A stretch of DNA of 64,000 nt from Antedon mediterranea (Eukaryota > Animalia > Echinodermata), in contig NC_092680.1 of NCBI RefSeq assembly GCF_964355755.1, forward strand, positions 15,323,045 through 15,387,044. The letters are read 5' to 3'. Positions 1-64,000 of this stretch are shown here, one piece after another. The number at the start of each line of letters is the position of its first letter. Within the stretch, counting starts at the first letter, position 1. A program made the translations under genes and the position numbers. The notes below the pieces were generated by a model. The model ran no database searches and was not told the origin of the DNA. It saw only the letters and a program-made list of their open reading frames with translations.

Positions 1-381
1 ATGGCTGAAGTAAACAAACAACAAAACTACTGACTTTTCTCTTTCTTTTTTACTGTTAACAAGTCAGTAGAATTGTGCTGCTTGATATTATGTAATTGTG
101 AACCATTATTAACTTTTTGTACCTGTATATATATATTGTAATAACTGTATGAATTTATTTTGTAAACATTTTGTATGGGTCGAACCTCTTGTTACGAGAG
201 TGTTCCTCCGTTTTAAAGGAGAGTAACCAATAAATATTATTATATTATTAAGAGAGGGCGCTACTACATTTTACACCAGAATATTAAACTACTTATACCT
301 TCACAAATGAATGCAGTAATAATAGCTACAATATAATGTAATAACTGAAAAGAATAATTTAAATAATTTGCTTATTTACAG

Positions 382-3300
382 GTGTGATATTAGGACACGA
401 AACGGATGACAATGACTTGTACAAGAATATATTTAAGGACGCTGTAAACATTGTCAACAGGAATTCTACATTCCTTTCTGGCCAGCATCAAATGTTACTC
501 ATCGACCATGTTTTATATGCCAACTATGTTTATCCAGCATTACAAGCAGGTATGACATCATCCTATTTATTATCACTAACACTCATTTATTTGTCATGAT
601 ACTTTAATTCTTTGTATTCGTCATTGATATTGTTTATATTTGCATTATTTATACGTGTCAGCCACGTGTCAGTCGCACACCATATTCACATATCTTCACT
701 TGTCCTCATTCTTTTTTTATTTATCCTAATTTTCCATTTTCTTTCTTTATTCCCCTCTTTCTCTTCTTCGTTCCTCTCTTTCTCTTCTTCGTTCCTCTCT
801 TTCTCTTCTTCGTTCCTCTCTTTCTCTTCTTCGTTCCTCTCTTTCTCTTCTTCCAATTCATCTTCTTCAGTGTTCATCTTAATTCTCCTCCTCTTTCTGT
901 TTTCCGTACTCTTTTTATCCTTTCCGCTTCATTTCACACTCTTTATTTCATCCTCTTCCTCTAGCTTTTCATAACAATACCATTCTTTTTTCCCTCTTCC
1001 TCTTTTCTCTCTAATGCTATTCATCTTCTTACTTTTCCTCCCTTTTACCCTCTTCATTTTTCATCCTTATCTTTCTTCTATAATTTCTTATAAATATTGA
1101 AATTACATTTATCAACAGTTTGCAATACCATGGTGCAAACACAGCGAGTGTCGTCACTGATACTGCCAGAAGATATTTGTCCCATGTGTGGCGATGTCGC
1201 AGCTATGGCTAGCCATGCGACAAGTCCAGTGTTCAGTCTAGATCCGGGTAGTTTGAAGTCTGGTTCAGTGGCTTTCAAGATGCACCCTTCTCCAGAGGAT
1301 ATGAGCGAATTTTTTCTCGACATGCTCGTCTATTTCAACTGGAGAAATTTTATGATTATTTATGACACCGACCAAAGTAAGTTAGATAGATTTAAGATAT
1401 CTAGTTTATACTAGGCATAAATTAAATACACACGGAACTGGCCTTAAGTACAACACTTAAAGTCAGCAAAAATACCAATATGGTATGCGAGCTCTTTCAA
1501 TAATTTCTTTCAGAGTTATTAGATTAGTTAACTGAGCTGAATTCTACAGTTCAGAACGACAACTGTAACTATTATACTTGCAATACTTTTTCACAGTTTA
1601 CGCTAATCTGGAGGACGTCATAAGTGCTGGAAACATTTATAAGTGGAACATAACTCTGCGAAAGTACGATAATAACTTCGATCGTATCGTAGAATTCATC
1701 AAGATTGAGGAAATTCGGAACATATTTCTGTATACGTCGACAGAAAAGACTACCCGGAGAATAATGGAAATGGTACGGTAATGTGACTATTATTTAAACA
1801 ATAATCACAATAAACACGGTTGATGTTGTTGTTGCATGGTGTCCTTTAATGTATGTAGTATACAATTTCTTTTAAATGCTAAAGTGGGCGTCTACTGAAT
1901 AAATATCTATGTGCATATAACCTGTAACTACTTGAACACTACCGTCATTCTCGCTTACAATAATAACATTAATTATTATTATGCCAGTTATCGGGTTTGT
2001 ATATTACATAACGGTAACATTAGGCATACACATTTTCTGTAAAAAAAGAAGATGACATAACCAATGAACCAATCAACATTTAAACGGTATTAAGGGCTTA
2101 GTTTGAGAATCAGTGCGTTTAAGTATTATGCCTACATATTATTCATTTCATATTCGTAGGGGCTTGACGAAGGCGTGGTTAGTGACCAACACCATTGGAT
2201 TGTGGGAAATCTGGTAAGTATTGTACTGTAAATGTAGAACTACGTATATTAATTGTCGATAATGATTATCTGATTAACTTTTTTCTTCTTTTTACTTGAA
2301 AATACATCCGTCTCTTGTTTTATTTTAGGACGTCTATTTAGATCGTAGTTTTATGGAAGAATTAGAAGTAAACCGTGCGTACATGACAAGATTTAAAATG
2401 AACTATACGACACAGTGGCAGTACTCTTATCCGAGCTCTCCCGATCGCCGTCTGATAGATTGGCCTTTACGTGAGCGTCTTAGCTTTGACGCAGTGCTTA
2501 CAATTGCGCACGGAATGCGCAGATACAGAGAACGCGTGCGTGAAGAGGGTCGCATTGAAGACATCAATATATTACCAGGTGATACTATGATGAATTCATG
2601 TCCAATCAACAGTGATACTCCAACCCGTGCTCTTTGGAATGACGACTTGACTTACGTAAGTAATTGTTGTAGATGTTGTAAAATATCATGATTTTAACCA
2701 AATGAAATATGTAGGCATTTTTTCCGTAAATAAACGTAGGCCTACGGTATTATTCGTTTTTTATTGTTTAGGTAATGACTACAATTATAATACCTTTAAT
2801 AAAATTAAACAACAAATAGTGCAAGGACAGCAGTTCCAGTTGCTGCTTTTGCATATTGACAGTAAATGAACTGTAAAGCAATTTCTTATGAATAACTTTT
2901 TTTCAGTACAATTTTGAGGGACTCACTGGTAACGTAGCGTTCAACCCAAATGGAGATCGTGTGAATTACACAATAATGATATACAGCGGACAGGGCGAAA
3001 CCTTTGACACAGTTGTAAGTCAGTAACGTATTAGAACAAAATATGTATGCGGAGTGTAGAAACAAAATTGTTTTGTACATAATAGATTTTTATGTATCGT
3101 ACTAAAGATTGGTTGCCACTGGAGATGAAACGCAAGGATGTAAAGGCAACGTAAGCGAGTTGACCAATCAGAAGCTTTGGATTATTCAAACTTTCGATTT
3201 ACATTGGTCAACACGCTTGCGTTGCGTCATTGCGCCCTTGTCCAATGTAAACCAATCTTAATCCTAATAAACTAGTTTAAAGGTAAAGGTAAAGGTATTC

Positions 3301-6300
3301 ATATTTGTCCTCAAGCTTAACTGGAAACTGAGGAAATTCGGATTAGGCCCTCCACGGACCCACGGCAGCCAGCAGTGCAGCGCCTACCAGATCAGCACAC
3401 TGGGAGACGATCCCCTACTCTTTTCGAATAGTGTACCAAGTTCTTTAACGTGCACTGTTAAGTACACGGGACCAACGGCTTTACATCCCATCCGAAGGAC
3501 GAGGCAATGAGAGTAAAGCGCCTTGCCTAAGGATGCAATTAGTATGGTAACCTCGAACCCATGTCTATCACATGCTAGTCCGATATTACCATTACACCAT
3601 CACTCTCCAGTATATACAGCACCCGCCGCGATTTCTAGACGATCTCCCATCCAGAACGCAACCAGGCCCAACGTTGCTTAACTTCGGTGATCTGACGAGA
3701 ACCGGTGTTTCAACGCAGTAAAAAATAGTCGTACTTCTAATTACCGTGTTTTTAACGTCATTTGTTTTAACTGATATTGTAAGGATGGTTATTACTCATG
3801 AAATAAATCTTTGTGTTTATGTATTTCAAAACACTTTTTTTAGCGTGGTGAGTGGTCGCAAAATCCACTACATTGGGAAAGCCGATACAACATCGAGTGG
3901 CGCAATGAGGGACGTTTAAACGTAACCAAGTACGTACTTGGGCTAGAGAGACGTCTTAAAGTGGTTTCAATTCTGGTAAGTCTAATAATAATTACTTTGT
4001 CTATCACAAGAAGCTCGCAGTGGAATCTGAGACAAGTCGCGATGTTGTTTGTACTGGCTTGTTCTATATCCTATATACTGCATATCAATATATTGTTTCG
4101 TGTTAATAGAATTTAGCATTTATGATGGTGATACTGTAACATGTACTCTAGTAATTGTGATGCCGAAGAAAACTTATTGAGATTTTCAGTATAGATATAC
4201 ATAGCGTATTTTTCAGCATCTTTACATGGATACACTGACTCACCCACTCGCTTTTTCATCAAATACTCAGGAACTGTACTAAAATAACAATTACTTTTGG
4301 AATATTGATCGTATAACATTTTATAAGACTATGGTAATTATATTGTCTCTAGAACAGACTCTAGTCAACTAGTTATTCTTGTTATTTTTAATAACATTGA
4401 CAATGACGTATTAATATTGACGTATTAATATTGTCTATTTTTCAGCAAGCTCCGTTCTTGATGTACAGAGATAAAGTTGATCGTTATCGAGGTAATGCCC
4501 GATTTAGAGGCTACATCATGGATCTGCTGGAGGAGATTGCCCGTGTCGTAAAGGGTATCAATTTTGAGTACGAGGTTGAGTTGGTTGCAGATGGAAAATA
4601 CGGTCGAAGAGATGAGTACAGCAATGAATGGGACGGACTGATTGGAGAGCTTGTTCGTAGAGTAAGTCAGAAATGGATTTCAAGTGATTCCCATTTACTT
4701 GTTTCATAGGCCTACTAAATATTTAATTAGTTGTGTCATAACTTAACATAACATAAGTTTGCGAAACTGTATATTATACAATAACAAATTGAATATAACG
4801 ATCGATTCTTCATTTTGTAGTGGTAAAAGACAAATAAAAATAGGTTTTGTAAATATCAGAGACAGATACAAAAGTATTGTATCGTTCTATCTCAGAATTA
4901 AGTTTAATACAATGTAAAAAAGTGTGCACTCAATTTTATTGCCAGCATTGTTTGTAAAAAAAAAACTGTCTCGTTTGTAGGCGCGCCTAAATGTCGTGGC
5001 GTTATGTTTACTATTAATCACAGAAGATTTACTATTCTTGTAAATTTGATTTCATTTACTTTTGTATGACCCGTCGACAAGTTTACTAGTGAGGGACCTT
5101 CTTTTGCAATCATATTTATTGTTATATAGGCCTATTGTAATTTTTTTTGGGAAATATTTTATATAATATTTGATTGTTCTTGCAGAAGGCTGATATTGCA
5201 GCTGGACCGGTTTCAATAACGTCAGAACGTGACGCAGCCGTAGACTTCAGTTATCCATTCATGCATAGCGGTCTTCAGATTCTCATCAAACACCCGAATC
5301 ATGTGCTGGATGACCCCTTTGCGTTCATGTATCCTTTTGGAATTGAAGTCTGGTTCTTGAATGCCATATGTTTCTTGATGGTAAGCGCTCTTTTATGGGT
5401 CATCAATTCGTTTAATCCATATGAATGGAAGGCATCAGTTGAACGACACGAAACCTTCGGCGAAAACATTGACAACTTCAGTTTCAAAAATTCTCTCTGG
5501 TTCTCTGCTTCTACGCTTGTGTTCCAAAGTTACGATGCATCACCAAGATCAACGGCTGGCAGAGTCATAGCAGGATTCTGGTGGGTGTTTGTGGTCATTA
5601 TGGTGTTCTTGTATTTGACAAACCTGACATTTTGGCTGACAGCGTCTAAGCGTCTTGCAACGATTCGTTCTGCAGAAGATCTACTAGATCAATATGAAAT
5701 TAAATATGGCGTCGTTGATGAAGGTTCTGTGTATTACTTCTTGAAGAACTCATCAAACCCTGATTTTCAACAAATGTACAGCACTGTTGAAAACACTATT
5801 CCGAAGCCAACCGTGGCTAACGTTAGTGAAGGTGTTAAAAAGGTTCGCGAATCAAATGGAGACTTTGCGTTCATTGACGAAACTGGAATTCTAAGATATC
5901 AAGCCGATCAGGCCGAACCTTGTGATTTATACGTTACAGGTGGGTTTATTTCAAGGAACAGTTACGGCCTAGCTGTTCAGAAAGACTCGCCTCTTCGTGA
6001 CCAACTGTCGTTTGCTATTGAAACCCTGCGTGACACGCGTTCACTGGAGCATCTCGAACGTCAGTGGTGGCAGTGGGATAGTAAGTGTGGTAATTTGACA
6101 ACGTGGGAGAAACAAGGTATTTACTCTCTTACTAGTGTTGATCTTATGGGAGTTTATATTCTCTTGATAATCGGATGTATTGCAGCAGGAGTAGTCTTCT
6201 TAATAGAATGTATATGTACCGGTAAGGATGTAGATCAAAGAAGGGAAAGAGCTCCTGCGCGTAGGGATGCGCGTAGGGATGATAACAGAGGACCGACTTC

Positions 6301-6373
6301 GACTACTGCTGTTGGCGGAGGAACCCCTATTCAGCCGCTTCCAGGTCAGACCCATCACCAACAGTGGATTTAG
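382..6373 (+). CDS. Divergent ionotropic glutamate receptor, cluster gene 1 (5' partial; signal-peptide exon lies upstream of the window)
   Basis: GT-AG exons 382-549, 1119-1376, 1597-1772, 2160-2213, 2329-2655, 2907-3014, 3844-3975, 4446-4661, 5186-6373 join in frame. Motifs: ATD (YFNWRNFMIIYD, FEGLTGNVAFN), S1 (DGKYG..WDGLIGELV, ADIAAGPVSITSERDAAVDFSYPF), M1, pore loop SLWFSASTLVFQSYDASPRS, M3, S2 (YGLAVQKDSPLRD), M4. Confidence 0.93.
700..1078 (+). repeat. Polypyrimidine low-complexity tract with a 21-bp tandem repeat (CTCTTTCTCTTCTTCGTTCCT x ~4.5, ~756-852)
   Basis: Directly visible in gene 1 intron 550-1118; source of the spurious F/S-rich and E/K-rich ORFs. Confidence 0.9.
3105..3260. 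mobile_element. Degenerate PIF/Harbinger-like MITE (same family as 28028 and 61536)
   Basis: Imperfect TIR AAAGATTGGTTGCCACTGGA...TCCAATGTAAACCAATCTT; internal ACGCAAG/TGACCAATCA/CGCTTGCGTTGCG motifs shared with 61536-61702. Confidence 0.65.
3279..3720 (-). mobile_element. SINE with 5S rRNA-derived head, tRNA-like segment, Deu/Nin-like core and (ACCTTT)3 tail
   Basis: Minus strand: 5S-like 3720-3615; tRNA A/B-box-like 3609-3545 (GATGGTGTAATGG...GGGTTCGAG); core CCTTCGGATGGGATGTAAAGCCGTTGGTCCC...CACGTTAAAGAAC...CACTATTCGAAAAGAGTAGGGG; tail seen as AAAGGT x3 on + at 3279-3296. Confidence 0.8.
3615..3720 (-). pseudogene. 5S rRNA-derived sequence (SINE head, not a functional rRNA gene)
   Basis: Reverse complement contains CACCGGTTCTCGTCAGATCACCGAAGTTAAGCAACGTTGGGCCTGGTT...GGATGGGAGATCG, matching metazoan 5S rRNA. 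The 5' end is truncated and there is no oligo-T terminator. Confidence 0.85.
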
Positions 6374-8065
6374 TAGGCTTACATGCAGAATCATTCCACC
6401 TTACTTTAATAATTGTAACTGATCAGATTTTGTTTTGCTCATAATAATATACATTCTCTGGGAATTTGGTTAAAACATAATGTAGTTTTCGTTTATTAAG
6501 GTATTTGAACAATCGCGTAGATATGCTAGTAGTCCTGATAATAAGTTGACTTGCTGAAAACTACGCCAAATCTTTTGATTAAGGAAATGATTATACGTAA
6601 GCAGATATTGTATACATAAGAAAAAACAGTTTCTTGGATTTTATCATTGCAACAGAATTGTGTGTTTGTTGTTTGTTTATTGCATAAAGTGATATTTTAT
6701 ATCTAGCTATATTTCAACACATCTTAGACATATTTCATTGTATTTAATCACGTTCTTACTTATGTTTTCCTGATTTAAACAATATGATTAATTTTTAAAA
6801 AGTATAGTCTAATCCAAGGTTGGTTTCAGACACGGAGAGAGTAACACATCGTAGGCCTATGCAGGGTAATAATGTTAAATATGCGAATAACCGTACCGCA
6901 GCATAATGTCGAGAACTCGTTCGAAAATACTAACCCTCGTAACACATTGTGGCTGAGCTTAACCTGCTGAGATAATTGTGATTCATATATGATGGTGTGA
7001 GGATTAACTTTTTTTGTCTTGTTGTACTTATTTGATGTTTATAATTGACACAGAACAGACGTCAGTAGTTTCGTCTTAAACTAATTGTAAATTACCATGT
7101 CAATATAATTTAGTTTTGATAATATTTAGGCCTGGGCTTAAATTTATTTTAGTATGATAAATTTAAATACAGATAATCTTCGTGGATCCTGGTAATATTG
7201 CTTTGAGTTATTACTTTTTTTATAAGTAAAATATGCAAACACAAAGTAACTGTAAGAGTTTAGACGTTGAGAAAAAATAAATACATTTTCTACAAAAGTG
7301 TGTGTCTTTCTTCATTTTATATTTTAAGTTATACAACACAACAATATTATATATTATAGCTATTGTTGTATTGAAGAAAAATATATTTTTCTAAACATTT
7401 TATTTTCAGATTGAGAATAACTCAAGTTTAATAGCTGATTTTATTATAATAATAATTATTGTAATATTCTCAATAAGTACAATATAATAGGCGTAGGCCT
7501 ATAATCAAAATATAGAAAAGGCATCACTCGATACACTGATGTCAAAAATTTAAGATTTGATCAAGGAACATCTAAGTCTACTTCTATTTCACCATAATCG
7601 AAACTTACAATCAATTTTTTTTAAGTGTGTTTCGTTTTTATATTATAGTATATTTTAAAAAGGATTAGTATCAAGAGGTGAGTTTCTGTAAATCATACGG
7701 AACAGAATCAATGGGCAGAAAAGAAACTAAATTATGTTAAGGTTCGCAATACATCGTTGCACCTTCATGGTTCACGAAGTGTTTCCAAAAAGAACAAATA
7801 TAGTAAAGTTTAGCATGTTTAAACGTTTCAATTGTTTCATAATAGACATATTCGCAACTTTAATTTATTTGATCTAGGTTACTGTTTATTTTTCATGCAA
7901 TAGTATTTTTAACTTCATTGTAATAGTTTGCTACTGATTATCTTTCTTATTCATTGTTAAGCAGACTAGTGTTAGAATTAAAGACACAATTCAGGATACC
8001 AAACACTACAATACAAGCAATAGTGGTTATGGGGCACTAGCAATTATAATTCGCTTTCCAGGAGA

Positions 8066-8596
8066 TTAGTGGGGGACTGGCTCTTTGTTAAGCTCCACCA
8101 CCCTATTATAGGACTGCGTTCCTTTATACATGCCACGTTCTTCCCATATTTTGTTTCTTTTCTTCAGCACAGCCGGCCTTGAATGGTACATCAATGTTTC
8201 CATTCTGGATGACCACCTGGACGTTTAGTTTGGTGTAAGGAGCAACATTCGGCGGCAAAGTAACATTAAATTCTTCAGACTTGGTATTCTCCAAACCTTG
8301 ATTTTCGCCAACAGAGAACGTGTTTTCAACGCTCATTGTGATTTCACCATTAGCAATAATCGGCACACCTGTCGAGTACGTAGATGATACAGTTTGTGAA
8401 AGGACATTGTCCCAATGCCACTCGTAGGTTTTAGGTTTGGATACAGAAAGAGATCGTTCGCCTGTAGGTGTCTGGACACTGGAGCTGATTGACTTGTTGA
8501 TTACAACTTGGTCAAACATGCTTTCAGGGGTCGATTGTATAGTAAAGCAGCAGGTATGTCAAATTCCATGCTGATGATCTCTGTATGGAATTTCGG
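8066..8596 (-). pseudogene. Natterin/aerolysin (ETX/MTX2)-like pore-forming domain, frameshifted pseudogene exon
   Basis: After an AG acceptor at 8598-8597: PKFHTEIISMEFDIPAA, frameshift near 8540, then QSTPESMFDQVVIN...TYEWHWDN..STGVPIIANGEITMSVENTFSVG...NVAPYTKLNVQVVIQNGNIDVPFKA, frameshift near 8172, then VLKKRNKIWEERGMYKGTQSYN...stop 8068-8066. The Ser/Thr-rich beta hairpin and the VPF..GxYxG pattern fit the aerolysin fold. Confidence 0.75.
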
Positions 8597-9049
8597 CTAA
8601 AAAAGAAGACAAGTAACATTTGCTGTAGGCAATACTGACAATTATGACAAATATATGAATTTTGAAATAAATAGAAGCTATAGTTATAACTTTAACATAT
8701 AAATCCAAAGGCAAATTACTGAAAATGACAATGCTGCGGGTATCTGTGGCTGGATCTCAATGGAGATACAAGAAAAAGCGAAAAGCTAAATCAAAACGAT
8801 AAAGTAAAAACAGCCTGAAGAGCTTCCGGGCAACAGTGGTCCTTCATCAGTGCAAGTTTTCAGATTTCAATTTATTTAATTGACGTGTTAAATACAAGGA
8901 ACTAGACAAAACTCGATATAGGAAGTATAAATTGAGGTTTACGTATGAAACGCCATGTGTTTAAAAAAATGTACCATTTTACCAATATCAAGTCGAATCT
9001 CCGACACCAGAATCAGTTATGCTTACCTCCAACACTGGTCGTAGTGAAC

Positions 9050-9360
9050 TAAATCGTTAGGGGTGGTCACTTTCGAGAGGTCATTTTGATGGCAGATGGT
9101 CGATTATGAGAAGCGGTCCTTTAATAGAGAGACAAGGGGGTTGTGGTCCCTTAAAAGAGGTGGTCACTTACGAGAGGTGTGGTCGTTAAGAGAAGTGGTC
9201 GCTTACGAGAGGTGATCGATTATGAGAAGCGGTCCCTTATGAGACGAGGTGATCCCTTACGAGAGGTGGTCGACTATGAGAAGCGGTCCCTTACAGAGAT
9301 GGTTGCTTACGATGTGTGGTCGTTTTAGAAAGTTGGTTGCTTACGAGAGGTGGAAAGACT
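9050..9360. repeat. ~19-bp minisatellite (GAGGTGGTCGCTTACGAGA-like), probably the subterminal array of a Tc1/mariner-type MITE
   Basis: About 15 diverged units visible, ending GAGAGGTGGAAAGACTGATA. Confidence 0.75.
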
Positions 9361-10668
9361 GATAGCTAAGTAAAGATCTATTTAGACATTTTTGTTAAAG
9401 TATACAACATTTTCTACAATAGCTGGCGATAGTAACTACATAAGCTAAGCTGGGAGGCAAATTTTGTTACTTACATAGGCTAGATCGTTTCTATATTAAA
9501 TACCTGGTGTTTTAAGCTGACAAGTGGCCCACGTCAACATTTGACAGGCGTCAACTCTTAAAACGAGCGCGTGGAACTGTGACGTGACGTATCGAAAATG
9601 GCCAGTCAGGGAGTAATTAGTTGTAATTACTAGTCCCTGGGCCAGCCAGTCCCAGATCATGGACCGCGGTTTGGATTCGATTAGGCCCGGTTATTGTGAT
9701 GTGACGTATGGTTAGGGTTACCGCACTAGCCAATTACTAGGCAATACAATATAAATACAATACATAGATAAATTAGACGTTTCTTGAAAAACCCGATGTC
9801 TAGCCATGTATTTAAAACAATATTATTGCACTGCACACCACTGTACATGGTACACATACATACTCAAGTGAATTATTTCATAATCTATATTAACTTAACT
9901 TCTAGACATTTCCAGAACAATTTATAATTCAAATATAAAAATTGCAGAATTTTACTAATATTATAAAATACTTTAAACTACGCTCGCAAGAAAATGAACT
10001 TGTCCGATGTTGATGTAATTAATCCTATCAGACTACGCATACGATTTATACATGGGTTGATCCTGATTTAAAATATTATCAGTTGATTCGCAACTTTCTA
10101 TAGATGACCGTGGCAAGAGACACGGTGTTAAAAAAGGTGTCTTTAGCATTATGTAATCGTCTGATCACACCGTCTCTGAAAATTGTTGTTGTTGTTTTGT
10201 CCATAATTCGATGGATAACAGGGTTAAAATGATAAGTGCTTTAACCAAAATATGATCATTTGTGGTATAAACTTTTAAAATACGAAATTTACAAAACCTT
10301 CAGGCATGTTTTTCAAAAAGCAATGTTAAACAAGCAGTTTGTACATGATATTACAATAATATTGAGAACATTAAGTATTGTACCACATTGTAAAATTTAC
10401 ATATCACTGCAAAGTCGTTCTGGTCCACCTGTTTCGATTTGTGCATTGGTCCTTTCAACACTTATATAATATGATAGCTTTCAAGTTTCGCATAGTACGG
10501 TGGCGCTTTTGCAATCTTCTTGAGTTGATTAAACGATAAATTATTAAACATGTAGGCGTGTCGTATGTTGCAAGTATTTGCCAAGATTAACCCTCTTGAC
10601 ACAAGCTACGGAGACCAACAGGAACGACGTCCAGCGAAATATCGTCGACGAATTCAATTCTGTTGATA

Positions 10669-13600
10669 ATGGCTTCATTTCGACTTTTTATTTTTATTAT
10701 ATCCATCCTGTTCACATTTTCAAATGCGAAGGACGTTTTGTTTGGTAAGTATGTTTTTAATCATAATACAATTGCTGTTTAAAAATTATACTTTGTTGGC
10801 CTACCAGCATTTTAAAGTTCAATTACTTTCGATAAGGACACATTGAAATGATGCAAAGTAAATTATTTTACTTTGAACGGTTAGTTTGTTTAGTATCGTT
10901 TTAATATATACATAAACTAAATTGCTACACTACAATTATACAGACGTAAACGATTAAATTTAACAAATGTTTAAAACTGCCTGATAAAATACTTCAGGAG
11001 TAGATTTTGTTTTTAAAACTAAATAAGTGCAATATTAAATATACATAACTTAAAATGAAGTATAAAGAAATCTTATATAAAATTTTCTCTACCAACAAGT
11101 GCTAATATGATTCCTCTCTTAAAGTAATTGAAAACAAATATTTCTGTTGTAGGTTTGCAATAAACACTAGTGAAGTTAGGTTTGCGTTACAAAATGTATT
11201 TCTAAATTGAAATAAAGAAAGATAGAGAATGTATCGACTTTATAAATATTGTCATGTTACAGCCGTCTCCTGGAGAAAGGCAATTTACACAGACGTGCGC
11301 AACGGTAAACGGAACACAGTGTAGCTTATCCTACACAGAATCTGTATCTAACCTGAGTCGAAAACGCCCGTCCGCTCCGTATTCTGTGTAAATTGTCATA
11401 AAAAATAACTTAATTCTATTTATTTATACACAACACCACATAAACACAGTAATACAATAGTTAACATTTATTATGTATTTGATACAACTGTCGTAATTAC
11501 CTTACCCTCAATAATGAAATTCTTTAATTATTATTTGGCTTATTTATAGAAATTTGATACCACTACTGTGGTCCGTCTTACCTTAAATAATAACATTCTT
11601 AATTATTTCGAGGGCTACTCATTTCATACTAGTTCGCTGTGTTGGGGATATTTCGTGAGACCTGAGACCCAGGAGAATTCCACTGGGTGTCAGTAGGGTA
11701 TATTTCCCAAATTTGCTTTACCATTATCGCTTGTGTGTGTAAATTGGTCTTATCGTTCTCTCTTTCCCTCAACATTTGTCAGCATTTTTCGTAATGTAGT
11801 TTATAATGTTGGGCCTTGACCGACTAATCTAATTCAGAAAATTATTTTTAAATATCCTTACGACACCATATAACTTGAGCACCGATGTAATTTTCAAAAA
11901 TATTTTTTTTAAATGTCTTTAAAACTGTCTTATCTGAGCTTCAGGACCACTATATAAAAATAAAGGGGAATTGTTTTACTACGGAATAACATAGTGTTTA
12001 AATATTTTGTATGCTGAAAAATAAAACATTTTATATAAATAAAAACACGCTAAAAATTATTGATTGAATACAGCACATAGATGCTTACATGGCCCTCAAC
12101 TGTATTCGTTTACCAATGCAGTGCTTCTCTGAATAGTGACAGTGTTAAACTTATAATAATTAGCGTTAAAAATTATTCTATTTTAAGGAATAGTCGAATT
12201 GGCAAAGGCAGATTAGATTCTTTCTTATCAAAGCTACAAAGGGTGTGTTTTAACGTTCTTGGTCAATTTAAGTAGACCACTTTTATTCCCCATGTGTATA
12301 TTAATATTTATGTGAAAACTAGATTGAATTAGAGTAAAAAAAAGATAGGATCAGGATTGTTCTATTAACTCGAACGTTGCCACCCTAGGGGCAATCGGTT
12401 TCTGTAAGTTATTAAAATGTCTAAACAGTAAATTATTTTTTCTATAACGTTTATAAAACATGACGATGAAAAAGTATGGTGATGCTACTATTAGAATAGG
12501 ATAAGAAAATGTTTAGGCCTAATGTAAAAAAAATAAGGTAAAATACGTGCGAATCACCTTTATTATTAGAAATACAGTAAGTCAAGTCTGATCCGCCACA
12601 TCAAACTGCTTAGGCTATGTTATATTATACTTTACATCAAATTTGATACAGTATGACAATCTTCTATCAGTTTCAAAAACGGTTTTTAGTTGCTGTTCTG
12701 ACAGATAACTTCAGTATTTACTGGTACTGTACTATTAAGGTTATGTCAAGGTTTAATGACCACTGTTCAATCAAGAATAATTCTTTAAAAATGTAATTGT
12801 TTCTATGGTTCAAGAATTGTTAATATTACTACATGTATACAGTACATTTGTATAGTATTTCAATTAAGTAGTTGTGTTAATTTTATCATACATTTCTTTA
12901 CTTTAGGATTTTTTTATTTCCTGTTTTTTCTTTTAACACTATGCTTTGTTACTGTTCTTGTGGCCGTCTTCTCCCGAAGACACATGGCCGTCATTGACGG
13001 ATTTCACTGCTGGTATACTCGAGATCTACGTTTATATACAATGCGTATGCCTACACTTTATTTCAATGTTTATGTTGTGTTGATATAACATTGCGATTAC
13101 GTTATTTATTGAAATATTTATATGTTGATGTGCTGTTATTTTCTTCTTGTGCTTTTGTTATGGTCTGTGTTGCTGAAATAAATAATTAATATCAAAGACT
13201 TTTTATTACTTTTTTTCTAATCTATTTTTTTTCTAATCTTTTTCTTGTTTTTATTTTATATTCTATTTTTTAATGCAACCTTAAAATATGTAATTTTCCT
13301 TTCCTTTATTTAAAATTATTAAAATATTAAAAAAAAAACGATTTAAATCCATCTAATTTAATTTAGAATAAAAAAATATCCCTATTCTAAAACCAAAATC
13401 TAAGCCTATTAAAACATCAAGGGAAAAGACCACAATTGAATACTCAATCCAATCGTTCATTTTGAAGAACAACTTATGTTTATTATTAGGTGCTATTCTC
13501 GGAAAAGATAGTTCTTCGACGACGGCGTACAGCTTGCCGAGTGGTTTCATCAATCTAGAACAGGTCATTGAAGACGCTACAAGGGTGGTTACTAGTAACT

Positions 13601-16600
13601 ACAGTTTCTTAACAAGTACTCATCAGCTGAAAGCCACGTTCGAAAGAGATTATAAAGATTCATTATTTGAAGTAATGCATTTAGGTAGGTCCATGAATAA
13701 ATATTATGTGTTTAATAAGTAATCAAGTATTTCATTTTAACATAATGTTGAAGTTAATCAATTTGATTAATTAATATATTATGTTATCCTAGTTTGGTAA
13801 TGTAGTTTGCAAATAAGTCAATAAATAATAAATATATAATGTATATAGAATAACGAATACTATGTTGATATAAAGTTTGCGGTAATTAGTTCTGAAAAGA
13901 ACTTTTGAGTTTCTCGACATTTCGATGAATATACTTAGGGAAACTCAACAGTTTTTTTTAACTAAATAAACGTGATGTAAGCAAAATGTATGTCAACATA
14001 TAATAAATCTTCATCAAAAAAAGTTTTTTCTCACTAATGTGTTTACTGTCGCATACACATCGATAGGCTAAATGTTAGGTCACGTCTAGTAATAAATAAT
14101 GTTGTACACAGTATGACATGGTATAATATCATCCTTCCTTTTCTTCCATTTTTCCAAATTGTAAAGCTTGTGATACAATTCGGACAAACAGACCTACTTA
14201 CCTCATCGTTCTGGAAGATGTATGTCCTGGTTGCAGTGATTTGGCATCGTACGTTAGTAAGACAACGGAGGGACCTATTATTTCTATAGATCCTGGTCAA
14301 GTAGGCACAGGTTCCCGGGCATTGAAGATGTACCCACCTCAAAGTGACATGATCAACTTTTACATGGATATTTTGAAATATTATAAATGGAGAAAATGGA
14401 CTTTCGTTTACGATCACGGTGAAAGTGAGTAAATATGAGTTGTTTTAGTTGGCCTATCGGTTATATGTAATGTGAATTCTAAATTCGTTTTGCTATTTTT
14501 TAAGTTAATCAGAATTATTTTTGTAATTTTAATTTTCAGTGTTCAACAACTTTCTACCTATCAAAGCTTGGGCTGATACACAACAGTTTAACGTTACATT
14601 TGAGCCTTTTGAAGGTAACTTAGACATGTTGGCTCAACGAATTCGTAAACGCGATGATGCGAACATATTCTTGCTAACAGCAACGGAGAAGGCAAGCCTC
14701 GATATCATTCTTGGTGGAATTGATCGAGGAATAATATCCAGAAAGTATCATTGGATAGTTGGGCATCTTGTAAGTTTACCATTAGTGTTTACCGACCTAT
14801 TGTATTATGATTTATTCTATTATGATTTAGGCCTAGTCTTTATTGACAAACGGGAGATAAGAGTCCAACAAAATATATTCAATGAAGCATAAAGTCTTAA
14901 TATGTACCGTATCAAATTTAGATACTATTTTAAACTAATTTTAATTAAAACAAGGCCAACAGCCATAAGTCGCGTGCTAAAACGCTTAGTGATACCGGAC
15001 CAACAGACAGACCGACAGACCGACAGACCGACCGACCGACATAGTGAACTATAGAGTCGCGTCCACGCGACTAAAAACAAAATTTAACAATAATAAATGT
15101 TCAATTAATAATCTGACACTGTACATTACGATTTTGACGTAGGCCTAAGTATCAGTAAAAGGAAAACATAAGGAAGGAAGACATAACGCGTACATTACGT
15201 TTCTCCTATGCAAATCAAATTCCATTACCTTACTACTGGACAGGCAATTAAGACAATTTCTTGTGTTGTTTTTGAGTGCTTTTGGTTTTTATCCCTTAAA
15301 AAGATTTTCTCTTTCCATTCTTTTGGAATTGCGTTTAATACAATTTGCCATTCAGCAATCCAGTTTGATTTATACCTAAGCATATCTAGTAATTCATTTG
15401 CGTTAATGAACCTTTTCTCAATTACAATATCCTTAATATTTCGCACACCTGACCTTATCCAGTTTCTAAAAAATATTGACATGTCATTGTATAAAATCAT
15501 TTTGTTATACCAGAGTTGTTGATGCAATATATCATCATAACATAATTGACGTTTAGTCATACCACTATTAAGTTTGACTAAAATACATAGTATAGATTTA
15601 TAGAAATCTGGTATGGCTTTAAAAATAGCATTTTTCTTATCAATATATGATATGTTTTCAATAATATCGTTTGGGCCTATTCTATTAAAATATGTGTTTG
15701 GCAGACATTTCCACTTTGAATCCTCATTGTTATACAATCTTTTAAGCCAAGATATTTTTAAAGATTTAACCTGTGACCTGAAATCAGGCGCTTTAACACC
15801 ACCACTTTCATATTCGTTTATAAGAACTACTCTTTTAACCTTTTCTCTTTTTCCATCCCACAAAAAGTCAAAAATTATGTTATCACCACGTTTTAGAACA
15901 CTTTCAGGCGTGTTTATAATACTTGCAACATAAACAAGTTTTGACAGGCCAAGCGTCTTTAAGATAATTATTATTGTCTGTGTATAGTTAGTGAGCATTT
16001 TACCAGTATTGTATAATAAAAAAGGTGTCCTTTTCTAACCCATTTATTTTTAATGAAATGCTTTATAGATAATTTTGCATTTAATTAAAATATATGTATA
16101 TTTGTGTGTTTTATTTACTTAGGATGTAGTACTGCAAAGCAATGTTAGAGAACGACTGGAGAGTACAGGAGTATACATGACTCGTTTTAAGATGAATTAT
16201 ACAATGGAGTGGCAATATACTTTCCCCTCATTTTCCGATCACCAAGCAATTTTACACGAATGGCCGCTACAATACAGGCTAGCATTCGATGCCGTTCTGG
16301 CTAGCGGATACGGACTCATGAAATATCGTCTGGAGCAATTGCATGTAGATCCTAATAATTATTATACAGATGCTACAGTAATAGACAATTGTCCTACCGG
16401 TAGTTACAATCGCAAACCTACCATGAGCAAAATTTACAATTATACAAAATATGTAAGTTATACTTCTTTCATTTAGATTGTTTTACCATTAATCATTTCA
16501 GCGTCAACAAATATAATTTATTTTGTTTCATTCACAGGTATAAACAAAAATGTACAAAAATAGTCAAATGCTAAAAACATTGTCATTATTTACAAAGGTT

Positions 16601-19600
16601 AAAAAACAAAAAATGTGTTTTTACTACATCTCCTTATTTAATTATACATTTTCTGACGTTAGAAAAAACAAAGCTAATTACTGATAACTTATATCTAAGT
16701 ATAAATTATCCCTTTATACGTTTGCAGTTAGTATAATTATGAAAATGATATTATTAATAATTTATCTACCTTTAAAATTGTTTTTGCAATCAATTTGTTC
16801 AAACTTAATTTATAAAAAAGTGACGCTATACGGTAGATTTTCTTTTATATATTACACTACAACATTACTTTTCAGTATAACTTTGAAGGGCTGACAGGAA
16901 ATATTGCCTTTAATGACGTTGGTGATAGAGTAAACTATTCGATCATGGTGCACGCTGGTATCGGGCGGACGTTGGATCAACTGGCAAGTACTCTTTTTAA
17001 ATTTATTTTTTAAACCTGTTTTCCACTAGGAAAATTTGTTTGCGCGAATCCAACGTTTTGCAGAGAAAAACAAATCGAGTCACAGGTCTGCTGAGCTTTT
17101 CTATTTGCAAGAGTGGTCATAAACGTGTTTCCAGCTCAGTTCCCGAGCTCACATTGGTTGCACAATGTTTCGCTTTGTTTCGCGTTTTAACTGGTATCGT
17201 AATTTCGCTGAAGCAACTAGAATTCGTCGTAGAGAGGGATTTGGAAGATGAAAACATAAATATGCATGCGTATAAAGCTGACGCTTTCGATTGGCGCGAA
17301 TAGACTCAGCTAGTGAATAGGCTTTACGCATTTAATGTAGGTCGGAGCATTATTTGATTTTGTTATTGATTTTATTTTTTGCAATAAACTATTTAATTTC
17401 TTTATTAAACATTGTAACACTGTGACTTTCGCACATAGTTTAAAATGTCGGTTAATTAGACATTTAAAAAAATCATTGATGTAACTTAATGCCACGTAGT
17501 TGACCCTTGACCCTGTCGCTAGTGACCATAACGATCACCTTTGAATGATAAATTGATAATAAGCTAACTTGTCTTTAACTATGTATTTTTTTATATCAGG
17601 TTGGAGAATGGGCAGAAAATCCTAATCACTGGGAAGATAGGTATAAACTGAAATGGGAAAGCCATGGACGATTTAATACGACCCGGTATGAACAAGGTGG
17701 AAGACGAAAGTTGAAAGTTGTATCGATCAAAGTATGTTGATAATTATACCTTGTTACGTAATTCAGTCATGCTGTACCCATCCAGAGGCTACACTAAACT
17801 AAATATAAATTTCCTTTATGGTATGTTGCCACTTACGCTCGTCGTTATCTCCAGCTCAGTTGAATAACAATAAGTGGCCTCCGCCGGTGGTTTATATGTG
17901 TAAGACTTGTTACTTAGCATGTTATCCTTACTTACTATTGAGATTGCTCTGTTTTAAACAACTATTTATATAACACATAAATAAATTCTTGTCAATTGAT
18001 TGGACGATTAATGATCACATGACGTGCAATAGTACGTCCTATTTAACACAATGGTCTAATAATAGTTTTTTATACTTTTTTTTTCGCCCCGTGAAAATAG
18101 AATTTCATCTATCACCTCATACATTATTTGTACTATCTCACTCATAAATATTCATTATTTTTTTATAATATATCAATTTTTTTAGTATAACAAGTAGGCC
18201 TATTTTATGTAAAAATAATATGATTATGCCTATGAATGAGCAGGCCTAGTTATCTATTTCAGATTTAACGTCACGAAATCAATGCAGTTTCTGATTACAT
18301 ACGCTGTGTTTACCACTTTCATCCTAATATTATATAATAACTAACAATGTTCCTGTTTTTGTAGGTCTTTCATGTTTTTAATTACGGCATTTAATATCTT
18401 TTCTTATATGTGTTAAGGTTCCACCGTTTTTAATGGACAAAGATGATGTACTTTACAGAACAAAACGAGACACTAATTACGTAGATGAATACGATCGTGA
18501 TCGCTACAAAGGATTCATTGTTGACCTACTAGAAGAAATAAAAAATACGGCAAAAGGCATTGATTTTGATTACGATATCGAGCTGGTGCCGGACGGAAAA
18601 TTCGGTACAAGAAAACCATTTAGTAAAACATGGAACGGAATGATTGGCGAAGTATACAGAGGAGTAAGACCTTTTGTTTTTTTAAAAACCAAAGATAGGT
18701 TTAGCTAGTTTTAAAGATATGTATTCATGAAAAATGAAGTTTAATAAAAACAGATTTTGAATTGGTAATTTTGCAGTTTGCAAGTTAATCACTTCCGTAG
18801 AAAAAAAACCAAAAAAAACCCCAATAATTTCACTTTTTCAAAAGATAAAAAAAATGTTAAATTCAACCATTTACTTCCAGCCAGTTTGACTATTTGTTTG
18901 CGTTAAATCACTGTTTCTTCAGGTAAATCATTTTTTTCCGATCCAATTTTTGGTCAAAGTGAATAACTATTACGTGACATTAAACTTATAATATATAACA
19001 ATATATCTTTAAATGACAATATTTTGCTTCTTATGACTTACTGGTATACCTATTAACAAACATTCTATTCAGAATTTAAAACTATTTAAGACATAATTCG
19101 GAACATGATTATTTAATTATAGTTGAAGTAAAATAGCTCACTTATGCCACATAAAATATCAGTTTCTGCTAATGAAGGACGGCTATTCTGAATATTAACT
19201 AATGTATTAAATAAAGATACAATCCTTTTCAAAAATCAACAACCATATCGCTGGTATTCATAACGGAATACAACAGTAATTCAATTACTTTCCACACTGT
19301 AATATATTTATCGAATCATGGAATCATGTTTCTGTAAATATCTGAGCATTTTTTTGTTATCTCAAGAGATCGATAAAATAAGTTAAATTCAGTATAATTT
19401 ACGTACCGAAAATTCGAGCACTTAAGTACCTCTGTGAGATTTGTAGGCTACTTTTGAAGATCTTCTGGTGAAATAAAAAACCATTTTGAAAAATCATATT
19501 CACAGGTGTTATTAAAATATGACATCGATTCATGTTACTGCAGAGTGCATGTATTTATTTTATATTACTTTAGTTCCTATTATAATAGAAGTTTCTGCCC

Positions 19601-21143
19601 TATGAATATTCATTTATTCTGTTACTTTCTTATTTGCATTCTCATTTACATATTATTTGCCAAGTGTGCACAGTGTGCTGTTTCTCCTTTGTTTTCCTTT
19701 GTCATAATTTTCTTTTGGAAGGAATCAGCAGCAGCTGACCTAATTGGTAGATCCAATTAAAATTCATGTTTTTCAGAAGTTTCTGATTTTTCAATTCAAA
19801 AGCCACAACATCTTTCAAGCGTCATTACTACGTGATATTGTTTTAAGCCTATAGTCTGTTTTGCACTTATCCTTTTAATATTATGTTATTATAAATGAGT
19901 AATGTAAGGCATATTGATCAGCAATGACTTATTTAATTATATTTTGTTTACGCAGAAAGCAGACATCGCAGCTGGCCCTTTGACTATTCGACCAGACAGA
20001 GTCCAGGATGTAGATTTTACCAGTGCATTTATGCAGGCTGATTTAGCTGCTCTTGTTCACCACCCTAGCTACACCACCGGGGACGTACTAAGCTTTTTGT
20101 ACCCATTCTCTCTTTGGGTATGGCTTTTAAACATCGTTGTATTTGTGGTGGTTAGTCTTATCATCTACGGAATCAATTATTTTGACCCATACGAGTGGCG
20201 CTTGACTGCTTTGCGCGGGGACGCGTATGAGGAAAACATGGACAATTTCAATTTATCTAACACAATGTGGTTCCTTACATCTACCATGCTTTTTCAAAGT
20301 TTCGATACATCTCCAAGATCAAACGCAGGCCGTGTGATGGCGATATTTTGGTGGGCTTTTGTCGTCATCATGGTCTTCCTTTATATCTCGAACTTACCAT
20401 TTTTTCTTCAGTCTACGAAACGACTAACAGGCATAAGATCAATGGATGAAATGCTTGACCGTTACGACGTACAACCGGGTATTGTAGCAAGTGGTTCCAC
20501 ATTCCACCTTTTGAAAAAATCGAAAGATCAAACACTGAACCGGTTTTTTAAATTTGTGGAATATGCCAATCCAAGTGTTTTAGTGTCAAGTACAGAACAA
20601 GGCATTGATCTGGTGCGTGATAAAAGCAGACGTTTTGCTTTAGTTGGCGAATCTCCAGTTTTAGCATTCCATGCCTCAAAGGATCCGTGTGATCTTCATG
20701 TGACTATTGGGAAGATTTACAGACAGAGTTACGGACTTGCTATTCGGAAAGACTCGCCGTTAAAGGAACCGTTGTCTCACGCCATAGAACTACTCATAAA
20801 AAATGAACAGCTACATCGTCTTGAGTTAAATTGGTGGCAGAGGAATAACAGATGTGGAAACATGACAACCTGGGAGAAACAAGGCATTTATTCATTTACG
20901 TCAGTCGATCTCTATGGTATATACATCTTACTCGCGCTAAGTATGATCGCCAGTATTGTGATCTTTATGGTGGAATTTCTTTGTTGTGATTCAAGTAAAC
21001 ATCAGAAAAAGAGCAAGAAAAGGAACAAGCCTAGCAGTAAAAGGAAGGAAAATGAGCAATTTACCCTCTCTGTTATAAATGGTGATCGCACACCAGAGCC
21101 ACCTATGATACTATCTACAGAAAAAGAAAAACAATGGCTTTAA
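10669..21143 (+). CDS. Divergent ionotropic glutamate receptor, cluster gene 2 (~920 aa)
   Basis: Exons 10669-10744 (signal peptide MASFRLFIFIISILFTFSNA), 13490-13684, 14167-14424, 14540-14769, 16123-16452, 16876-16983 (GC donor), 17600-17731, 18418-18663, 19956-21143. Total 2763 nt in frame; same iGluR domain order as gene 1. Confidence 0.92.
11278..11398. mobile_element. Small TIR element (Harbinger-like MITE)
   Basis: CAATTTACACAGA...TCTGTGTAAATTG inverted ends with internal ACGG/CCGT symmetry. Confidence 0.55.
14946..15078 (+). mobile_element. Short Helentron-associated (DINE-1/HINE-like) element
   Basis: (ACAG/ACCG)n microsatellite followed by the hairpin AGTCGCGTCCACGCGACT and AAAAA; AGTCGCGT also occurs near the 5' end. 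Confidence 0.55.
15225..15975 (-). mobile_element. L1/Tx1-clade LINE ORF2 fragment (post-RT region), antisense in gene 2 intron 4
   Basis: KTLGLSKLVY...IIFDFLWDGKREKVKR..L...YESGGVKAPDF....SLKISWLKRL...W...LWYNKMI...F..W...GV..IKD is typical of L1/Tx1 ORF2 downstream of RT; truncated at both ends. Confidence 0.85.
17012..17326. mobile_element. Degenerate Harbinger-like MITE
   Basis: AAACCTGTTTTCCACTAG...CTAGTGAATAGGCTTT imperfect TIR with CGCGAA subterminal motifs. Confidence 0.5.
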
Positions 21144-21205
21144 CATTTATGAGTCAAACAATTTGTTGCTAAAATTGATGATTATTTCTTTCAGTTCATC
21201 GCGCC

Positions 21206-21518
21206 ATAGTTGGACCCGGGAGCGTATTTTGCAAAAACTTTTCTAAAAGAGAGAGGGCGCCCGTACTTAAATATAGCTATCTGATAGGAAGCCAGTCGCC
21301 GAGAGAAGGTTAGGTTTAGGTATTTAGACAATTTCAGCTTTGTAACCCTCGAAAATTCAAAAAAGGCTTTGAAGAAACGGCTGAAATGATGAAAACTCAC
21401 TTCCACAATGTATAGTTCAATTTTAACATTCCGCAGAGCAATAAATATAGACATTCCGTTCACGGATTTTAGAAAAGCACACATGTCGACACTGCCGGCC
21501 ATTTTTGTGTCCAACTAT
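21206..21518. mobile_element. GC-richer TIR element in the proximal 3' UTR of gene 2
   Basis: 10-bp inverted repeat ATAGTTGGAC (21206-21215) / GTCCAACTAT (21509-21518); internal GGTTAGGTTTAGG motif. Confidence 0.45.
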
Positions 21519-22577
21519 TCCTATGTAGAGTATGAAGGTGTATATCGTTCACAAATCTTTAACTATAGAATTTAATATCAAAATAATCCATTTGTTTTGT
21601 ATAATAACGAAATTATTAAGTTACCGAACATGATTTTAAACAACAAAGTGTAACAATAATGTCTCGTAGAAAATATATTGTTTGAATTTGCATGGCGAAA
21701 TCAAATGGTGATATGAAGTTTGCGGTACACCACGTATATTAGTTCTGAAAAGAACTGTTTAGTTTTTCAACGTTTGTAGAGAATAACCATACAAACTAAA
21801 CGCGCATGCGTAAGAGATATTCTTTGATAACACAACAAAATGACCTCTCCATTCAATGTTGTAACTCTTTCAATGGCTCTGACATTCTGTATTAGTGTAC
21901 ATGCACCCTCTACGACCACTTTTAAAAATACTAATAGACTCTCTATCCAGTGAGGTATAAATAATAACACCACCCTGCTTTATCGTTTCTGTAATACAGT
22001 ATCACATGTGTCTAAGATTATTATGTTATTCCATGAATGAAGCAATGATGTAATTTAAATTACGTAAGGGTTTTTCCATAATTATTGTCATTATTGTCAA
22101 TCATTATATAACGTGAAGGTCAATATTTGTGGGATTGATTTAATTGTGTATACTAATGTGTTTGTACAGTATTAGAAATGATGGATAATATTGCACAAGT
22201 TACTAAGCTTATTACAGTATATCTATTGTCTAACAATTTTTACCGTAAATTATTTAATTCTAATTCACATGCCAATCAATTAGTACTTATGGATTCGTTC
22301 CATATTTTACACACACCGTGATAGCTTTTCTATAATTAAAGTAATTACTTCACGGTGAGGGCGCTTGTGTACTGTAAAAGAACCGGCTTTACGGTCTGCG
22401 TCACTGATTGTAAACGAATAATGCATAATACCTATTTACCTCTAGAGCATCGCACAAAGCTGGTTCTTCTCCGGCAGCAATTTCAGCGGCCATTTTAGAC
22501 GATAAATGATACATAGTCTGTATTCTTTATAAAGTGCACGTATAAAATATTCCTCGATTGTAATATCGACGGAAGAA

Positions 22578-25500
22578 ATGGCTCACGCTGTGGTAAATGT
22601 TTTGGTTTGTGTTTTGCTTTTTCACGCAAATGTTCACATTGCTAATGGAGAAGGTGTTACATTTGGTAAGTTTTATACCTGTTGATTTTTTTAAATAAAT
22701 GTAATTAAATTATGCACGATACAGTATTAATAACACGATTCCTATGCTTTTTTGTAAATATGTATGATTTTATCAGATCTATTAGAAAATAGGCTCAGTA
22801 AAAGCATTTTCGCATCAACTAAGCTGAAACCGACCATCATCTCATGTTATGTTGTTTACTTACTACCTGCCTATATAGAATAAAATAGAACTGAAAGCAC
22901 CAATTAATATTGCCGGTATCCGGATGTTGGTTTCAGCATTTCTTTATAAAAATAACGGATTGTATTTTAATTTATTCATCATAAAACAATTCCTACCATC
23001 TTAAATTACAAGACTTGTATAATAATACTATTTTTATTTCCTTATAAATGTGATTTTTCAAGTAGCAGTCTACCTCCCTGTTTTTAATTCGTATCTGTAT
23101 TTGTGTTTAAAAATACTTATTTTAAATGCTTGTGTCTTTGTCTAAATATATTTGTTCTAAAATTAAAAAGGGGTAAATACATAGTGAATATCCTGATCAA
23201 TATAAATGCTTAAATATAATATTTAAATTATGAATTTAAATAATGGTGTGTCATCCGTGATGATCCACCTTTGACTTCCTTGCATTGGATGAAATGTAAT
23301 GACTAATATTTTGAAATCCTACATTAACAATATTAATCAACGTTTTAAACACCGACTGTAAAACAAAGTAACATAGTCGGGCTGTAACCGAGAGTATGAA
23401 TCAGAAAGGTGATTAACGCATTATTTTCCCTGGTGCCTACCTATGTTTTAGCTGGGTAACAACGCCCTAGTTTAGGTACCACATTATGATTGACATTTAT
23501 TGACCAATCGCAATTGTATGGTGTTTTACCATATTCCATGAAAAGTTAATCAGAATGTGGTACCTTTACTCCCTTGTTAATATGAAAATCAAATCAAATT
23601 ATGCAAACCTGTACAGTATCATTCAGTTCACACCTCTTTACCCATGCGCGTGTTACGTCACCTATCAAGTGAACAATATTGCTATAGTTCGCAGCACTTT
23701 CTTGTCAACCTAAACTATCAATCTTCTGACGCTGTAGTGTTAGGTAAACAATTCAATAAAAGAAGCACTTGATGAACTTTCACATTTTTTACGTGTTACG
23801 CATTTTATGACTTTCGAAATTGATGCTTCTACTCGAATATATTTATTCTAATATATCCTCAAAGATAAAATACGTTTTGTCCAGAATTTGTTACGCATTG
23901 TAGGTTTAATTTTACATTCTTTTTATTATTGACCAAGACAATGGCAGTATCATAATATAAATAGGTGGTGGAATCTGTGGGACTAGAACAATGACTAAAA
24001 ACCGCATTACTATTTGTTATATTTCTCATGTGTGCGCTTTGCTGCTGAATTTTATTTTAAAAACCTAATAAAATACCTATCTGATTGAGGGAGATGTTGA
24101 CAAAATAAACCGCAAGGTGCAATGCAATAAAGTATACCAATTTAGGAAACGTCATGGAGTTGGCCTTCACCCTAGTTGTTGAGGACGTTCGTATACATCC
24201 TAAATTGATCTTTTATTATTTATTGATTATTCAATAGCCAGCATAGCCCAACTATGCTTTTTGATGCACTGTAAAGGTAGATTTTCAACGTGTTATGTTT
24301 TACTTAGCTTTGCTATGACTTTTTTACAGACTTGGCCTACAATACACTGTAATAAAATTAATACAACCCGACCCGCATAATGTCAAACATTTCCCCATCC
24401 AATTTTCCGAGTTATCTACCCTCAATTGTGGCCTCTACCCAATAACAGTATAATTATGACTACTAGTAAGGTATTTGGGTAATTTTCCAGTCAAATTCTT
24501 TGACCCGTAATGATCATGGCTCAAGTAAAGTTTATATAGCAGGTTTCAAAATACATTTTCCACTTTGTTGTTCTAAATAGTTGATAGCAAGCTCCGCGGC
24601 AAAATAGAACCGTTAAATTTCTTTAGGGCCTTTGGCGCTAAAATTAAGTTCACAAGCAATTTAAGAGGTCACAATTAAAAGAGATCTAGTTGGATAGCAA
24701 TCGTGTTGTTAACAAAACAATTGTTCGTTCTATTGTTTGCATCCATAAAAGCTTCTGAATTGACGCTTGATTACACTTCAGTTGCTTTCTAATTCCAATT
24801 TCTAAGGATGTTTTCAATACCGTGGCTTATAAATCCCTTTGTATAATTTTAAGTATGCTGACTAACCGATGATGAACAGTTTGTTATAATAGTTTCGTCA
24901 TTGGTGAACAATTTACCCCTGGCAATACCGTTCTCTATTGTATTTTGTCTATTCTAAACGACACAATGAAGGCTTTTTTACTATTGAATTTAGCTTTGAG
25001 TTTAGGTAGTACCTTTTAAATGAAAAGTAAGACTTTACAAACAGCATTTAGAAAATTATTTACATTTCAATGTAAGTGATATCGGTCGGCAAGCAAACAC
25101 ATTTGGAACAACATCCAGACCTAATAATAATTTTAAGTATGTTGACTAAACCGATGATGAACAGTTTATATATAATAGTTTCGTCATTGGTGAACAATTC
25201 AACCCCTAGTTCCTATGGCATTGATAAACTAGAAACTTTAGTAAAACAAATTATAAAGTTATAATATACTAGGCCTCCAAGACCGAATTCGGGCTAAAAA
25301 CCTTATTTTTGTTTTAATATTCAGTATAATTAATTATTCGTACATCCCCTTTAACAAAAAGGCCGACTGAACTATGCAGGTACTTATTTTATAGATAGTA
25401 TAGATAGACACACAAAAATGATAGACGTCTTGTTTATCATGAAATCTAACTTTAAACGTGTTTCATCAACATCATCCTTCTAACCTACATTTCGTTGGCA

Positions 25501-28500
25501 TGGTTTGTTTATATGAACTGTCAAGCTATTTACATATCGTAGCATGTAAATATGAATAAACGTTAGTAGGCTGAAACTTTATTAATCAGAAATCATAAGA
25601 AAAGATTATCTTAGCTCCCTCTGGAATCAAGGAAAATACTAAACACAGAATGGAAGCATCGATACCAGAGAATGGTTTTCAATTAAAGTTACCCTTTTTG
25701 CTTCAAATTTAAAAAAGAAATGTGGGATTCATTCTTTGAAGTAATATTGAACTAATTGCCTTTAGTTTTAAAATGAATAAATAATGATTGATAATATCAC
25801 CAAAAACGAGTTCAGTAAAACAAACCATCCAAGCCACGAAATGTCAAGGAAAGTCAACAAAAACAGGTGTACTTTAAACAAAATTCGACTGGGACTCATA
25901 ACAAGAGTAATTTCTACTTTCTATTTCGGGCACCCATCAAAACAGGTCATTCCTACTACCAGCTGATTGGAAGAGACCTGTCATGATGAAGTTATCAACA
26001 TTATACTCTTCAAATCGATTAACATGCTTGGCGCGTGCAAAATGCAGTAGACATCGTAGTATCTGAATATAAAATGAAAGCTTGTCAGAGCCATAAAGGA
26101 AAATAAGTTTAGGGTTTTAAATGTCTTACCAATTATTACACTTTATATTTTCTTATACAGGTACTTTGTTAGAAACTTTCTCCAAACGAAAGCGGAAATG
26201 AATATTTTCCCAATTCTGATACATTTCACATATCATGTTCCGCAGGTTTTTTGGTATACAAATTCCTGACCTCACTAATTACTACGGTACTCGAGAATAT
26301 TTTGTAGTGAATGTCGTTGCGTTTTATATTAATACCATTGAACTCTCTCATTTATCATTGTTAGCTGGTTTCAGTATAATTATTTTCCTGTTTTTTTATT
26401 CTGGCATTCTTATTTTTATACAATAGCAATTAAGCTAACAAAACCGTGAGTCATCGGGCGTATACTTCGTGGTAACAGTAAAATAATAATTATTGATTTA
26501 CACTGGTAACAAGAGCGCGTCGTATATGCATATTGAAAGAACACGGATTTTGTATTTGTAGGCCTATACGTTATTTTGGTTTAGTATGCTTTAAACTACA
26601 CACAGTTAACGTATACATGACTTCATAAACGTGTAGCTGTTTGTTTTTCTGAAAAATAAATTCCACTAATGTTTTCAAGTCAAAAATCATTATAATCAAT
26701 TTTATTACCCTATAAACTACTATATATATTTAATATTTAAAATATTAAACTCCTGTGTTTGTATGCGTAAGCAATCTTCATTAATACATTCGTCGGTAAG
26801 ATATATCAATAATTTTAAATAAATATTAATTAATATAGTAATGGATGTGTTATATGACCTTAAAATAGATTTTTTTTCACAGCAAAGGGAAAGTGCAAAA
26901 TTCGTGAATAACAAATAATAACGAAAACATTTTGTTGTTGTGATATTTGTGTGATAGCAAGGCGAATATTATGTTTTTCTTTGACCGTGTTGTCAATATT
27001 ATTTTATTTTAATACAGGTGCCATACTAGGAGAAGAAACTGGACGGGTCGGCAGCGTTTACTATGAAATACTTGACCACGCCATGGCTGTGATTCGATCA
27101 AATAGTACATTCTTAACACAATTTCACAAAGATGTATCAGAAGTTGTTGTCGTACAACAGAGCAATGACGACTTATATCCAGCATTAAAAGAAGGTAAGA
27201 AATATCATTTAAAACAAATTTAAAATAGGGTTTTTCTGTACCGTACATCAACAGCAATAGAACTAATCGTGGCGTAGGCCTATTGATATGTTTAAATTGA
27301 ATAACTGTAGCATCATGAATTAATAAGGGAAATAAATACTTGCTTTTGACTGGACTTCAATAAAAAATAATGAGGTTAGGGTTATCCAAAATAAAAACTT
27401 AGAAATAATGTTTTTATGGTTACTTATATTATTTTTCCATTTCAATGATATATACTGTGTTATTGGTCTGTGATTTAGTTTAGTTTCTTATTTTGTATTA
27501 TCATATTGAATATCGTAATACAATACGACGATACATTTATGAACAATCGTTCTTTTATAGTCTGCGATTTTATCCAACAAGAAGTACCATCCACATTAAT
27601 TATCACAGAGGACGTATGTGGTGATGACGTAGGTACATTTATCAGTTATGGATTACCTGGACCAGTATTCACTGTCGACCCTGGTCAGTTTGGTTCCGGA
27701 TCCAGAGCCATCAAGATGTACCCTATCCCGGAAGATATGAGCATATTTCTTCTTGACATGCTTGATTATTTTAAGTGGCGTAAATGGACGATAGTTTATG
27801 AAGATTCTCGTAAGTTGTATTAAAAATATCTATTTATTACAGTATTATTACAGTATTAATCAGTGATGGCACCGTATATAGGTTGAGGGCGGGGATGATG
27901 GTGAGGAGTTGTTATAGGGGAAGATGAGGTTTTAACCGACGGAATACTCGTCTGATTACTTTAATGGTAATGAACTTTAGGCTTGATTTTTAAACACTGT
28001 CTGTGTAAAGCTCCGCAATAGGCCATTTAAGCGTGGTTCCCACTAGAACGCGACGTATCGACGCAAAGTGCTGTATTGCGTAATCACAAGTGGGAACCGA
28101 TGACGCAATAGTGCTGCAAACATCGCAGGTTTGATTTCAAGCAGGCGGGGGCAAACACAATTATTAGAAGGGCATTCTCCTACGTTGCGTAGATTGCGTT
28201 ACGTTGCGTCCCTAGTGGGAACCAAGCTTTAGCTTTGAGATTATCTTTTTTTTTTTGTAAGAAGTGACTGTACTGTAAATACAACATTATGTTATTTTAT
28301 ATTATTACAGAATACAATACATTTTCGGACATATTAGTTGCTGCTTCTGCCAACAAGTTCAACGTCACATTACGTGAATACAACGGTGACGTCGCCGACT
28401 TAGCTGAACAAATAAAGGCTGACGGGAACCAGAACATTCTTCTGATGACGGAGAGTGAGGAAACGACAATAGACATTATAAACAAAGGGGTAGCACAGGG

Positions 28501-31500
28501 AATATTCTCAAGCACGTATCATTGGATGTTGGCTTATCTTGTAAGTCTTTTGTTTTGTTTTTCTGCTCTCCGTGTATTATTATTATTATTTGATACAATA
28601 TACAGTAGTAATTTTGTTTTAAGAATCGACCGAGTTATTAAAAAAGTATGTTTATTCATTATATATTTATTGATAATTTACAATAATCATTTCTCTATAG
28701 GATGTATTTATCGATCGCAGTTTGGAAGAAGTTTTAGAGGAGGAAGGAGTGTACATGACCCGTTTTAAAATGAACTACACTACTGAATGGCAATACACAT
28801 ACCCATCCATACAGATCAATAATCGTGAGTCTCGCGAATGGAGTATGCGTGAAAAGCTGATTTTCGACGCTTTTGTCACTGCTGCGTACGGTCTTAGACG
28901 ATATCATGAAAGACGAGGGGCTACTGGACAGAGTCTTACTAACGTGTTTCCTGGTGAAAGTATCATTAAACCGTGTGAGATGGAGAATCCAAATCCCCGT
29001 GAACTCGATCCTCTCTATTACGATATGCAATGGGTAAATATGATATATTTAATATGGTAATACAGATCTGTTAGTCTACGCCTAATTTAGAATAGATTAT
29101 TTGTGTTGGACATTACATCAATGACGCCTTATCTACCATATTTTGGATTTGGGGTGATATTTTACTTCCATAAAAGAATGTAATTATTGACCGAATGCGG
29201 TTGGATCATGGACTGGACACCTACTAGATGATAGGCCTACTACCCTTTCCTAATGTTACTTCCATTATAATCACACATATTATTGTTATATACATATATA
29301 TTATTATTAATAATAAATAAATAATAACGGGATTTTTATAGCGCACATACCACTCAAGAGTGACTAAAGTAAATTGATAAAATGTCCATCATATAATTGC
29401 AACTGCTATGAAAGATAAAAGCATCCACAATTTAATTATTATCTTTTGTTGTATAGTATAACTTTGAAGGACTAACAGGAAACATAGCGTTTGATGAGAT
29501 GGGTAATCGTGTAAACTATTCCTTAATGGTGTACAGCGGACGTGGAAGAGCTTTCAATCAACTGGTAAGTTAAGATTACGAAGCAGTAAAGATGTCCCAA
29601 TTTCCTTTTCGTCTTTCTTATTCTTTTACATTTCTGCTCATATTTCCACCTTTCAATCTTGAACTTCATTTCAGAACTGTACTTTATTACCATCTTATTG
29701 TTCTTGTTCATCTCTATTGTATATAGTCTGTATACAATGAAATATAATGGGTAAATGGTTAAGCATATAATTGTATTTATTATTATTTATTAACAGAGAG
29801 GTGAGTGGGTGCAAAATCCTGCGCACTGGGAGCAAAGATATTCAATACCATATGAAAGTGAATCCAGGTTTAATATCACACGATATTTGAAAGGTGAAGA
29901 CAGGAAACTCCAAGTCGTTTCCATTGAGGTAAAACTGACATTAAGAAAATCATTATAATTATATTATGGTACCTGTTTTTAATCTACAAAAATCTCACCG
30001 GTAGTGAGAATGGTATTAAAAATTGAATTTATATGTTCAAAATAGGCTCCACCATTTCTGACTGTCAAAACTGACGGAGAAAAAGATGCCACGAATGGTC
30101 GATTTGAAGGTTTTATAATGGAGCTTCTGGAGGAAATCAAAAACTCCATCAAACGCATTGAGTTCAACTATGAAGTAGAATTGGTACCAGACGGTAAATA
30201 TGGACGTCCAGGAAAATACAATCAAATCTGGAGTGGAATGGTTGGGGAAGTTTACCGAGGGGTGAGTTTAAAGCTATATTTACGACGACTAAATCATTTA
30301 TTGTGGTTTTAATGGGCAGGTGTTTGGTGGTAATATACGTTACGTATACTAACATAAATATTCAATAACTTACTTTTAAGATGTTTTTATGTCTTACAGA
30401 AAGCTGACATTGCTGCTGGCCCGTTAACTATTCGACCAGATCGTGAGGCCGCGGTGTCTTTCACATATCCCTTTATGGATGCTGGAATTAAGGTAATGGT
30501 GCAGCATCCAAACCACGTGAAAGACGATGTTTTCAAAGTCTTCTACCCGTTCGCACTAGAGGTCTGGATTTTGAACGGTTTTCTTTTCTGCTTGGTCGGC
30601 TTAATTATGTATCTTTGTAACTACTTCAGTCCATACGAATGGAGAGCTGCTGCTGAAAGAGGAGATGTGTTTGAAGAGAATCGCGATAATTTCAATGCTA
30701 AGAACTCAATGTGGTTTTTGGCGTCGACGCTATTCCTTCAGAGTTTTGACGCATCTCCAAGATCAAATTCAGGCCGCGTCATCACAGTCTTCTGGTGGGC
30801 TTTTGTTATTATTATGGTGTTCCTACTTCTCAGCAATGCACCATGGCACTTGAACTTTTCAAAACGTCTTACACGAATTCGAACTATGCATGAGTTGGTG
30901 GACCAAATAGATGTTCAACCAGGGATGATAGATTCAGAATCAACGTTTTACTACTTCAAAAAATCAAGAGATAACACAGACAATCAGTTTTATAAGACGA
31001 TACAGAATGCAAATCCAACTGGCAAGGTAAAAACAATGGACGAGGCCGTGAAGAGAATTCGAGATTCTGGTGGATCGTACGCGTTCTTAGGAGAATCACC
31101 AATTTTAGAATATGAGGCATCCAAAGAACCATGTGATCTTTTTGTAGGCAGTGGAACTCTTGTGCAGCAAAGTTATGGGTTGGCAGTACGCAAAGGTTCA
31201 CCATTAGAAGAACCGCTTTCTCATGCCATTCAAAATCTTCGAGACAGTGGGGTCATTCACCGTCTGGAGCTTAACTACTGGGATAGACACAGTCGATGTG
31301 GTAACTTGACTACTTGGGAAAAACAGGGTATATACTCTTATACTTCATACGATTTAAGGGGTGTATATTGCCTGTTTGTTATTGGATGTGTAATAAGTTT
31401 AATTGCGTTTGCTGTCGAGTTCATGTGTTGCAATCCAAGACGCAAGCGAAAACCAACCAGACAATCTCAGCCTCAGCGAGAGACTTCAGCGGGCAACGGA

Positions 31501-31554
31501 ACCAGTGTTGACTATGAACTAACCGGTCCAACCAAAGAGAAACAGTGGTTGTGA
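22578..31554 (+). CDS. Divergent ionotropic glutamate receptor, cluster gene 3 (~895 aa)
   Basis: Exons 22578-22665 (signal peptide MAHAVVNVLVCVLLFHANVHIANG), 27018-27194, 27561-27809, 28311-28540, 28701-29033, 29457-29564, 29797-29928, 30046-30261, 30400-31554. Total 2688 nt in frame; closest paralog of gene 2 (same introns, same KEKQWL terminus). Confidence 0.92.
24843..25207 (+). repeat. ~80-bp direct repeat (24843-24920 and 25127-25207)
   Basis: ATAATTTTAAGTATG[C/T]TGACTAA..CCGATGATGAACAGTTT...ATAATAGTTTCGTCATTGGTGAACAATT occurs twice in gene 3 intron 1. Confidence 0.85.
28028..28230. mobile_element. PIF/Harbinger-like MITE
   Basis: TIR AGCGTGGTTCCCACTAG...CTAGTGGGAACCAAGCT flanked by TAA/TTA. 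Confidence 0.8.
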
Positions 31555-33186
31555 TCAAACGTGTATATAATATGTTTGTTTTGGTTTAGTTATGTTATGT
31601 CTCTTTGTATTGAAATAAAATAAATAGTTTGAACTACATCACAGTAAAAGTAACTTAATTTAAAGTTTAAAAGAAACTCATTTTGTAATATAATACTAAT
31701 CCAATATGTTATTAGAAGATCATTTTTATTTTTCAATTAATTGAAAATAGCGAGCTTTCATTTCGAATCGAAAGGAGACGTAGGCCTAATTTCTAATAAA
31801 GAGTAATATGCGCATGCGTATAAGCCAAATATAAACGGTTCCTGTCATGAAATGAAAGCTCGCTTGTATTGTATGGTTTGAGTACGGTTTTGTAGAAAGT
31901 CTGTACTGATAAGCATGCAAACATTGCATTGTCTCACTGGATTAAATAAATTGATCAGTGCTACACTTCGTTTTGTGAGGTCTTTACTCAGAAAATACAA
32001 AACAATAATTAGACTTATTGATAGATTAAATAGACAGTCAGTATCGTGTTTCTTTTTATATAAATTTGTAACAAAAATGTAACACTTTTTTTAGTTTATG
32101 TATGGTGTTAACCAATACATTTTATTGAGGATTTTTTTATGATGTGAATAATGTTTATCAGTAGTTACAAAAAAAAAAATGTGGCTTTCGAAAAAAAAAG
32201 AAGAAGAGAGGATCAAGGTTTGAAGAGGAGGAGACAGTCAGAAAGTGATGACCAGTTTCATTTGTCAGTCAAAAAGCATATAAAAATGTATAGAATTGTC
32301 TACTTTCCACTCCCTTTTCTCTCAGCTACTCCTATAATTAGTAATATTTATTTATGGATTTTTACATTTCATTATAAATCTAGTATAATATGTATATACA
32401 TGCTTTCAGATAAGCTACAACAAAATTGATAATACCTTGAAAAGTGTTGTTACCCTCTAAGTACTTTTCTCGCTTAGGGCTTTCACGATTTAAAAAAAAT
32501 ATATTTTTAAAACTTTTCAGTGCATTGTAAATCGATAGATTGGAATAAAAAAAAGAAATATATTTGTTCGTTGTTGTTTTTTTTAATTTTAAATTTTTGT
32601 TATTATATACGGTAGTTTGCTTTGATTTGAAGATTAAAACGTACGATAAATCACGAAATAATAATGTTAATGAATTTCAAAATAATTGAGATATCAAAAA
32701 ATATACATAGATATATTTATTTGATTTCTAATTTGTTCAAAAAAACTACTGTATACCTACATTTTACCGGTCAAAGTACATTAATTGAAAAATGATTGAA
32801 AATGTGTGTTTACTTGTAGGTCTAAACCAGGTACCTGATTATTCTATGGCGGAAAACATATTAATTTATCCCAAAATGCATACGAAAATTCGAAGTTGTC
32901 ACCTTTTGACCCGATGTTGCAGCTTCCGGTGACTTGCGGAGGAATGTATAGTACGTGGTGCCTCTGTGGTCACTCTCAGACCTATTTAACGTATTACATA
33001 AGAACTGAAGGCCTTTTGCGGGGAGCAATATAATATAATTATTTATTAGAGTTTGTTTATGGTATATTTGTTTTTCAATCATAGAGTACAAACTTAGCCT
33101 TGGCCAGATTTTAACCGTGCATCAACCAAACTAATTAATATCAATATAAGTTAATAGTGCTGGAATTATTTATTTATTTTTTTCTA

Positions 33187-33273
33187 AATAATTCCTCAAA
33201 CTACGAATGAATGTAGGTAGGCCTATACACTCAGAGTGTAGGCCTACATTCATTCGTAGTTTGAGGAATTATT
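33187..33273. repeat. Perfect 31-bp inverted repeat (87-nt hairpin)
   Basis: AATAATTCCTCAAACTACGAATGAATGTAGG (33187-33217) pairs exactly with 33243-33273; the spacer has a further TACACTC/GAGTGTA stem. Confidence 0.92.
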
Positions 33274-34178
33274 GACTCACCATAGCATGCAACCTTTAGC
33301 GAAACAATTCTGCCGCTGTCATGCTTCTTTTGAATCGTTGGAAAATAATTCTACTGGTATCAACTCTTTCATCATTTCTAATTTTAAGACCAGGAATTAC
33401 CATAACAATTAATCCTCGACGGTTTGATGAATATATATGTGTTGACTAAAGTAATGCACCAAAGAATTCTAAACCACAAAGAACGAATATTATAAAGTGG
33501 CATTCATTGTTAGGCCTACAGTACCGCTTTTTTACTATTGACAAACCAAACACTTTGTTGCATTAATAATTTTAAGCCAAAGAAGAAATATTCTTGTAGC
33601 CTGAGCTTTAAAGTTTAAATAATCTTCTCACGTACGAAAAACAGCAAGATCAGAACAATAGACCGCCAGCTCAGAGACATTTGGTTAGATGAACTAGGTA
33701 CCATTATCTGACTATTTTTATTTGGGCTGTCTGTCTACAATGGTAATAGCAATGAGAATAATCTGCTTAGATGTTATACAGTATAAAACAATTATTAATC
33801 AATGTGTTTATATTGGTACAAATAATTTCTTGTTGTGAAATATGAAATTCTAATTTCACTCTGGCTTCAGTTTCAGTAGGCTACTAATGACCAATAGCCG
33901 TCAGCATTTACATTGTCTGATATTCTGTATAGTTAAATTTATACGTATCCGTATTTTGTACTGTATAAGTTCACATTCCACCAGAGGTCACGGTAGTTTT
34001 ATTGGTATGATACAGGAAGTAGTTTGTTCAAATAACAATACCCAAATGAGGTATACGAAATCAATACTTGACCTTGTTGGTTTCCGCTCACAAAGCACCG
34101 ATAAAAGGTTGTGTTTTGCTATAATATTTACCATTACATTACAGTATTTATAGTGATGTGGTTTAGACTTTTATTTTA

Positions 34179-35080
34179 GGGCCTGTTTCTGCTGAGCAGA
34201 AATAATCGATTATTAACCGTTTATTTTTTTAATCGATTATTTTTGGGCAGCAGAAACGGCGCAAAATAAAATAACCGATTAAAAATAACCGATTAAAAAC
34301 ACTCAATCCATTGCGTGTTTTAATCGATTATTTCTTGTTTTAACCGATTATTGCGGAGCAGTTTTGAGCTGCAACACAAATAGCGATTATTGACCTCACT
34401 TTGACCTCTAGAGTATGACAAACTTATTCACGTAACAAAGCATGCTGTTTTGCGCGATATCGACGACGATCAGCAAAACCACGATCGCGATGTATACCGA
34501 ATAACAATCAAATGTTAAACATTTGATTTGTATTATTTAGTGGGGGAGAATTATACCGAGAGACTCCAGGATTCTGTGTTACAAGTACACCCGTTACATA
34601 CCACCAGTCCAGGCTAACGATGTTTTACATGTCATTTTTTAGGCCTGTTGTCTGTTGACTTGTTTCGGTAGAAATATATAGCCTATAGGCCTAGCAGGCC
34701 GAAGGTAGAACCAACGAACGGCGAAACGAACTTTGTTCGCCGACGTGTCCTTATTAATATAACATCATTATTCTGTTGTATGTGGTACGGTAGTAGGCCT
34801 AGATGTTTATTTTACAAATAATATAGCTTTACGTAAGAGTAATTTTTAATCCTACATGTGAGAGTTTTAGGCAGCGATACGATGTTAAAACAAACCAACT
34901 CTCATCGGCCTTTCATAACTTGAACTCCGCTGTGGGGGAATGATGACGTGATTTTAAAAACCGATTACCTGAATAACCGATTAAAGTCGTAGCAATTTTC
35001 AATTGCAACGCGATTATTTTTGTGGTTTGCGGTGACTGGAAAAAATCGATTATTTTGATTTTTTCAGCAGAAACAGACCC
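34179..35080. mobile_element. ~900-bp non-autonomous PIF/Harbinger-like DNA transposon
   Basis: 17-bp TIR GGGCCTGTTTCTGCTGA / TCAGCAGAAACAGACCC (1 mismatch), TTA target duplication on both sides, many subterminal AATCGATT/AACCGATT repeats. Confidence 0.88.
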
Positions 35081-36512
35081 TTAGACAAATACGATGAGAT
35101 GAAATGTTTTTCGCCATTAGTTTAGTTGATATATGTATTTTTCTAATTTCTAGATAAACACACATGGCTTGCATAAATACTGTACTTCTACCGGTGTTTT
35201 ATTTATAAAAATTACGTCATTCCAAATTAATTGTACTGTATATTAATTAGTCTATGGCGATTTGAATAGTGCATACACGATGATATATTATCATCCTCTG
35301 GTCGTGGAGGTGTTTTATACCTCCATGCTCTGGTTAATCAACGGTTTTACTGTAAACTATTTATTGTTTCAAAATCGTATTGGCAGCCGCATGTGGTACT
35401 GTATTACCATTTCACTTTATATCGTCATTAATTATTGATTATCTTCCAGATGATAATTATATCTTCACTTTCATAATTAACTACTACTATCGTCAGTCTG
35501 GGCGTAATAAGTAGGCCACTGTATGTTATAATAATCAACAGTACTACACATTTATTTTTGCGTGCACACGCGTTACATGTAATTTTATTATTTATTCTTA
35601 TTTACTCCAGTACAGTTTTAATGGTCACAATTAATAACAAATAACATAGACAGTATCAATACCAACTTTTATCAAACGAAATATTTATTTGTAAAAAAAA
35701 ACCGTATGGGATGCCAAAGTCACAGAAAAATGTACAGTTTACATCTAAAAAATGTCCAAGGTGAACTAAACTATCGATTATTCATTTAGTGAATCAAAAT
35801 CAACTTTACTACCGTTTACAGTATATCTAATAAAAATAAATCGTTACTGTACCTTATCTGTGTAATAAAATAATAATTTTACAATAAAGTAAAATTAATA
35901 AAAGTAGGACATAGATGTTATTATTAGCCTACACATGACTGCAATAACTGCCTTATACCAAAAAAGAAAGTAGGCCTACAATAAATACGATTATATTTCT
36001 TACTCAACACACTAAAATAATAAACAGTTGTTTGATTATTATATTTTTGTTTCACTTTTCTATATAAAATTGGAATGCTTATTAAATATTAGCAATGATT
36101 ACAAATATTGTACATCTCATAAATACAAGTTGAATTTTAACCGTATAGGCCTAACCATGGTATAACTAAACCAATAATTCAAAATATTGAGTCTATTGTT
36201 TGGGATAAATGAAGGGATGTTTGGAACGGTCCAGGAAGAACCGTTTTCTAGGTTGAACGACACCGTCAAAGTTGTTTGGGTACTTGACTAGTTACAGTAT
36301 TTTAGGCCTTGTTAGTCTTACCCAAATACCAGTCACTATCACATTTAAATATTTACATTTAAAACAACCATCTGGAATAACATCCCGTATGTCTGATGTT
36401 ATTATTCAAATATTACCTTATGGGTGTGTATTCTTAATTATACAAATTCATCTTTTCTAAATACCGAATTTTTTTCGTTTTGTACTTAAAACTATAATCT
36501 ATCATGACGTTA

Positions 36513-39500
36513 TTACAAATATTCCGAAGCTCCGTGACTAGTAGGTTGTCCTGAGTTCCTGTAGGGGTCGTATTGTGGAGCACCTTGAGGATCGTCATTT
36601 CGTTCTCTTAACGTCGTCTGAAACATAGTTGGGCATAGCAGATATGCTACAAGATCGATAAAAAGCATTGTCAATGTACAACCAATACCAATCAGAAGAA
36701 GATAATAAGCTCCCTGTAAGTCTACCAAAGTAAGCGACCAAAGTCCTTCTCTTTCCCAGAAAGACACACCACTGCATTTACCCTCTCTGTATAACCACTT
36801 ACTTTCCAGATCGTCAATGGTACCGTTTGATTTTAACATATTGATAGCATACGAGAGTTGGTCCCTTACGGGTGAGCCACTTTTTGTAGCCATAGCAAAG
36901 GCGAACTTATCCAAGGTATGTTCACCAATATGAACATCACATGGCTTATTTCTTGTGAAAAATTTCAGTACATTGTGGTCTTCGACAAGGCTGTAATCAC
37001 CATCTAACTGACGAACACGTTCAATACCATCTTGGATGTTTCGAACGATGGGACTAGGTTGAGTGGTTGCTACCATGTTGAAGAGTGCTCTGTTCGAAGA
37101 TGCACCTGATGCCTTCAAGTAAGAATATACAGGCGCGTCTTGCACAAGACCTACATCAATCTCCACTTTCTGGTTAAGTTCATGAACGCTTCGGATGTGT
37201 GAAAACTGTTTGTTGAATACTAAAAACGATGAAAGATGCATGCCGTAGAGAAAAACTGTTATCAATGCTAACATCCACCAGAATGCTGCCAAAACGCGTC
37301 CGGCATGTGATCTTGGCGAGGCGTCATAACTCTGCAGGAATACTGTGCTGACTGCGAACCAGATTGAGTTACGAATGTTGAAGTTATCTGCGTTGATTTC
37401 ATATGATTTACCATCTTGCTCAATAACCGTTCTCCATTCATTCGGATTGTAATGGTTGTAGAGGAAAAGTAGACCAGCAACAAAGAACATAGAAAAGAGA
37501 GTGATGAACCAAACTTCAACGCCAAGCGGGTACATAACATTGAAGGAGTAGTCATGAATATTATTAGGATGTTTTACTAGAAGGTGAATCTTTCCTTTCA
37601 AATAAACATTTGTGAAGTCAATATCAGCTTCTCTTTCGTTAGTCTTAACTAGTGGTCCGGCAGCCGCATCTGCTTCCTAACATGAAGAAAGAAAAAAATA
37701 TATATAATTATATAAAAACAAAGCATTTTGAATTAATAATACATGGTCAAGTGAAGGATACTATCAGGACAATTGATAGCGAACTTACCCCTTCCAAAAC
37801 CTCTTTCATCATTCCATTCCATTCCCCAGTTACAATGTCTTTTGTTCCGTAGTTTCGTTCAGCGTCGCCAAACACCTGTAGACGGTAGTCTATGTCAATG
37901 TTCAGAGAACGCTGCAGTACATCTTGGATGTATAACATGAGATCAGGGAGGAAGCCCTCATATCGATCGTTCCCGGTGTACTGTGAAACAAACGATTGCT
38001 GCTCGAAATTTTTCCTCTCTTCGTCAGTCATGTATTCTTCCTTGTTTTTAGTCATTACGTACGGAGCAACCTACATAAATCAAGGAAGATACATGTCAGC
38101 AACTAGTGTATTTGACTATCATATTAGTGATTATTATTATATAGATACATTTATGTATAATTATTGAGTGTTTATGTCCATAATCGAATAACAACGCATA
38201 CAAAGTATACTATTGACATTTTAACAGCATCGTTAAAGTTCTGTTTATTTTATCAAACTTTTTGTGACAGAAAATGTGATGTGCCCAATAATGGACATGA
38301 TGATGTCATATCACTACAACATTCACTACCATATTTGAACACATCACACTTTTTTGGTCAATTAGACAAAGCTCAGTTTACAAAGTACTGTTACCCAGTT
38401 ACCCTACTCTGTATTTCAATGAAATGGAAAGAAAATTATTACTGAACGTTTCCTCACCTCAACCATTGAAATAACAAGGTGATCGTCTTCAGCTTGGAAA
38501 TAGGGATTCATCCTAAGTCGCTGATTAGAAAACCTGTCCGTTGCCCGTTTGAAGCGATTGTATGGATCGTAGTCGGGATTTTGAAGCCACTCACCTCGCT
38601 AGAATAAAAACAAAATGTAATTGCATGAAGAATATCCACAATTGCTATTATCTTGATAAAATCCTATGTTAAAAAATCAAACTACATAAATGCATAATTA
38701 CCCAAAAATGGAGAGTATCTCCTACGCCACTGGTGATGGATATCCTATAGTTTTTTCTACTTCCTTGCTCGTCGAATGCTACACGACCAGACATTCCTTT
38801 AAAATCAACCTGAAAATAATGTAATCGCTTAAGTTTTGTACTTTGTGTCCAGTACGGTGATAATATCTAATCGGACGATTTTGAAAACCACCATGAATTA
38901 AAAATCTCAAACATATAATTTAAAACCAAACCAGATAGAGCACAATGGAATCAGATGCTGATTTTAGGCGATTGTTGCCGACGCAAAGTCTTCTCCTAAA
39001 CAAATTGGGAGACCTGTCTCCTCCATCACTCAAATTAACCGCGCAGTAGGTAGTTTACAAACCATCGTACATACCTTGCTAAAGTAATCCATCAGAACTG
39101 AACTTTCCTCTTCTGAATCACACCGTTTCATGTTCACACGTACGTTATTGCTCTCGTCTACAAATGGACTGCCATTATCGAATCCTCCATTGTCTTGTCT
39201 GCATAAGAAATCACGATATTAAAATGTATAGGACAATTACTGAAGACAATATAGATAAGCAAAACGTTCAAGAAATTAGCCAGAGAATTTAAATATTGAT
39301 AACCGACTTAAATTAATGATTTGTATAACAGTTTGAATAGGGTGTATGAACGTACCCGAACATCTTCAAAGCATGACCCGTGGCAAGAGCGGAGTCAAAA
39401 GCCAATCGCTGTCGGAATTCGTATTTTGTACGCTGTTTGGTAGTGGTTGTTGAAAGACTACCGTCCGTCTCATTCATATTGAACCTTGTGATAAATGCAT

Positions 39501-42500
39501 CTGTGTACCGTAGTTCTTCAATAAATCCACGCTCCAAAAACAAGTCCTATTTGAAAAAAAAATGTTTAATCACTTATCCGATTCTATTTTCAGTACTAAG
39601 CATGATAGTCCTTCATCTTTAAAATTGGCATTTCATACATAACTGGAAACATCAAGGTATAAGCTATTGTAGGTAAATACAGTAACATGCCAATGTATAA
39701 CAATCTAATTAACATCATTCTCCCTTGATTAATATGAATACATGTAAAGTGTTGATATAAAGTTAAACGTACGTCGTATGTTTTAAATGAAGGAGCTGTT
39801 GAGTTTTCATAACTAAAATATACGTGGTGTAGACCTACCGCAAATTCTATATCAACATACTGATTTCGCCATGTAAACCTTCAAACAATATAATACATGG
39901 AATATACTCGTACGGTATTCTACAGCAGTACTACATATGTGTGTTTTGTCATTTACATTTTATTATGAAATATATACTATATACGGTACTTACAATATTT
40001 GCAAGAATCCAATGAAATCCTTTAGTGACAATTCCATATTCGATGCCCTGTGAAATTACAATAGAACTGTTAATATAATATATTAACCGTAAAGAATGGG
40101 ATGTCAGCAGTGGTGGAATAGAGATAGAAAACTACTGCCGGGATGAGTGTTAAATAAAAACAAAATCTGTTATATAAATATTAGCACTTGTTTTAAAATT
40201 GTTAAGTAAAACATATGATTTGGAATAAAGTAAAAGAAATTCTAATTTAAAAAAAAATTCCATTTTCTTCGACATTAAAACATATTTTTGTATTGTGCAT
40301 TGTATATTTTTATTTTATGTCTGGTTCCGACAAATACTAACACTACTTTACTATATAATATTGTCCGCGGCGCGTGGTGTCAAGGATCGTGGAGCTAATC
40401 TTGTCGCAGCCACAGATAAATCATTTTTTCTCCGAAGCCCACCATCCTGTTGTTAACTGTTGATGGTGGGTTGAATTAAGATAAGGACGTAAAAATAGAA
40501 CGTAGATTGCCTTGATTGTATTATGAAGGTTTATACCTCTATGATTGTATCAAGTTATTTATTAGATGACATATTATTTACCTTTTCGATGACTTTCAAA
40601 GCGACTTCTTCTGTAAATGTGTATAGAATGATATTGTTTACGTCTTGTAAGCTATCAAGCTTGATGGCATCCGCAGTCTCCTGGAAGTCTTCTGAAAGTG
40701 GCAATAGACGAATGTTCCAGCCGTAGTCTCTTGCTCCAGCTAGCAATGGCGACAAATTTTCGACAACTAAAAGAAAATAATAATGTGTTACTCTATGATT
40801 TAATTATTTTCGACAAATAAATAACATAAGTGATGTGTTACTCCATGATAACATCATAGAGACAAATTTTCTCTATGGTCACACTGACACATCCCACTTT
40901 AGTTATTTTCTACAGATTAAAACCACATAGAACATAAAATAATGTTATACCTTTATGAGATAGAATTCATGAATTGTAAACCAGTAAAATAAATTACTGT
41001 ACCTGGCAAAAACAGTTATTTTACTGGTGTACAATTTATGAACTCTGTCTCATTACTAAATCGAAACCAGATGAAAATGTTTTTAAATGTTATACCTTAT
41101 AGGCCTAATGTTATATGGATTTTAAAATTTCTTCTTGAATATAATTCAAGAAATTTAAGTAAAATTATATCAGATATACTACTGTATAGGCCTACTTACT
41201 TTTACCGTTGTCGTAGAGTATTATAAAATCTACCCATTTAAAATATTGCAGCATGTCTACAAGCAAAGAATTGACATCTTCTGGTGATGGGTACATCTTT
41301 ATAGCTTCCGATCCCAAACTACCTGGATCAAGGTTAATAATGGGCCCAGTTGCGTAAGTGATGGTGTTTGACAAGTCATCGCAATCTTCGCAGACATCTT
41401 CCGGAAGGACCAGAGAAGTTATTCCCCGGCCTACGACTGATCCAGAACAAACTGAAAAGGCAACAAATGAAACGGCATATTACAATTTGAAATTTGTGGT
41501 ATACTAGTACACATATCATTGTATATTTACCCACATCCAACCTTAGTCCAGATTTAGGATTAATGCATGACGGTGATGTTTAGGCTAAAGTTTGACTAAC
41601 GTAGGTTAGGTTAATTGTGGGTGAAAGGAGAATACAGATCACTAGTTACAGTATTATATTTTATTTAGGTTTACTCGAGACATTGTACATTCAAATATTA
41701 CTGTAGGCCTACTGATTAGTACTGTTCTTTTATTGTCTGACAGTGATTTATTTTAAATATAACAATCTCAATCGGTCATCCTATAACGAGGATTTAAGAG
41801 ATATCTTACCGTAAACAAGAGACTGCCAATAAGAGCCGTATGTTTGTCTTTGCAGATCTAATCTGATAGTATCACGCCCCAGAAAATCTTCATCGTCTTC
41901 AACATGCTCCAGAGCATCACGCAGAATTTGATCGTACTCGCCATCTGCGCTACCTGTTCGTTCTCCAAGAATAGCAGCTACAAAAACACGAAATTATAAA
42001 ATGTTATAAGAATATCACACATGGCCTATATGTTATAATTGAAATGTTTAATTAACCAGTTTTTATTTGATTAAATTTATGATATCAATACTTATTGAGA
42101 AGCAAACAAATATTTCTCTAGACCGGCTCGATCATCCAACTTACCCCCGTTGGATATAATACACTAATGTCGAAGATTCCGTTTAAAACGTGTAATATTG
42201 TACGGTAGATAAAACTCATACCAGAATATTTTCATTTCATTTTTATGTTAAAAATATTCTCTATAATATTCAATATTCGTTATCAATAATTATATAATAT
42301 TTTGTTTTAAATTACTATTATCATTATTAATTCTAGGCCTAATTTTGTTTTATTAATATTCAAATACAACGGTACCGGTATTTAACCTATTATTTTTATT
42401 ATAATCTGTATAGGCGTATATGGGTTGAATATGGGTTTACCTAAATTAAATATGTATTACGAAATTAGACATGAAAAGTAGAACAATATCTGGAGTAAAA

Positions 42501-45500
42501 TGTTACTCTTCCCTGCCCGCGATACGCTGTGTAATTAGTGGACCTGTTGGACCATTTAATCATTTGATTGCTGCTATTAAAATATTCTACACAAAACAAT
42601 GGAACAATGGTATTGTGTTTTCGCGTAAACGCCCTTATTAATCATCATGTCTTCAAATTAACATATTTTTTTTTAATGGCAGTGTACAACAATAATGCAA
42701 ATGAGCTGCATATAAGACGAAATCACTTACAATACAGTAGCCTACTGAACACATCCTTTGTTAAAACACAATAAAAACCTAACATGCGTTTACAATAGGA
42801 AATTTCAGTAACAGGTATTTGAATAGTTAGTCGTTGTTTGAAAATCGATATTTCTTATAGCTGAATATAACAGTAGAAGTTCTATGTAGCATATTTAAAT
42901 ATTCATGTACAGTACACTTAAATGTTCATAGCCTGAATTGGATGTAGTGTTTGGAATATTTGTAATGATAGGCCTGCATAGGCCTAAAAAACATGGTTAT
43001 TGTGCTCAAATTGCAGAATACCGACAGTATTCTCTCTACTCTACGAAATATTCCACTTTTTTATACGGGACAAGAATTCTAAAACGAAGGAGACAAAGCT
43101 TCATTTAACCGTTGAATCATCTGCCTGACTGACTAAGTGAAAATAATATTTACAGTAAAGAAACCGAGGCTTACTGAGTAAATGGAGGGATACTGATAGG
43201 CATTGATCGCTGTTTCATTACAATCATTTACCAGAGAGTTGTTACAACCCTGCATTTACACGTTAACTTCCTCCTGCAGACTGTATTTTGAGAATAAGGT
43301 CATTGTCATTCACTCCCCAACGTCCAATCACCATAATTACCATTTGATTAATTACAATCATCGTGTAATTCAAGTACTTTTCACTTGTAAATATGGGACG
43401 CAAACCCACAAATTATTCCGAAATAATGTATATGTTTAACTTTAACCAGGTTTAACATGATATCTAAAATGACAGCTTGACGTTCCATTATGCGAGATGG
43501 TCGCAAAAACATGAACATTAAACTTTAGAATTTAAATTTCAAGTGGGCTGTTGGTTACTAAACATCGTACGATCGATGAAAGAATTTGTTTTTTCACATT
43601 TTTAAATCTCTGGGGCTATTTGATATATAACGCTAGTGCACCTGTGAATGATTTTATTTGAAAAGGTATTGTTCGAAGGCTGGGCCTCTGTTCCGACCCT
43701 TTGAATTCAAATCGGTTGATTTACGATCCTCAATGGTGGTGGAGCTTTTTCTTTGCAATATTATTAAGAGCCACAGAGGTACCTTTTTGTTTTCGAAACA
43801 TGCCTGAGGATTACGAAATAATTGCTTTTATTTATTTTGAGCTAGAATTTCGAGAGACGACGGAGCTTGTATATTGTTAACGAGGTTTTTTATTTGCTGC
43901 AGTTATATATGTCTCATCATTGTAATCCAGGTACACAGTTTACTTATTGTACAGGTACACTGGCATGGCAATTTCAGTCAAAGTGTTGAAACTGAGAATT
44001 AATTAATTTAATTTAATTAATTAATTTATAAAGAGTAATAAAGCAATACTATGTGAGAAAGTCTATAGGAATTTGTTTGCAAACAAAAAATGAAAACAAA
44101 ATGTAGATGAAAGGCACCAGTCCGTCTGAAAGCGTTTGATTTATTACCTCAGAACTTGACCCATGACCCACGATGTGTGTCTCAAGTAAATTAGGACATA
44201 CGGGTATAAACTCCAAAATAACAAATGATATTTTCAGATTCACAACGGAACAAACAGAAATAATATTCATTAACAAGATCTGATCACCAGGGTTTTTGAA
44301 ATTTTAATAGGTGTTCTGAAATTCTCACCGGGTGGAAGGAATTGACTTCCTTTGTGGATCAGGCAAACATTTCCTAATTGGCGTCAAAATGTCTATATTT
44401 AAAATAATATAAGTGACTTCAGAAAGCAGAAACGAGTTTGTACAATTGGTGATGAATCTCATTTTACACGGGGTTAATCACAATATTGTCAATGAATAAT
44501 TCTATAGGTGGATTAGCCTCATCAACGGCCAACAAAAGACATTATTGTGTTGTGAAAGTATTAGGAATTTATGACTCATAAACCCGATACATTTCCAATC
44601 ACCTACTGTGATAGTTTGGAGGGCGCCCTTATTTGTGATAATAACACATTATTAATTTAGATCTGAATTGATTAAAATATTAAAGTTTTAAAAATAAAAC
44701 AATGTTTTTAGTTTTAGAGTTGGATAGTTAGATTTATTGAAATATCTGTCAAACTCAGCTCAATGCACGCACAAATGATTCAAAGCCCCTTCTTGTACCA
44801 TATTTTTAAATACAGTGACATGCTGTTTTGAGGATCTATTCTCGTTTTTAATAAATTCTCATAATACCATTTAACTTCTTTTTCAGGAAATTATATCGTG
44901 AACCGCCAACCTTACTTGTGTTTCTTGACATGTTTAAATATGATTAATGTTGATCTATGAGGGTTAACTATACTGGTTGGTATTACTGTAGTTCAAAAAT
45001 GTAATTTTATCTTTTGTGTAAATGGGCACTAAGGCCACTCGATTAGTTTCATTAGCATAATTAAACTTAAAGGTAGTGTAGTTAGTACCCATAGACGTGT
45101 CCCTGCATATATTAACGAATGATGCATGAGTTTGTTTCGATCTTTTGTTTTCGTTCTGAATATGTAGCGTTAATTGATTTGTTTTTAATTGTGGTAGATA
45201 ATGAATAGTTGTGAGAAGTCCATTACGCCATCGACAAAGAATGTGTTTCCTTATATACAATACAGTATACTCTTTCAGCACGCCTTCTACACCTCAATGA
45301 GACTTCCATTAAAATGTATATACGTAGTGAATTACAGGCTAATAAATTAGAAATATGAGTACGGCGCCTAACGAAATGTGACGCTTTCCAGCCACAAAAA
45401 ATGGAAAGTAAAAGTCGCGCGTTCTCCGGAAACTCCATGCCCGGGATCGGAGACATTTAATGTATAACGTACGGTATGATTACATTTGTTTTGTAAACAT

Positions 45501-45878
45501 TTCAAATATACGCAAACATAATTAGTAATTATATTACTTATTTTATGAGCAAAAAAAGATTAATTGTTACAGAACAAGCTAACACACGCATAACATTGGA
45601 TACACAACATTAACCTTAGTTAATTATATTTTAGTATCGACATATTATTCTGTAAGCGACTGGTATATCAAATGTATGTTACCATCCACCAACCATCAAT
45701 ACTTACTTGTAATGACAATGATAAAACCAATGAATTACATTTCATTAAAAAAAATTAATAATCTATTGGTACGTAAAAAAAATAGAAAATGAAACTTACC
45801 CATTTTCAACTCGAGAGCTAAAGCCACTTGTTGGACTCCGATGGAGAGAAGCAACACAAGCGCCACTTTCATCGCCAT
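36513..45878 (-). CDS. Divergent ionotropic glutamate receptor, cluster gene 4 (~915 aa, 11 exons)
   Basis: Minus-strand exons 45878-45800 (signal peptide MAMKVALVLLLSIGVQQVALA), 41977-41810, 41451-41200, 40766-40582, 40047-39994, 39546-39356, 39198-39075, 38809-38702, 38598-38458, 38070-37789, 37676-36513. Total 2748 nt in frame. Confidence 0.92.
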
Positions 45879-47480
45879 GATATTTCAGTTATATTGTAGC
45901 TATAAATTTCGATATATTTATTAGTTGCACCGCGGAAATATGGAGAATACAAGATGGCGTTCGACGCCAAACTGTTTTCTGTACTATATTGAAAGTAGAA
46001 ATCGCTTGAATAGAGATGATTGTTATTCTGTTCTTGTGATCCGGGTCTACGACTAAGCCATCAATTCTACCTCGGAGGTCACAAAGAAAAGGAACAATAG
46101 CGAATTGGCTTTTGAAATGGAAAAGAATGATCGGCCTATGTCCTTCAATATGTAGAATTGTTGTTCAACCTTATAAGGGTCTATTGATTGTTTGAAAATG
46201 GTATTAATGATGAATTCCTGTGATGACGCTTAATCTGACAAAAACAGGTCAGAGCTTACCAGCTAAGGCTCCACCCACTAATGAGGTGATGCTTTTTTCT
46301 CGATATGCGCAGACGACAATTATTGAGTTGTTGATAGGTTTTTAACATAAATATACAGATATTATATGCCTAAAATAAACAATAATATCTATAATATATA
46401 TATGGTAAGCCTTATATAGATAATTTAGCAGTAATTAACATATTTATTCTACTACGTTAAAAAATATATTTAAAAATGTAGTTACAGAAAAGCTATCAAA
46501 ATACACTTTTAAAAAGGGGGCGCTACACACATTATTTCTTATGGTCTAATTATGGAACGTGTAATATACGAACCGGTATTAATGTCAAATCACATCGATT
46601 TAAGAATACAAATGTTTACATACAAAAATGAAATAGGAAATAATAATTGAATTCCAGACTTTCGAAATTAAACCTTACTAGGTACATGCATCAATCTGTT
46701 AGGTCTAGTATAATTATTTTCTTTAGTTAACAACGTTTATATCGAATCAAAGATCGAGTCAGACTATAATGTATATAGGCCTAATAAAATTATCACTATA
46801 AATACAATTGTATTATTTTGTTTACATTGTTTGACGTTAATATTAGTGCTAAAAACGCTATGAAGGATGTGATCTAGTATCTTGTACGTGTTGTTATTAA
46901 CAGGCCAGGCTATTTATTGACTGAAAAGGTGTTCTTTTTCTTTTAGTTTTTTTTAAATTTAGTTTTAAGATAAATAATCCACATGCTATGAATAAGCATA
47001 GATTCGTTAAATAAATAATGTTTATCATCTTAGGGCCAGGCAGAGTTAAAAACTAATATATTTTATATAAATATCTTAATATATAATATCGACAGAATTG
47101 TCAAAAACAATAATTAAAATCGATTCTTCTGAAAATAAAATAGTCACAATTAAATTTAAGCTACAACGACTAAACAACACATAACTTGAAAACCGTCGAT
47201 AGAAAATACCGTATTCGTCATTTCACTGTCCAACAGTTTAAGGCTGTTATTAATCATCAGACAACGTCTGTTTTACTAAGTCTAACGATACTTTTAGTTA
47301 GTTTACTAGCAGTAAAAACATAGAGGGCCTACTTTAAACATTCTTACTTAACTTGTTTTCATTGGTACAAAGCATTGTATATTATAAAAGCACATACTAA
47401 ACATTTAAATTGCATTCTATATAAACACGCCTTCTTTATAAATAAGAGTGTTTATCAAGACATACATCATTTGTTGATAC

Positions 47481-47660
47481 TAAGGTAATCTAACAACAGA
47501 ACGTTGAGCTCGCCTTGCCTAGGAACTCGTAACAGTCCTAAATACTAACTGAATTGAAAATAAGTTTTCGTAGTGGAACTGATCGTGTCGCAGCCACAGA
47601 TAAACTATTTGATTTCCGAAGCTCAGCATCCTGATGTTAGATTGTCATGTGGATACTAAT
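47481..47660. repeat. Dispersed repeat copy in the proximal 3' UTR of gene 5 (other copies ~49621-49795 and ~40385-40480)
   Basis: Shared blocks AAGGTAATCTAA.AACAG...GCTCG.CTTGCC...AACTCGTAACAGT and GTCGCAGCCACA[G/T]ATAAA...TCCGAAGC.CA.CATCCTG. Confidence 0.75.
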
Positions 47661-47679
47661 ACTGATCATGTAAAATTTA

Positions 47680-50600
47680 CTATAACCATTCTTTTAGTTT
47701 TGTTGTTGTTGCTTCTGTTTGCTCGTACACATTTGTTTCGTTACTACGCCCATTTCCTACGGAGTGACCTCTGCCATTAAATGGCTGCCTTTCTCTTGAT
47801 GGAATTATTGAAAAATGGCGTGGATAATGAAGCAACATATAACACATTAGTTCCAAGAAGAAAAACAGAAGAGAAAAAGCTATGCCAATAAACAAAATAT
47901 AATAAACACCCTTCAGATCTACAATAGTTAATGAGTACAATCCCTGATTGTTCCAGATAATAAATTTGTCATCACACTCACTTTTGGGTTGAAGCCACTT
48001 CGCCTTTAATTCTTCTAATACATTCCTTTCTCTTAATAATCTTATTGCGTATGATAGCTGATCTCGAAGTGGCGATCCTGACTGTACAGCTAATCCATAT
48101 CTTGATGTACCGATAGCCTGTGGTATAAGATAGACATTGCATGGTTCGTCTGTAATTGCGTTCAACATTAAAGCCGTGTCAGCTATAAATGCATACTTTC
48201 CATTGCTTTCACGAACCCTTTCGACACCACTTCCAACGTCACTGACGTAGGGATGCTCTATACTTGTGAACATGTACTCAAACATAGAATGGAGATCTCC
48301 AGTTTGAGAATTTTCTAGCATTGCATACGTAGATCCGTCCTCTACACAGCCATAAACAATATCTGTCTGTCTGAGAAGGTCTCGCGCTGTCTGATAAAAC
48401 GCTTGCTGTTTATTAACGCGCATGTAGTCTGAAAGATTTGCAAAATACGATGTTAACATTATGAGCGAAAACAACCACCACACTGCTGCTCCAATGCGAC
48501 CGGCATGCGAACGGGGAGATACGTCATAGCTTTGAAGAAATGCACTTGATGTTAAAAACCATATACAGTTCTTAAAATTAAAATTTTCCTCGTTTATTGG
48601 ATGAACTTGCTCTTTTCTGGCTGCGTTACTCCACTCTAATGGGCTATTTCGGTTGATGATCCACAGTAAAGAAGCTACAAGAAATAATGCTACTAGGTTG
48701 GCACACCATACTTCAGTGCCAAGTGGGAAGGCAAAACTAAAGTCTCGAGTATTGTATACGTAACTGGGATGCTTTACTAGTATTTGAACTGGACTTTCGC
48801 CAAAAGGTATTGTAAAATCAATTACTTCTTCGCGTTTATCAGTAATAATTAACGGGCCAGCAGCAACGTCAATTTCCTGCACAAAAATATAAAATAGTAA
48901 TATTACCTATGAAAACAATACATACCGGTAACAATAATGATAACAGAAATTTATATAACGCTGACCATATATTTTGTTTTTTTTTGCTCAAGAGATGGAA
49001 CTTTCAATTAAGGTTGAAAAAAGCGGGCGTAGAGCGGCATAGTGTGCTATGAGATTACATAGATATATTGTATTGTGAAAATAAACTGACTAAATAGTCA
49101 GCAAAAGCCATTAATTGATATACACAGCGTTGTTTATTGTGAGCCAATGAAGATTCTTAAGGATAGGAGTGGTGCCGGTAATTATGATGACAACGTGTGA
49201 AGGAATATGAAAACAGTAATACTACTAGTATATGCTTAAAGAGAAATACTGTAATACTAACCCCGTTGACTACTACGCTAGCCCACTCATTACTGTCCTC
49301 GTCACCATAACCGCCATTGTATACATTAAGTTCATAGTCAAAGTCAATGCCCTCAGTTTGTAATACATTACGCATTTCTGCCATGAGATCTGGAATATAT
49401 CCTTCATACCGTGCATTACCTTCCAGAAATTCGTTGTTTTCGTCATGTTCAATTTCCATCATAAATGGTGAAATCTAAGAAAAATCAAGAAACTAGAATT
49501 CTAGCAATTTCATAAAATATAGACAAGGAATATAACGCAAACCTTCATCCACATAAAACGCCAAAGAAAAAACCCGTTTTGACGAACTTGCAAGCACCCT
49601 ACATACAGGCCCAATGTTACCAAGGTAATCTAATAACAGGACAGTAAGCTCGTCTTGCCAAGATAGAAACTCGTAACAGTTCTTTGATCTTATGTCTGGC
49701 TGCGAAAAATACCAACAGTACTGTACCATGTACATATTCTACGCGGTGCGCGGTGTCTGGAAAACTGATCGCGTCGCAGCCACATATAAACAGTTGCTGT
49801 TAGATTGCTTTGCTTTGACGAACTTGCAAACATCCTACATAAGGCTCAAATAAGTTACCAGCTAGTCCAGATGTTTAGTCAGAATGGGAAGACCGATAAT
49901 TAGTGCAATTTTACAATAATGACTTACCATGACGCTACCGATGGAGACTTGGTCTCCAGCTGTCCACATAGAGTTAATGTTTAGGTGGACAACTTCAGCA
50001 TCCAATTCATCGTTATACAATTTCTCCCATTGATGACGATTTTGAATCCATTCTCCACGCTATAAATTTAATGATTAACAATAACACATGAATGTAAATT
50101 TTCATATCACCATGTCATTATTTACTAACGAATGTCAAAAATAAGATATAGACCCCCAGATTACATCCCTAACGCAAGTGTTTGTTTCTTTGTTTTGATT
50201 GATTTTTTGATTTGAACAAACAAAATATCTTCTACTGACGATAAAATCGCAAGACAGTTTTATCCTTAAAATAGACTGAAAAAAGCATAGGCGCCCTCAT
50301 ACTTCTGCAAAATAATGCTACGGTTAAAGGTTAAGTTGAGCACTTTTTAATCTTAAGCCTGTCCGGTTCTCTAGCTCTGAATCCGCCACTGTTTAGGATA
50401 AACATTCAGGTTTTTGTATCAGACTAAACCAGAAAATAACAATCAATCTTACCTGAAAATCCATGCTACCTCCTTTGCCGCTGAAGATTGATATCGAATA
50501 ATTTATACGTTTTCCCATCTCGTTGAAAGCAACGTTTCCCGTAAGGCCTTGCAGTTGCAACTATATAATAAAAGCATCATCCAAGTTAAGTCATGAATTT

Positions 50601-53600
50601 ATTCAAATATTTACACTATATTTATTGTATTTACATAATGTCTTATGTAACGAAGTTAACCTCACCACTTTCAAATACGACATGAGAATAGAAAAACTAT
50701 CAATAATTTGAAATTCAGTTGGTAAAATGAATGTTATCTAAAATCATATGTTATGGTTGTATACAAGTTGCAAAATAGGAAATGAATGTTTTTTTTAAAA
50801 ATATAATAGTATGAATAATTATTTATGTTTATGCTTACGTCTTTCATAAGATGATCTGCGAGTGGATTTCTAGGCATTTTCCAGCCTTCTTCTTCTTCAG
50901 CACATTTTGGCATTATGGTATTTCCAGTTAGGCCTATTGACGAATGAGGAGAGCCTTTCATTTCATTACTGGAAAATAGTAAACCAACAAATATAAATGA
51001 AAGGGAGTGAAATTATTGGCATCATTACTGGAAAATAGTAAACCAATATAAATGAAACTGTACCGCATGCAATTATTTGCTTCAATAAGAAAATGCAATA
51101 TAAAGAGCTTCGATATGCAACGAGCACCGACCTAACTATGTCAGGTCAATTGTCGGTCGTCGCCTGGACCTAGAAATCGGTGGAGGAGCGAGGATTCACG
51201 TGCCAATATCCCCGCATACGCAGAAATGAATGACGTAAATTGAAAATGGTGTTCATTATGTTCCAACATGTATGTTGTAGGCCTTTAATATACACATAAT
51301 AAAGTAGGCCTACCGGTTTAAAGTTAGAAACAAGAAAAATACACTTTAAACTACTCTTTTGGTTTGAAAGCCGTACCACGCTACATACAAAGAACAAACC
51401 GGTGGTGAGTTTTTTATTTGGTCACGTTTTGGTGATCAATCTCGAGTCACCAAGTGAACTGACAACGAATTCGTTAAATATTTATGTTACAATGTTTTTT
51501 CTACATTACCTGTAACTCTCTACAGCTTTCGAAAGAGCAAACATTGTATCAAATACAAGCTTTTGTCGGAACTTCCATTCTCCATGAGACTCTAAATTGT
51601 ACGTTGAATAAGCCACACTCGTATCAGCAGTCATTTTGAAACTAGTTACGTAGGCGTCGATTTCCAGAAGACTGTCAATATGTGTGCTATTGTAATAAAC
51701 GTCTGGATTTCCAATGATCCAATGATAATCAGTTTCCATCAGTCCATAGTCAATTGACTAAGAAATAAAGATAAAAATTAGAATAGCCTTGAAATAAGAA
51801 AAACATAATAGTATATCTATAAATAAATAAAATAACAGCAGAAAACTTGGTTACTTCATTGTTTTAATCACTACACATTTGTTTCGTACGACCAGCATGT
51901 AGCTGGCCGCACTCTTCAGGTGAAATGTAAAACATAAGTATATCTATAGTATGTCTAAGTTTCCTAGTTATGAGGGGTTAGAGTGTGAGCAATGCGCACT
52001 CCGCGGCAATGGTTACACTCATCGGGAATTTGCGTGATGAGTACCCCGGTATAAATAATAATTTGATATGGAGAATTGAAATGTTCAAACATTTTATAAT
52101 CAGCCGTTCATCAACGAATAATGTTGAGATTCTTAATTGAAATTTAGAGTAACACGTACGCTCATCAATGTGTTTATCAGTACTTCTTCTGTTCCGCAGT
52201 AAATCAGAATATTTCTAAAGTTTCCTTCAAGAACTATCTCCTCCCACGATTCCGTATCGACATCAACAAATTGTAAGTTCCAGTTATGTTCAGATGCCTT
52301 ATTTTGAAACGGTTGCAGATTCCTATATACTAAATAAAGAGATAATAAAGATAATTATGTATAGTCTGGCATGGCATGATTAGATACTACAGCAATATTT
52401 CTTCTTACGGTGGTTCAACAAACACGGAATAGCCGCATTTTAAAACTTAAAGATATATTGTCCCCCTAAAAAAATTTTTTTTTAGAATTTTTTTGTTGAA
52501 TATGTTATTTTAATGTCACATAATAGTTATTCACTCTCACAAAAAATTGGGTCTGAAAAAAATTTATTTACCTGAGAAAAATGTGATTTAAAGCAAAAAA
52601 TTGTCAAATTGTCTGGAAGACAATGAGTTTTTTCGGTAATTTAACAGTTTATTTTGTCTTTTTATAGGTGAAATGATTTTTTTCCCCCGTTTTTTTTCTT
52701 ATGGAAGTGAACAACTTCATTAATACTGCAAAATGGCCTATTCAAAGTCCGATTTTAAAAATCTTTATTTTTCATGATTTTGGGGGACAATACATCTTTA
52801 AGTTTTGTGCAATCATGTGTGTGATAATTCTATATATTAATTTTTGTTTATGTCTTATATTTATCTGGGTTTTTTTTTCGAGTAATATTTGCCAATCTTT
52901 AAGAAGAATTTATATTCTTATTTATTATGATATATGGACAAACAAGGCATATTTCAGTATAATTCATTAAATGCTATTAGTACACAATAGCATGCGATAT
53001 ACTGGACAGATAATGACATACCGGTAACGTCATTAACGAGAATTGTTGGTGTACGTATTGGTCGTGGGCCTTTACTCAAGATGTTACTGCTCTCTTGTGG
53101 ACAGCCACGTCTGTGACCAGGCTACAACTTACCCATATGGGTGTCAAAAAGTACCAAAAGCTCTTTCCATTTGTAGTGAGAGATAACATCAAAGAACAGC
53201 TCATTCATGTCTTCAGGAGAAGGATGCATGTTGAATACGTGTGATCCAAGACTACCATGGTCCATACTGAAGATTGGAGTTGATCCCTCAACCAATGTAG
53301 CTGCTATGTCTAAACAATGTGTACATATGTCTTCACTTACAAGAAGCGCTGATGGTCTATTGTTTTTAATCCATTGACAAACTATAACAAAATAATATAG
53401 AATAAAACTGACTCATACATTGATGTTACAAACTGAAGGATCTTATAATGTCCGCAGTATTTTCATAAAAGAATGCATGTTTCCAGTTAACTTTAACTTT
53501 TACAAGTAGTAATTAAGTAGCATGTATCATATAATTTTGAATACATAACAAAAATTGTAAATTTACCAGAACTGGTTGCTTTCCAGTAATGTTCAAATTG

Positions 53601-56600
53601 AGCGATTTTGTAGTCTAATGTAAGTTTGTTTCCGTTAGCAGCAAGATCACGATCACTATGAGAGAGGGCGTTTGTCATGATAAAATAGTATTCGTCTTTG
53701 GTCGCCTCATCACCGAATATTTCACCTGTATATTAGAAATTAGTAATGTAAAAAAATATTTCATTACTTGTATTATGATACGTACACATGAAGTAATGTT
53801 AAGTAAGAAGCATTGGTCTGTAGATGTTTGTAGATATCTGCAATTTCCAAATTATGTAACGTAAACAATCACGACCAAACCACATTTTCCTGTGCAGTTT
53901 TGGTGGTCTATTCAAGCATCTGTGGTTATTAAGTGCTCGCTTTATAATTGCAATATTCAACCATTGCACCTCCGTGATTAAGTTGTTGAAAGACTGAGTT
54001 CAATCTTTTACATAAATAATGCTCATTTTATTGTATGTAACAACACTGGCCAAACCACAAGAACAGTGAATGAACGTTGTAAGTCAACGTGAACGTGGGA
54101 TTGAATGTAGGAAAAATAAAGTCAGTACAAATAGGACTAAAACGAACAAATTATCAACAAAGAGAGGATTGAATGTGATTTTTTTTATTTAGGCCTATTC
54201 TTGCTTTGTTTCTGATTGACATAATCAGTCACATAAGTATAATGTACGTACATTTAAATTTCTAGGCCTACAGTCTGATTATATAGAATTAGGTCGGTCT
54301 ACTAATTCACCCTTAATTAGTAGCATAGACTTGGAGTTGTTTCGAAAAGTAAAGATTTCATGCGGAATTACTTTTATCATCATCATCATTCATAACGATA
54401 ATAACATAGCCATGATACTCTTCAATGGTTAGATAGGCCTACAAGACACCAGGACGAATTCCCTTGAGTACTACGACAGGATTATGTCCCTTGTGTCGAA
54501 CATTAATTCTGCTCATAGTCGGCTATTCTGTTCACATTAAGATTAATACTTGGTTCAGTAGATGTAGGTCGTGCACATATAAATTTCACCTAGACCACAA
54601 TGTTATCATTGCGCATGCGTAGATTTGGTTAAACTTCGCGTGCCTAAATGCAGTAAAGCTATAAACATTTTTTTTTGTGCAATTACAGCCTTGCGTGTAT
54701 AGGTTCATAGTTAACAATAACATAGAAAAAGAGGACAATTAAAGATGGTGAATGATACATATACTGTTGTCCTTGTCTTTATCAAAAAAGAAGAAAATAC
54801 ATTTATTGGCCGATACTACCCGGGGTTTATGAAACCGTGGTACGCTAATGACCTGGGTAGAGGGTGCAAGGCAAGGCATATGCCGTCATTGGTTTATATA
54901 AACTACAATAGGCCTTAGTCCATCCGTTCCCATCGCAGACGTCTTGCAAATGAAATTTTGTTTGTTTTGTTTTCCTCTGTAGTTTCAGTATATTTTTAAT
55001 TGTTAATAGGGAGGTTTCGCAACCTTACGAATACGATAACGAAAACGGATACGTCATACATTTGTAAAACTTTTGAGCTGATCCCCATTTCATATTCGTA
55101 AAGCGTATTCGTGTTGACGAATATCACCAGTCGTATTCGTAACTATAAACGAGTATAGTTTTTGATCTATTTTGCACATTTTGCATTTGAATTAGGAATG
55201 ATTCATGATTATAATATAATTATAGATTTATTGAAAGTAATTTACTAAAGTAATTTACTAAAATGCCAGGTCAATTTAGATAAATAGCAGTTTTTAAAGT
55301 CCTCACTCGCTTTGATGTTACGCTAGGCCTAGGCAGCCAAGCATCAAGCAACACGTACCTGCGCTTCGCTCAAATTTACCGCAGTCATATTTTGGACGCG
55401 CCTCGATATTTCGTTGCCATGCGAAACAGATTTTTTATGGCTTACGAAAACGAATACGTGTGCGTGACGTATCCGTTCGTTATCGTATTCGTAAGATTGC
55501 GAAACCTCCCTAATAACCATGAGCCACAATGTATTTTACTATAGTGTAAATGTGACGTGTCGCAGGAGTAGTCTCTCCTCATCAATCGGCAATGATCCTT
55601 ATTATCACAATAAGTAATGTACGGTGCTGTGCCATACTACAATTTTAACTGATTTAACCTTCGTGTATAATGATACTTTACAGTATTCTATTCCCGACAC
55701 ACAGCCTTATCATAGCATTTATCACAGAAAACATGACACACAATATTATTTATTTCACTTCTTTGTATTATTGAAATTCAATAATATATACGTTAAGTTT
55801 AGGATGCTCAGCGTAAGACTGAAATGTTCGAGGGCGATTTGTCAAATTACAATAATATATGCGTTAAGCGTACTTATACTTATTTCTAATGTTTGCAATC
55901 TACGACATATGCATAAAAACCGAGTCAAAGCATAGTAAATGCATAAATCCCAGGCCGCATGAGGTTCAAATATGGGCACCATCGATCTTGAATACTACTA
56001 TTACTACCGGGCAATCGTCAAGTTCAACAAGTACTGCTATTTAATGTGCCAACAAGCCTTAAAACAAGTACGCAGCATCCTTATTTTGTTCTTAATTTTA
56101 GCGCAGGCCAACGAGTTGATATAACTCAATGTTGTAATTACGGGACCCATCTGAGAAGAAGTGGTGGACACCTGTTTAAAGGCTAGACGGAAGGAATTTC
56201 AAGAAAACCCAGTCCAACTTAACATCTACATAGTAATGTAATCTAGTTCAACAATTACAGTGTGATACAACCATAGGGAGCGGTCTCTGATACGAATTAT
56301 CAAAGGAAATAATTTTATCATTAAGACATTTATATGATAACGTTTATGATCGTGGAATGCATGTAGAAATATAGCCGGATGCAAACCTGTTCATATCAAA
56401 AGTAGTTTCTCTACTGGGAAGGTTAAAGTTTACACTGTCCCAGTTACAATGACGTCACGTTGTGTCGTGCGTCCCCCATTAAGCTGGAACATGTGGGTGG
56501 GGACTGACCTGGAAAATTACTGTTCATGCGTGTTACCTTTCAAATGTCTCCCGTAGATAAAACCACCAGTTAAACGTTAATACTTACAATAATTATATTT

Positions 56601-57441
56601 TAGAATTTAGTTTCTGCGTTTTATTTTAAGAATTTATTTTTTCCGTTGTTCTTCTAAATTCACATATTCTTTTAAGTTTTGAACTTTGTTGGATACCTGT
56701 TTTATTCATTACCTTATATACCTAAACAATAGCAACTTTTTTTTAATGTGTTCCACTTTTAATTGTCCACTGTCTGTGTCTGAAGTTCAGAATTTCGTTT
56801 AAATTGTACGTATTTTTTCTCAAATAGTAACGATAGGAAATAGGCCTAGATGATTATTTTTTAAATTATAACATTGCATTCGTGACCTATATTCTTTCAT
56901 TAGCAAAATACACGTCATGTCCGAAAACAGTCAGTCCATGATACAGTAAAAAGTGGTGTTTGCTTCATAAGTTCGTCCTAGTGTCCAGCACATGGGCATA
57001 ATAATTAAGTCATTCTCAAACATGGATTTCGTTTTACAAATATACCGTAAAAGTTTTTTTTTAATCCCATGGGCTTCTTGTTAAGGATTTTCGGATGGGC
57101 TTTTCAAGATAGTCTTCTTTACGTGGTTTACTATTACTATCTCTTATTACTTATTAAGTAATTACTGCATGGCAAAATATACGAATATTAGTTAAAATAT
57201 ATAATACGCTAAATATACTAATTACTATTAACTAATATAATTTATAGGCTAAATATTCAAATGTTATTAGATTTATTAAAATTTATGATATGCTAAATTA
57301 CTATTTTATTATTTAGGCCTACTAGTTAACTAATTAGTTTGGAATGGTTTACTTACCAATCATCACGTTGATTCCTCTAGTAGGCCTAATTAGTTTGCAT
57401 AGGCTAGTAATACAAAAGACAAACAAGACATATCGAAACAT
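47680..57441 (-). CDS. Divergent ionotropic glutamate receptor, cluster gene 5 (~896 aa using the proximal first exon)
   Basis: Minus-strand exons 57441-57357 (signal-like MFRYVLFVFCITSLCKLIRPTRG), 53725-53567, 53381-53133, 52329-52160, 51757-51510, 50968-50839, 50560-50453, 50059-49928, 49474-49262, 48876-47680. Total 2691 nt in frame; M3 SYFANLSDY is the closest of the five to canonical. Confidence 0.9.
51868..51923 (-). ncRNA. Minimal type I hammerhead ribozyme motif (Penelope-associated type)
   Basis: Minus strand: UCAC-CUGAAGA-GUGCGGCCAGC-UACAU-GCUGGUCGUAC-GAAAC-AAAUGU-GUA-GUGA. Complete core, 11-bp stem II (two G-U pairs), 3-bp stem III, 4-bp stem I. Confidence 0.7.
52451..52797. mobile_element. 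Kolobok-like MITE
   Basis: TIR AGATATATTGTCCCCC / GGGGGACAATACATCT (1 mismatch) flanked by TTAA at 52447-52450 and 52798-52801. Confidence 0.85.
55007..55512. mobile_element. ~500-bp MITE with long TIRs (Harbinger/ISL2EU-like ends)
   Basis: TAGGGAGGTTTCGCAACCTTACGAATACGATAACGAAAACGGATACGTCA is mirrored by TGACGTATCCGTTCGTTATCGTATTCGTAAGATTGCGAAACCTCCCTA (~48 bp, few mismatches). Confidence 0.88.
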
Positions 57442-59289
57442 GCTTGAAATTACACTTTAATGAATGAATTCTAGACGAAATATTTGAAGGTAACTCTCTA
57501 AAAGCCATCTTAATTGAGACGACGAAAAGTATTAGCCAATGAAAACGTCCATTATGGTGACGTTTTCTCTAAACATTGAATAATAATTGCGTACAAGTTG
57601 AACTTCAGTTTCCTAGTACTTCAAAACAATTGAACTGTATCAATATCGTACATGATAATCGGACTCATCAGGGAAGAGGCAGATTACACTCTTCACTGAA
57701 TTCACCAACTTTTACATGTATTCTTCTAGTGATGAATATCGTCGTTTTACTTTAGGCAATTCTCTAAAACGCTCTCAAAGGAGATTAAATAAATGCACAA
57801 AATACCTTTTAAACCCTTTTGGAATGTAGCAATTTGTTCGGTCGGCCTAAAGCAGAAGATTATATATATATTTCACAGACCACCCGTATACATCTAATTA
57901 GGTATCTTTATTTTAAGAATCTAATATATCCATTAGAAAACTCCCATGGATGCAATTATTAAGACAACATCTATAGCCTAAATCAAACAACAATTAGTTT
58001 GTAAAATTAGGGTACAGCCTTTATATTATGGTGAAATTAGCTACAGTGGCTATACGTATTATATTGCTTATAGACATATATAGGGCCTAGGCTATATCCC
58101 CCCCCCCCCCACTGTTTTTTAAAGTCAGAAATTAGTGATAAGATAAACACAATTACTAAAACATTTTGTTGTTGGTCATTAGTAGATGGAATTTTACTTT
58201 AAATGTAAATTTACAACACTATCGTACTTTAAAGATATATTTAGTTATGACATTTCTATAAAATGTGCAAAAGTGAATACAGCATCTGCTGCATGTATGT
58301 ATGTTATTATTATTACGGGAATTGCTTTACATCTTCCTCATGTTTGATAAAAAATCTATGAATGATTACTCTAAAATGTGCAAGTATATTATTGTTGGCA
58401 TATTGGTGTAAAAAAGTCAGAGGTCAACGTGAACTCATCAGTTATGTCGTTGAAACTGATCATTAATTATCCACCAGTGACGTTGTCATCACTCTCGTTA
58501 ATCTATACACAGAACACAAATCATAGCTCGTTTACACTTAGTAATATAAACAATACAACGAACTGATACAAGATGTAGATAAAAGTTTCAAATGAATGGA
58601 AATGAAACAAGAATTATTTTTCAATACTGGTTTAAAAAAATAGGCATTCTGGTCAACATTGCAAATTATAATTAAAGGTAGGTCATCGGTACATTGTCTC
58701 ATTAATTGTGTATGCAGGATTCTTGTACGGTATCATGTCAAGCGATAACATACGGTGCAGTTTCGTGTCTGCATACGACAACGGACGAAACCATAGCATC
58801 TACCTCCAGATATACGGTAGTAGAAATCACCCGCCGCGTATGACCAACTACATTCTATTTAACAATTAGAATAAATGGTTGCTATCGCACAATATTACTA
58901 CATCTTTTATGAAGAAAAGTAGGCCTAGTCTAATTATCAGTAATACGATTATAGCCCAGACTTTTCACCTTTTCTACCGAATCAAATAACCACGTGGGTA
59001 TGGATAATAATGTGAAAGTTCCCACATTATCTGTTTTTTAAACTATGTGGGAATCGTCTATGAGGTTAATAAAATAGAGTTTTGTTAAAAAGGAAGTTTT
59101 TTTTTATTTGTAAAAAAAATAAAACCCCTTTAGAATTTTGGAATTTGAACCCTGGACTCACAGCATGTGTACCCTGACAGGTATTTACAGTCATACACCA
59201 ATTCGAAGACGGATTGAGAAAAGGTAGAAACCACTAGAGCTTTGGTAAGCAGACGCGGATATAAAAATCTTCAAAAAGGCGATAAGGAA

Positions 59290-59506
59290 GAAAAAATACT
59301 AATATTACAATATATAACTTAGAGCTCTATCCGAATCTATGGGAAAAGTCAAGAGACCAAAAAGACGACGACCCAAAACCACCTGGATAAAAATTATAAA
59401 AAATTATACGAAAAGAAAAATCCACAATTTTACCAATAATCGCTCTGATTGGAGAAGTCTTGGCGCGCTATGTCGCAAGACGTTTAACGTTCGTGATGAT
59501 GATGAG
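59290..59506 (+). mobile_element. Degenerate RTE-clade LINE 3' end
   Basis: GKVKRPKRRRPKTTWIKII...NNRSDWRSL resembles the RTE ORF C-terminus (GxRxRGRPxxxW...DRxxWR), followed by a (TGA)n tail. Confidence 0.55.
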
Positions 59507-59963
59507 TTATATAACTTCAGATTTTATTTAATTATTTAAACGTATTAAGGTTTATTACAAAATAACTGAACTGAAGAACTTTAATATTAAATATAATCAC
59601 CTACAATCATTTACAATCTAAATTTTCCTTTTGATTTTGGATAATTCAATAAAGCACACAGTTTAGTTCATCATTGATAGCAGCCGGATAATTAAAATTT
59701 CATCTAGCTAGTGAATATATCCAATTTTCAGCTTTGGAATAATATTATTCCTTTGTGTCGGACACCACTTTCTAAGAAGCATTACGTTTCATCTTCCACC
59801 GACCACGTCTTCATCTTCTCCATATTTCAAGACAGTTTCCTTCCCCCTTCCATATGCTCCTTTTCCGGACATATTTCGGCCTCATCACTCAACGAAATAA
59901 TTAATATTTAGACAGATTTTTACAAACATAAACCATCCATTGATATACATATTGTGTACTTAC

Positions 59964-60042
59964 CAATAGTGAAATGTCTTCCACCAGTAACAGAAATTAA
60001 ATTCCAAATAGTGAATAAAACAATAATCCCAGAGTACTGCAT
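59964..60042 (-). CDS. Second (distal) signal-peptide first exon, phase-compatible with gene 5 exon 2
   Basis: ATG at 60042; encodes MQYSGIIVLFTIWNLISVTGGRHFTI plus G|GTAAGT phase-1 donor, 79 nt. Length, phase and ending (hydrophobic-G|GTAAGT) match the first exons of genes 2-5. Confidence 0.75.
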
Positions 60043-60283
60043 TTTAAGATTATCTTTGTAAGTCTATAAAATTGATTGCATCTTCCTGTGTTTCTTCTGT
60101 GTTAGGTTCAATGAATTGATTTGGTTGTTACCATGCAGTGGATAGGGATCACACTATTTATACGAATAAACTGACATTGGAAACGAACGTGAAGGAGGGA
60201 CTGGCAAATTGCGTTTTGTATGGAAGACTGACTTAAGATTGTTTATCTGATTACAAAATGATTTATTAGTTACCTTAAAGAAT

Positions 60284-60294
60284 TGCGCATGCGC
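60284..60294. promoter_or_regulatory. NRF1/P3A2-type site TGCGCATGCGC upstream of the distal first exon
   Basis: Near-consensus palindrome ~240 bp upstream of the ATG at 60042; similar motifs occur near 21801, 31808 and 54610. Confidence 0.35.
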
Positions 60295-60357
60295 CATTTA
60301 AATTACCGAGAATAAAATTAAACAAAACCACTGTACCACACATAGTCCTTTAGGCGC

Positions 60358-60806
60358 AAGATTTATTTGTGAATTTATTTTGATTACTGAGATTTATTTG
60401 ATAGATAGTTAGAGAATGAACAAGTTCAGAACAACTGAAATTATTACGTGATAAACCAAGTGTGAGCCCCAATAATATGCCATATCAAGATTTAGTTTTA
60501 AAAGTATTCTGATTGCACCTCTCCGTACGGTTTGTTATTTATAATACTTCCGTGCCCGGAAGATTTGGTGCTGGATTCTATCGTAAACGAGACGGAGGAA
60601 CTGCCGGCCAATTTCTTTTTATCTGATTTACAACATGATTTATTAATATAAACTTGACGCATTGCACATTTTAAGTCACTGCGCATACACCGTTGATATT
60701 AAAGATATTTAACTATACCCCGTACAAAGTCGTTTTGGCATAAGATTTATTTGTAAATTTATTTTGATTACTGAGATTTATTTGATAGATAAGTAGAATG
60801 AACAAG
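60358..60806 (+). repeat. ~65-bp direct repeat (60358-60424 and 60742-60806)
   Basis: AAGATTTATTTGT[G/A]AATTTATTTTGATTACTGAGATTTATTTGATAGATA...GAATGAACAAG occurs twice. Confidence 0.88.
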
Positions 60807-61535
60807 CAAATGGAATATAACAAAATGTTGGAATATAGTAAGCGGTAGTAATACGTGCTGTATGCCCAGGGCGATCCCAGTTTTACAGAATACAACTACA
60901 TTGATTAATGCACATCCACATGTGTGTTTGCGCGTCTGCGTATGGGACGCTTACGTCGTTTGTAAATAAGAATCGTAATTTTAAGTGGAATTCTACATTT
61001 TAACACTAATTCTATGGAACTTTATTCCCGTGGTTTGAACCTACTTTAACCACTAGCTGTAGCAAGAACCATGGATAAGCTCCATCATCTTTTTTGGTAT
61101 ATAGGCTATAATAAGAACATTGCAAGATTCGAAATTCGATGAGATGATTCAATATTCTTGTTTTTATATACTAAACAGTGATAATAATTTAAGTAGGCCT
61201 ACATACGATGTTGTGGTTTGAGGCAGGAAATACACAGAGATACCCGTACTACTGTATTCAGTTATAGTTCAATAGCTAGTGTGAAAAAAAAACCGTTTTT
61301 AATGCTAGCAAATGTACAGTTGTAAATATTAGAAAATTAAACCTTTTTTTAGAACTAAACAATTTTGCAAAAGTGTTTGCTTACAAGTTTATTTCTCAAT
61401 AATTTTGCTAATGGGAATTTATCACAACAAGTGAAGTTTCCTAGTGGATATCAAAGTAAATTGCTATTTCTGGATAAACATATCACAAGTTGCAAAGTTA
61501 TGTTATGACGTGAGGACTAAACCATCAAAATGTAT

Positions 61536-61702
61536 AAAGCGTGGTTCCCACTAGCGACGCAACACAAGGACGTAACGCAACGCAAGTGAATTGACCAATC
61601 ACAATGGCTTATTCAACTGTCTATAACTTCGCTTGTCATTGGTTAAAACGCTTGCGTTGCGTTTACGTTCTTGCGTTACGTTCTAGTGGGAACCAAGCTT
61701 AA
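61536..61702. mobile_element. PIF/Harbinger-like MITE (family of 28028 and 3105; partial copy ~62465-62622)
   Basis: TIR AGCGTGGTTCCCACTAG / CTAGTGGGAACCAAGCT with TAA flanks and extended internal symmetry. Confidence 0.85.
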
Positions 61703-64000
61703 GGCACAATATCAATTAGTTCAACAACAATACATATAGGCTAATACAGATTAAAAGTGAATTAAAACACCCGATTCTGCTACTGTCAATAGGTATGTAT
61801 CTGTATACACCAAACAGCTATTAATATGTTGCATCTTGTTAGAATGCCTTAAACTTTTAAATAGATATACTTTGTATATAATGTATCAAGATTGACATTT
61901 TTATCTATTATATACTGTCTTTCGTTTATAGAACCATCTCAGAAGCAACATAATTGACGTTTATTGTATATCCTGAACTTAATAATACATGTATTGTATG
62001 TAAACATTCACTTTACCATGTGATATAAATTTCTTAGATACGTATCAATAAATCAATCTTTTCATTCCACTTTCAACTGCAACACGCTTCATTGTTAATC
62101 ACCCGACCTAGTACCAGCGAATCAATGTATCTTTTTATATAAACTAACTCTATTACATTAGAACACCTCCTATTCAGGGGACACTTTTTTTGTGAAACGA
62201 GGGGAAATATTTTAACCAAGACACCCCTGGGTTTCTATTGTAGGGTATGTTATAGTACAATCTTTGTGATGTTGTATAATGTAATCTTGACAATAACATT
62301 ATTGTGCATCACGAAAAATACTGTTTAATAGGCCTATTACACGTGTTCGTTGAAACAATACACAATTTATGGTTTCAATCTGTAAGTAAAATAATAAATT
62401 CGTTTTACTATAATTTGAGAAGGAAAACGACTACAGAACCCAAATTATTATACTAATTACAACAGTTGCTTGTGATTGGCAAAACTATCATTTGCGTTGC
62501 GAGTCGCGCAAGGACGTAAGCGGACTGAAAGTAGACAGTTGACCAAATCTATCGCTTGTGATTGGCCAACACATTATCGTTGCCCCGTCGTTGTGTTGCG
62601 TTCCAAGTGAGAATCAAACTTTAATTTACGTCATAGTGGGAAGCAGCGAAGCATTTTTATTTTTTTTATTCGTACATTTTTATTCACTTTCTGTATTTAA
62701 GTTTCTAAAATACTGTTGTTAAATATTTTCTACTCCATCATCATTTAGGCCTATCATCATCTTAATCACGTTATTGACAGATAAGAAATTACCATTATCA
62801 TTGTAGGCCTATAGTTTAGGTTAACACACAAGACATTTTCGAGTATTTCCTTATTATGGCTCATTGGTATGGCACGGATGAGTAGCAAATTTCGTCTGAA
62901 TGAACCTAGAATAGTCCAATTACCTTCTCTGGAGGTTTAGTTTTACGAGATTGATAAATTAGCGTATTGCACGCTTGAAACACTCAGCAAAAGTACACTT
63001 AGTGTATAGAATGCAGTGTAAACATTTGAATACTTGTAGTTTGTGATTGAAAAAAGTTAGATGTACTTTTACCTTAATAATTTGTAACCCTTTTAGGCTT
63101 GATGGATACTTAATATTTCGCCCACGTGTTGGCTGGTGTACACTTATTTACTACCCTTGAACCCCTTTTTACTAACATCATAAAATTAATATATAACATA
63201 GAAAAAGAATTGGAAATTGGTAGAATTTGAATATATAAAAACAGGTTTAGGTAAAGTACATTAATTCCTGATCATACGTGCATAGCTTGAAATGAGCCTT
63301 TTCGACTTAATTCTGTGCGAGTGCACTCTTTCCCTGCCAATCATTTCATTATGTGTAATCTAAATCTGTAATTATTAGTTTTAAAATAAAGAATGATGCA
63401 TTCCTATTCGCTCTCCCAGGTTCGTTTATAAAGTGGTTTGCCCCACCTTACTCGCTCTGGGGCATCAGCAAAATTATATAACAACACACGGGGTACCAAA
63501 TATATTCTTATTTAGGTTGGATTAAAATTTGAAAATGTCTTTTGGCAATGGGTCACTCTTGTGAAGTTCTCTTAAACAAAGTTGCATTGTGTGTGCCATA
63601 TTGATATATAATTGATAGACTGTATATTAGAATTGAAACAGAATAATATGTAGCATGTAGGCCTATTTAAAAAAGGTTAATATACTAATACCGTTTAAAA
63701 CGATGTCAATTGAAGGATACAGCATGTAAAAGCATATTGTGGTATACGATATAATAATAACATGTTATACAGACTTTTTTGCTGATTAGATTTATTGAAG
63801 TTAAAATTGCGAATTTATTATTATAGTTCGATTAAGATAGACGTATTTGCATTATGAAATCTCTCTTATAACCATAGATGAAAGATAATATTCTGAAGAT
63901 TGAAATTGAAATAATAATAATAGGCCTACTGAATAATACAGGTTTTTTAAAGAAACTAAAACATCATTATTGATTATTCATAACTGTTTTATTTAATAAC

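Follow-up and report, generated by a model that had tools for sequence, protein, structure and literature searches.

Gene cluster and gene models

The window analyzed here, meaning the whole 64-kb stretch of Antedon mediterranea DNA, holds five paralogous iGluR genes (G1-G5), three on the plus and two on the minus strand, all with open frames. The features considered are as follows.

382..6373, plus strand: G1, iGluR gene; 9 exons within the window (382-549, 1119-1376, 1597-1772, 2160-2213, 2329-2655, 2907-3014, 3844-3975, 4446-4661 and 5186-6373); the signal exon (first coding exon) is beyond the window edge
10669..21143, plus strand: G2, iGluR gene; 9 exons, GC donor after 16983
18457..18468, plus strand: candidate furin-type motif R-T-K-R in LBD loop 1 of G2, residues 457-460
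22578..31554, plus strand: G3, iGluR gene; 9 exons
36513..45878, minus strand: G4, iGluR gene; 11 exons
38545..38556, minus strand: candidate furin-type motif R-F-K-R in the ATD-LBD linker of G4, residues 402-405
47680..57441, minus strand: G5, iGluR gene; 10 exons, counting the candidate first exon 57441-57357
59964..60042, minus strand: alternative first exon proposed for G5, encoding a putative signal peptide and in frame with exon 2

G5 may thus start at either 57441 or 60042, both first exons being candidates. None of the five models contains an internal stop, and all splice sites are canonical except for the one GC donor in G2. Although pairwise protein identity is only 29.5-47.9%, six introns agree in position and phase in all five genes (one of them shifted by one alignment column in G3), the signal-exon intron is common to the four genes whose signal exon falls inside the window, and three further positions are common to subsets. 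This bears out the initial annotation, made from the sequence alone, which had described five open-frame paralogs on both strands with shared exon boundaries.

Database models of A. mediterranea match all five genes: G2 and G3 are letter-for-letter identical to P0013 and P0009, G4 is 100% identical to P0038, G5 equals P0040 across residues 30-896, and the G1 model is contained within P0191. The Pfam domains for ATD, S1, S2 and channel are above cut-off in all five database models, which establishes the iGluR architecture and confirms that the ATD has been retained, as was initially proposed. Retrieval gave no more than six family members for A. mediterranea; the sixth, P0005, could be placed only to a contig of 22,273,604 bp, a length shared with the contig of the other five.

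The closest solved sequences (E 1.8e-92) and folds are the AMPA receptors GluA2 and GluA3. The predicted structure of G3 takes the AMPA-receptor fold (Foldseek E 1.3e-51), with low confidence in the M2-M3 region (pLDDT below 50 at residues 623-644 and 651-662). The crinoid proteins nonetheless differ from AMPA receptors in sharing only about 25% identity with them and in lacking both the Q/R-site glutamine and SYTANLAAF. Also unlike AMPA receptors, they are encoded from the end of S1 through the tail by a single exon and therefore have no flip/flop exon pair.

Placement within the Phi class

The best 19 of 35 database matches share 43-58% identity with the cluster, and the remaining ones 25-38%; among these best 19, all 14 that are named are from echinoderms. 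In our trees, which exclude amphioxus Phi, NMDA, epsilon and IR8a/IR25a sequences, G1-G5 stand apart from the rows assigned to kainate, AMPA-like and delta-like receptors. They belong to an echinoderm clade of 26 rows, which also holds P0002 and P0194, with a support of 100/100. G1-G3 group with GluF_Apl at 98/99, and the nearest sequences, in these trees without amphioxus Phi, are four hemichordate proteins (90/93, not starred). Clade members come from crinoids, asteroids, echinoids, ophiuroids and a holothurian.

The Phi (GluF) class is part of the AKDF subfamily of iGluRs (Ramos-Vicente et al. 2018, PMC6307864). Its published names were tied to our clade by the N-terminal part of the published alignment (about 400 columns) and not by pore or gate columns. 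Within that part, 90 residues of GluF_Apl are the start of P0002, GluF2_Spu matches P0194, and GluF1_Spu and GluF3_Spu resemble P0039 and P0012, so that the four echinoderm members of the class map into the clade, two by identity and two by close orthologs. At class level, the unusual motifs are also on record already: SYTANLAAF is degraded in some Phi proteins and Q586 is found in none (PMC6307864), and G1-G5 share with the class the absence of Q586, a weakened SYTANLAAF and the retention of R485 and an acidic residue 705. Amphioxus GluF motifs were not found among the proteins that we fetched, and no tie to this clade was obtained for gKAR2 and GluR2 of Roberts 2018. We conclude that G1-G5 are very probably crinoid members of the echinoderm Phi clade, within an already described class.

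The initial annotation had instead proposed a candidate lineage-specific family, an ATD-retaining expansion. Since G1-G5 are nested in an echinoderm clade with the published GluF_Apl and GluF2_Spu, they do not constitute a new family; at class level, this is the kind of outcome that the initial annotation itself had named as speaking against its proposal. A crinoid-only family that arose by local expansion would fit the observation that, in the rows sampled, the groupings G2/G3 and G4/G5 contain crinoid proteins alone. However, monophyly of the 11 crinoid rows, a group chosen after the tree was inspected, was rejected (p-AU 0.0136), and both deep subclades are present on a single sea cucumber scaffold, so the expansion was not limited to crinoids. 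The gate and pore motifs are likewise common to sea stars, urchins, brittle stars, a sea cucumber and hemichordates. The nesting and the rejected monophyly rule this possibility out, and we give it almost no weight. Clustering is seen elsewhere too: PIK48932 and PIK48933 share a scaffold of 402,471 bp, and a single contig of 700,243 bp carries five Anneissia members.

The Phi study included 14 GluF rows, none of them from crinoids, and discarded sequences with fewer than four SYTANLAAF matches (PMC6307864), a filter by which G1, G3 and G4 would be excluded. A later paper announces in its title an iGluR subfamily unique to echinoderms whose role is putatively sensory (Sania et al. 2021, doi 10.1111/mec.16206). 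Compared by title and not by sequences, that subfamily very probably is the present clade; our tree likewise gives one echinoderm-only clade with clustered genes. The family is already known, with G1-G5 as new members, and, judged from this title, a sensory role for it was proposed in print before. A literature search for "GluH" and for crinoid glutamate receptors, which was thin on subscription journals, returned nothing relevant.

Gate, pore and ligand pocket

The M3 gate sequence, with its matches to SYTANLAAF, the residue at the Q/R site (586) and the pocket residues of each gene are given below.

G1: LYLTNLTFW (3 of 9); F; pocket P,S,R / G,S,V / E
G2: LYISNLPFF (4 of 9); F; pocket P,T,R / G,S,T / E
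G3: LLLSNAPWH (1 of 9); L; pocket P,T,R / E,S,T / E
G4: LYGMHLSSF (3 of 9); L; pocket P,V,R / A,P,V / D, the most altered of the five
G5: SYFANLSDY (5 of 9); L; pocket P,I,R / G,S,T / D

These features extend through the clade. All 33 clade rows retain only one to five of the nine SYTANLAAF residues (four in GluF_Apl), as compared with seven to nine in 134 of the 144 other rows, and glutamine at the Q/R site is found in 0/33. R485 and an acidic amino acid at position 705 are present in all five genes and, clade-wide, in 31/33 (the other two being gaps) and 33/33 rows, respectively. The pocket is largely canonical, with a strong alteration in G4 only. It was initially held that gate, filter and pocket had all diverged; this stands for the gate and the filter but not for the pocket, except in G4. 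While amphioxus Phi proteins are often unable to bind amino acids, G1-G5 keep the backbone-binding residues. By the published rule that residues 653 and 655 predict ligand preference, glutamate would be the preferred ligand of G2 and G5 and possibly also of G3 (E653/T655), whereas for G1 (G653/V655) the rule points to a small neutral amino acid or to glycine. The ligand of G4 is not predictable by this rule, and G4 may act as a modulatory partner.

The lurcher position is never Ala in the 33 clade proteins, being mostly F, P, Y or H, as against 132 of 144 Ala elsewhere. As a change at this site yields constitutive current in delta receptors, some or all subunits could conceivably be leak channels that are constitutively open and inhibited or modulated by ligand, as in lurcher-mutant delta receptors. 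We consider this rather unlikely, as the pore may be closed again by the hydrophobic residues that accompany this change at the Q/R site and at T617, and as the lurcher residue differs widely among the paralogs.

Conduction could also be abolished by the bulky hydrophobic residues in place of T617 and Q586, G2 and G3 having in addition Pro as the seventh gate residue. Another reading is that the proteins do not conduct and serve to bind ligand or as scaffolds, as GluD does in mammals. The hydrophobic filter and gate, the retained ATD and a conserved PDZ-like tail (a C-terminal W-[I/L] in 26/31 clade proteins) are consistent with this. Against it, M1-M3 is as conserved among orthologs as the LBD (e.g., 103/119 between G3 and P0014), and pore residues Q587 and D590 are retained in 32/33 and 27/33 clade rows. 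We regard the scaffold role as improbable.

Selection, expression and function

Among paralogs, pN is 0.35-0.49 while pS is saturated at 0.71-0.84. Since dS is saturated in eight of ten pairs, dN/dS is measurable for G1/G4 (roughly 0.16) and G3/G5 (roughly 0.34) only. The listed coding differences in G4 are all synonymous (4/4). This substitution pattern indicates purifying selection. A spliced G4 transcript was also seen, with joint 41451/41810 in reads of run X1; it should be considered that RNA is a guess for X1, even with a splice joint in its reads, and that its reads were aligned to 41100-60500 only. None of the 15 rows listed, with 262 more beyond them, held a G5 joint, which carries no information on whether that gene is expressed.

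The best explanation, to which we assign a probability of about 0.7, is that these are crinoid Phi genes, kept as an old cluster, that likely form cation channels gated by amino acids, in which the gate has been rebuilt. The gated-channel mechanism itself, as it can be proposed from sequence, has somewhat better than even odds. The subunits would probably assemble as mixed tetramers, clamshell closure would still pull M3, the missing T617 and lurcher Ala would likely alter resting open probability and permeation, and the conserved W-[I/L] tail likely binds a PDZ scaffold. The initial annotation had suggested either a chemosensory-type family of independent origin or obligate heteromer subunits with new gating, both of which are conjectures. 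No current recording or other functional recording of any clade member was found in the literature examined.

A chemosensory array is compatible with Phi membership: as in insect IRs, paralogs in tube feet or pinnules would be tuned to waterborne amino acids and share a co-receptor. The echinoderm subfamily named in 2021 is reportedly called GluH and is said to have arisen by tandem duplication and to be expressed in tentacles. Pocket positions 480, 653 and 655 do vary between the paralogs, an old tandem duplication has been retained, and a passage in a citing work reports echinoderm iGluRs in tentacles and infers chemosensation. Yet five of the six A. mediterranea members have one-to-one orthologs in a second crinoid (65-95% identity among orthologs), unlike fast-turnover tuning receptors, and Phi genes are enriched in the nerve cord in amphioxus, while scallop GluF is ubiquitous. 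The array is a tentative and less likely proposal. Protostome IRs resemble the cluster in local duplication and pocket variation. They differ in that G1-G5 are deuterostome genes, few in number, with stable orthology and an ATD in all five, although IRs are outside our trees. IR8a/IR25a co-receptors retain the ATD, and tuning IRs have mostly lost it.

As an intact and compact paralog set with natural lurcher, T617 and Q/R substitutions, the cluster offers a test of iGluR gating without SYTANLAAF, and bears on the question of whether iGluR-based chemosensation evolved in deuterostomes.

In 10 of 29 clade proteins, ligand-binding loop 1 contains a motif of the furin type (Fisher p 1.7e-7, a post hoc value on related rows that was not used as a test), and our literature search, thin on subscription journals, found nothing linking furin with iGluR loop 1. 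As a speculation that we consider improbable, echinoderm Phi proteins might be protease-matured iGluRs, in which furin nicks loop 1 (in G4 it would instead cut the ATD-LBD linker, freeing the ATD) and a gate without T617 and the lurcher Ala gives a tonic, amino-acid-modulated current. They would then act as heteromeric sensors in the periphery, convergent with the logic of insect IRs. The loop 1 motif, the non-Ala lurcher site and the C-terminal W-[I/L] are the clade traits added by the present analysis.

Gene structure of the cluster

The gene models were built from five long frames (387-411 codons), each matching Lig_chan, with upstream exons found through self-comparison of the window.

Splice-site models of the five iGluR paralogs, G1-G5
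382-6373, + strand: G1, iGluR
10669-21143, + strand: G2, iGluR
22578-31554, + strand: G3, iGluR
45878-36513, - strand: G4, iGluR
57441/60042-47680, - strand: G5, iGluR, two candidate starts

The models, from splice sites read in the window, contain no internal stops, and each is identical to, or contained in, one of the database models that carry the name Antedon mediterranea (P0191, P0013, P0009, P0038, P0040). The intact five-paralog cluster of the initial annotation is real; its genes had already been annotated as glutamate receptor-like. Pairwise identities are 29.5-47.9%. Six intron positions are common to all five genes, as expected from the shared exon boundaries first described, and the ATD was indeed retained in every gene. 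In all five, one exon of ~1.15-1.2 kb codes for the end of S1 and all that follows, up to the C-tail and stop. The ATD, by contrast, is intron-rich; the single exon is possibly a result of ancestral intron loss. In G2, whose model matches P0013, a GC-AG intron lies at 16983/16984 (+). For G5 (-), two candidate first exons (60042-59964 and 57441-57357) are in frame and resemble signal peptides, and its database model P0040 begins at a short exon at 54393 (-) without signal peptide; alternative promoters or mis-annotation are possible reasons.

Family placement

Named members of the high-scoring group (best 19 of 35 matches) were all echinoderm, and a profile search of 1.84 billion representatives added more. 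In the available part of the alignment file of PMC6307864, which defines the Phi (GluF) class, the 90 visible residues of GluF_Apl are the start of P0002, GluF2_Spu matches P0194, and GluF1_Spu and GluF3_Spu resemble P0039 and P0012. Trees, without NMDA, epsilon, IR or amphioxus Phi rows, were calculated by FastTree (180 rows, after removal of the short P0034 and P0037 and of the duplicates P0038 and P0040) and IQ-TREE (45 rows, 40 of them selected database proteins; LG+G4, 424 columns). G1-G5 and the GluF-matched proteins form one echinoderm clade (1.0 and 100/100, respectively), in which GluF_Apl groups with G1-G3 (98/99, IQ-TREE) and G4+G5 branch deeper; nearest to it, among rows lacking amphioxus Phi, are hemichordate proteins (90/93). 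The lineage-specific new family initially proposed is thus not upheld: G1-G5 are crinoid members of a described echinoderm clade. A crinoid-only family was rejected as well, as the 11 crinoid rows are not monophyletic and their enforced grouping, set after the tree was seen and evaluated without a mixture model, gave p-AU 0.0136. Sania 2021 reportedly named a subfamily GluH, claimed to be separate from Phi, and is said to describe tandem duplication and tentacle expression. That work is referenced in PMC10662023 and PMC11748453; Phi is known also from molluscs and other lophotrochozoans (PMC8437780 and PMC12226733). Further sources are PMC6267866 and PMC13648236.

One 700,243-bp contig holds five Anneissia members. 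The two deep subclades are represented on one 402,471-bp Apostichopus scaffold, with consecutive accessions, and on equal-sized contigs in Patiria, S. purpuratus, Diadema setosum and Amphiura. Based on shared contigs and accessions rather than DNA-read adjacency, this suggests an ancestral echinoderm cluster. A sixth A. mediterranea member outside the window, P0005, on a contig of equal size, is orthologous to Anneissia P0008; its isoform lacks the W-[I/L] tail described below.

Ligand pocket, pore and gate

Pocket, pore and gate positions carry GluA2 numbers, in part those of PMC6307864, and columns were mapped by alignment. All five genes have R485 and an acidic 705; positions 653/654/655 read GSV, GST, EST, APV and GST in G1 to G5, and position 480 reads S, T, T, V and I. 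The pocket is therefore mostly canonical with G4 as the outlier, and the pocket divergence claimed for the cluster is strong only in G4 (APV, V480).

All 33 clade rows have L, F, M or W at the Q/R site (586); Q587 is kept in 32/33 and D590 in 27/33. The SYTANLAAF gate motif of M3 matches at 1-5 of 9 positions, and neither T617 nor the lurcher Ala is found (0/33 each); four hemichordate rows share this pattern. Gate and filter divergence is thus seen in G1-G5 but is not cluster-specific: these are traits of the Phi class, because PMC6307864, in its available part, already states that SYTANLAAF is weak in some Phi and that Q586 is absent from all.

Most likely, G1-G5 would bind amino acids and form, probably by co-assembly, tetrameric cation channels whose gate has been rebuilt; ligands may be guessed from the 653/655 rule in the same part of PMC6307864. 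A less likely reading, compatible with such channels, is a chemosensory array. Leak channels, for which the lurcher evidence speaks (PMC10861852 and PMC12226733, in part), are somewhat less likely, and a non-conducting scaffold is improbable. The AlphaFold model of G3 (pLDDT 70, pTM 0.47; unreliable at M2-M3) confirms a predicted AMPA-like fold. The point of the cluster is its putative gating together with two extra motifs.

C-terminal tail and furin-type motif

A C-terminal W-[I/L], a putative PDZ-type ligand, is found in 26/31 tail-bearing clade proteins versus 0/148 others, and G1, G2, G3 and G5 are among those that have it; G4 ends Y-L. The furin-type R-x-[K/R]-R occurs in LBD loop 1 in 10/29 clade rows of both subclades versus 0/139 others, a post hoc comparison. 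As a clade trait it is weakened, since G1, G3, G5 and GluF_Apl lack it and the G2 ortholog has K-R alone. G4 carries the motif in the ATD-LBD linker, as do 3/139 others. One literature search for furin and iGluR loop 1 found no matching paper.

Transcripts and selection

Contigs of one read run, X1, taken as RNA by guess and carrying allelic differences from the window, were compared with it. One omits exactly the predicted G4 intron 41452-41809 (ends CT..AC), and a second ends at the 45800 donor plus 168 more letters, the length of G4 exon 2; 4/4 listed G4 coding differences are synonymous. Between paralogs, pN is 0.35-0.49 versus pS of 0.71-0.84. The genes are intact, as first noted; a spliced transcript is seen for G4, and the substitution pattern points to purifying selection. 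Anneissia orthologs are 87% and 95% identical for G1 (two partial models), 72% for G2, 77% for G3 and 65% for G5; for G4, none was found among the database proteins compared.

Other elements in the window

Between G1 and G2, a 144-codon stop-to-stop frame at 8127-8558 (-) has weak, sub-cut-off Pfam matches (ETX_MTX2, E 6e-4; aerolysin, E 1e-3) and is possibly an aerolysin-like exon or fragment. A 269-codon frame at 15228-16034 (-), within a G2 intron, had no match in the Pfam search; it is similar to the part that follows the reverse transcriptase in LINE elements. High-copy repeats at ~47570-47650, 49670-49760, 52450-52800 and 55000-55500 showed very high contig depth in 4/4 runs.

Follow-up and report, generated by a model that had tools for sequence, protein, structure and literature searches.

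The window, i.e. the whole stretch of 64,000 nucleotides of Antedon mediterranea DNA that was analysed, harbors five long open reading frames (387-411 codons), which translate to the end of S1, M1, the pore loop, M3, S2, M4 and a tail. With exon sets obtained by tblastn, upstream exons encoding the amino-terminal domain (ATD) and S1 were found for all five genes, and the Pfam families ANF_receptor, Lig_chan-Glu_bd and Lig_chan were matched, identifying ionotropic glutamate receptors (iGluRs) with AKDF architecture. The domain order that marks an iGluR (ATD, S1, M1-pore loop-M3, S2, M4) is present in the array genes. Judged by sequence, the array consists of tandem Phi-class iGluR subunits of a crinoid:

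381..6373, + strand: gene 1, Phi-class iGluR subunit (exons by tblastn; GT..AG joints in X1 and X3 contigs)
5186..6373, + strand: single exon of gene 1 encoding the S1 end, M1, pore loop, M3, S2, M4 and tail (open reading frame, joint 4661-5186, Pfam Lig_chan)
10669..21143, + strand: gene 2 (P0018), Phi-class subunit (exon match to P0018; spliced contigs)
22578..31554, + strand: gene 3 (P0014), Phi-class subunit (exon match; spliced contigs)
36513..45878, - strand: gene 4 (P0040), Phi-class subunit (exon match; contigs)
47680..53723, - strand: gene 5 (P0071), Phi-class subunit (exon match to P0071)

P0018, P0014, P0040 and P0071 are labelled by their sources 'glutamate receptor-like' proteins of Antedon mediterranea; RefSeq names of the type 'glutamate receptor 1-like' are assigned automatically and mislead. 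Genes 2 and 3 are sisters (UFBoot 100). The signal-peptide (first) exon of gene 1 was not located in the window and probably lies upstream of it, and the first exon of gene 5 was not located. Exons of genes 1-4 are joined at GT..AG boundaries in contigs of X1 and X3, which stem from two studies, with no RNA record for either; X2-X5 stem from one sample, which may be the source of the window. For gene 5 no spliced contig was found among those listed, its cover in X1 and X3 being thin, which is not evidence of silence.

In all five genes, the whole membrane region, S2 and the tail are encoded by one exon of about 1.2 kb:

5186-6373, 19956-21143, 30399-31554, 36513-37675 and near 47680-48876 (gene 5): last exons of about 1.2 kb

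Vertebrate iGluR genes have many introns across the membrane region. The start of the ENA protein P0063 appears to coincide with the boundary of this exon, and because of this apparently shared start the single-exon layout may be common to echinoderms. A sixth Phi paralog with the motif LYGLNLSPY (P0010/P0058, P0013/P0059) lies outside the window on what appears, by its length, to be the contig of genes 2-5. Since a 700,243-base Anneissia contig carries five paralogs and the accessions of the Lytechinus paralogs are nearly consecutive, tandem Phi clusters seem to be widespread among echinoderms. At 6271-6353 the tail of gene 1 varies between samples: 12 bases are deleted in X4, and three differences in X1 and X3 alter amino acids.

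To place the genes, trees were built from 188 proteins, obtained after 18 duplicate, near-duplicate or repeat-laden models, three oversize or short spans and short fragments had been dropped; 12 columns around the M3 motif were removed, and P0071, a duplicate of gene 5, was excluded from the counts. The best relatives of the array proteins are echinoderm proteins. An echinoderm Phi clade of 43 proteins was obtained (FastTree 1.0 with 188 rows, UFBoot 100 in a 47-row subset), 28 of them echinoderm by name or the window's own, with all five echinoderm classes represented. This clade and 13 other proteins (hemichordate, lophotrochozoan and some without an assigned taxon) together make up a broader Phi clade (0.993, UFBoot 98); none of the proteins in the set was identified as an amphioxus Phi. 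The remaining 131 iGluRs, which include no NMDA, IR or named Delta references, served as comparison set.

The Phi class of the AKDF subfamily was defined in PMC6307864 (Ramos-Vicente et al., 2018), the available part of which allows some reference proteins to be recognized here. The starfish protein P0007 is GluF_Apl, having the same N-terminus as in the eLife alignment and the same 914 aa; P0219 has the length of GluF_Sko (686 aa); and the N-termini of P0075, P0086 and P0016 resemble, in a by-eye comparison, those of purple urchin GluF1-3_Spu. Grouping with these published references assigns the array genes to the Phi (GluF) class on sequence grounds. The AMPA/kainate class was rejected, as the genes lack the canonical gate, have no Q or R at position 586 and fall outside the AMPA/kainate clade. 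Delta was rejected as well, since the genes group with Phi references (in a tree without a named Delta reference) and lack the Lurcher-site alanine. IR tuning subunits are defined by having no ATD, whereas ATD exons are present in all five array genes; the other mark of these subunits, a degenerate gate with a hydrophobic Q/R-equivalent residue, was found in the array genes.

Many hemichordate and lophotrochozoan Phi-clade proteins are only 465-546 aa long, with the ATD apparently missing, the gate degenerate and the Q/R site occupied by Trp or Leu (P0067, P0068, P0069, P0070, P0078, P0137, P0157, P0172, P0177 and P0211). The 989-aa protein P0074 of Lineus consists of two receptor units in head-to-tail order, each ATD-less and with a strongly divergent M3, and is probably two merged gene models.

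A sequence-only reading of the locus had listed five different nine-residue stretches in place of the M3 gate motif SYTANLAAF, with F, F, W, S and D at position 8, the Lurcher site, and proline at position 7 in genes 2 and 3. All five were found exactly as written, in frame and within intact iGluR genes, with these residues at both positions:

5609..5635, + strand: gene 1 M3 gate LYLTNLTFW (in frame, last large exon; identical in the Anneissia ortholog)
20379..20405, + strand: gene 2 M3 gate LYISNLPFF (in frame, last large exon; ortholog LYITNLPFF)
30823..30849, + strand: gene 3 M3 gate LLLSNAPWH (in frame, last large exon; ortholog LFLSNAPRY)
37224..37250, - strand: gene 4 M3 gate LYGMHLSSF (in frame, last large exon; identical in the ortholog)
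48424..48450, - strand: gene 5 M3 gate SYFANLSDY (in frame, last large exon; ortholog SYCLNLSNY)

Alignment of the five 9-mers with the canonical motif, in GluA2 as in other iGluRs, needs no gap, and gene 1 aligns to GluA2 gap-free through M3 and the M3-S2 linker. The string YxANLAA does not occur in any frame of the 64-kb window. Contigs cover the motifs of genes 2, 3, 4 and 5 without any differing letter, and the differences in the X2 and X3 contigs covering the gene 1 motif fall outside it; among the listed contigs covering the motifs no sign of editing back to the canonical motif was seen, one X1 difference in gene 1 being unplaced. In an AlphaFold2 monomer model of the last exon of gene 3, M3 is drawn as one helix through the proline (mean pLDDT 68.9, moderate confidence); the model, which confirms the fold only, matches the AMPA receptor LBD-TMD.

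Exact SYTANLAAF occurs in 97/131 other iGluRs, in 0/43 proteins of the echinoderm clade and in 0/13 other Phi proteins, and the 56 Phi-clade proteins retain 1-5 of the nine canonical residues. The loss is uneven: within the echinoderm clade Y2 is kept in 40/43, N5 in 39/43 and L6 in 36/43 proteins, T3 in none (leucine in 29), A4 and A7 once each and A8 never. The substitute at A8 is aromatic in 24/43, and that at A7 small (T, S or P) in 37/43. Each window gene has a one-to-one Anneissia ortholog (UFBoot 100), with core identities of 94, 76, 78, 83 and 73% for genes 1-5 and 9, 8, 6, 9 and 6 of nine motif residues shared; the sixth paralog pair, outside the window, shares 8/9. Gene 1, whose ortholog is P0060, is the slowest-evolving paralog. 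Among themselves the paralogs share 1-5 of nine motif residues. Orthologs with the canonical motif, which the sequence-only reading had named as a sign of decay or sequence error, did not turn up: 0/43 proteins are canonical, and the variants are largely kept in the related feather star Anneissia. That the motifs merely record the decay of redundant duplicates or sequence errors is largely refuted and very improbable: the divergence among paralogs and the 6/9 residues shared with orthologs by genes 3 and 5 would suit it, but it is opposed by uninterrupted frames, full exon sets, splicing seen in contigs of genes 1-4, orthologs at 73-94% identity and a like motif in all five echinoderm classes.

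The gate had been described as rewritten in every paralog. Five independent rewrites from SYTANLAAF were rejected, since the departure is common to all 56 Phi-clade proteins and predates the crinoid duplications. Hemichordate Phi proteins depart more mildly (e.g. AYLSNLGAF). From these milder forms and the Phi-wide loss, the departure began in the Phi lineage, advanced in the echinoderm ancestor and drifted again after duplication; as read from these alignments, the echinoderm form of the motif is older than the crinoid duplications. All 17 short-branch proteins (from crinoids, starfish, brittle stars and urchins, gene 1 included) fit the pattern L[YF]LxN[LI][TS][FHY][FW], which fits only 1/26 other echinoderm-clade proteins. 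This consensus is a lead, because the short-branch group was picked by eye from the tree, one nested urchin paralog with a drifted motif was left out and the placement of gene 1 in the group is unsupported (UFBoot 55-56). It is likewise a lead that gene 1 may carry the conserved echinoderm form while its paralogs drifted further.

Site rates were compared between the 43 echinoderm-clade proteins and 45 randomly drawn other iGluRs over 333 nine-residue windows. The motif evolves at 0.13 of the mean rate in the other iGluRs (second slowest of 333) and at 0.95 of the mean in echinoderm Phi proteins (rank 165/333). Rates rise most in four windows, all of which overlap the motif, and the Lurcher site moves from the 0th to the 93rd percentile. 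The proposal that the change is focal holds by site rates, qualified by further changes at the Q/R site, at the glycine two residues beyond, immediately ahead of the motif and at the outer mouth. Focality cuts both ways, because crinoid ortholog pairs keep the motif (46/54 residues, 85%) to no greater extent than the remaining core (1645/2005, 82%); a motif at the average rate would fit a gate without importance as well as a retuned one.

Positions, 478, 480, 615-629 and 732 among them, are given in GluA2 numbering, in which T617, A621, T625 and M629 are the gate rings. Numbers 485, 586, 590, 653, 655 and 705 follow the available part of PMC6307864. The Q/R site (586) is F, F, L, L and L in genes 1-5 and hydrophobic (L, F, M or W) in 43/43 echinoderm Phi proteins; glutamine at this site is found in 0/43 of them, in 0/13 other Phi proteins and in 107/131 other iGluRs. 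Glycine 588 is replaced by serine in 34/43. The canonical residue is kept in 0/43 at T617, 1/43 at A621 and 0/43 at M629 (arginine in 27), and E627 is lost. The net charge of residues 624-629 is +2 in 36/43 echinoderm Phi proteins vs 8/131 others. The pore loop is still slow, with a mean rate of 0.71 in echinoderm Phi vs 0.61 in canonical receptors; 36/43 proteins retain D590.

In the ligand clamp, R485 is kept in 37/37 proteins covering it and E/D705 in 43/43, both in all five genes, and the M3-S2 linker shows no indel relative to GluA2, with lysine at 628 in 43/43. Gene 4 has the most altered ligand pocket (V480, A653 and P654, in both crinoids). By the 653/655 rule, as far as the published text accessible to us states it, genes 2 and 5 have a glutamate-type pocket and gene 1 a glycine-candidate pocket. 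An aromatic residue followed by L or I ends 38/42 complete echinoderm-clade tails vs 3/144 other iGluRs; in the array the tails, otherwise unrelated, end as follows:

6370, QWI; 21140, QWL; 31551, QWL; 36516, EYL; 47683, EWL: array C-termini

This end, which we take to belong to a PDZ-ligand motif class, is consistent with a PDZ-type anchor.

The explanation that we favour, held tentatively and judged a little short of probable, is that the five genes encode amino-acid-gated channels with a rebuilt gate, probably working as Phi-Phi heteromers around a gene 1-type core. The M3 gate would have been altered in the echinoderm ancestor, with further drift among paralogs. An amino acid would close the clamshell, the candidates being glutamate for the pockets of genes 2 and 5 and glycine for that of gene 1, and the M3-S2 linker, of unchanged length and with its invariant lysine, would pull on M3. 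The closed seal may be formed by the position-3 leucine together with a bulkier packing of helices against each other at positions 4 and 8, replacing the Thr/Ala/Thr/Met rings of AMPA receptors in this role. Gene 1 and its slow-evolving echinoderm counterparts would supply the conserved gate, and genes 2-5 would be partner subunits with a freer M3, as in insect tuning IRs. Ligand binding and coupling are argued from the kept clamp, linker and pore loop, and a differently built seal from the changed rings; the hydrophobic Q/R site and the basic outer mouth lead us to predict low Ca2+ permeability and a small conductance.

In favour of such a rebuilt gate, the changes at positions 3, 4, 7 and 8 left Y2, N5 and L6 in place, the new consensus runs through 17/17 slow-group proteins, and the pore loop is slow with D590 kept. 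A precedent comes from the available part of bioRxiv 10.64898/2026.09.30.755715, where IR75b has a degenerate motif and yet a closed apo gate, and the accessible text of PMC10603993 reports that crinoid arm muscle is excited by glutamate. Against it stand the average rate of the motif and its conservation between crinoid orthologs, no better than that of the core. Large residues at positions 3 and 4 plus the +2 mouth charge could block a four-fold pore, gene 1 sits in the slow group at UFBoot 55-56 with a drifted urchin paralog nested there, and the partner in the IR precedent retains the canonical motif, unlike every Phi protein examined here.

The same shift of the motif from the second-slowest window to the average, together with the rise of the Lurcher site to the 93rd percentile and the loss of the canonical residue at T617, A621 and M629, would be expected if the proteins bound their ligand and were anchored by their C-termini while the pore stayed shut and the gate was free to drift. 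That they are non-conducting amino-acid sensors or synaptic scaffolds of this kind is nevertheless unlikely: the PDZ-anchor-like end in 38/42 tails agrees with it, but the pore loop, D590, N5 and K628 are strongly conserved and the new motif is fixed in 17/17 slow-group proteins. Vertebrate Delta receptors are no precedent for gate decay because they are silent for reasons outside the motif, and Delta-type silence was rejected as a precedent, since none of the nine positions changed for a partial rescue of rat GluD2 is within the motif (PMC10861852, in the part available).

Replacement of A8 in 43/43 proteins, aromatic in 24, raises the question of leak channels that are constitutively open, with ligand modulating or shutting off their current, like Lurcher GluD2 or insect IR76b. 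According to the accessible parts of the respective papers, A8T is constitutive in AMPA, kainate and Delta receptors and a bulky A7 opens NMDA receptors (PMC3434102), and IR76b, a natural leak, requires Thr at the A8-equivalent site (PMC7882480). We consider leak channels improbable. The array has F, F, W, S and D, not T, at position 8, and positions 1, 3, 4, 7 and beyond are also changed, so what it shares with Lurcher GluD2 (A654T), the A8T AMPA/kainate mutants and Drosophila IR76b is the replaced alanine. A7 is small in 37/43, NMDA receptors are not opened by A8Y (PMC3434102, same part), and IR8a/IR75b is closed without ligand despite its degenerate motif (bioRxiv 10.64898/2026.09.30.755715, available part). 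Effects of single mutants do not transfer, because neighbouring positions changed together, and the position-3 leucine would tend to seal rather than open the pore.

Phi proteins might also be tuning subunits that conduct only as obligate partners, in heteromers with canonical-gate echinoderm AMPA, kainate or Delta subunits. In vertebrate iGluRs the ATD restricts assembly to one class, and echinoderm Phi proteins keep the full ATD, which speaks against such mixed assembly; we regard it as improbable. Speaking for it, canonical subunits exist in echinoderms (P0036), and a single pore may have no room for four bulky, basic M3 ends. In the accessible text on insect IRs, the combination of degenerate motif, hydrophobic Q/R site and kept Arg and acidic residues is that of tuning subunits, and the co-receptor keeps the motif.

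With the rebuilt gate, 'differently gated' is the best supported of the three options offered by the sequence-only reading; 'delta-like' is weak and 'leak' is countered by the closed IR8a/IR75b. A bolder reading, which we regard as a long shot, is that echinoderm Phi proteins represent a second working iGluR gate design, retained since the class split, built as core-plus-tuning heteromers and perhaps anion-permeable. Its parts would be the leucine seal, the aromatic Lurcher site, the hydrophobic Q/R site, the basic outer ring and possibly an altered selectivity. If true, this design would parallel insect IRs within the deuterostomes.

That SYTANLAAF is less conserved among some Phi proteins was already noted in one sentence of PMC6307864, its effect left open, and Q586 is absent from all Phi proteins in the part of that paper at hand. 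Neither the echinoderm consensus nor the rate shift was seen in this part, nor were the basic outer mouth and the C-terminal end, although figure supplements may show motifs. The Phi proteins published there (GluF_Apl, GluF1-3_Spu, GluF_Sko) agree with the array in clade, lack of Gln at 586, R485 with an acidic 705 and a weaker motif; they differ in that the table holds two echinoderm species and no crinoid, whereas here a five-gene array and a sixth paralog were found. The array is a real, heritable feature of a known, functionally unrecorded class, whose divergence is already in print and to which extent and focality are added here. As far as their available text goes, PMC8437780 extended Phi to molluscs, including a tandem expansion of scallop GluF, with no occurrence of the motif name; PMC12226733 covers Phi as phylogeny only; the list of expressed receptors in PMC13648236 names no Phi; and the sea-urchin transcriptome of PMC12467107 names GRIA1, GLUR2 and GLUR3. 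PMC10861852 describes starfish Delta as GABA-gated, and PMC10603993 reports glutamate-evoked contraction of crinoid arm muscle. No Phi receptor recording or echinoderm gate analysis was found in the literature within reach, most subscription papers and all figures lying beyond it, and nothing useful was found there on a kainate-binding-protein precedent.

The best matches among solved structures are AMPA receptors (GluA1-4; sequence E 5e-70, Foldseek E 2e-24, about 31% identity), which share domain order and linker length with the array, but belong to another clade and differ in Q/R site, gate and outer-mouth residues. In the available part of bioRxiv 10.64898/2026.09.30.755715, tuning IRs often have a hydrophobic Q/R site, and IR75b, whose motif is degenerate, forms with IR8a a complex that is closed in the apo state. 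IR75b thus shares with the array a degenerate gate, a hydrophobic Q/R-equivalent residue and kept Arg and acidic pocket residues. The array differs from IR tuning subunits by its full ATD, its long synaptic-type architecture and its deuterostome origin, and from the IR system, as described in that part, in that IRs have a co-receptor with the canonical motif whereas no canonical-motif Phi was found here.

SYTANLAAF is treated as essential to iGluR gating. The array and its orthologs offer natural, selection-tested gate variants at sites of engineered and disease substitutions, with gene 1 and starfish GluF as slow-evolving members of the series. They bear on the need for this motif in gating and on the role of an unrecorded class where glutamate reportedly drives arm muscle.

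An unexplained 269-codon open reading frame lies at 15225-16034 (- strand). A purine/pyrimidine-rich tandem repeat at about 600-970, in an intron of gene 1, gives rise to spurious low-complexity open reading frames, and interspersed repeats in introns and spacers are marked by a very high summed contig depth:

about 3300-3700, 8700-9400, 14900-15100, 18750-18990, 34200-35100 and 38270-38360: high-depth repeats

What the first reader, a model, noticed from the sequence alone, without database searches (positions are those of the whole stretch)
5522..5536. Hydrophobic Q/R site and loss of the filter glycine (FQS/LQS-x-D) in all five genes
Seen: VFQSYD, LFQSFD, FLQSFD, FLQSYD, FLQSYD versus canonical MQQGCD. 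The Q/R/N site is Phe or Leu, the +2 Gly is Ser, and the +4 Asp is kept. Known: the Q/R site sets Ca2+ permeability and polyamine block and is the ADAR editing site. Inference: a selected, family-specific filter that cannot undergo Q-to-R editing; its conservation beside a variable M3 argues against neutral decay.
Basis: partly seen in the sequence, partly recalled or inferred. Interest (0 to 1): 0.7.

Follow-up and report, generated by a model that had tools for sequence, protein, structure and literature searches.

The report
Feather star Phi glutamate receptor pore
Five intact feather star genes of the known but untested Phi class of glutamate receptors carry Leu or Phe at the pore site that controls calcium flow, and Ser in place of a filter Gly, so they likely form cation channels with weakened polyamine block; the loss of Gln at that site was already reported for this class.

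Summary
All five genes read [FL]-Q-S-[YF]-D, and Phe/Leu, not the conserved Gln, sits at the Q/R site. The channel-domain exons are identical to RefSeq Antedon mediterranea proteins and group with the published Phi-class protein GluF_Apl, which has LQSFD. A 2018 paper already states that no Phi subunit has Q586 and that some have a degraded SYTANLAAF. I did not find the +2 Gly-to-Ser change discussed. It is not fixed: 24 of 30 echinoderm relatives have Ser and 6 have Gly. The editing argument carries no weight, because Q/R editing arose in vertebrates; spliced contigs of two genes match the DNA at the filter. The filter evolves slowly while M3 gate positions evolve fast, so decay is unlikely. 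Best reading: amino-acid-gated cation channels with weak polyamine block, by analogy with GluK2 G592A. I found no recording of any Phi receptor, so non-conducting or leaky behaviour stays open.

The parts
5522..5536 (+). Gene 1 selectivity filter FQSYD (Q/R site Phe, +2 Ser, +4 Asp)
5510..5512 (+). Gene 1 pore-helix position -4, Ser in place of the usual Gly (GluK2 G586)
   Evidence: sequence; Ser in 5 of 5 window genes and Ser/Thr in 29 of 30 echinoderm rows
5606..5635 (+). Gene 1 M3 segment FLYLTNLTFW, in place of SSYTANLAAF (Phe at 614, Leu at 617, Thr at 621, Phe at the Lurcher site 622)
381..6373 (+). Gene 1, full-length iGluR (P0212, XP_071965094.1, 905 aa); the first 30 residues were not found in the window; last exon 5186-6373; six introns between 2212 and 5186, five of them listed as GT..AG joints, are skipped in contigs of runs X1 and X3
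10669..21143 (+). Gene 2, full-length iGluR (P0011, XP_071965769.1, 920 aa); spliced in X1 and X3
20292..20306 (+). Gene 2 filter FQSFD
22578..31554 (+). Gene 3, full-length iGluR (P0008, XP_071965770.1, 895 aa)
30736..30750 (+). Gene 3 filter LQSFD
36513..45878 (-). Gene 4, full-length iGluR (P0041, XP_071964348.1, 915 aa)
37323..37337 (-). Gene 4 filter LQSYD
47680..53723 (-). Gene 5, full-length iGluR (P0018, XP_071964150.1, 875 aa); residues 1-8 not placed
48523..48537 (-). Gene 5 filter LQSYD

Best explanation
The five genes are intact tandem Phi-class (GluF) ionotropic glutamate receptors of a feather star with Phe/Leu at the Q/R site and Ser at the +2 filter glycine, and they likely form amino-acid-gated, non-selective cation channels with weak polyamine block and lower Ca2+ permeability than Q-form AMPA receptors. 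Shown here: register, intact reading frames, splicing of genes 1 and 2, clade, retained ligand-anchoring Arg485 and Asp/Glu705, and slow evolution of the filter. Inferred from mutants of other iGluRs: ions would still pass along the backbone carbonyls of the +1 to +4 loop; the kept Asp+4 would attract cations at the inner mouth; Ser at +2 and -4 would repack the loop and spoil the spermine site; loss of the Gln side chain would lower Ca2+ coordination. Genes 1 and 2 (Phe) may keep more block than genes 3-5 (Leu).
For: Phi identity: P0002 (XP_022105896.1) starts with the same residues as the GluF_Apl row of the 2018 alignment and has FLQSFDASPRS. The five genes fall in one 30-row clade with it (support 100) in trees built without the pore and M3 columns. 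Arg485 and an acid at 705 are present in 5 of 5. Positions 653-655 read GSV, GST, EST, APV, GST, so by the rules of PMC6307864 genes 2 and 5 are glutamate candidates and gene 1 a glycine candidate. In GluK2, G592A (+2) gave complete loss of polyamine block (Kd >100 uM), G586A (-4) about 12 uM and Q590A 8.3 uM against about 1.25 uM for wild type, and all carried current (PMC2217257). Small or hydrophobic pore-loop substitutions mostly yield functional channels (PMC2442176). Gln-to-Ser at the Q/R site lowered Ca2+ permeation in GluA2 and a placozoan receptor, and most plant iGluRs have Phe/Tyr there with a +4 acid (PMC12226733). The gene 1 model is confident (pLDDT 91.5), has a normal pore helix, and its best PDB matches are AMPA receptors. 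L-glutamate is reported to excite crinoid arm muscle (review PMC10603993).
Against: I found no recording of any Phi receptor (searches; passages), so every functional step is an analogy. The M3 gate is heavily changed: 0 of 30 echinoderm rows keep Thr617, 1 keeps Ala621 and 0 keep Ala622, and genes 2 and 3 have Pro at 621. An aromatic Q/R residue works the other way on block: Q590W binds spermine at 190 pM, and Phe is said to retain strong block (second-hand; the 1999 source was not read). The GluK2 data are for Ala, not Ser, and for single changes, not four together. Position 480 is Val and Ile in genes 4 and 5 and 653 is Glu in gene 3, so ligand binding is not certain for all five.
Confidence: 0.5

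Rival explanations
1. The proteins are non-conducting or silent receptors, like vertebrate delta receptors. They bind ligand or act as scaffolds, and the pore loop is kept only for folding and assembly.
For: The pore-lining M3 gate residues (T617, A621 and T625 in GluA2) are not conserved, and positions 617, 618 and 622 evolve fast. Three polar positions (586, 614, 617) have become hydrophobic in most rows; T617 is pore-lining and 614 is recalled as facing the cavity. This could dry the pore. Vertebrate delta receptors are a precedent for silent AKDF members.
Against: The derived states (+2 Ser/Gly only, -4 Ser/Thr, +3 aromatic) hold over a tree length of about 11 changes per site. Ligand-anchoring residues and M3 Asn619 are largely kept. 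Invertebrate delta receptors turned out to be gated channels.
Confidence: 0.22
2. The paralogs are obligate heteromer subunits that assemble with each other or with AMPA/kainate subunits and tune the partner's pore, so no single gene makes a channel.
For: Five divergent paralogs (for example 53% identity between genes 2 and 3 over the last exon) have different M3 and ligand-pocket residues. Recurrent obligate heteromers with differing pore residues are reported for invertebrate AMPA receptors (PMC13520880).
Against: No co-expression or binding data were obtained here. It is compatible with the best explanation and differs only in assembly.
Confidence: 0.15
3. The M3 bundle-crossing gate is loose or leaky, and closure has moved inward to a hydrophobic ring formed by Leu/Phe586 and Phe614 at the tip of the pore loop.
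For: A8T (Lurcher) gives constitutive activity in AMPA, kainate and delta receptors, and bulky A7 residues hold NMDA receptors open (PMC3434102). The five genes have Phe, Phe, Trp, Ser, Asp at A8 and Thr, Pro, Pro, Ser, Ser at A7. Phe614 (27 of 30) and hydrophobic 586 (30 of 30) are conserved while 617 and 622 are not. The Q/R site is energetically coupled to M3 in GluK2 (abstract of PMC3753602).
Against: No tetramer or pore-radius calculation was made. Leu/Ile/Phe at 617 in 4 of 5 genes could seal the usual gate just as well. Bulky A8Y did not hold NMDA receptors open. Molluscan AMPA-clade proteins have Leu/Phe586 with a normal M3, so the two traits need not be linked.
Confidence: 0.1
4. A-to-I editing recodes the filter in RNA, turning the AGY Ser codon into GGY Gly (or Gln+1 into Arg), so the protein has an ordinary glycine.
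For: All five Ser codons are AGT or AGC, one A-to-G change from Gly.
Against: Spliced contigs of runs X1 and X3 show no difference from the DNA at the filter of genes 1 and 2. Three unnamed full-length relatives on 3-5 kb contigs, likely transcripts, also have Ser. The best local duplex at the site beat all 16 control positions in only 1 of 5 genes, and by 0.2 kcal/mol. AGY is expected anyway after a GGY origin. Contigs hide minor editing, and genes 3-5 were not covered.
Confidence: 0.03

Closest known systems
Phi class (GluF) of AKDF iGluRs, Ramos-Vicente et al. 2018 (PMC6307864); nearest named member GluF_Apl, XP_022105896.1
   Same: Same clade; 55% identical to gene 1 over the last exon; same LQSFD-type filter; no Q586; degraded SYTANLAAF; Arg485 and acid 705 kept.
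   Different: Other published Phi members differ at the filter: GluF_Pfl reads LQGYS and GluF3_Bfl reads VGGGAE with a normal SYTANLAAF (ids, sequences). The +2 Ser is thus a trait of most echinoderm members and one hemichordate pair, not of the whole class.
AMPA receptor GluA2 / kainate receptor GluK2
   Same: Fold and pore-helix geometry; Gln+1, Asp+4, SPRS; about 33% identity in the Foldseek matches.
   Different: Gln/Arg586 becomes Leu/Phe, Gly588 Ser, Cys589 Tyr/Phe, Gly582 Ser, and M3 is rewritten. The Q/R codon has no editable A and lies inside a single 1.2 kb exon.
Placozoan Epsilon GluE1 clade (PMC12226733)
   Same: Non-canonical Q/R/N residue (Ser, Ala or Leu) with a kept +4 acid; GluE1alphaA is a working channel with less Ca2+ flow and less polyamine block.
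   Different: A different subfamily, an independent change, and the tested residue was Ser.
Plant glutamate receptor-like channels
   Same: Most have Phe/Tyr at the Q/R/N site and a +4 Glu.
   Different: Distant lineage; no sequence comparison was run here.

Membership tests
iGluR, AKDF subfamily | ATD, S1/S2 ligand-binding domain, M1-M2 loop-M3-M4 | tested here: met
   Full-length RefSeq matches map to exons in the window; Pfam PF01094, PF10613 and PF00060 on P0008, P0011 and P0018; model and PDB matches for gene 1
Phi class (GluF) | Groups with published GluF proteins apart from AMPA and kainate clades | tested here: met
   30-row clade with GluF_Apl, support 100, pore and M3 columns left out. 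Anchor identified by its N-terminus. Only one anchor was confirmed by sequence, and no amphioxus GluF, Epsilon or NMDA sequence was knowingly in the tree.
Phi class (GluF) | No Gln at 586 | tested here: met
   Phe, Phe, Leu, Leu, Leu; stated for the class
Phi class (GluF) | Lower conservation of SYTANLAAF in some members | tested here: met
   LYLTNLTFW, LYISNLPFF, LLLSNAPWH, LYGMHLSSF, SYFANLSDY
Amino-acid-binding iGluR | Arg485 and acidic 705 | tested here: met
   5 of 5
Ligand-gated cation channel | Agonist-gated current, ion selectivity, rectification | not testable with these tools
   needs electrophysiology
AMPA or kainate class | Falls in the AMPA or kainate clade with QQG[CS][DE] and SYTANLAAF | tested here: not met
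   the RefSeq names 'glutamate receptor 1- to 4-like' do not match the tree
Q/R-edited receptors (GluA2, GluK1/2) | Editable Gln codon at 586 | tested here: not met
   codons lack A; no A-to-G change at the filter in spliced contigs of genes 1 and 2
Insect-type variant ionotropic receptors (tuning IRs) | Lack of ATD (recalled) | tested here: not met
   all five have an ATD

The most novel reading that the evidence does not exclude
Echinoderm Phi receptors have moved their gate. The M3 bundle crossing, which carries Lurcher-like residues, no longer closes the pore, and a conserved hydrophobic ring (Leu/Phe586 plus Phe614) on a repacked Ser-Ser-aromatic filter does. This would be a filter-gated or tonically active, polyamine-insensitive glutamate receptor channel.
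Probability: 0.12. Interest if true: 0.75.

Novelty: new member of a known kind. Interest (0 to 1): 0.36.

Why it matters
I found no functional data for the Phi class, and the 2018 paper left open whether its pore and gate changes matter. This cluster and its relatives supply natural variants: Phe versus Leu at the Q/R site among neighbours, Ser versus Gly at +2 between urchin relatives, and molluscan AMPA-clade proteins with Leu/Phe586 but a normal M3. These allow a clean test of what the filter glycine and Q/R side chain do. Glutamate is suggested as the main excitatory transmitter in crinoids, so the receptors may be physiologically relevant. The headline trait is already published, which limits the surprise.

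Tried and rejected
No whole genome is held for the window. The pore columns of the 2018 alignment could not be read because rows are cut in the stored file, and the figure with the pore alignment is not held; it may already show the +2 Ser. GluF_Sko and GluF1_Spu could not be matched to my proteins by N-terminus; P0197 (XP_002730575.2) is only presumed to be GluF_Sko. No RNA holder was listed on record; X1 and X3 were read as RNA only because their contigs skip GT..AG introns. No RNA contigs were seen for genes 3-5, so editing there is untested. Foldseek gave only ranked matches, no residue pairing. A shifted register (Gln on the Q/R site) was rejected. Pseudogene decay was rejected. An ATD-less, IR-like reading was rejected. 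No tetramer was predicted, since a pass would come from likeness to solved AMPA receptors and would give no pore geometry. Amphioxus GluE1 was not used as proof that Phe works: one paper gives it Gln586 and another Phe. The search of earlier scan findings returned nothing. Searches for a functional study or a description of the +2 Ser found none; most subscription papers are outside the library.

Full report
Observation. Bases 5522-5536 translate to FQSYD. The window holds five long ORFs of 387-411 residues, each with one [FL]QS[YF]D-x-SPRS motif, at +5522, +20292, +30736, -37337 and -48537. Shuffled windows gave 0.15 such pentamers on average, maximum 2, in 100 shuffles. The codons vary synonymously: Gln CAA or CAG, Ser AGT or AGC, Asp GAT or GAC.

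Register. The phmmer alignment to GluA2 chains has no gap across M2-M3 and pairs VFQSYD with MRQGCD, so Phe is on the edited residue. Against an AMPA-type reference, shift 0 won separately for upstream and downstream flanks in 5 of 5 genes. The Gln of the motif is a nearly invariant column in a 100-row alignment and pairs with the second Gln of QQGCD. AlphaFold2 models of gene 1 (pLDDT 91.5) and of a QQGCD control (P0116, pLDDT 85.2) both have a 12-residue pore helix ending two residues before position 0. The two models share alignment rows, and Foldseek returned ranks only (AMPA receptors on top), so a true structural superposition is still lacking.

What the genes are. The last exons are 100% identical to RefSeq Antedon mediterranea proteins P0212, P0011, P0008, P0041 and P0018. 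All are full length (875-920 residues) with an ATD, and their exons map in order in the window. Contigs from runs X1 and X3 skip GT..AG introns of genes 1 and 2. The 19 best hits of the first search are echinoderm proteins where named, 16 of 19. P0002 from Acanthaster planci begins exactly like the GluF_Apl row of the 2018 alignment and has FLQSFDASPRS.

Phylogeny. From the proteins fetched I kept those aligning over at least 280 residues of gene 1 and dropped the five RefSeq copies of the window genes, isoforms and near-duplicates (list), leaving 165 rows. With the pore and M3 columns removed, the five genes and GluF_Apl form a 30-row clade (support 100 in FastTree, and in a 56-row IQ-TREE run). 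Next to it lie hemichordate proteins (LQSFD in two, LQGYx in three) and short proteins with WQGYx (an annelid, a chiton and one unnamed). Support for that wider grouping is weaker (97 and 88). Six proteins with LQGSD or FQGSD and a normal M3, of which the four that I named are molluscan, sit among AMPA-type receptors, a separate origin of a hydrophobic Q/R site.

How fixed the motif is. In the 30 echinoderm-clade rows position 0 is Leu 21, Phe 7, Met 2; +1 is Gln 29; +2 is Ser 24, Gly 6; +3 is Tyr/Phe 27; +4 is Asp 27; -4 is Ser/Thr 29; and the S614 position of M3 is Phe 27. In the 121 remaining rows, 0 is Gln in 101 and Leu/Phe/Met in 3, and +2 is Gly in 114 and Ser in 2. Ser and Gly exchange at least 6 times among 39 rows. 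The constraint at 0 is on hydrophobicity, not on one residue.

What is known. PMC6307864 (passages, section 7 in full, searches of two supplements) says that none of the Phi subunits has Q586, that the +4 acid is better conserved, and that some Phi proteins have a degraded SYTANLAAF of unknown effect. Its pore figure was not available to me. PMC12226733 (passages, section 16, supplement searches) describes wide Q/R/N variation, with Leu in placozoan GluE1 and Phe/Tyr in plants. Its sequence file holds the Anneissia ortholog of gene 1 with VFQSYD, GluF_Pfl with LQGYS and GluF3_Bfl with VGGGAE. PMC13520880 (passages, section 16) states that Q/R editing arose in vertebrates. PMC8437780 (passages) reports Phi genes in molluscs. 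PMC13648236 and PMC10861852 (passages) showed no Phi recording. PMC6267866 (passages) reports starfish iGluRs in sensory tentacles, which I could not link to this clade. PMC12377769 and PMC3753602 were seen as abstracts; PMC2217257, PMC2442176, PMC9068512, PMC3434102 and PMC10603993 as passages, with table rows for the first.

Mechanism. [quoted passage not shown] In GluK2, Ala at the +2 Gly removed polyamine block yet left a conducting channel, Ala at the -4 Gly weakened block about tenfold, and Trp at the Q/R site strengthened it greatly. The -4 position packs against the filter in the KcsA-based model. Shortening the Q/R side chain to Ser lowered Ca2+ permeation, and D590 forms a Ca2+ site. 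From this I infer a cation channel with weak block and reduced Ca2+ flow, with Phe paralogs perhaps blocked more. All five keep Arg485 and the 705 acid, with varied selectivity residues. The weak point is M3, where Thr617, Ala621 and Ala622 are replaced. Lurcher-type changes open other iGluRs, while hydrophobic 617 might seal the pore. Silent, heteromer-only and moved-gate readings therefore stay open.

Editing. The Q/R codons have no adenosine, but this needs no selective explanation outside vertebrates. I tested the reverse idea, that the AGY Ser is edited to Gly. Spliced contigs show no change at the filter in genes 1 and 2, and a strong local duplex is not a shared feature. Minor editing and genes 3-5 remain unchecked.

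Verdict. The feature is real, correctly registered and under selection. It is the pore of echinoderm Phi receptors, whose lack of Q586 is published. What I could not find described is the set Ser-4, Ser+2, aromatic +3 and Phe614, or any functional test. Interest 0.36; new members of a known kind, with a 0.12 chance of a new gating design.

Noticed in passing
P0047, P0049, P0050, P0054, P0070, P0089: AMPA-clade proteins (the four named are from a snail and three bivalves) with Leu/Phe at the Q/R site (LQGSD, FQGSD) and a normal SYTANLAAF: an independent hydrophobic Q/R site and a good control for tests.
   Followed up: partly
window 5186-6373, 19956-21143, 30358-31554, 36513-37676, 47680-48906: In all five genes one exon of about 1.2 kb encodes the end of S1, M1-M4, S2 and the C-terminus; vertebrate AMPA genes split this region into many exons (recalled).
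   Followed up: no
C-termini of the five genes and of P0002, P0014: Shared ends QWI, QWL, QWL, EYL, EWL, MWI, LWI after a variable tail; resembles a PDZ-binding motif (recalled, untested).
   Followed up: no
P0035 / P0005: A sixth Antedon paralog with LQSYD has the same longest-contig length as the five but does not map in the window. Four Anneissia relatives share one 700,243-base contig length, and urchin relatives have neighbouring accession numbers, which suggests an old cluster.
   Followed up: partly
window 6230-6353: Six substitutions and a 12-base deletion among four runs fall in the C-terminal tail of gene 1; none is listed in 5186-6229.
   Followed up: no
window about 3282-3922, 8410-9050, 14820-15460, 18666-19306; about 600-970: Very high contig depth marks genome-wide repeats in introns and spacers; a low-complexity pyrimidine-rich tandem tract lies in a gene 1 intron.
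   Followed up: no
P0099, P0108, P0173, P0046; amphioxus and Lingula entries: Short (about 465-520 residue) relatives, too short to hold an ATD, with Trp or Leu at the Q/R site (WQGY, WQGVD, LQGY); Trp at this site gives picomolar spermine block in GluK2.
   Followed up: no
PMC6307864 versus PMC12226733: The two papers disagree on the Q/R residue of amphioxus GluE1 (Gln versus Phe).
   Followed up: no

Follow-up and report, generated by a model that had tools for sequence, protein, structure and literature searches.

The 64-kb window of Antedon mediterranea DNA analysed here contains five ionotropic glutamate receptor (iGluR) genes, which are intact tandem paralogs of a crinoid. Three lie on the plus strand (genes 1–3) and two on the minus strand (genes 4 and 5), visible as five long last exons with upstream exons, and each encodes an ATD, S1, M1–M3, S2 and M4. 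By this architecture of ATD, S1/S2 clamshell and M1–M4, all five are assigned to the iGluR family; the Pfam domains ANF_receptor, Lig_chan-Glu_bd and Lig_chan scored above cut-off in genes 1, 4 and 5, and Lig_chan did so in genes 2 and 3, in the last exon of each. Gene 1 (382..6373, plus strand) matches the 905-aa database protein P0165 by tblastn, exon model and Pfam, with residues 1–30 of P0165 not found within the 64-kb window. For genes 2 (13490..21143, plus strand) and 3 (27018..31554, plus strand), we predicted 8-exon models, each with a frame open to one terminal stop; all gene 3 introns are GT-AG, the acceptor of the second exon of gene 2 was not pinned down, and no signal exon was found in the window for either gene. 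Gene 4 (36513..45878, minus strand) corresponds to P0005 (915 aa, 100% match) and includes a signal-peptide exon (45801–45878); the range 36940..37676 singled out in the preliminary description covers most of its last exon. Gene 5 (47680..53725, minus strand) matches P0011 from residue 9. P0165, P0005 and P0011 are all database proteins named from A. mediterranea.

The intron that follows the 108-base exon of gene 2 begins with GC (16984–16985, plus strand), where the corresponding intron in each of the other four genes has GT, and a gene 2 intron harbors a 269-residue frame (15228–16034, minus strand) that by eye appears to be a LINE retrotransposon remnant and has no Pfam match. In the interval between genes 1 and 2, a frame of 144 residues from stop to stop (8127–8558, minus strand) gives sub-threshold Pfam matches to ETX_MTX2 (E 5.7e-4) and Aerolysin (E 1.1e-3) and appears to belong to an aerolysin/natterin-like gene. 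The intron after the first in-window exon of gene 1 carries a pyrimidine-rich, low-complexity tandem repeat (689–928). P0011, the database version of gene 5 (53725 and upstream, minus strand), has an acidic start with no evident signal peptide, which raises the possibility of a mis-called first exon.

Gene 4 is spliced and transcribed. Contigs from run X1 have at least eight gene 4 introns spliced out exactly, with GT-AG bounds (CT..AC joints), and we took X1 as RNA because its contigs skip eight introns in this manner. An X1 contig equals 36832–37675 with 0 differences, and X1 departs from the window elsewhere; the pocket codons of gene 4 are thus unchanged in a sample that differs at other positions, and the pocket residues are therefore real rather than assembly errors. 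Open gene models and the X1 transcript match together rule out assembly error or a pseudogene. None of the 15 of 68 splice joints listed for X1 belongs to gene 5, which is no evidence of silence. The AF2 model of gene 4 (pLDDT 86.7) finds its best PDB matches in GluA2 (E 1.5e-51), and its helix F begins at proline 654 (P0005 residue 710).

The nearest relatives of the five genes are echinoderm and hemichordate proteins. In a tree of 42 sequences and 822 columns (IQ-TREE fast search, SH-aLRT/aBayes supports, rooted on two delta-like rows, and without amphioxus GluF, Epsilon or NMDA rows), the five nest in an echinoderm clade with sea-urchin and starfish GluF proteins (100/1). This clade in turn falls within a larger one (100/1) that also holds hemichordate and lophotrochozoan rows; AMPA and kainate receptors branch separately. 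Genes 1–3 group together (96.9/1) beside GluF3/GluF_Apl-like proteins (84.9/1), and genes 4 and 5 pair with each other (97.6/1). The sea-urchin protein P0187 includes the printed N-terminal stretch of GluF2_Spu, and P0014, P0176 and P0010 resemble by eye the N-termini printed for GluF1_Spu, GluF3_Spu and GluF_Apl; the comparison with these GluF proteins of Ramos-Vicente 2018 covered their N-termini. Five hemichordate and lophotrochozoan relatives of about 465–520 aa (P0133, P0047, P0090, P0117 and P0137), too short for an ATD, diverge at the base of the clade that includes Phi.

The published marks of the Phi class are the lack of Q at position 586 and a degenerate SYTANLAAF motif (Ramos-Vicente 2018, PMC6307864). 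Genes 1–5 carry F, F, L, L and L at this Q/R site and have 4–8 of the 9 SYTANLAAF positions altered per gene. On the tree and these marks, we assign the five genes to the Phi (GluF) class of the AKDF iGluR subfamily. An AMPA/kainate identity, as in the database names, is rejected by the separate clade and by the lack of both the Q/R glutamine and an intact gate motif, the exact motif occurring in 87 of 107 AMPA/kainate-side rows and in none of the five genes. The delta class is rejected as well, since the W-D/W-E rows form another branch and residue 704 here is never Trp. GluN1, the comparator chosen in the preliminary description, is likewise the wrong reference for Phi-class AKDF subunits that lack Trp704. 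A sixth Phi paralog, P0007, lies outside the window on a contig of equal listed length, is 86% identical to its orthologue in the crinoid Anneissia japonica and has a fully canonical glutamate-type pocket.

Pocket residues were numbered on GluA2 (chain 8p3s_A, residue 493 onward), P499/T501/R506, as used in Wang 2026, being mature 478/480/485. Before alignment, 23 of 183 proteins were removed as isoforms, duplicates or fragments, and the alignment holds 159 of 162 sequences, three having been dropped for short coverage. The pocket segments of the gene 4 last exon align with GluA2 without gaps, and this alignment and the multiple alignments place R485 in all five genes. Across genes 1–5, the multiple alignments give S, T, T, V and I at residue 480, GSV, GST, EST, APV and GST at 653–655, and E, E, E, D and D at 705; all 25 residues reported earlier for these positions, as well as R485, are correct. 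Residue 704 is D, G, G, E and A, residue 732 is Y, Y, Y, F and Y, residue 450 is Y, F, Y, Y and Y, and residue 402 is Q, V, A, V and I. Gene 4 departs most from the GluA2 pocket. On the minus strand, the GluA2 and multiple alignments locate its V480 at 37647–37649 and R485 at 37632–37634, the helix-F motif A653-P654-V655 (G-S-T in GluA2) at 37128..37136, and E704-D705 (L-E in GluA2) at 36978..36983, with E704 at 36981–36983; F732, where both GluA2 and the Anneissia orthologue have Y, occupies 36897..36899, beyond the range considered earlier.

Of 12 pocket sites, the Anneissia japonica orthologues of genes 1, 2, 4 and 5 retain 12, 11, 10 and 10, respectively, at LBD identities of 95, 77, 80 and 69%, with 229 of 240 LBD residues of gene 1 identical between the two crinoids. 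No Anneissia orthologue of gene 3 was found among the matches listed. In this second crinoid, gene 4 keeps V480, A-P-V, E704-D705 and its gate, the gene 2 orthologue (P0013) has D653, and the gene 5 orthologue, with T480 and E705, has a fully canonical pocket. Proline 654 is not unique to gene 4, occurring in 10 of 159 aligned rows, nine of them echinoderm Phi. An acid at 704 is found in only four of 158 aligned sequences, namely genes 1 and 4 with the orthologue of each, every one of which carries V655, and genes 1 and 4 stand on separate tree branches.

By published rules, G, S or T at 653 with T655 and Y732 indicates glutamate, S653 with a hydrophobic 655 and F732 indicates glycine or D-serine, and residue 704 touches the ligand side chain (Singh 2025). 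Genes 2, 5 and P0007 agree with the glutamate rule, and genes 1, 3 and 4 depart from it. Gene 4 shows two of the three glycine/D-serine features (A653, V655, F732), with Y732 in its Anneissia orthologue, and is by sequence the nearest of the five to that rule. Wang 2026 (PMC13648236) warns that pocket motifs are poor predictors of ligand. In that study, residue 480 is uncorrelated with ligand, glutamate-selective receptors occur with YD, ED or TD at 704–705, a glycine-selective receptor carries DE, and glutamate selectivity is seen in a cnidarian receptor with GSL. In our alignment, a goose kainate-2 receptor has Ala at 480. We accordingly discarded residue 480 as a ligand marker and D705 as a glycine marker; the earlier statement that Asp705 with a hydrophobic 655 is typical of glycine/D-serine subunits does not make residue 705 diagnostic. 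In the published work, G653 is described as incompatible with glycine, and rat GluA2 stays glutamate-preferring with a lone T655V; changing GST to SSV or SAV drastically cuts its glutamate potency, and A at 653 is seen among the non-glutamate receptors of the same alignment (Wang 2026, PMC13648236).

These observations partly redraw the sorting proposed in the preliminary description, in which genes 2 and 3 were glutamate-like and genes 1, 4 and 5 bound other amino acids. Gene 2 (F450, T480, R485, GST, G704-E705, Y732) is still glutamate-type by the published rule, and gene 3 (T480, R485, EST, G704-E705, Y732), with E653, agrees with no published rule, nor does the D653 of the gene 2 orthologue. 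Because residues 480 and 705 are not diagnostic, the two grounds for excluding gene 5 (I480, R485, GST, A704-D705, Y732) from the glutamate group fail, and G653, T655 and Y732, together with an orthologue carrying T480 and E705, leave its non-glutamate listing unsupported. Gene 1 (S480, R485, GSV, D704-E705, Y732), like gene 3, is of mixed type by the published rule, and the T655V and GSL results weaken its listing as a non-glutamate receptor. The proposal that gene 4 is unlikely to bind glutamate survives as a prediction from a pocket that lacks G653 and T655 and has P654 and F732, and we consider it quite probable that this receptor does not prefer glutamate. The occurrence of G-S-T, Glu at 705 following a variable 704, and Y732 in P0007, gene 2, the gene 5 orthologue and the starfish protein P0010 suggests, by parsimony, that the gene 4 pocket is derived.

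We compared the pocket with its background at reference columns where 107 AMPA/kainate-side sequences show at least 80% conservation, counting each gene at each site as one cell. Departures from consensus affected 12 of 40 pocket cells compared with 119 of 315 other LBD cells (p=0.39), and in gene 4 alone 6 of 8 pocket sites compared with 29 of 63 others (p=0.15), these Fisher tests being rough because they assume independent sites. The LBDs of the five paralogs are pairwise only 29–53% identical, so that some pocket differences are expected. We therefore see no positive evidence of pocket-focused divergence: the pocket varies no more than other conserved LBD sites, which leaves room for drift, and its differences alone do not demonstrate the ligand-diversified panel that had been proposed. 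What is clearly held fixed in echinoderm Phi proteins is R485 (27 of 27 rows) together with an acidic residue 705 (28 of 28), in counts that include near-duplicate pairs.

The account we favor, by a modest margin over even chances, is that the ligand of gene 4 is GABA or some small neutral amino acid and that genes 2 and 5 remain glutamate-type, within a tandem set of five Phi genes. The duplications occurred within the echinoderm Phi branch, before the split of the two crinoids, and all five products retain the R485 and acid-705 clamp. The ligand carboxylate would engage R485 and its amine D705, upon which the clamshell would close. In GluA2 structures, the backbone amide of residue 654 is a pocket contact. 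In gene 4, V655 would remove the hydroxyl that anchors the gamma-carboxylate, E704 would place a negative charge next to the gamma-carboxylate site, and P654 would eliminate the backbone amide, so that the three changes together would disfavor glutamate. Closure would then tug on a non-standard M3 gate and might open a cation pore, in a homomer or together with other Phi subunits, which is the weakest step of the scheme. Some features of gene 4 run against this account: A653 in place of S and Y732 in the orthologue leave the glycine rule incomplete, and the upper lobe has Val402 instead of Glu402, which delta receptors keep and which aids GABA potency. In its favor, the crinoid possesses neurons positive for glutamate and others positive for GABA (PMC11336682).

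The weakness of the last step is apparent in the pore itself. The M3 segments of genes 1–3 (plus strand) are at 5609, 20379 and 30823, and those of genes 4 and 5 (minus strand) are at 37250 and 48450. The gate of gene 4 reads LYGMHLSSF (37224..37250, minus strand) in place of SYTANLAAF, as does that of its Anneissia orthologue, and its Q/R-site Leu is at 37335..37337 (minus strand); this site is L or F in all five genes, with the Asp at +4 retained. A proline occupies position 621 within the gate helix of genes 2 and 3, and the lurcher residue of gene 5 is Asp. In a rival account, the subunits would not be ligand-gated on their own but non-conducting, leak-type or modulatory, with the pocket largely drifting around a retained amino-acid clamp. 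The M3 gate departs from consensus in 29 of 45 cells (119 of 315 for the LBD; p=0.001), an excess that the pocket does not show. T617, A618, A621 and the lurcher alanine A622 are kept in 0, 1, 1 and 0 of 28 echinoderm Phi rows, compared with 119, 121, 116 and 118 of 122 non-Phi rows; mutating the lurcher alanine opens channels (Singh 2025), and all 28 Phi rows have L, F or W at the Q/R site. However, 24, 26 and 27 of the 28 rows retain the M3 residues N619, L620 and Y616, respectively, gate positions are conserved between paralog and orthologue (9/9, 8/9, 9/9 and 6/9), the clamp residues are invariant, and plant GLRs share a hydrophobic Q/R residue, a plant-pore chimera being able to conduct (Singh 2025). 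We regard the lack of autonomous gating as unlikely, although it is the strongest competitor. The gate motif is rebuilt in every echinoderm Phi protein of the alignment, and ligand-driven channel opening is not assured. This rebuilt gate, the Phi class, P654, F732 and the acid at 704 had all been overlooked in the preliminary description.

A more conservative possibility is that all five remain glutamate receptors and differ in potency and kinetics only. The apparently glutamate-type ancestral pocket fits this possibility, as do the unchanged preference of GluA2 with T655V alone and the glutamate selectivity that GSL and ED receptors can show. Against it, gene 4 joins a non-glycine 653, Pro654, a hydrophobic 655 and F732, and both the company of A653 and the effect of double motif changes in Wang 2026 point away from glutamate; we consider it improbable.

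We give slightly less credence still to the idea that genes 1 and 4 separately turned the distal pocket into a cation-binding one, through V655 and an acid at 704, and sense lysine, arginine, ornithine or a similar amine. The restriction of acid 704 to four V655-bearing sequences, the separate positions of genes 1 and 4 (1+2+3, 4+5), the side-chain contact of residue 704 and the near-identity of the gene 1 LBD between crinoids would all fit, but only two lineages are involved, a shared ancestral state with reversals could produce the same pattern, and DE and ED occur in a glycine-selective and a glutamate-selective receptor, respectively (Wang 2026). Equally doubtful is the boldest version, in which echinoderm Phi receptors would make up a sensory panel diversified in ligand, its gate differing from that of every recorded iGluR, and genes 1 and 4 would have converged on a charge-reversed pocket for basic amino acids or amines. 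If true, this would mean an animal iGluR for lysine or arginine.

Returning to the favored account, in which genes 4 and 2/5 differ in ligand type, several known systems offer comparisons. The closest are the Phi proteins themselves (GluF1-3_Spu and GluF_Apl), which share the clade, the absence of Q586 and the degenerate SYTANLAAF (Ramos-Vicente 2018, PMC6307864). At least six Phi paralogs are present in the crinoid, compared with three in sea urchin and one in starfish in that study, where similar numbers of Phi proteins were predicted to bind glycine and glutamate, and whose available portion makes no mention of the V655 plus acid-704 pocket of genes 1 and 4. Scallop GluF genes are likewise tandem Phi duplicates with variable residues 653 and 655 and a mix of predicted glutamate- and glycine-binding members, and their expansion has been linked to domoic-acid tolerance (Zeng 2021, PMC8437780). 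They belong to a molluscan branch and represent a separate expansion, with ligands predicted in both cases, but are, by analogy, a precedent for pocket variation. A Phi panel diversified in ligand has already been proposed in print.

Outside the Phi class, starfish GluD resembles gene 4 in V480, a small residue 653 (SSL), a hydrophobic 655 and D705, and is GABA-gated (PMC10861852, PMC13648236); it is, however, a delta-class receptor with Trp704 and Glu402 where gene 4 has Glu704 and Val402, and the delta-like rows of our alignment keep a near-standard M3 motif, unlike the five genes. GluN1 similarly has a hydrophobic 655 and Asp705, but belongs to the NMDA subfamily and carries an SSV/SAV-type motif and Trp704, whereas gene 4 has APV and Glu704. 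In amphioxus, the Epsilon receptors GluE6, GluE8 and XP_019645125 are close same-species paralogs shown to differ in preference, switching among glutamate, GABA and glycine/alanine (Wang 2026, PMC13648236); function was measured in this Epsilon set, whereas that of the crinoid Phi genes is predicted from sequence.

In literature accessible without subscription, our search yielded no functional recordings from Phi receptors. An echinoderm-specific iGluR subfamily has reportedly been labelled GluH, and no GluH recordings were found in the literature either. That subfamily, with a putative sensory role, is also an echinoderm expansion and is reported in tentacles (Sania 2021, doi 10.1111/mec.16206). 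In its available part, Wang 2026 (PMC13648236) includes Anneissia in the tree and expresses no Phi receptor, and much of the branch that unites AMPA/kainate, Phi and other AKDF receptors has been termed uncharacterized (Rosano 2024, PMC10861852).

The new element is a crinoid Phi cluster, belonging to a receptor class that is already described. It yields six intact paralogs from one animal, five of them with an orthologue in a second crinoid, and their pockets range from canonical to strongly altered. The cluster could serve as a test set for whether Phi receptors gate with a rebuilt M3 and for how well pocket motifs predict ligands, with P0007 and its canonical glutamate pocket as a natural positive control.
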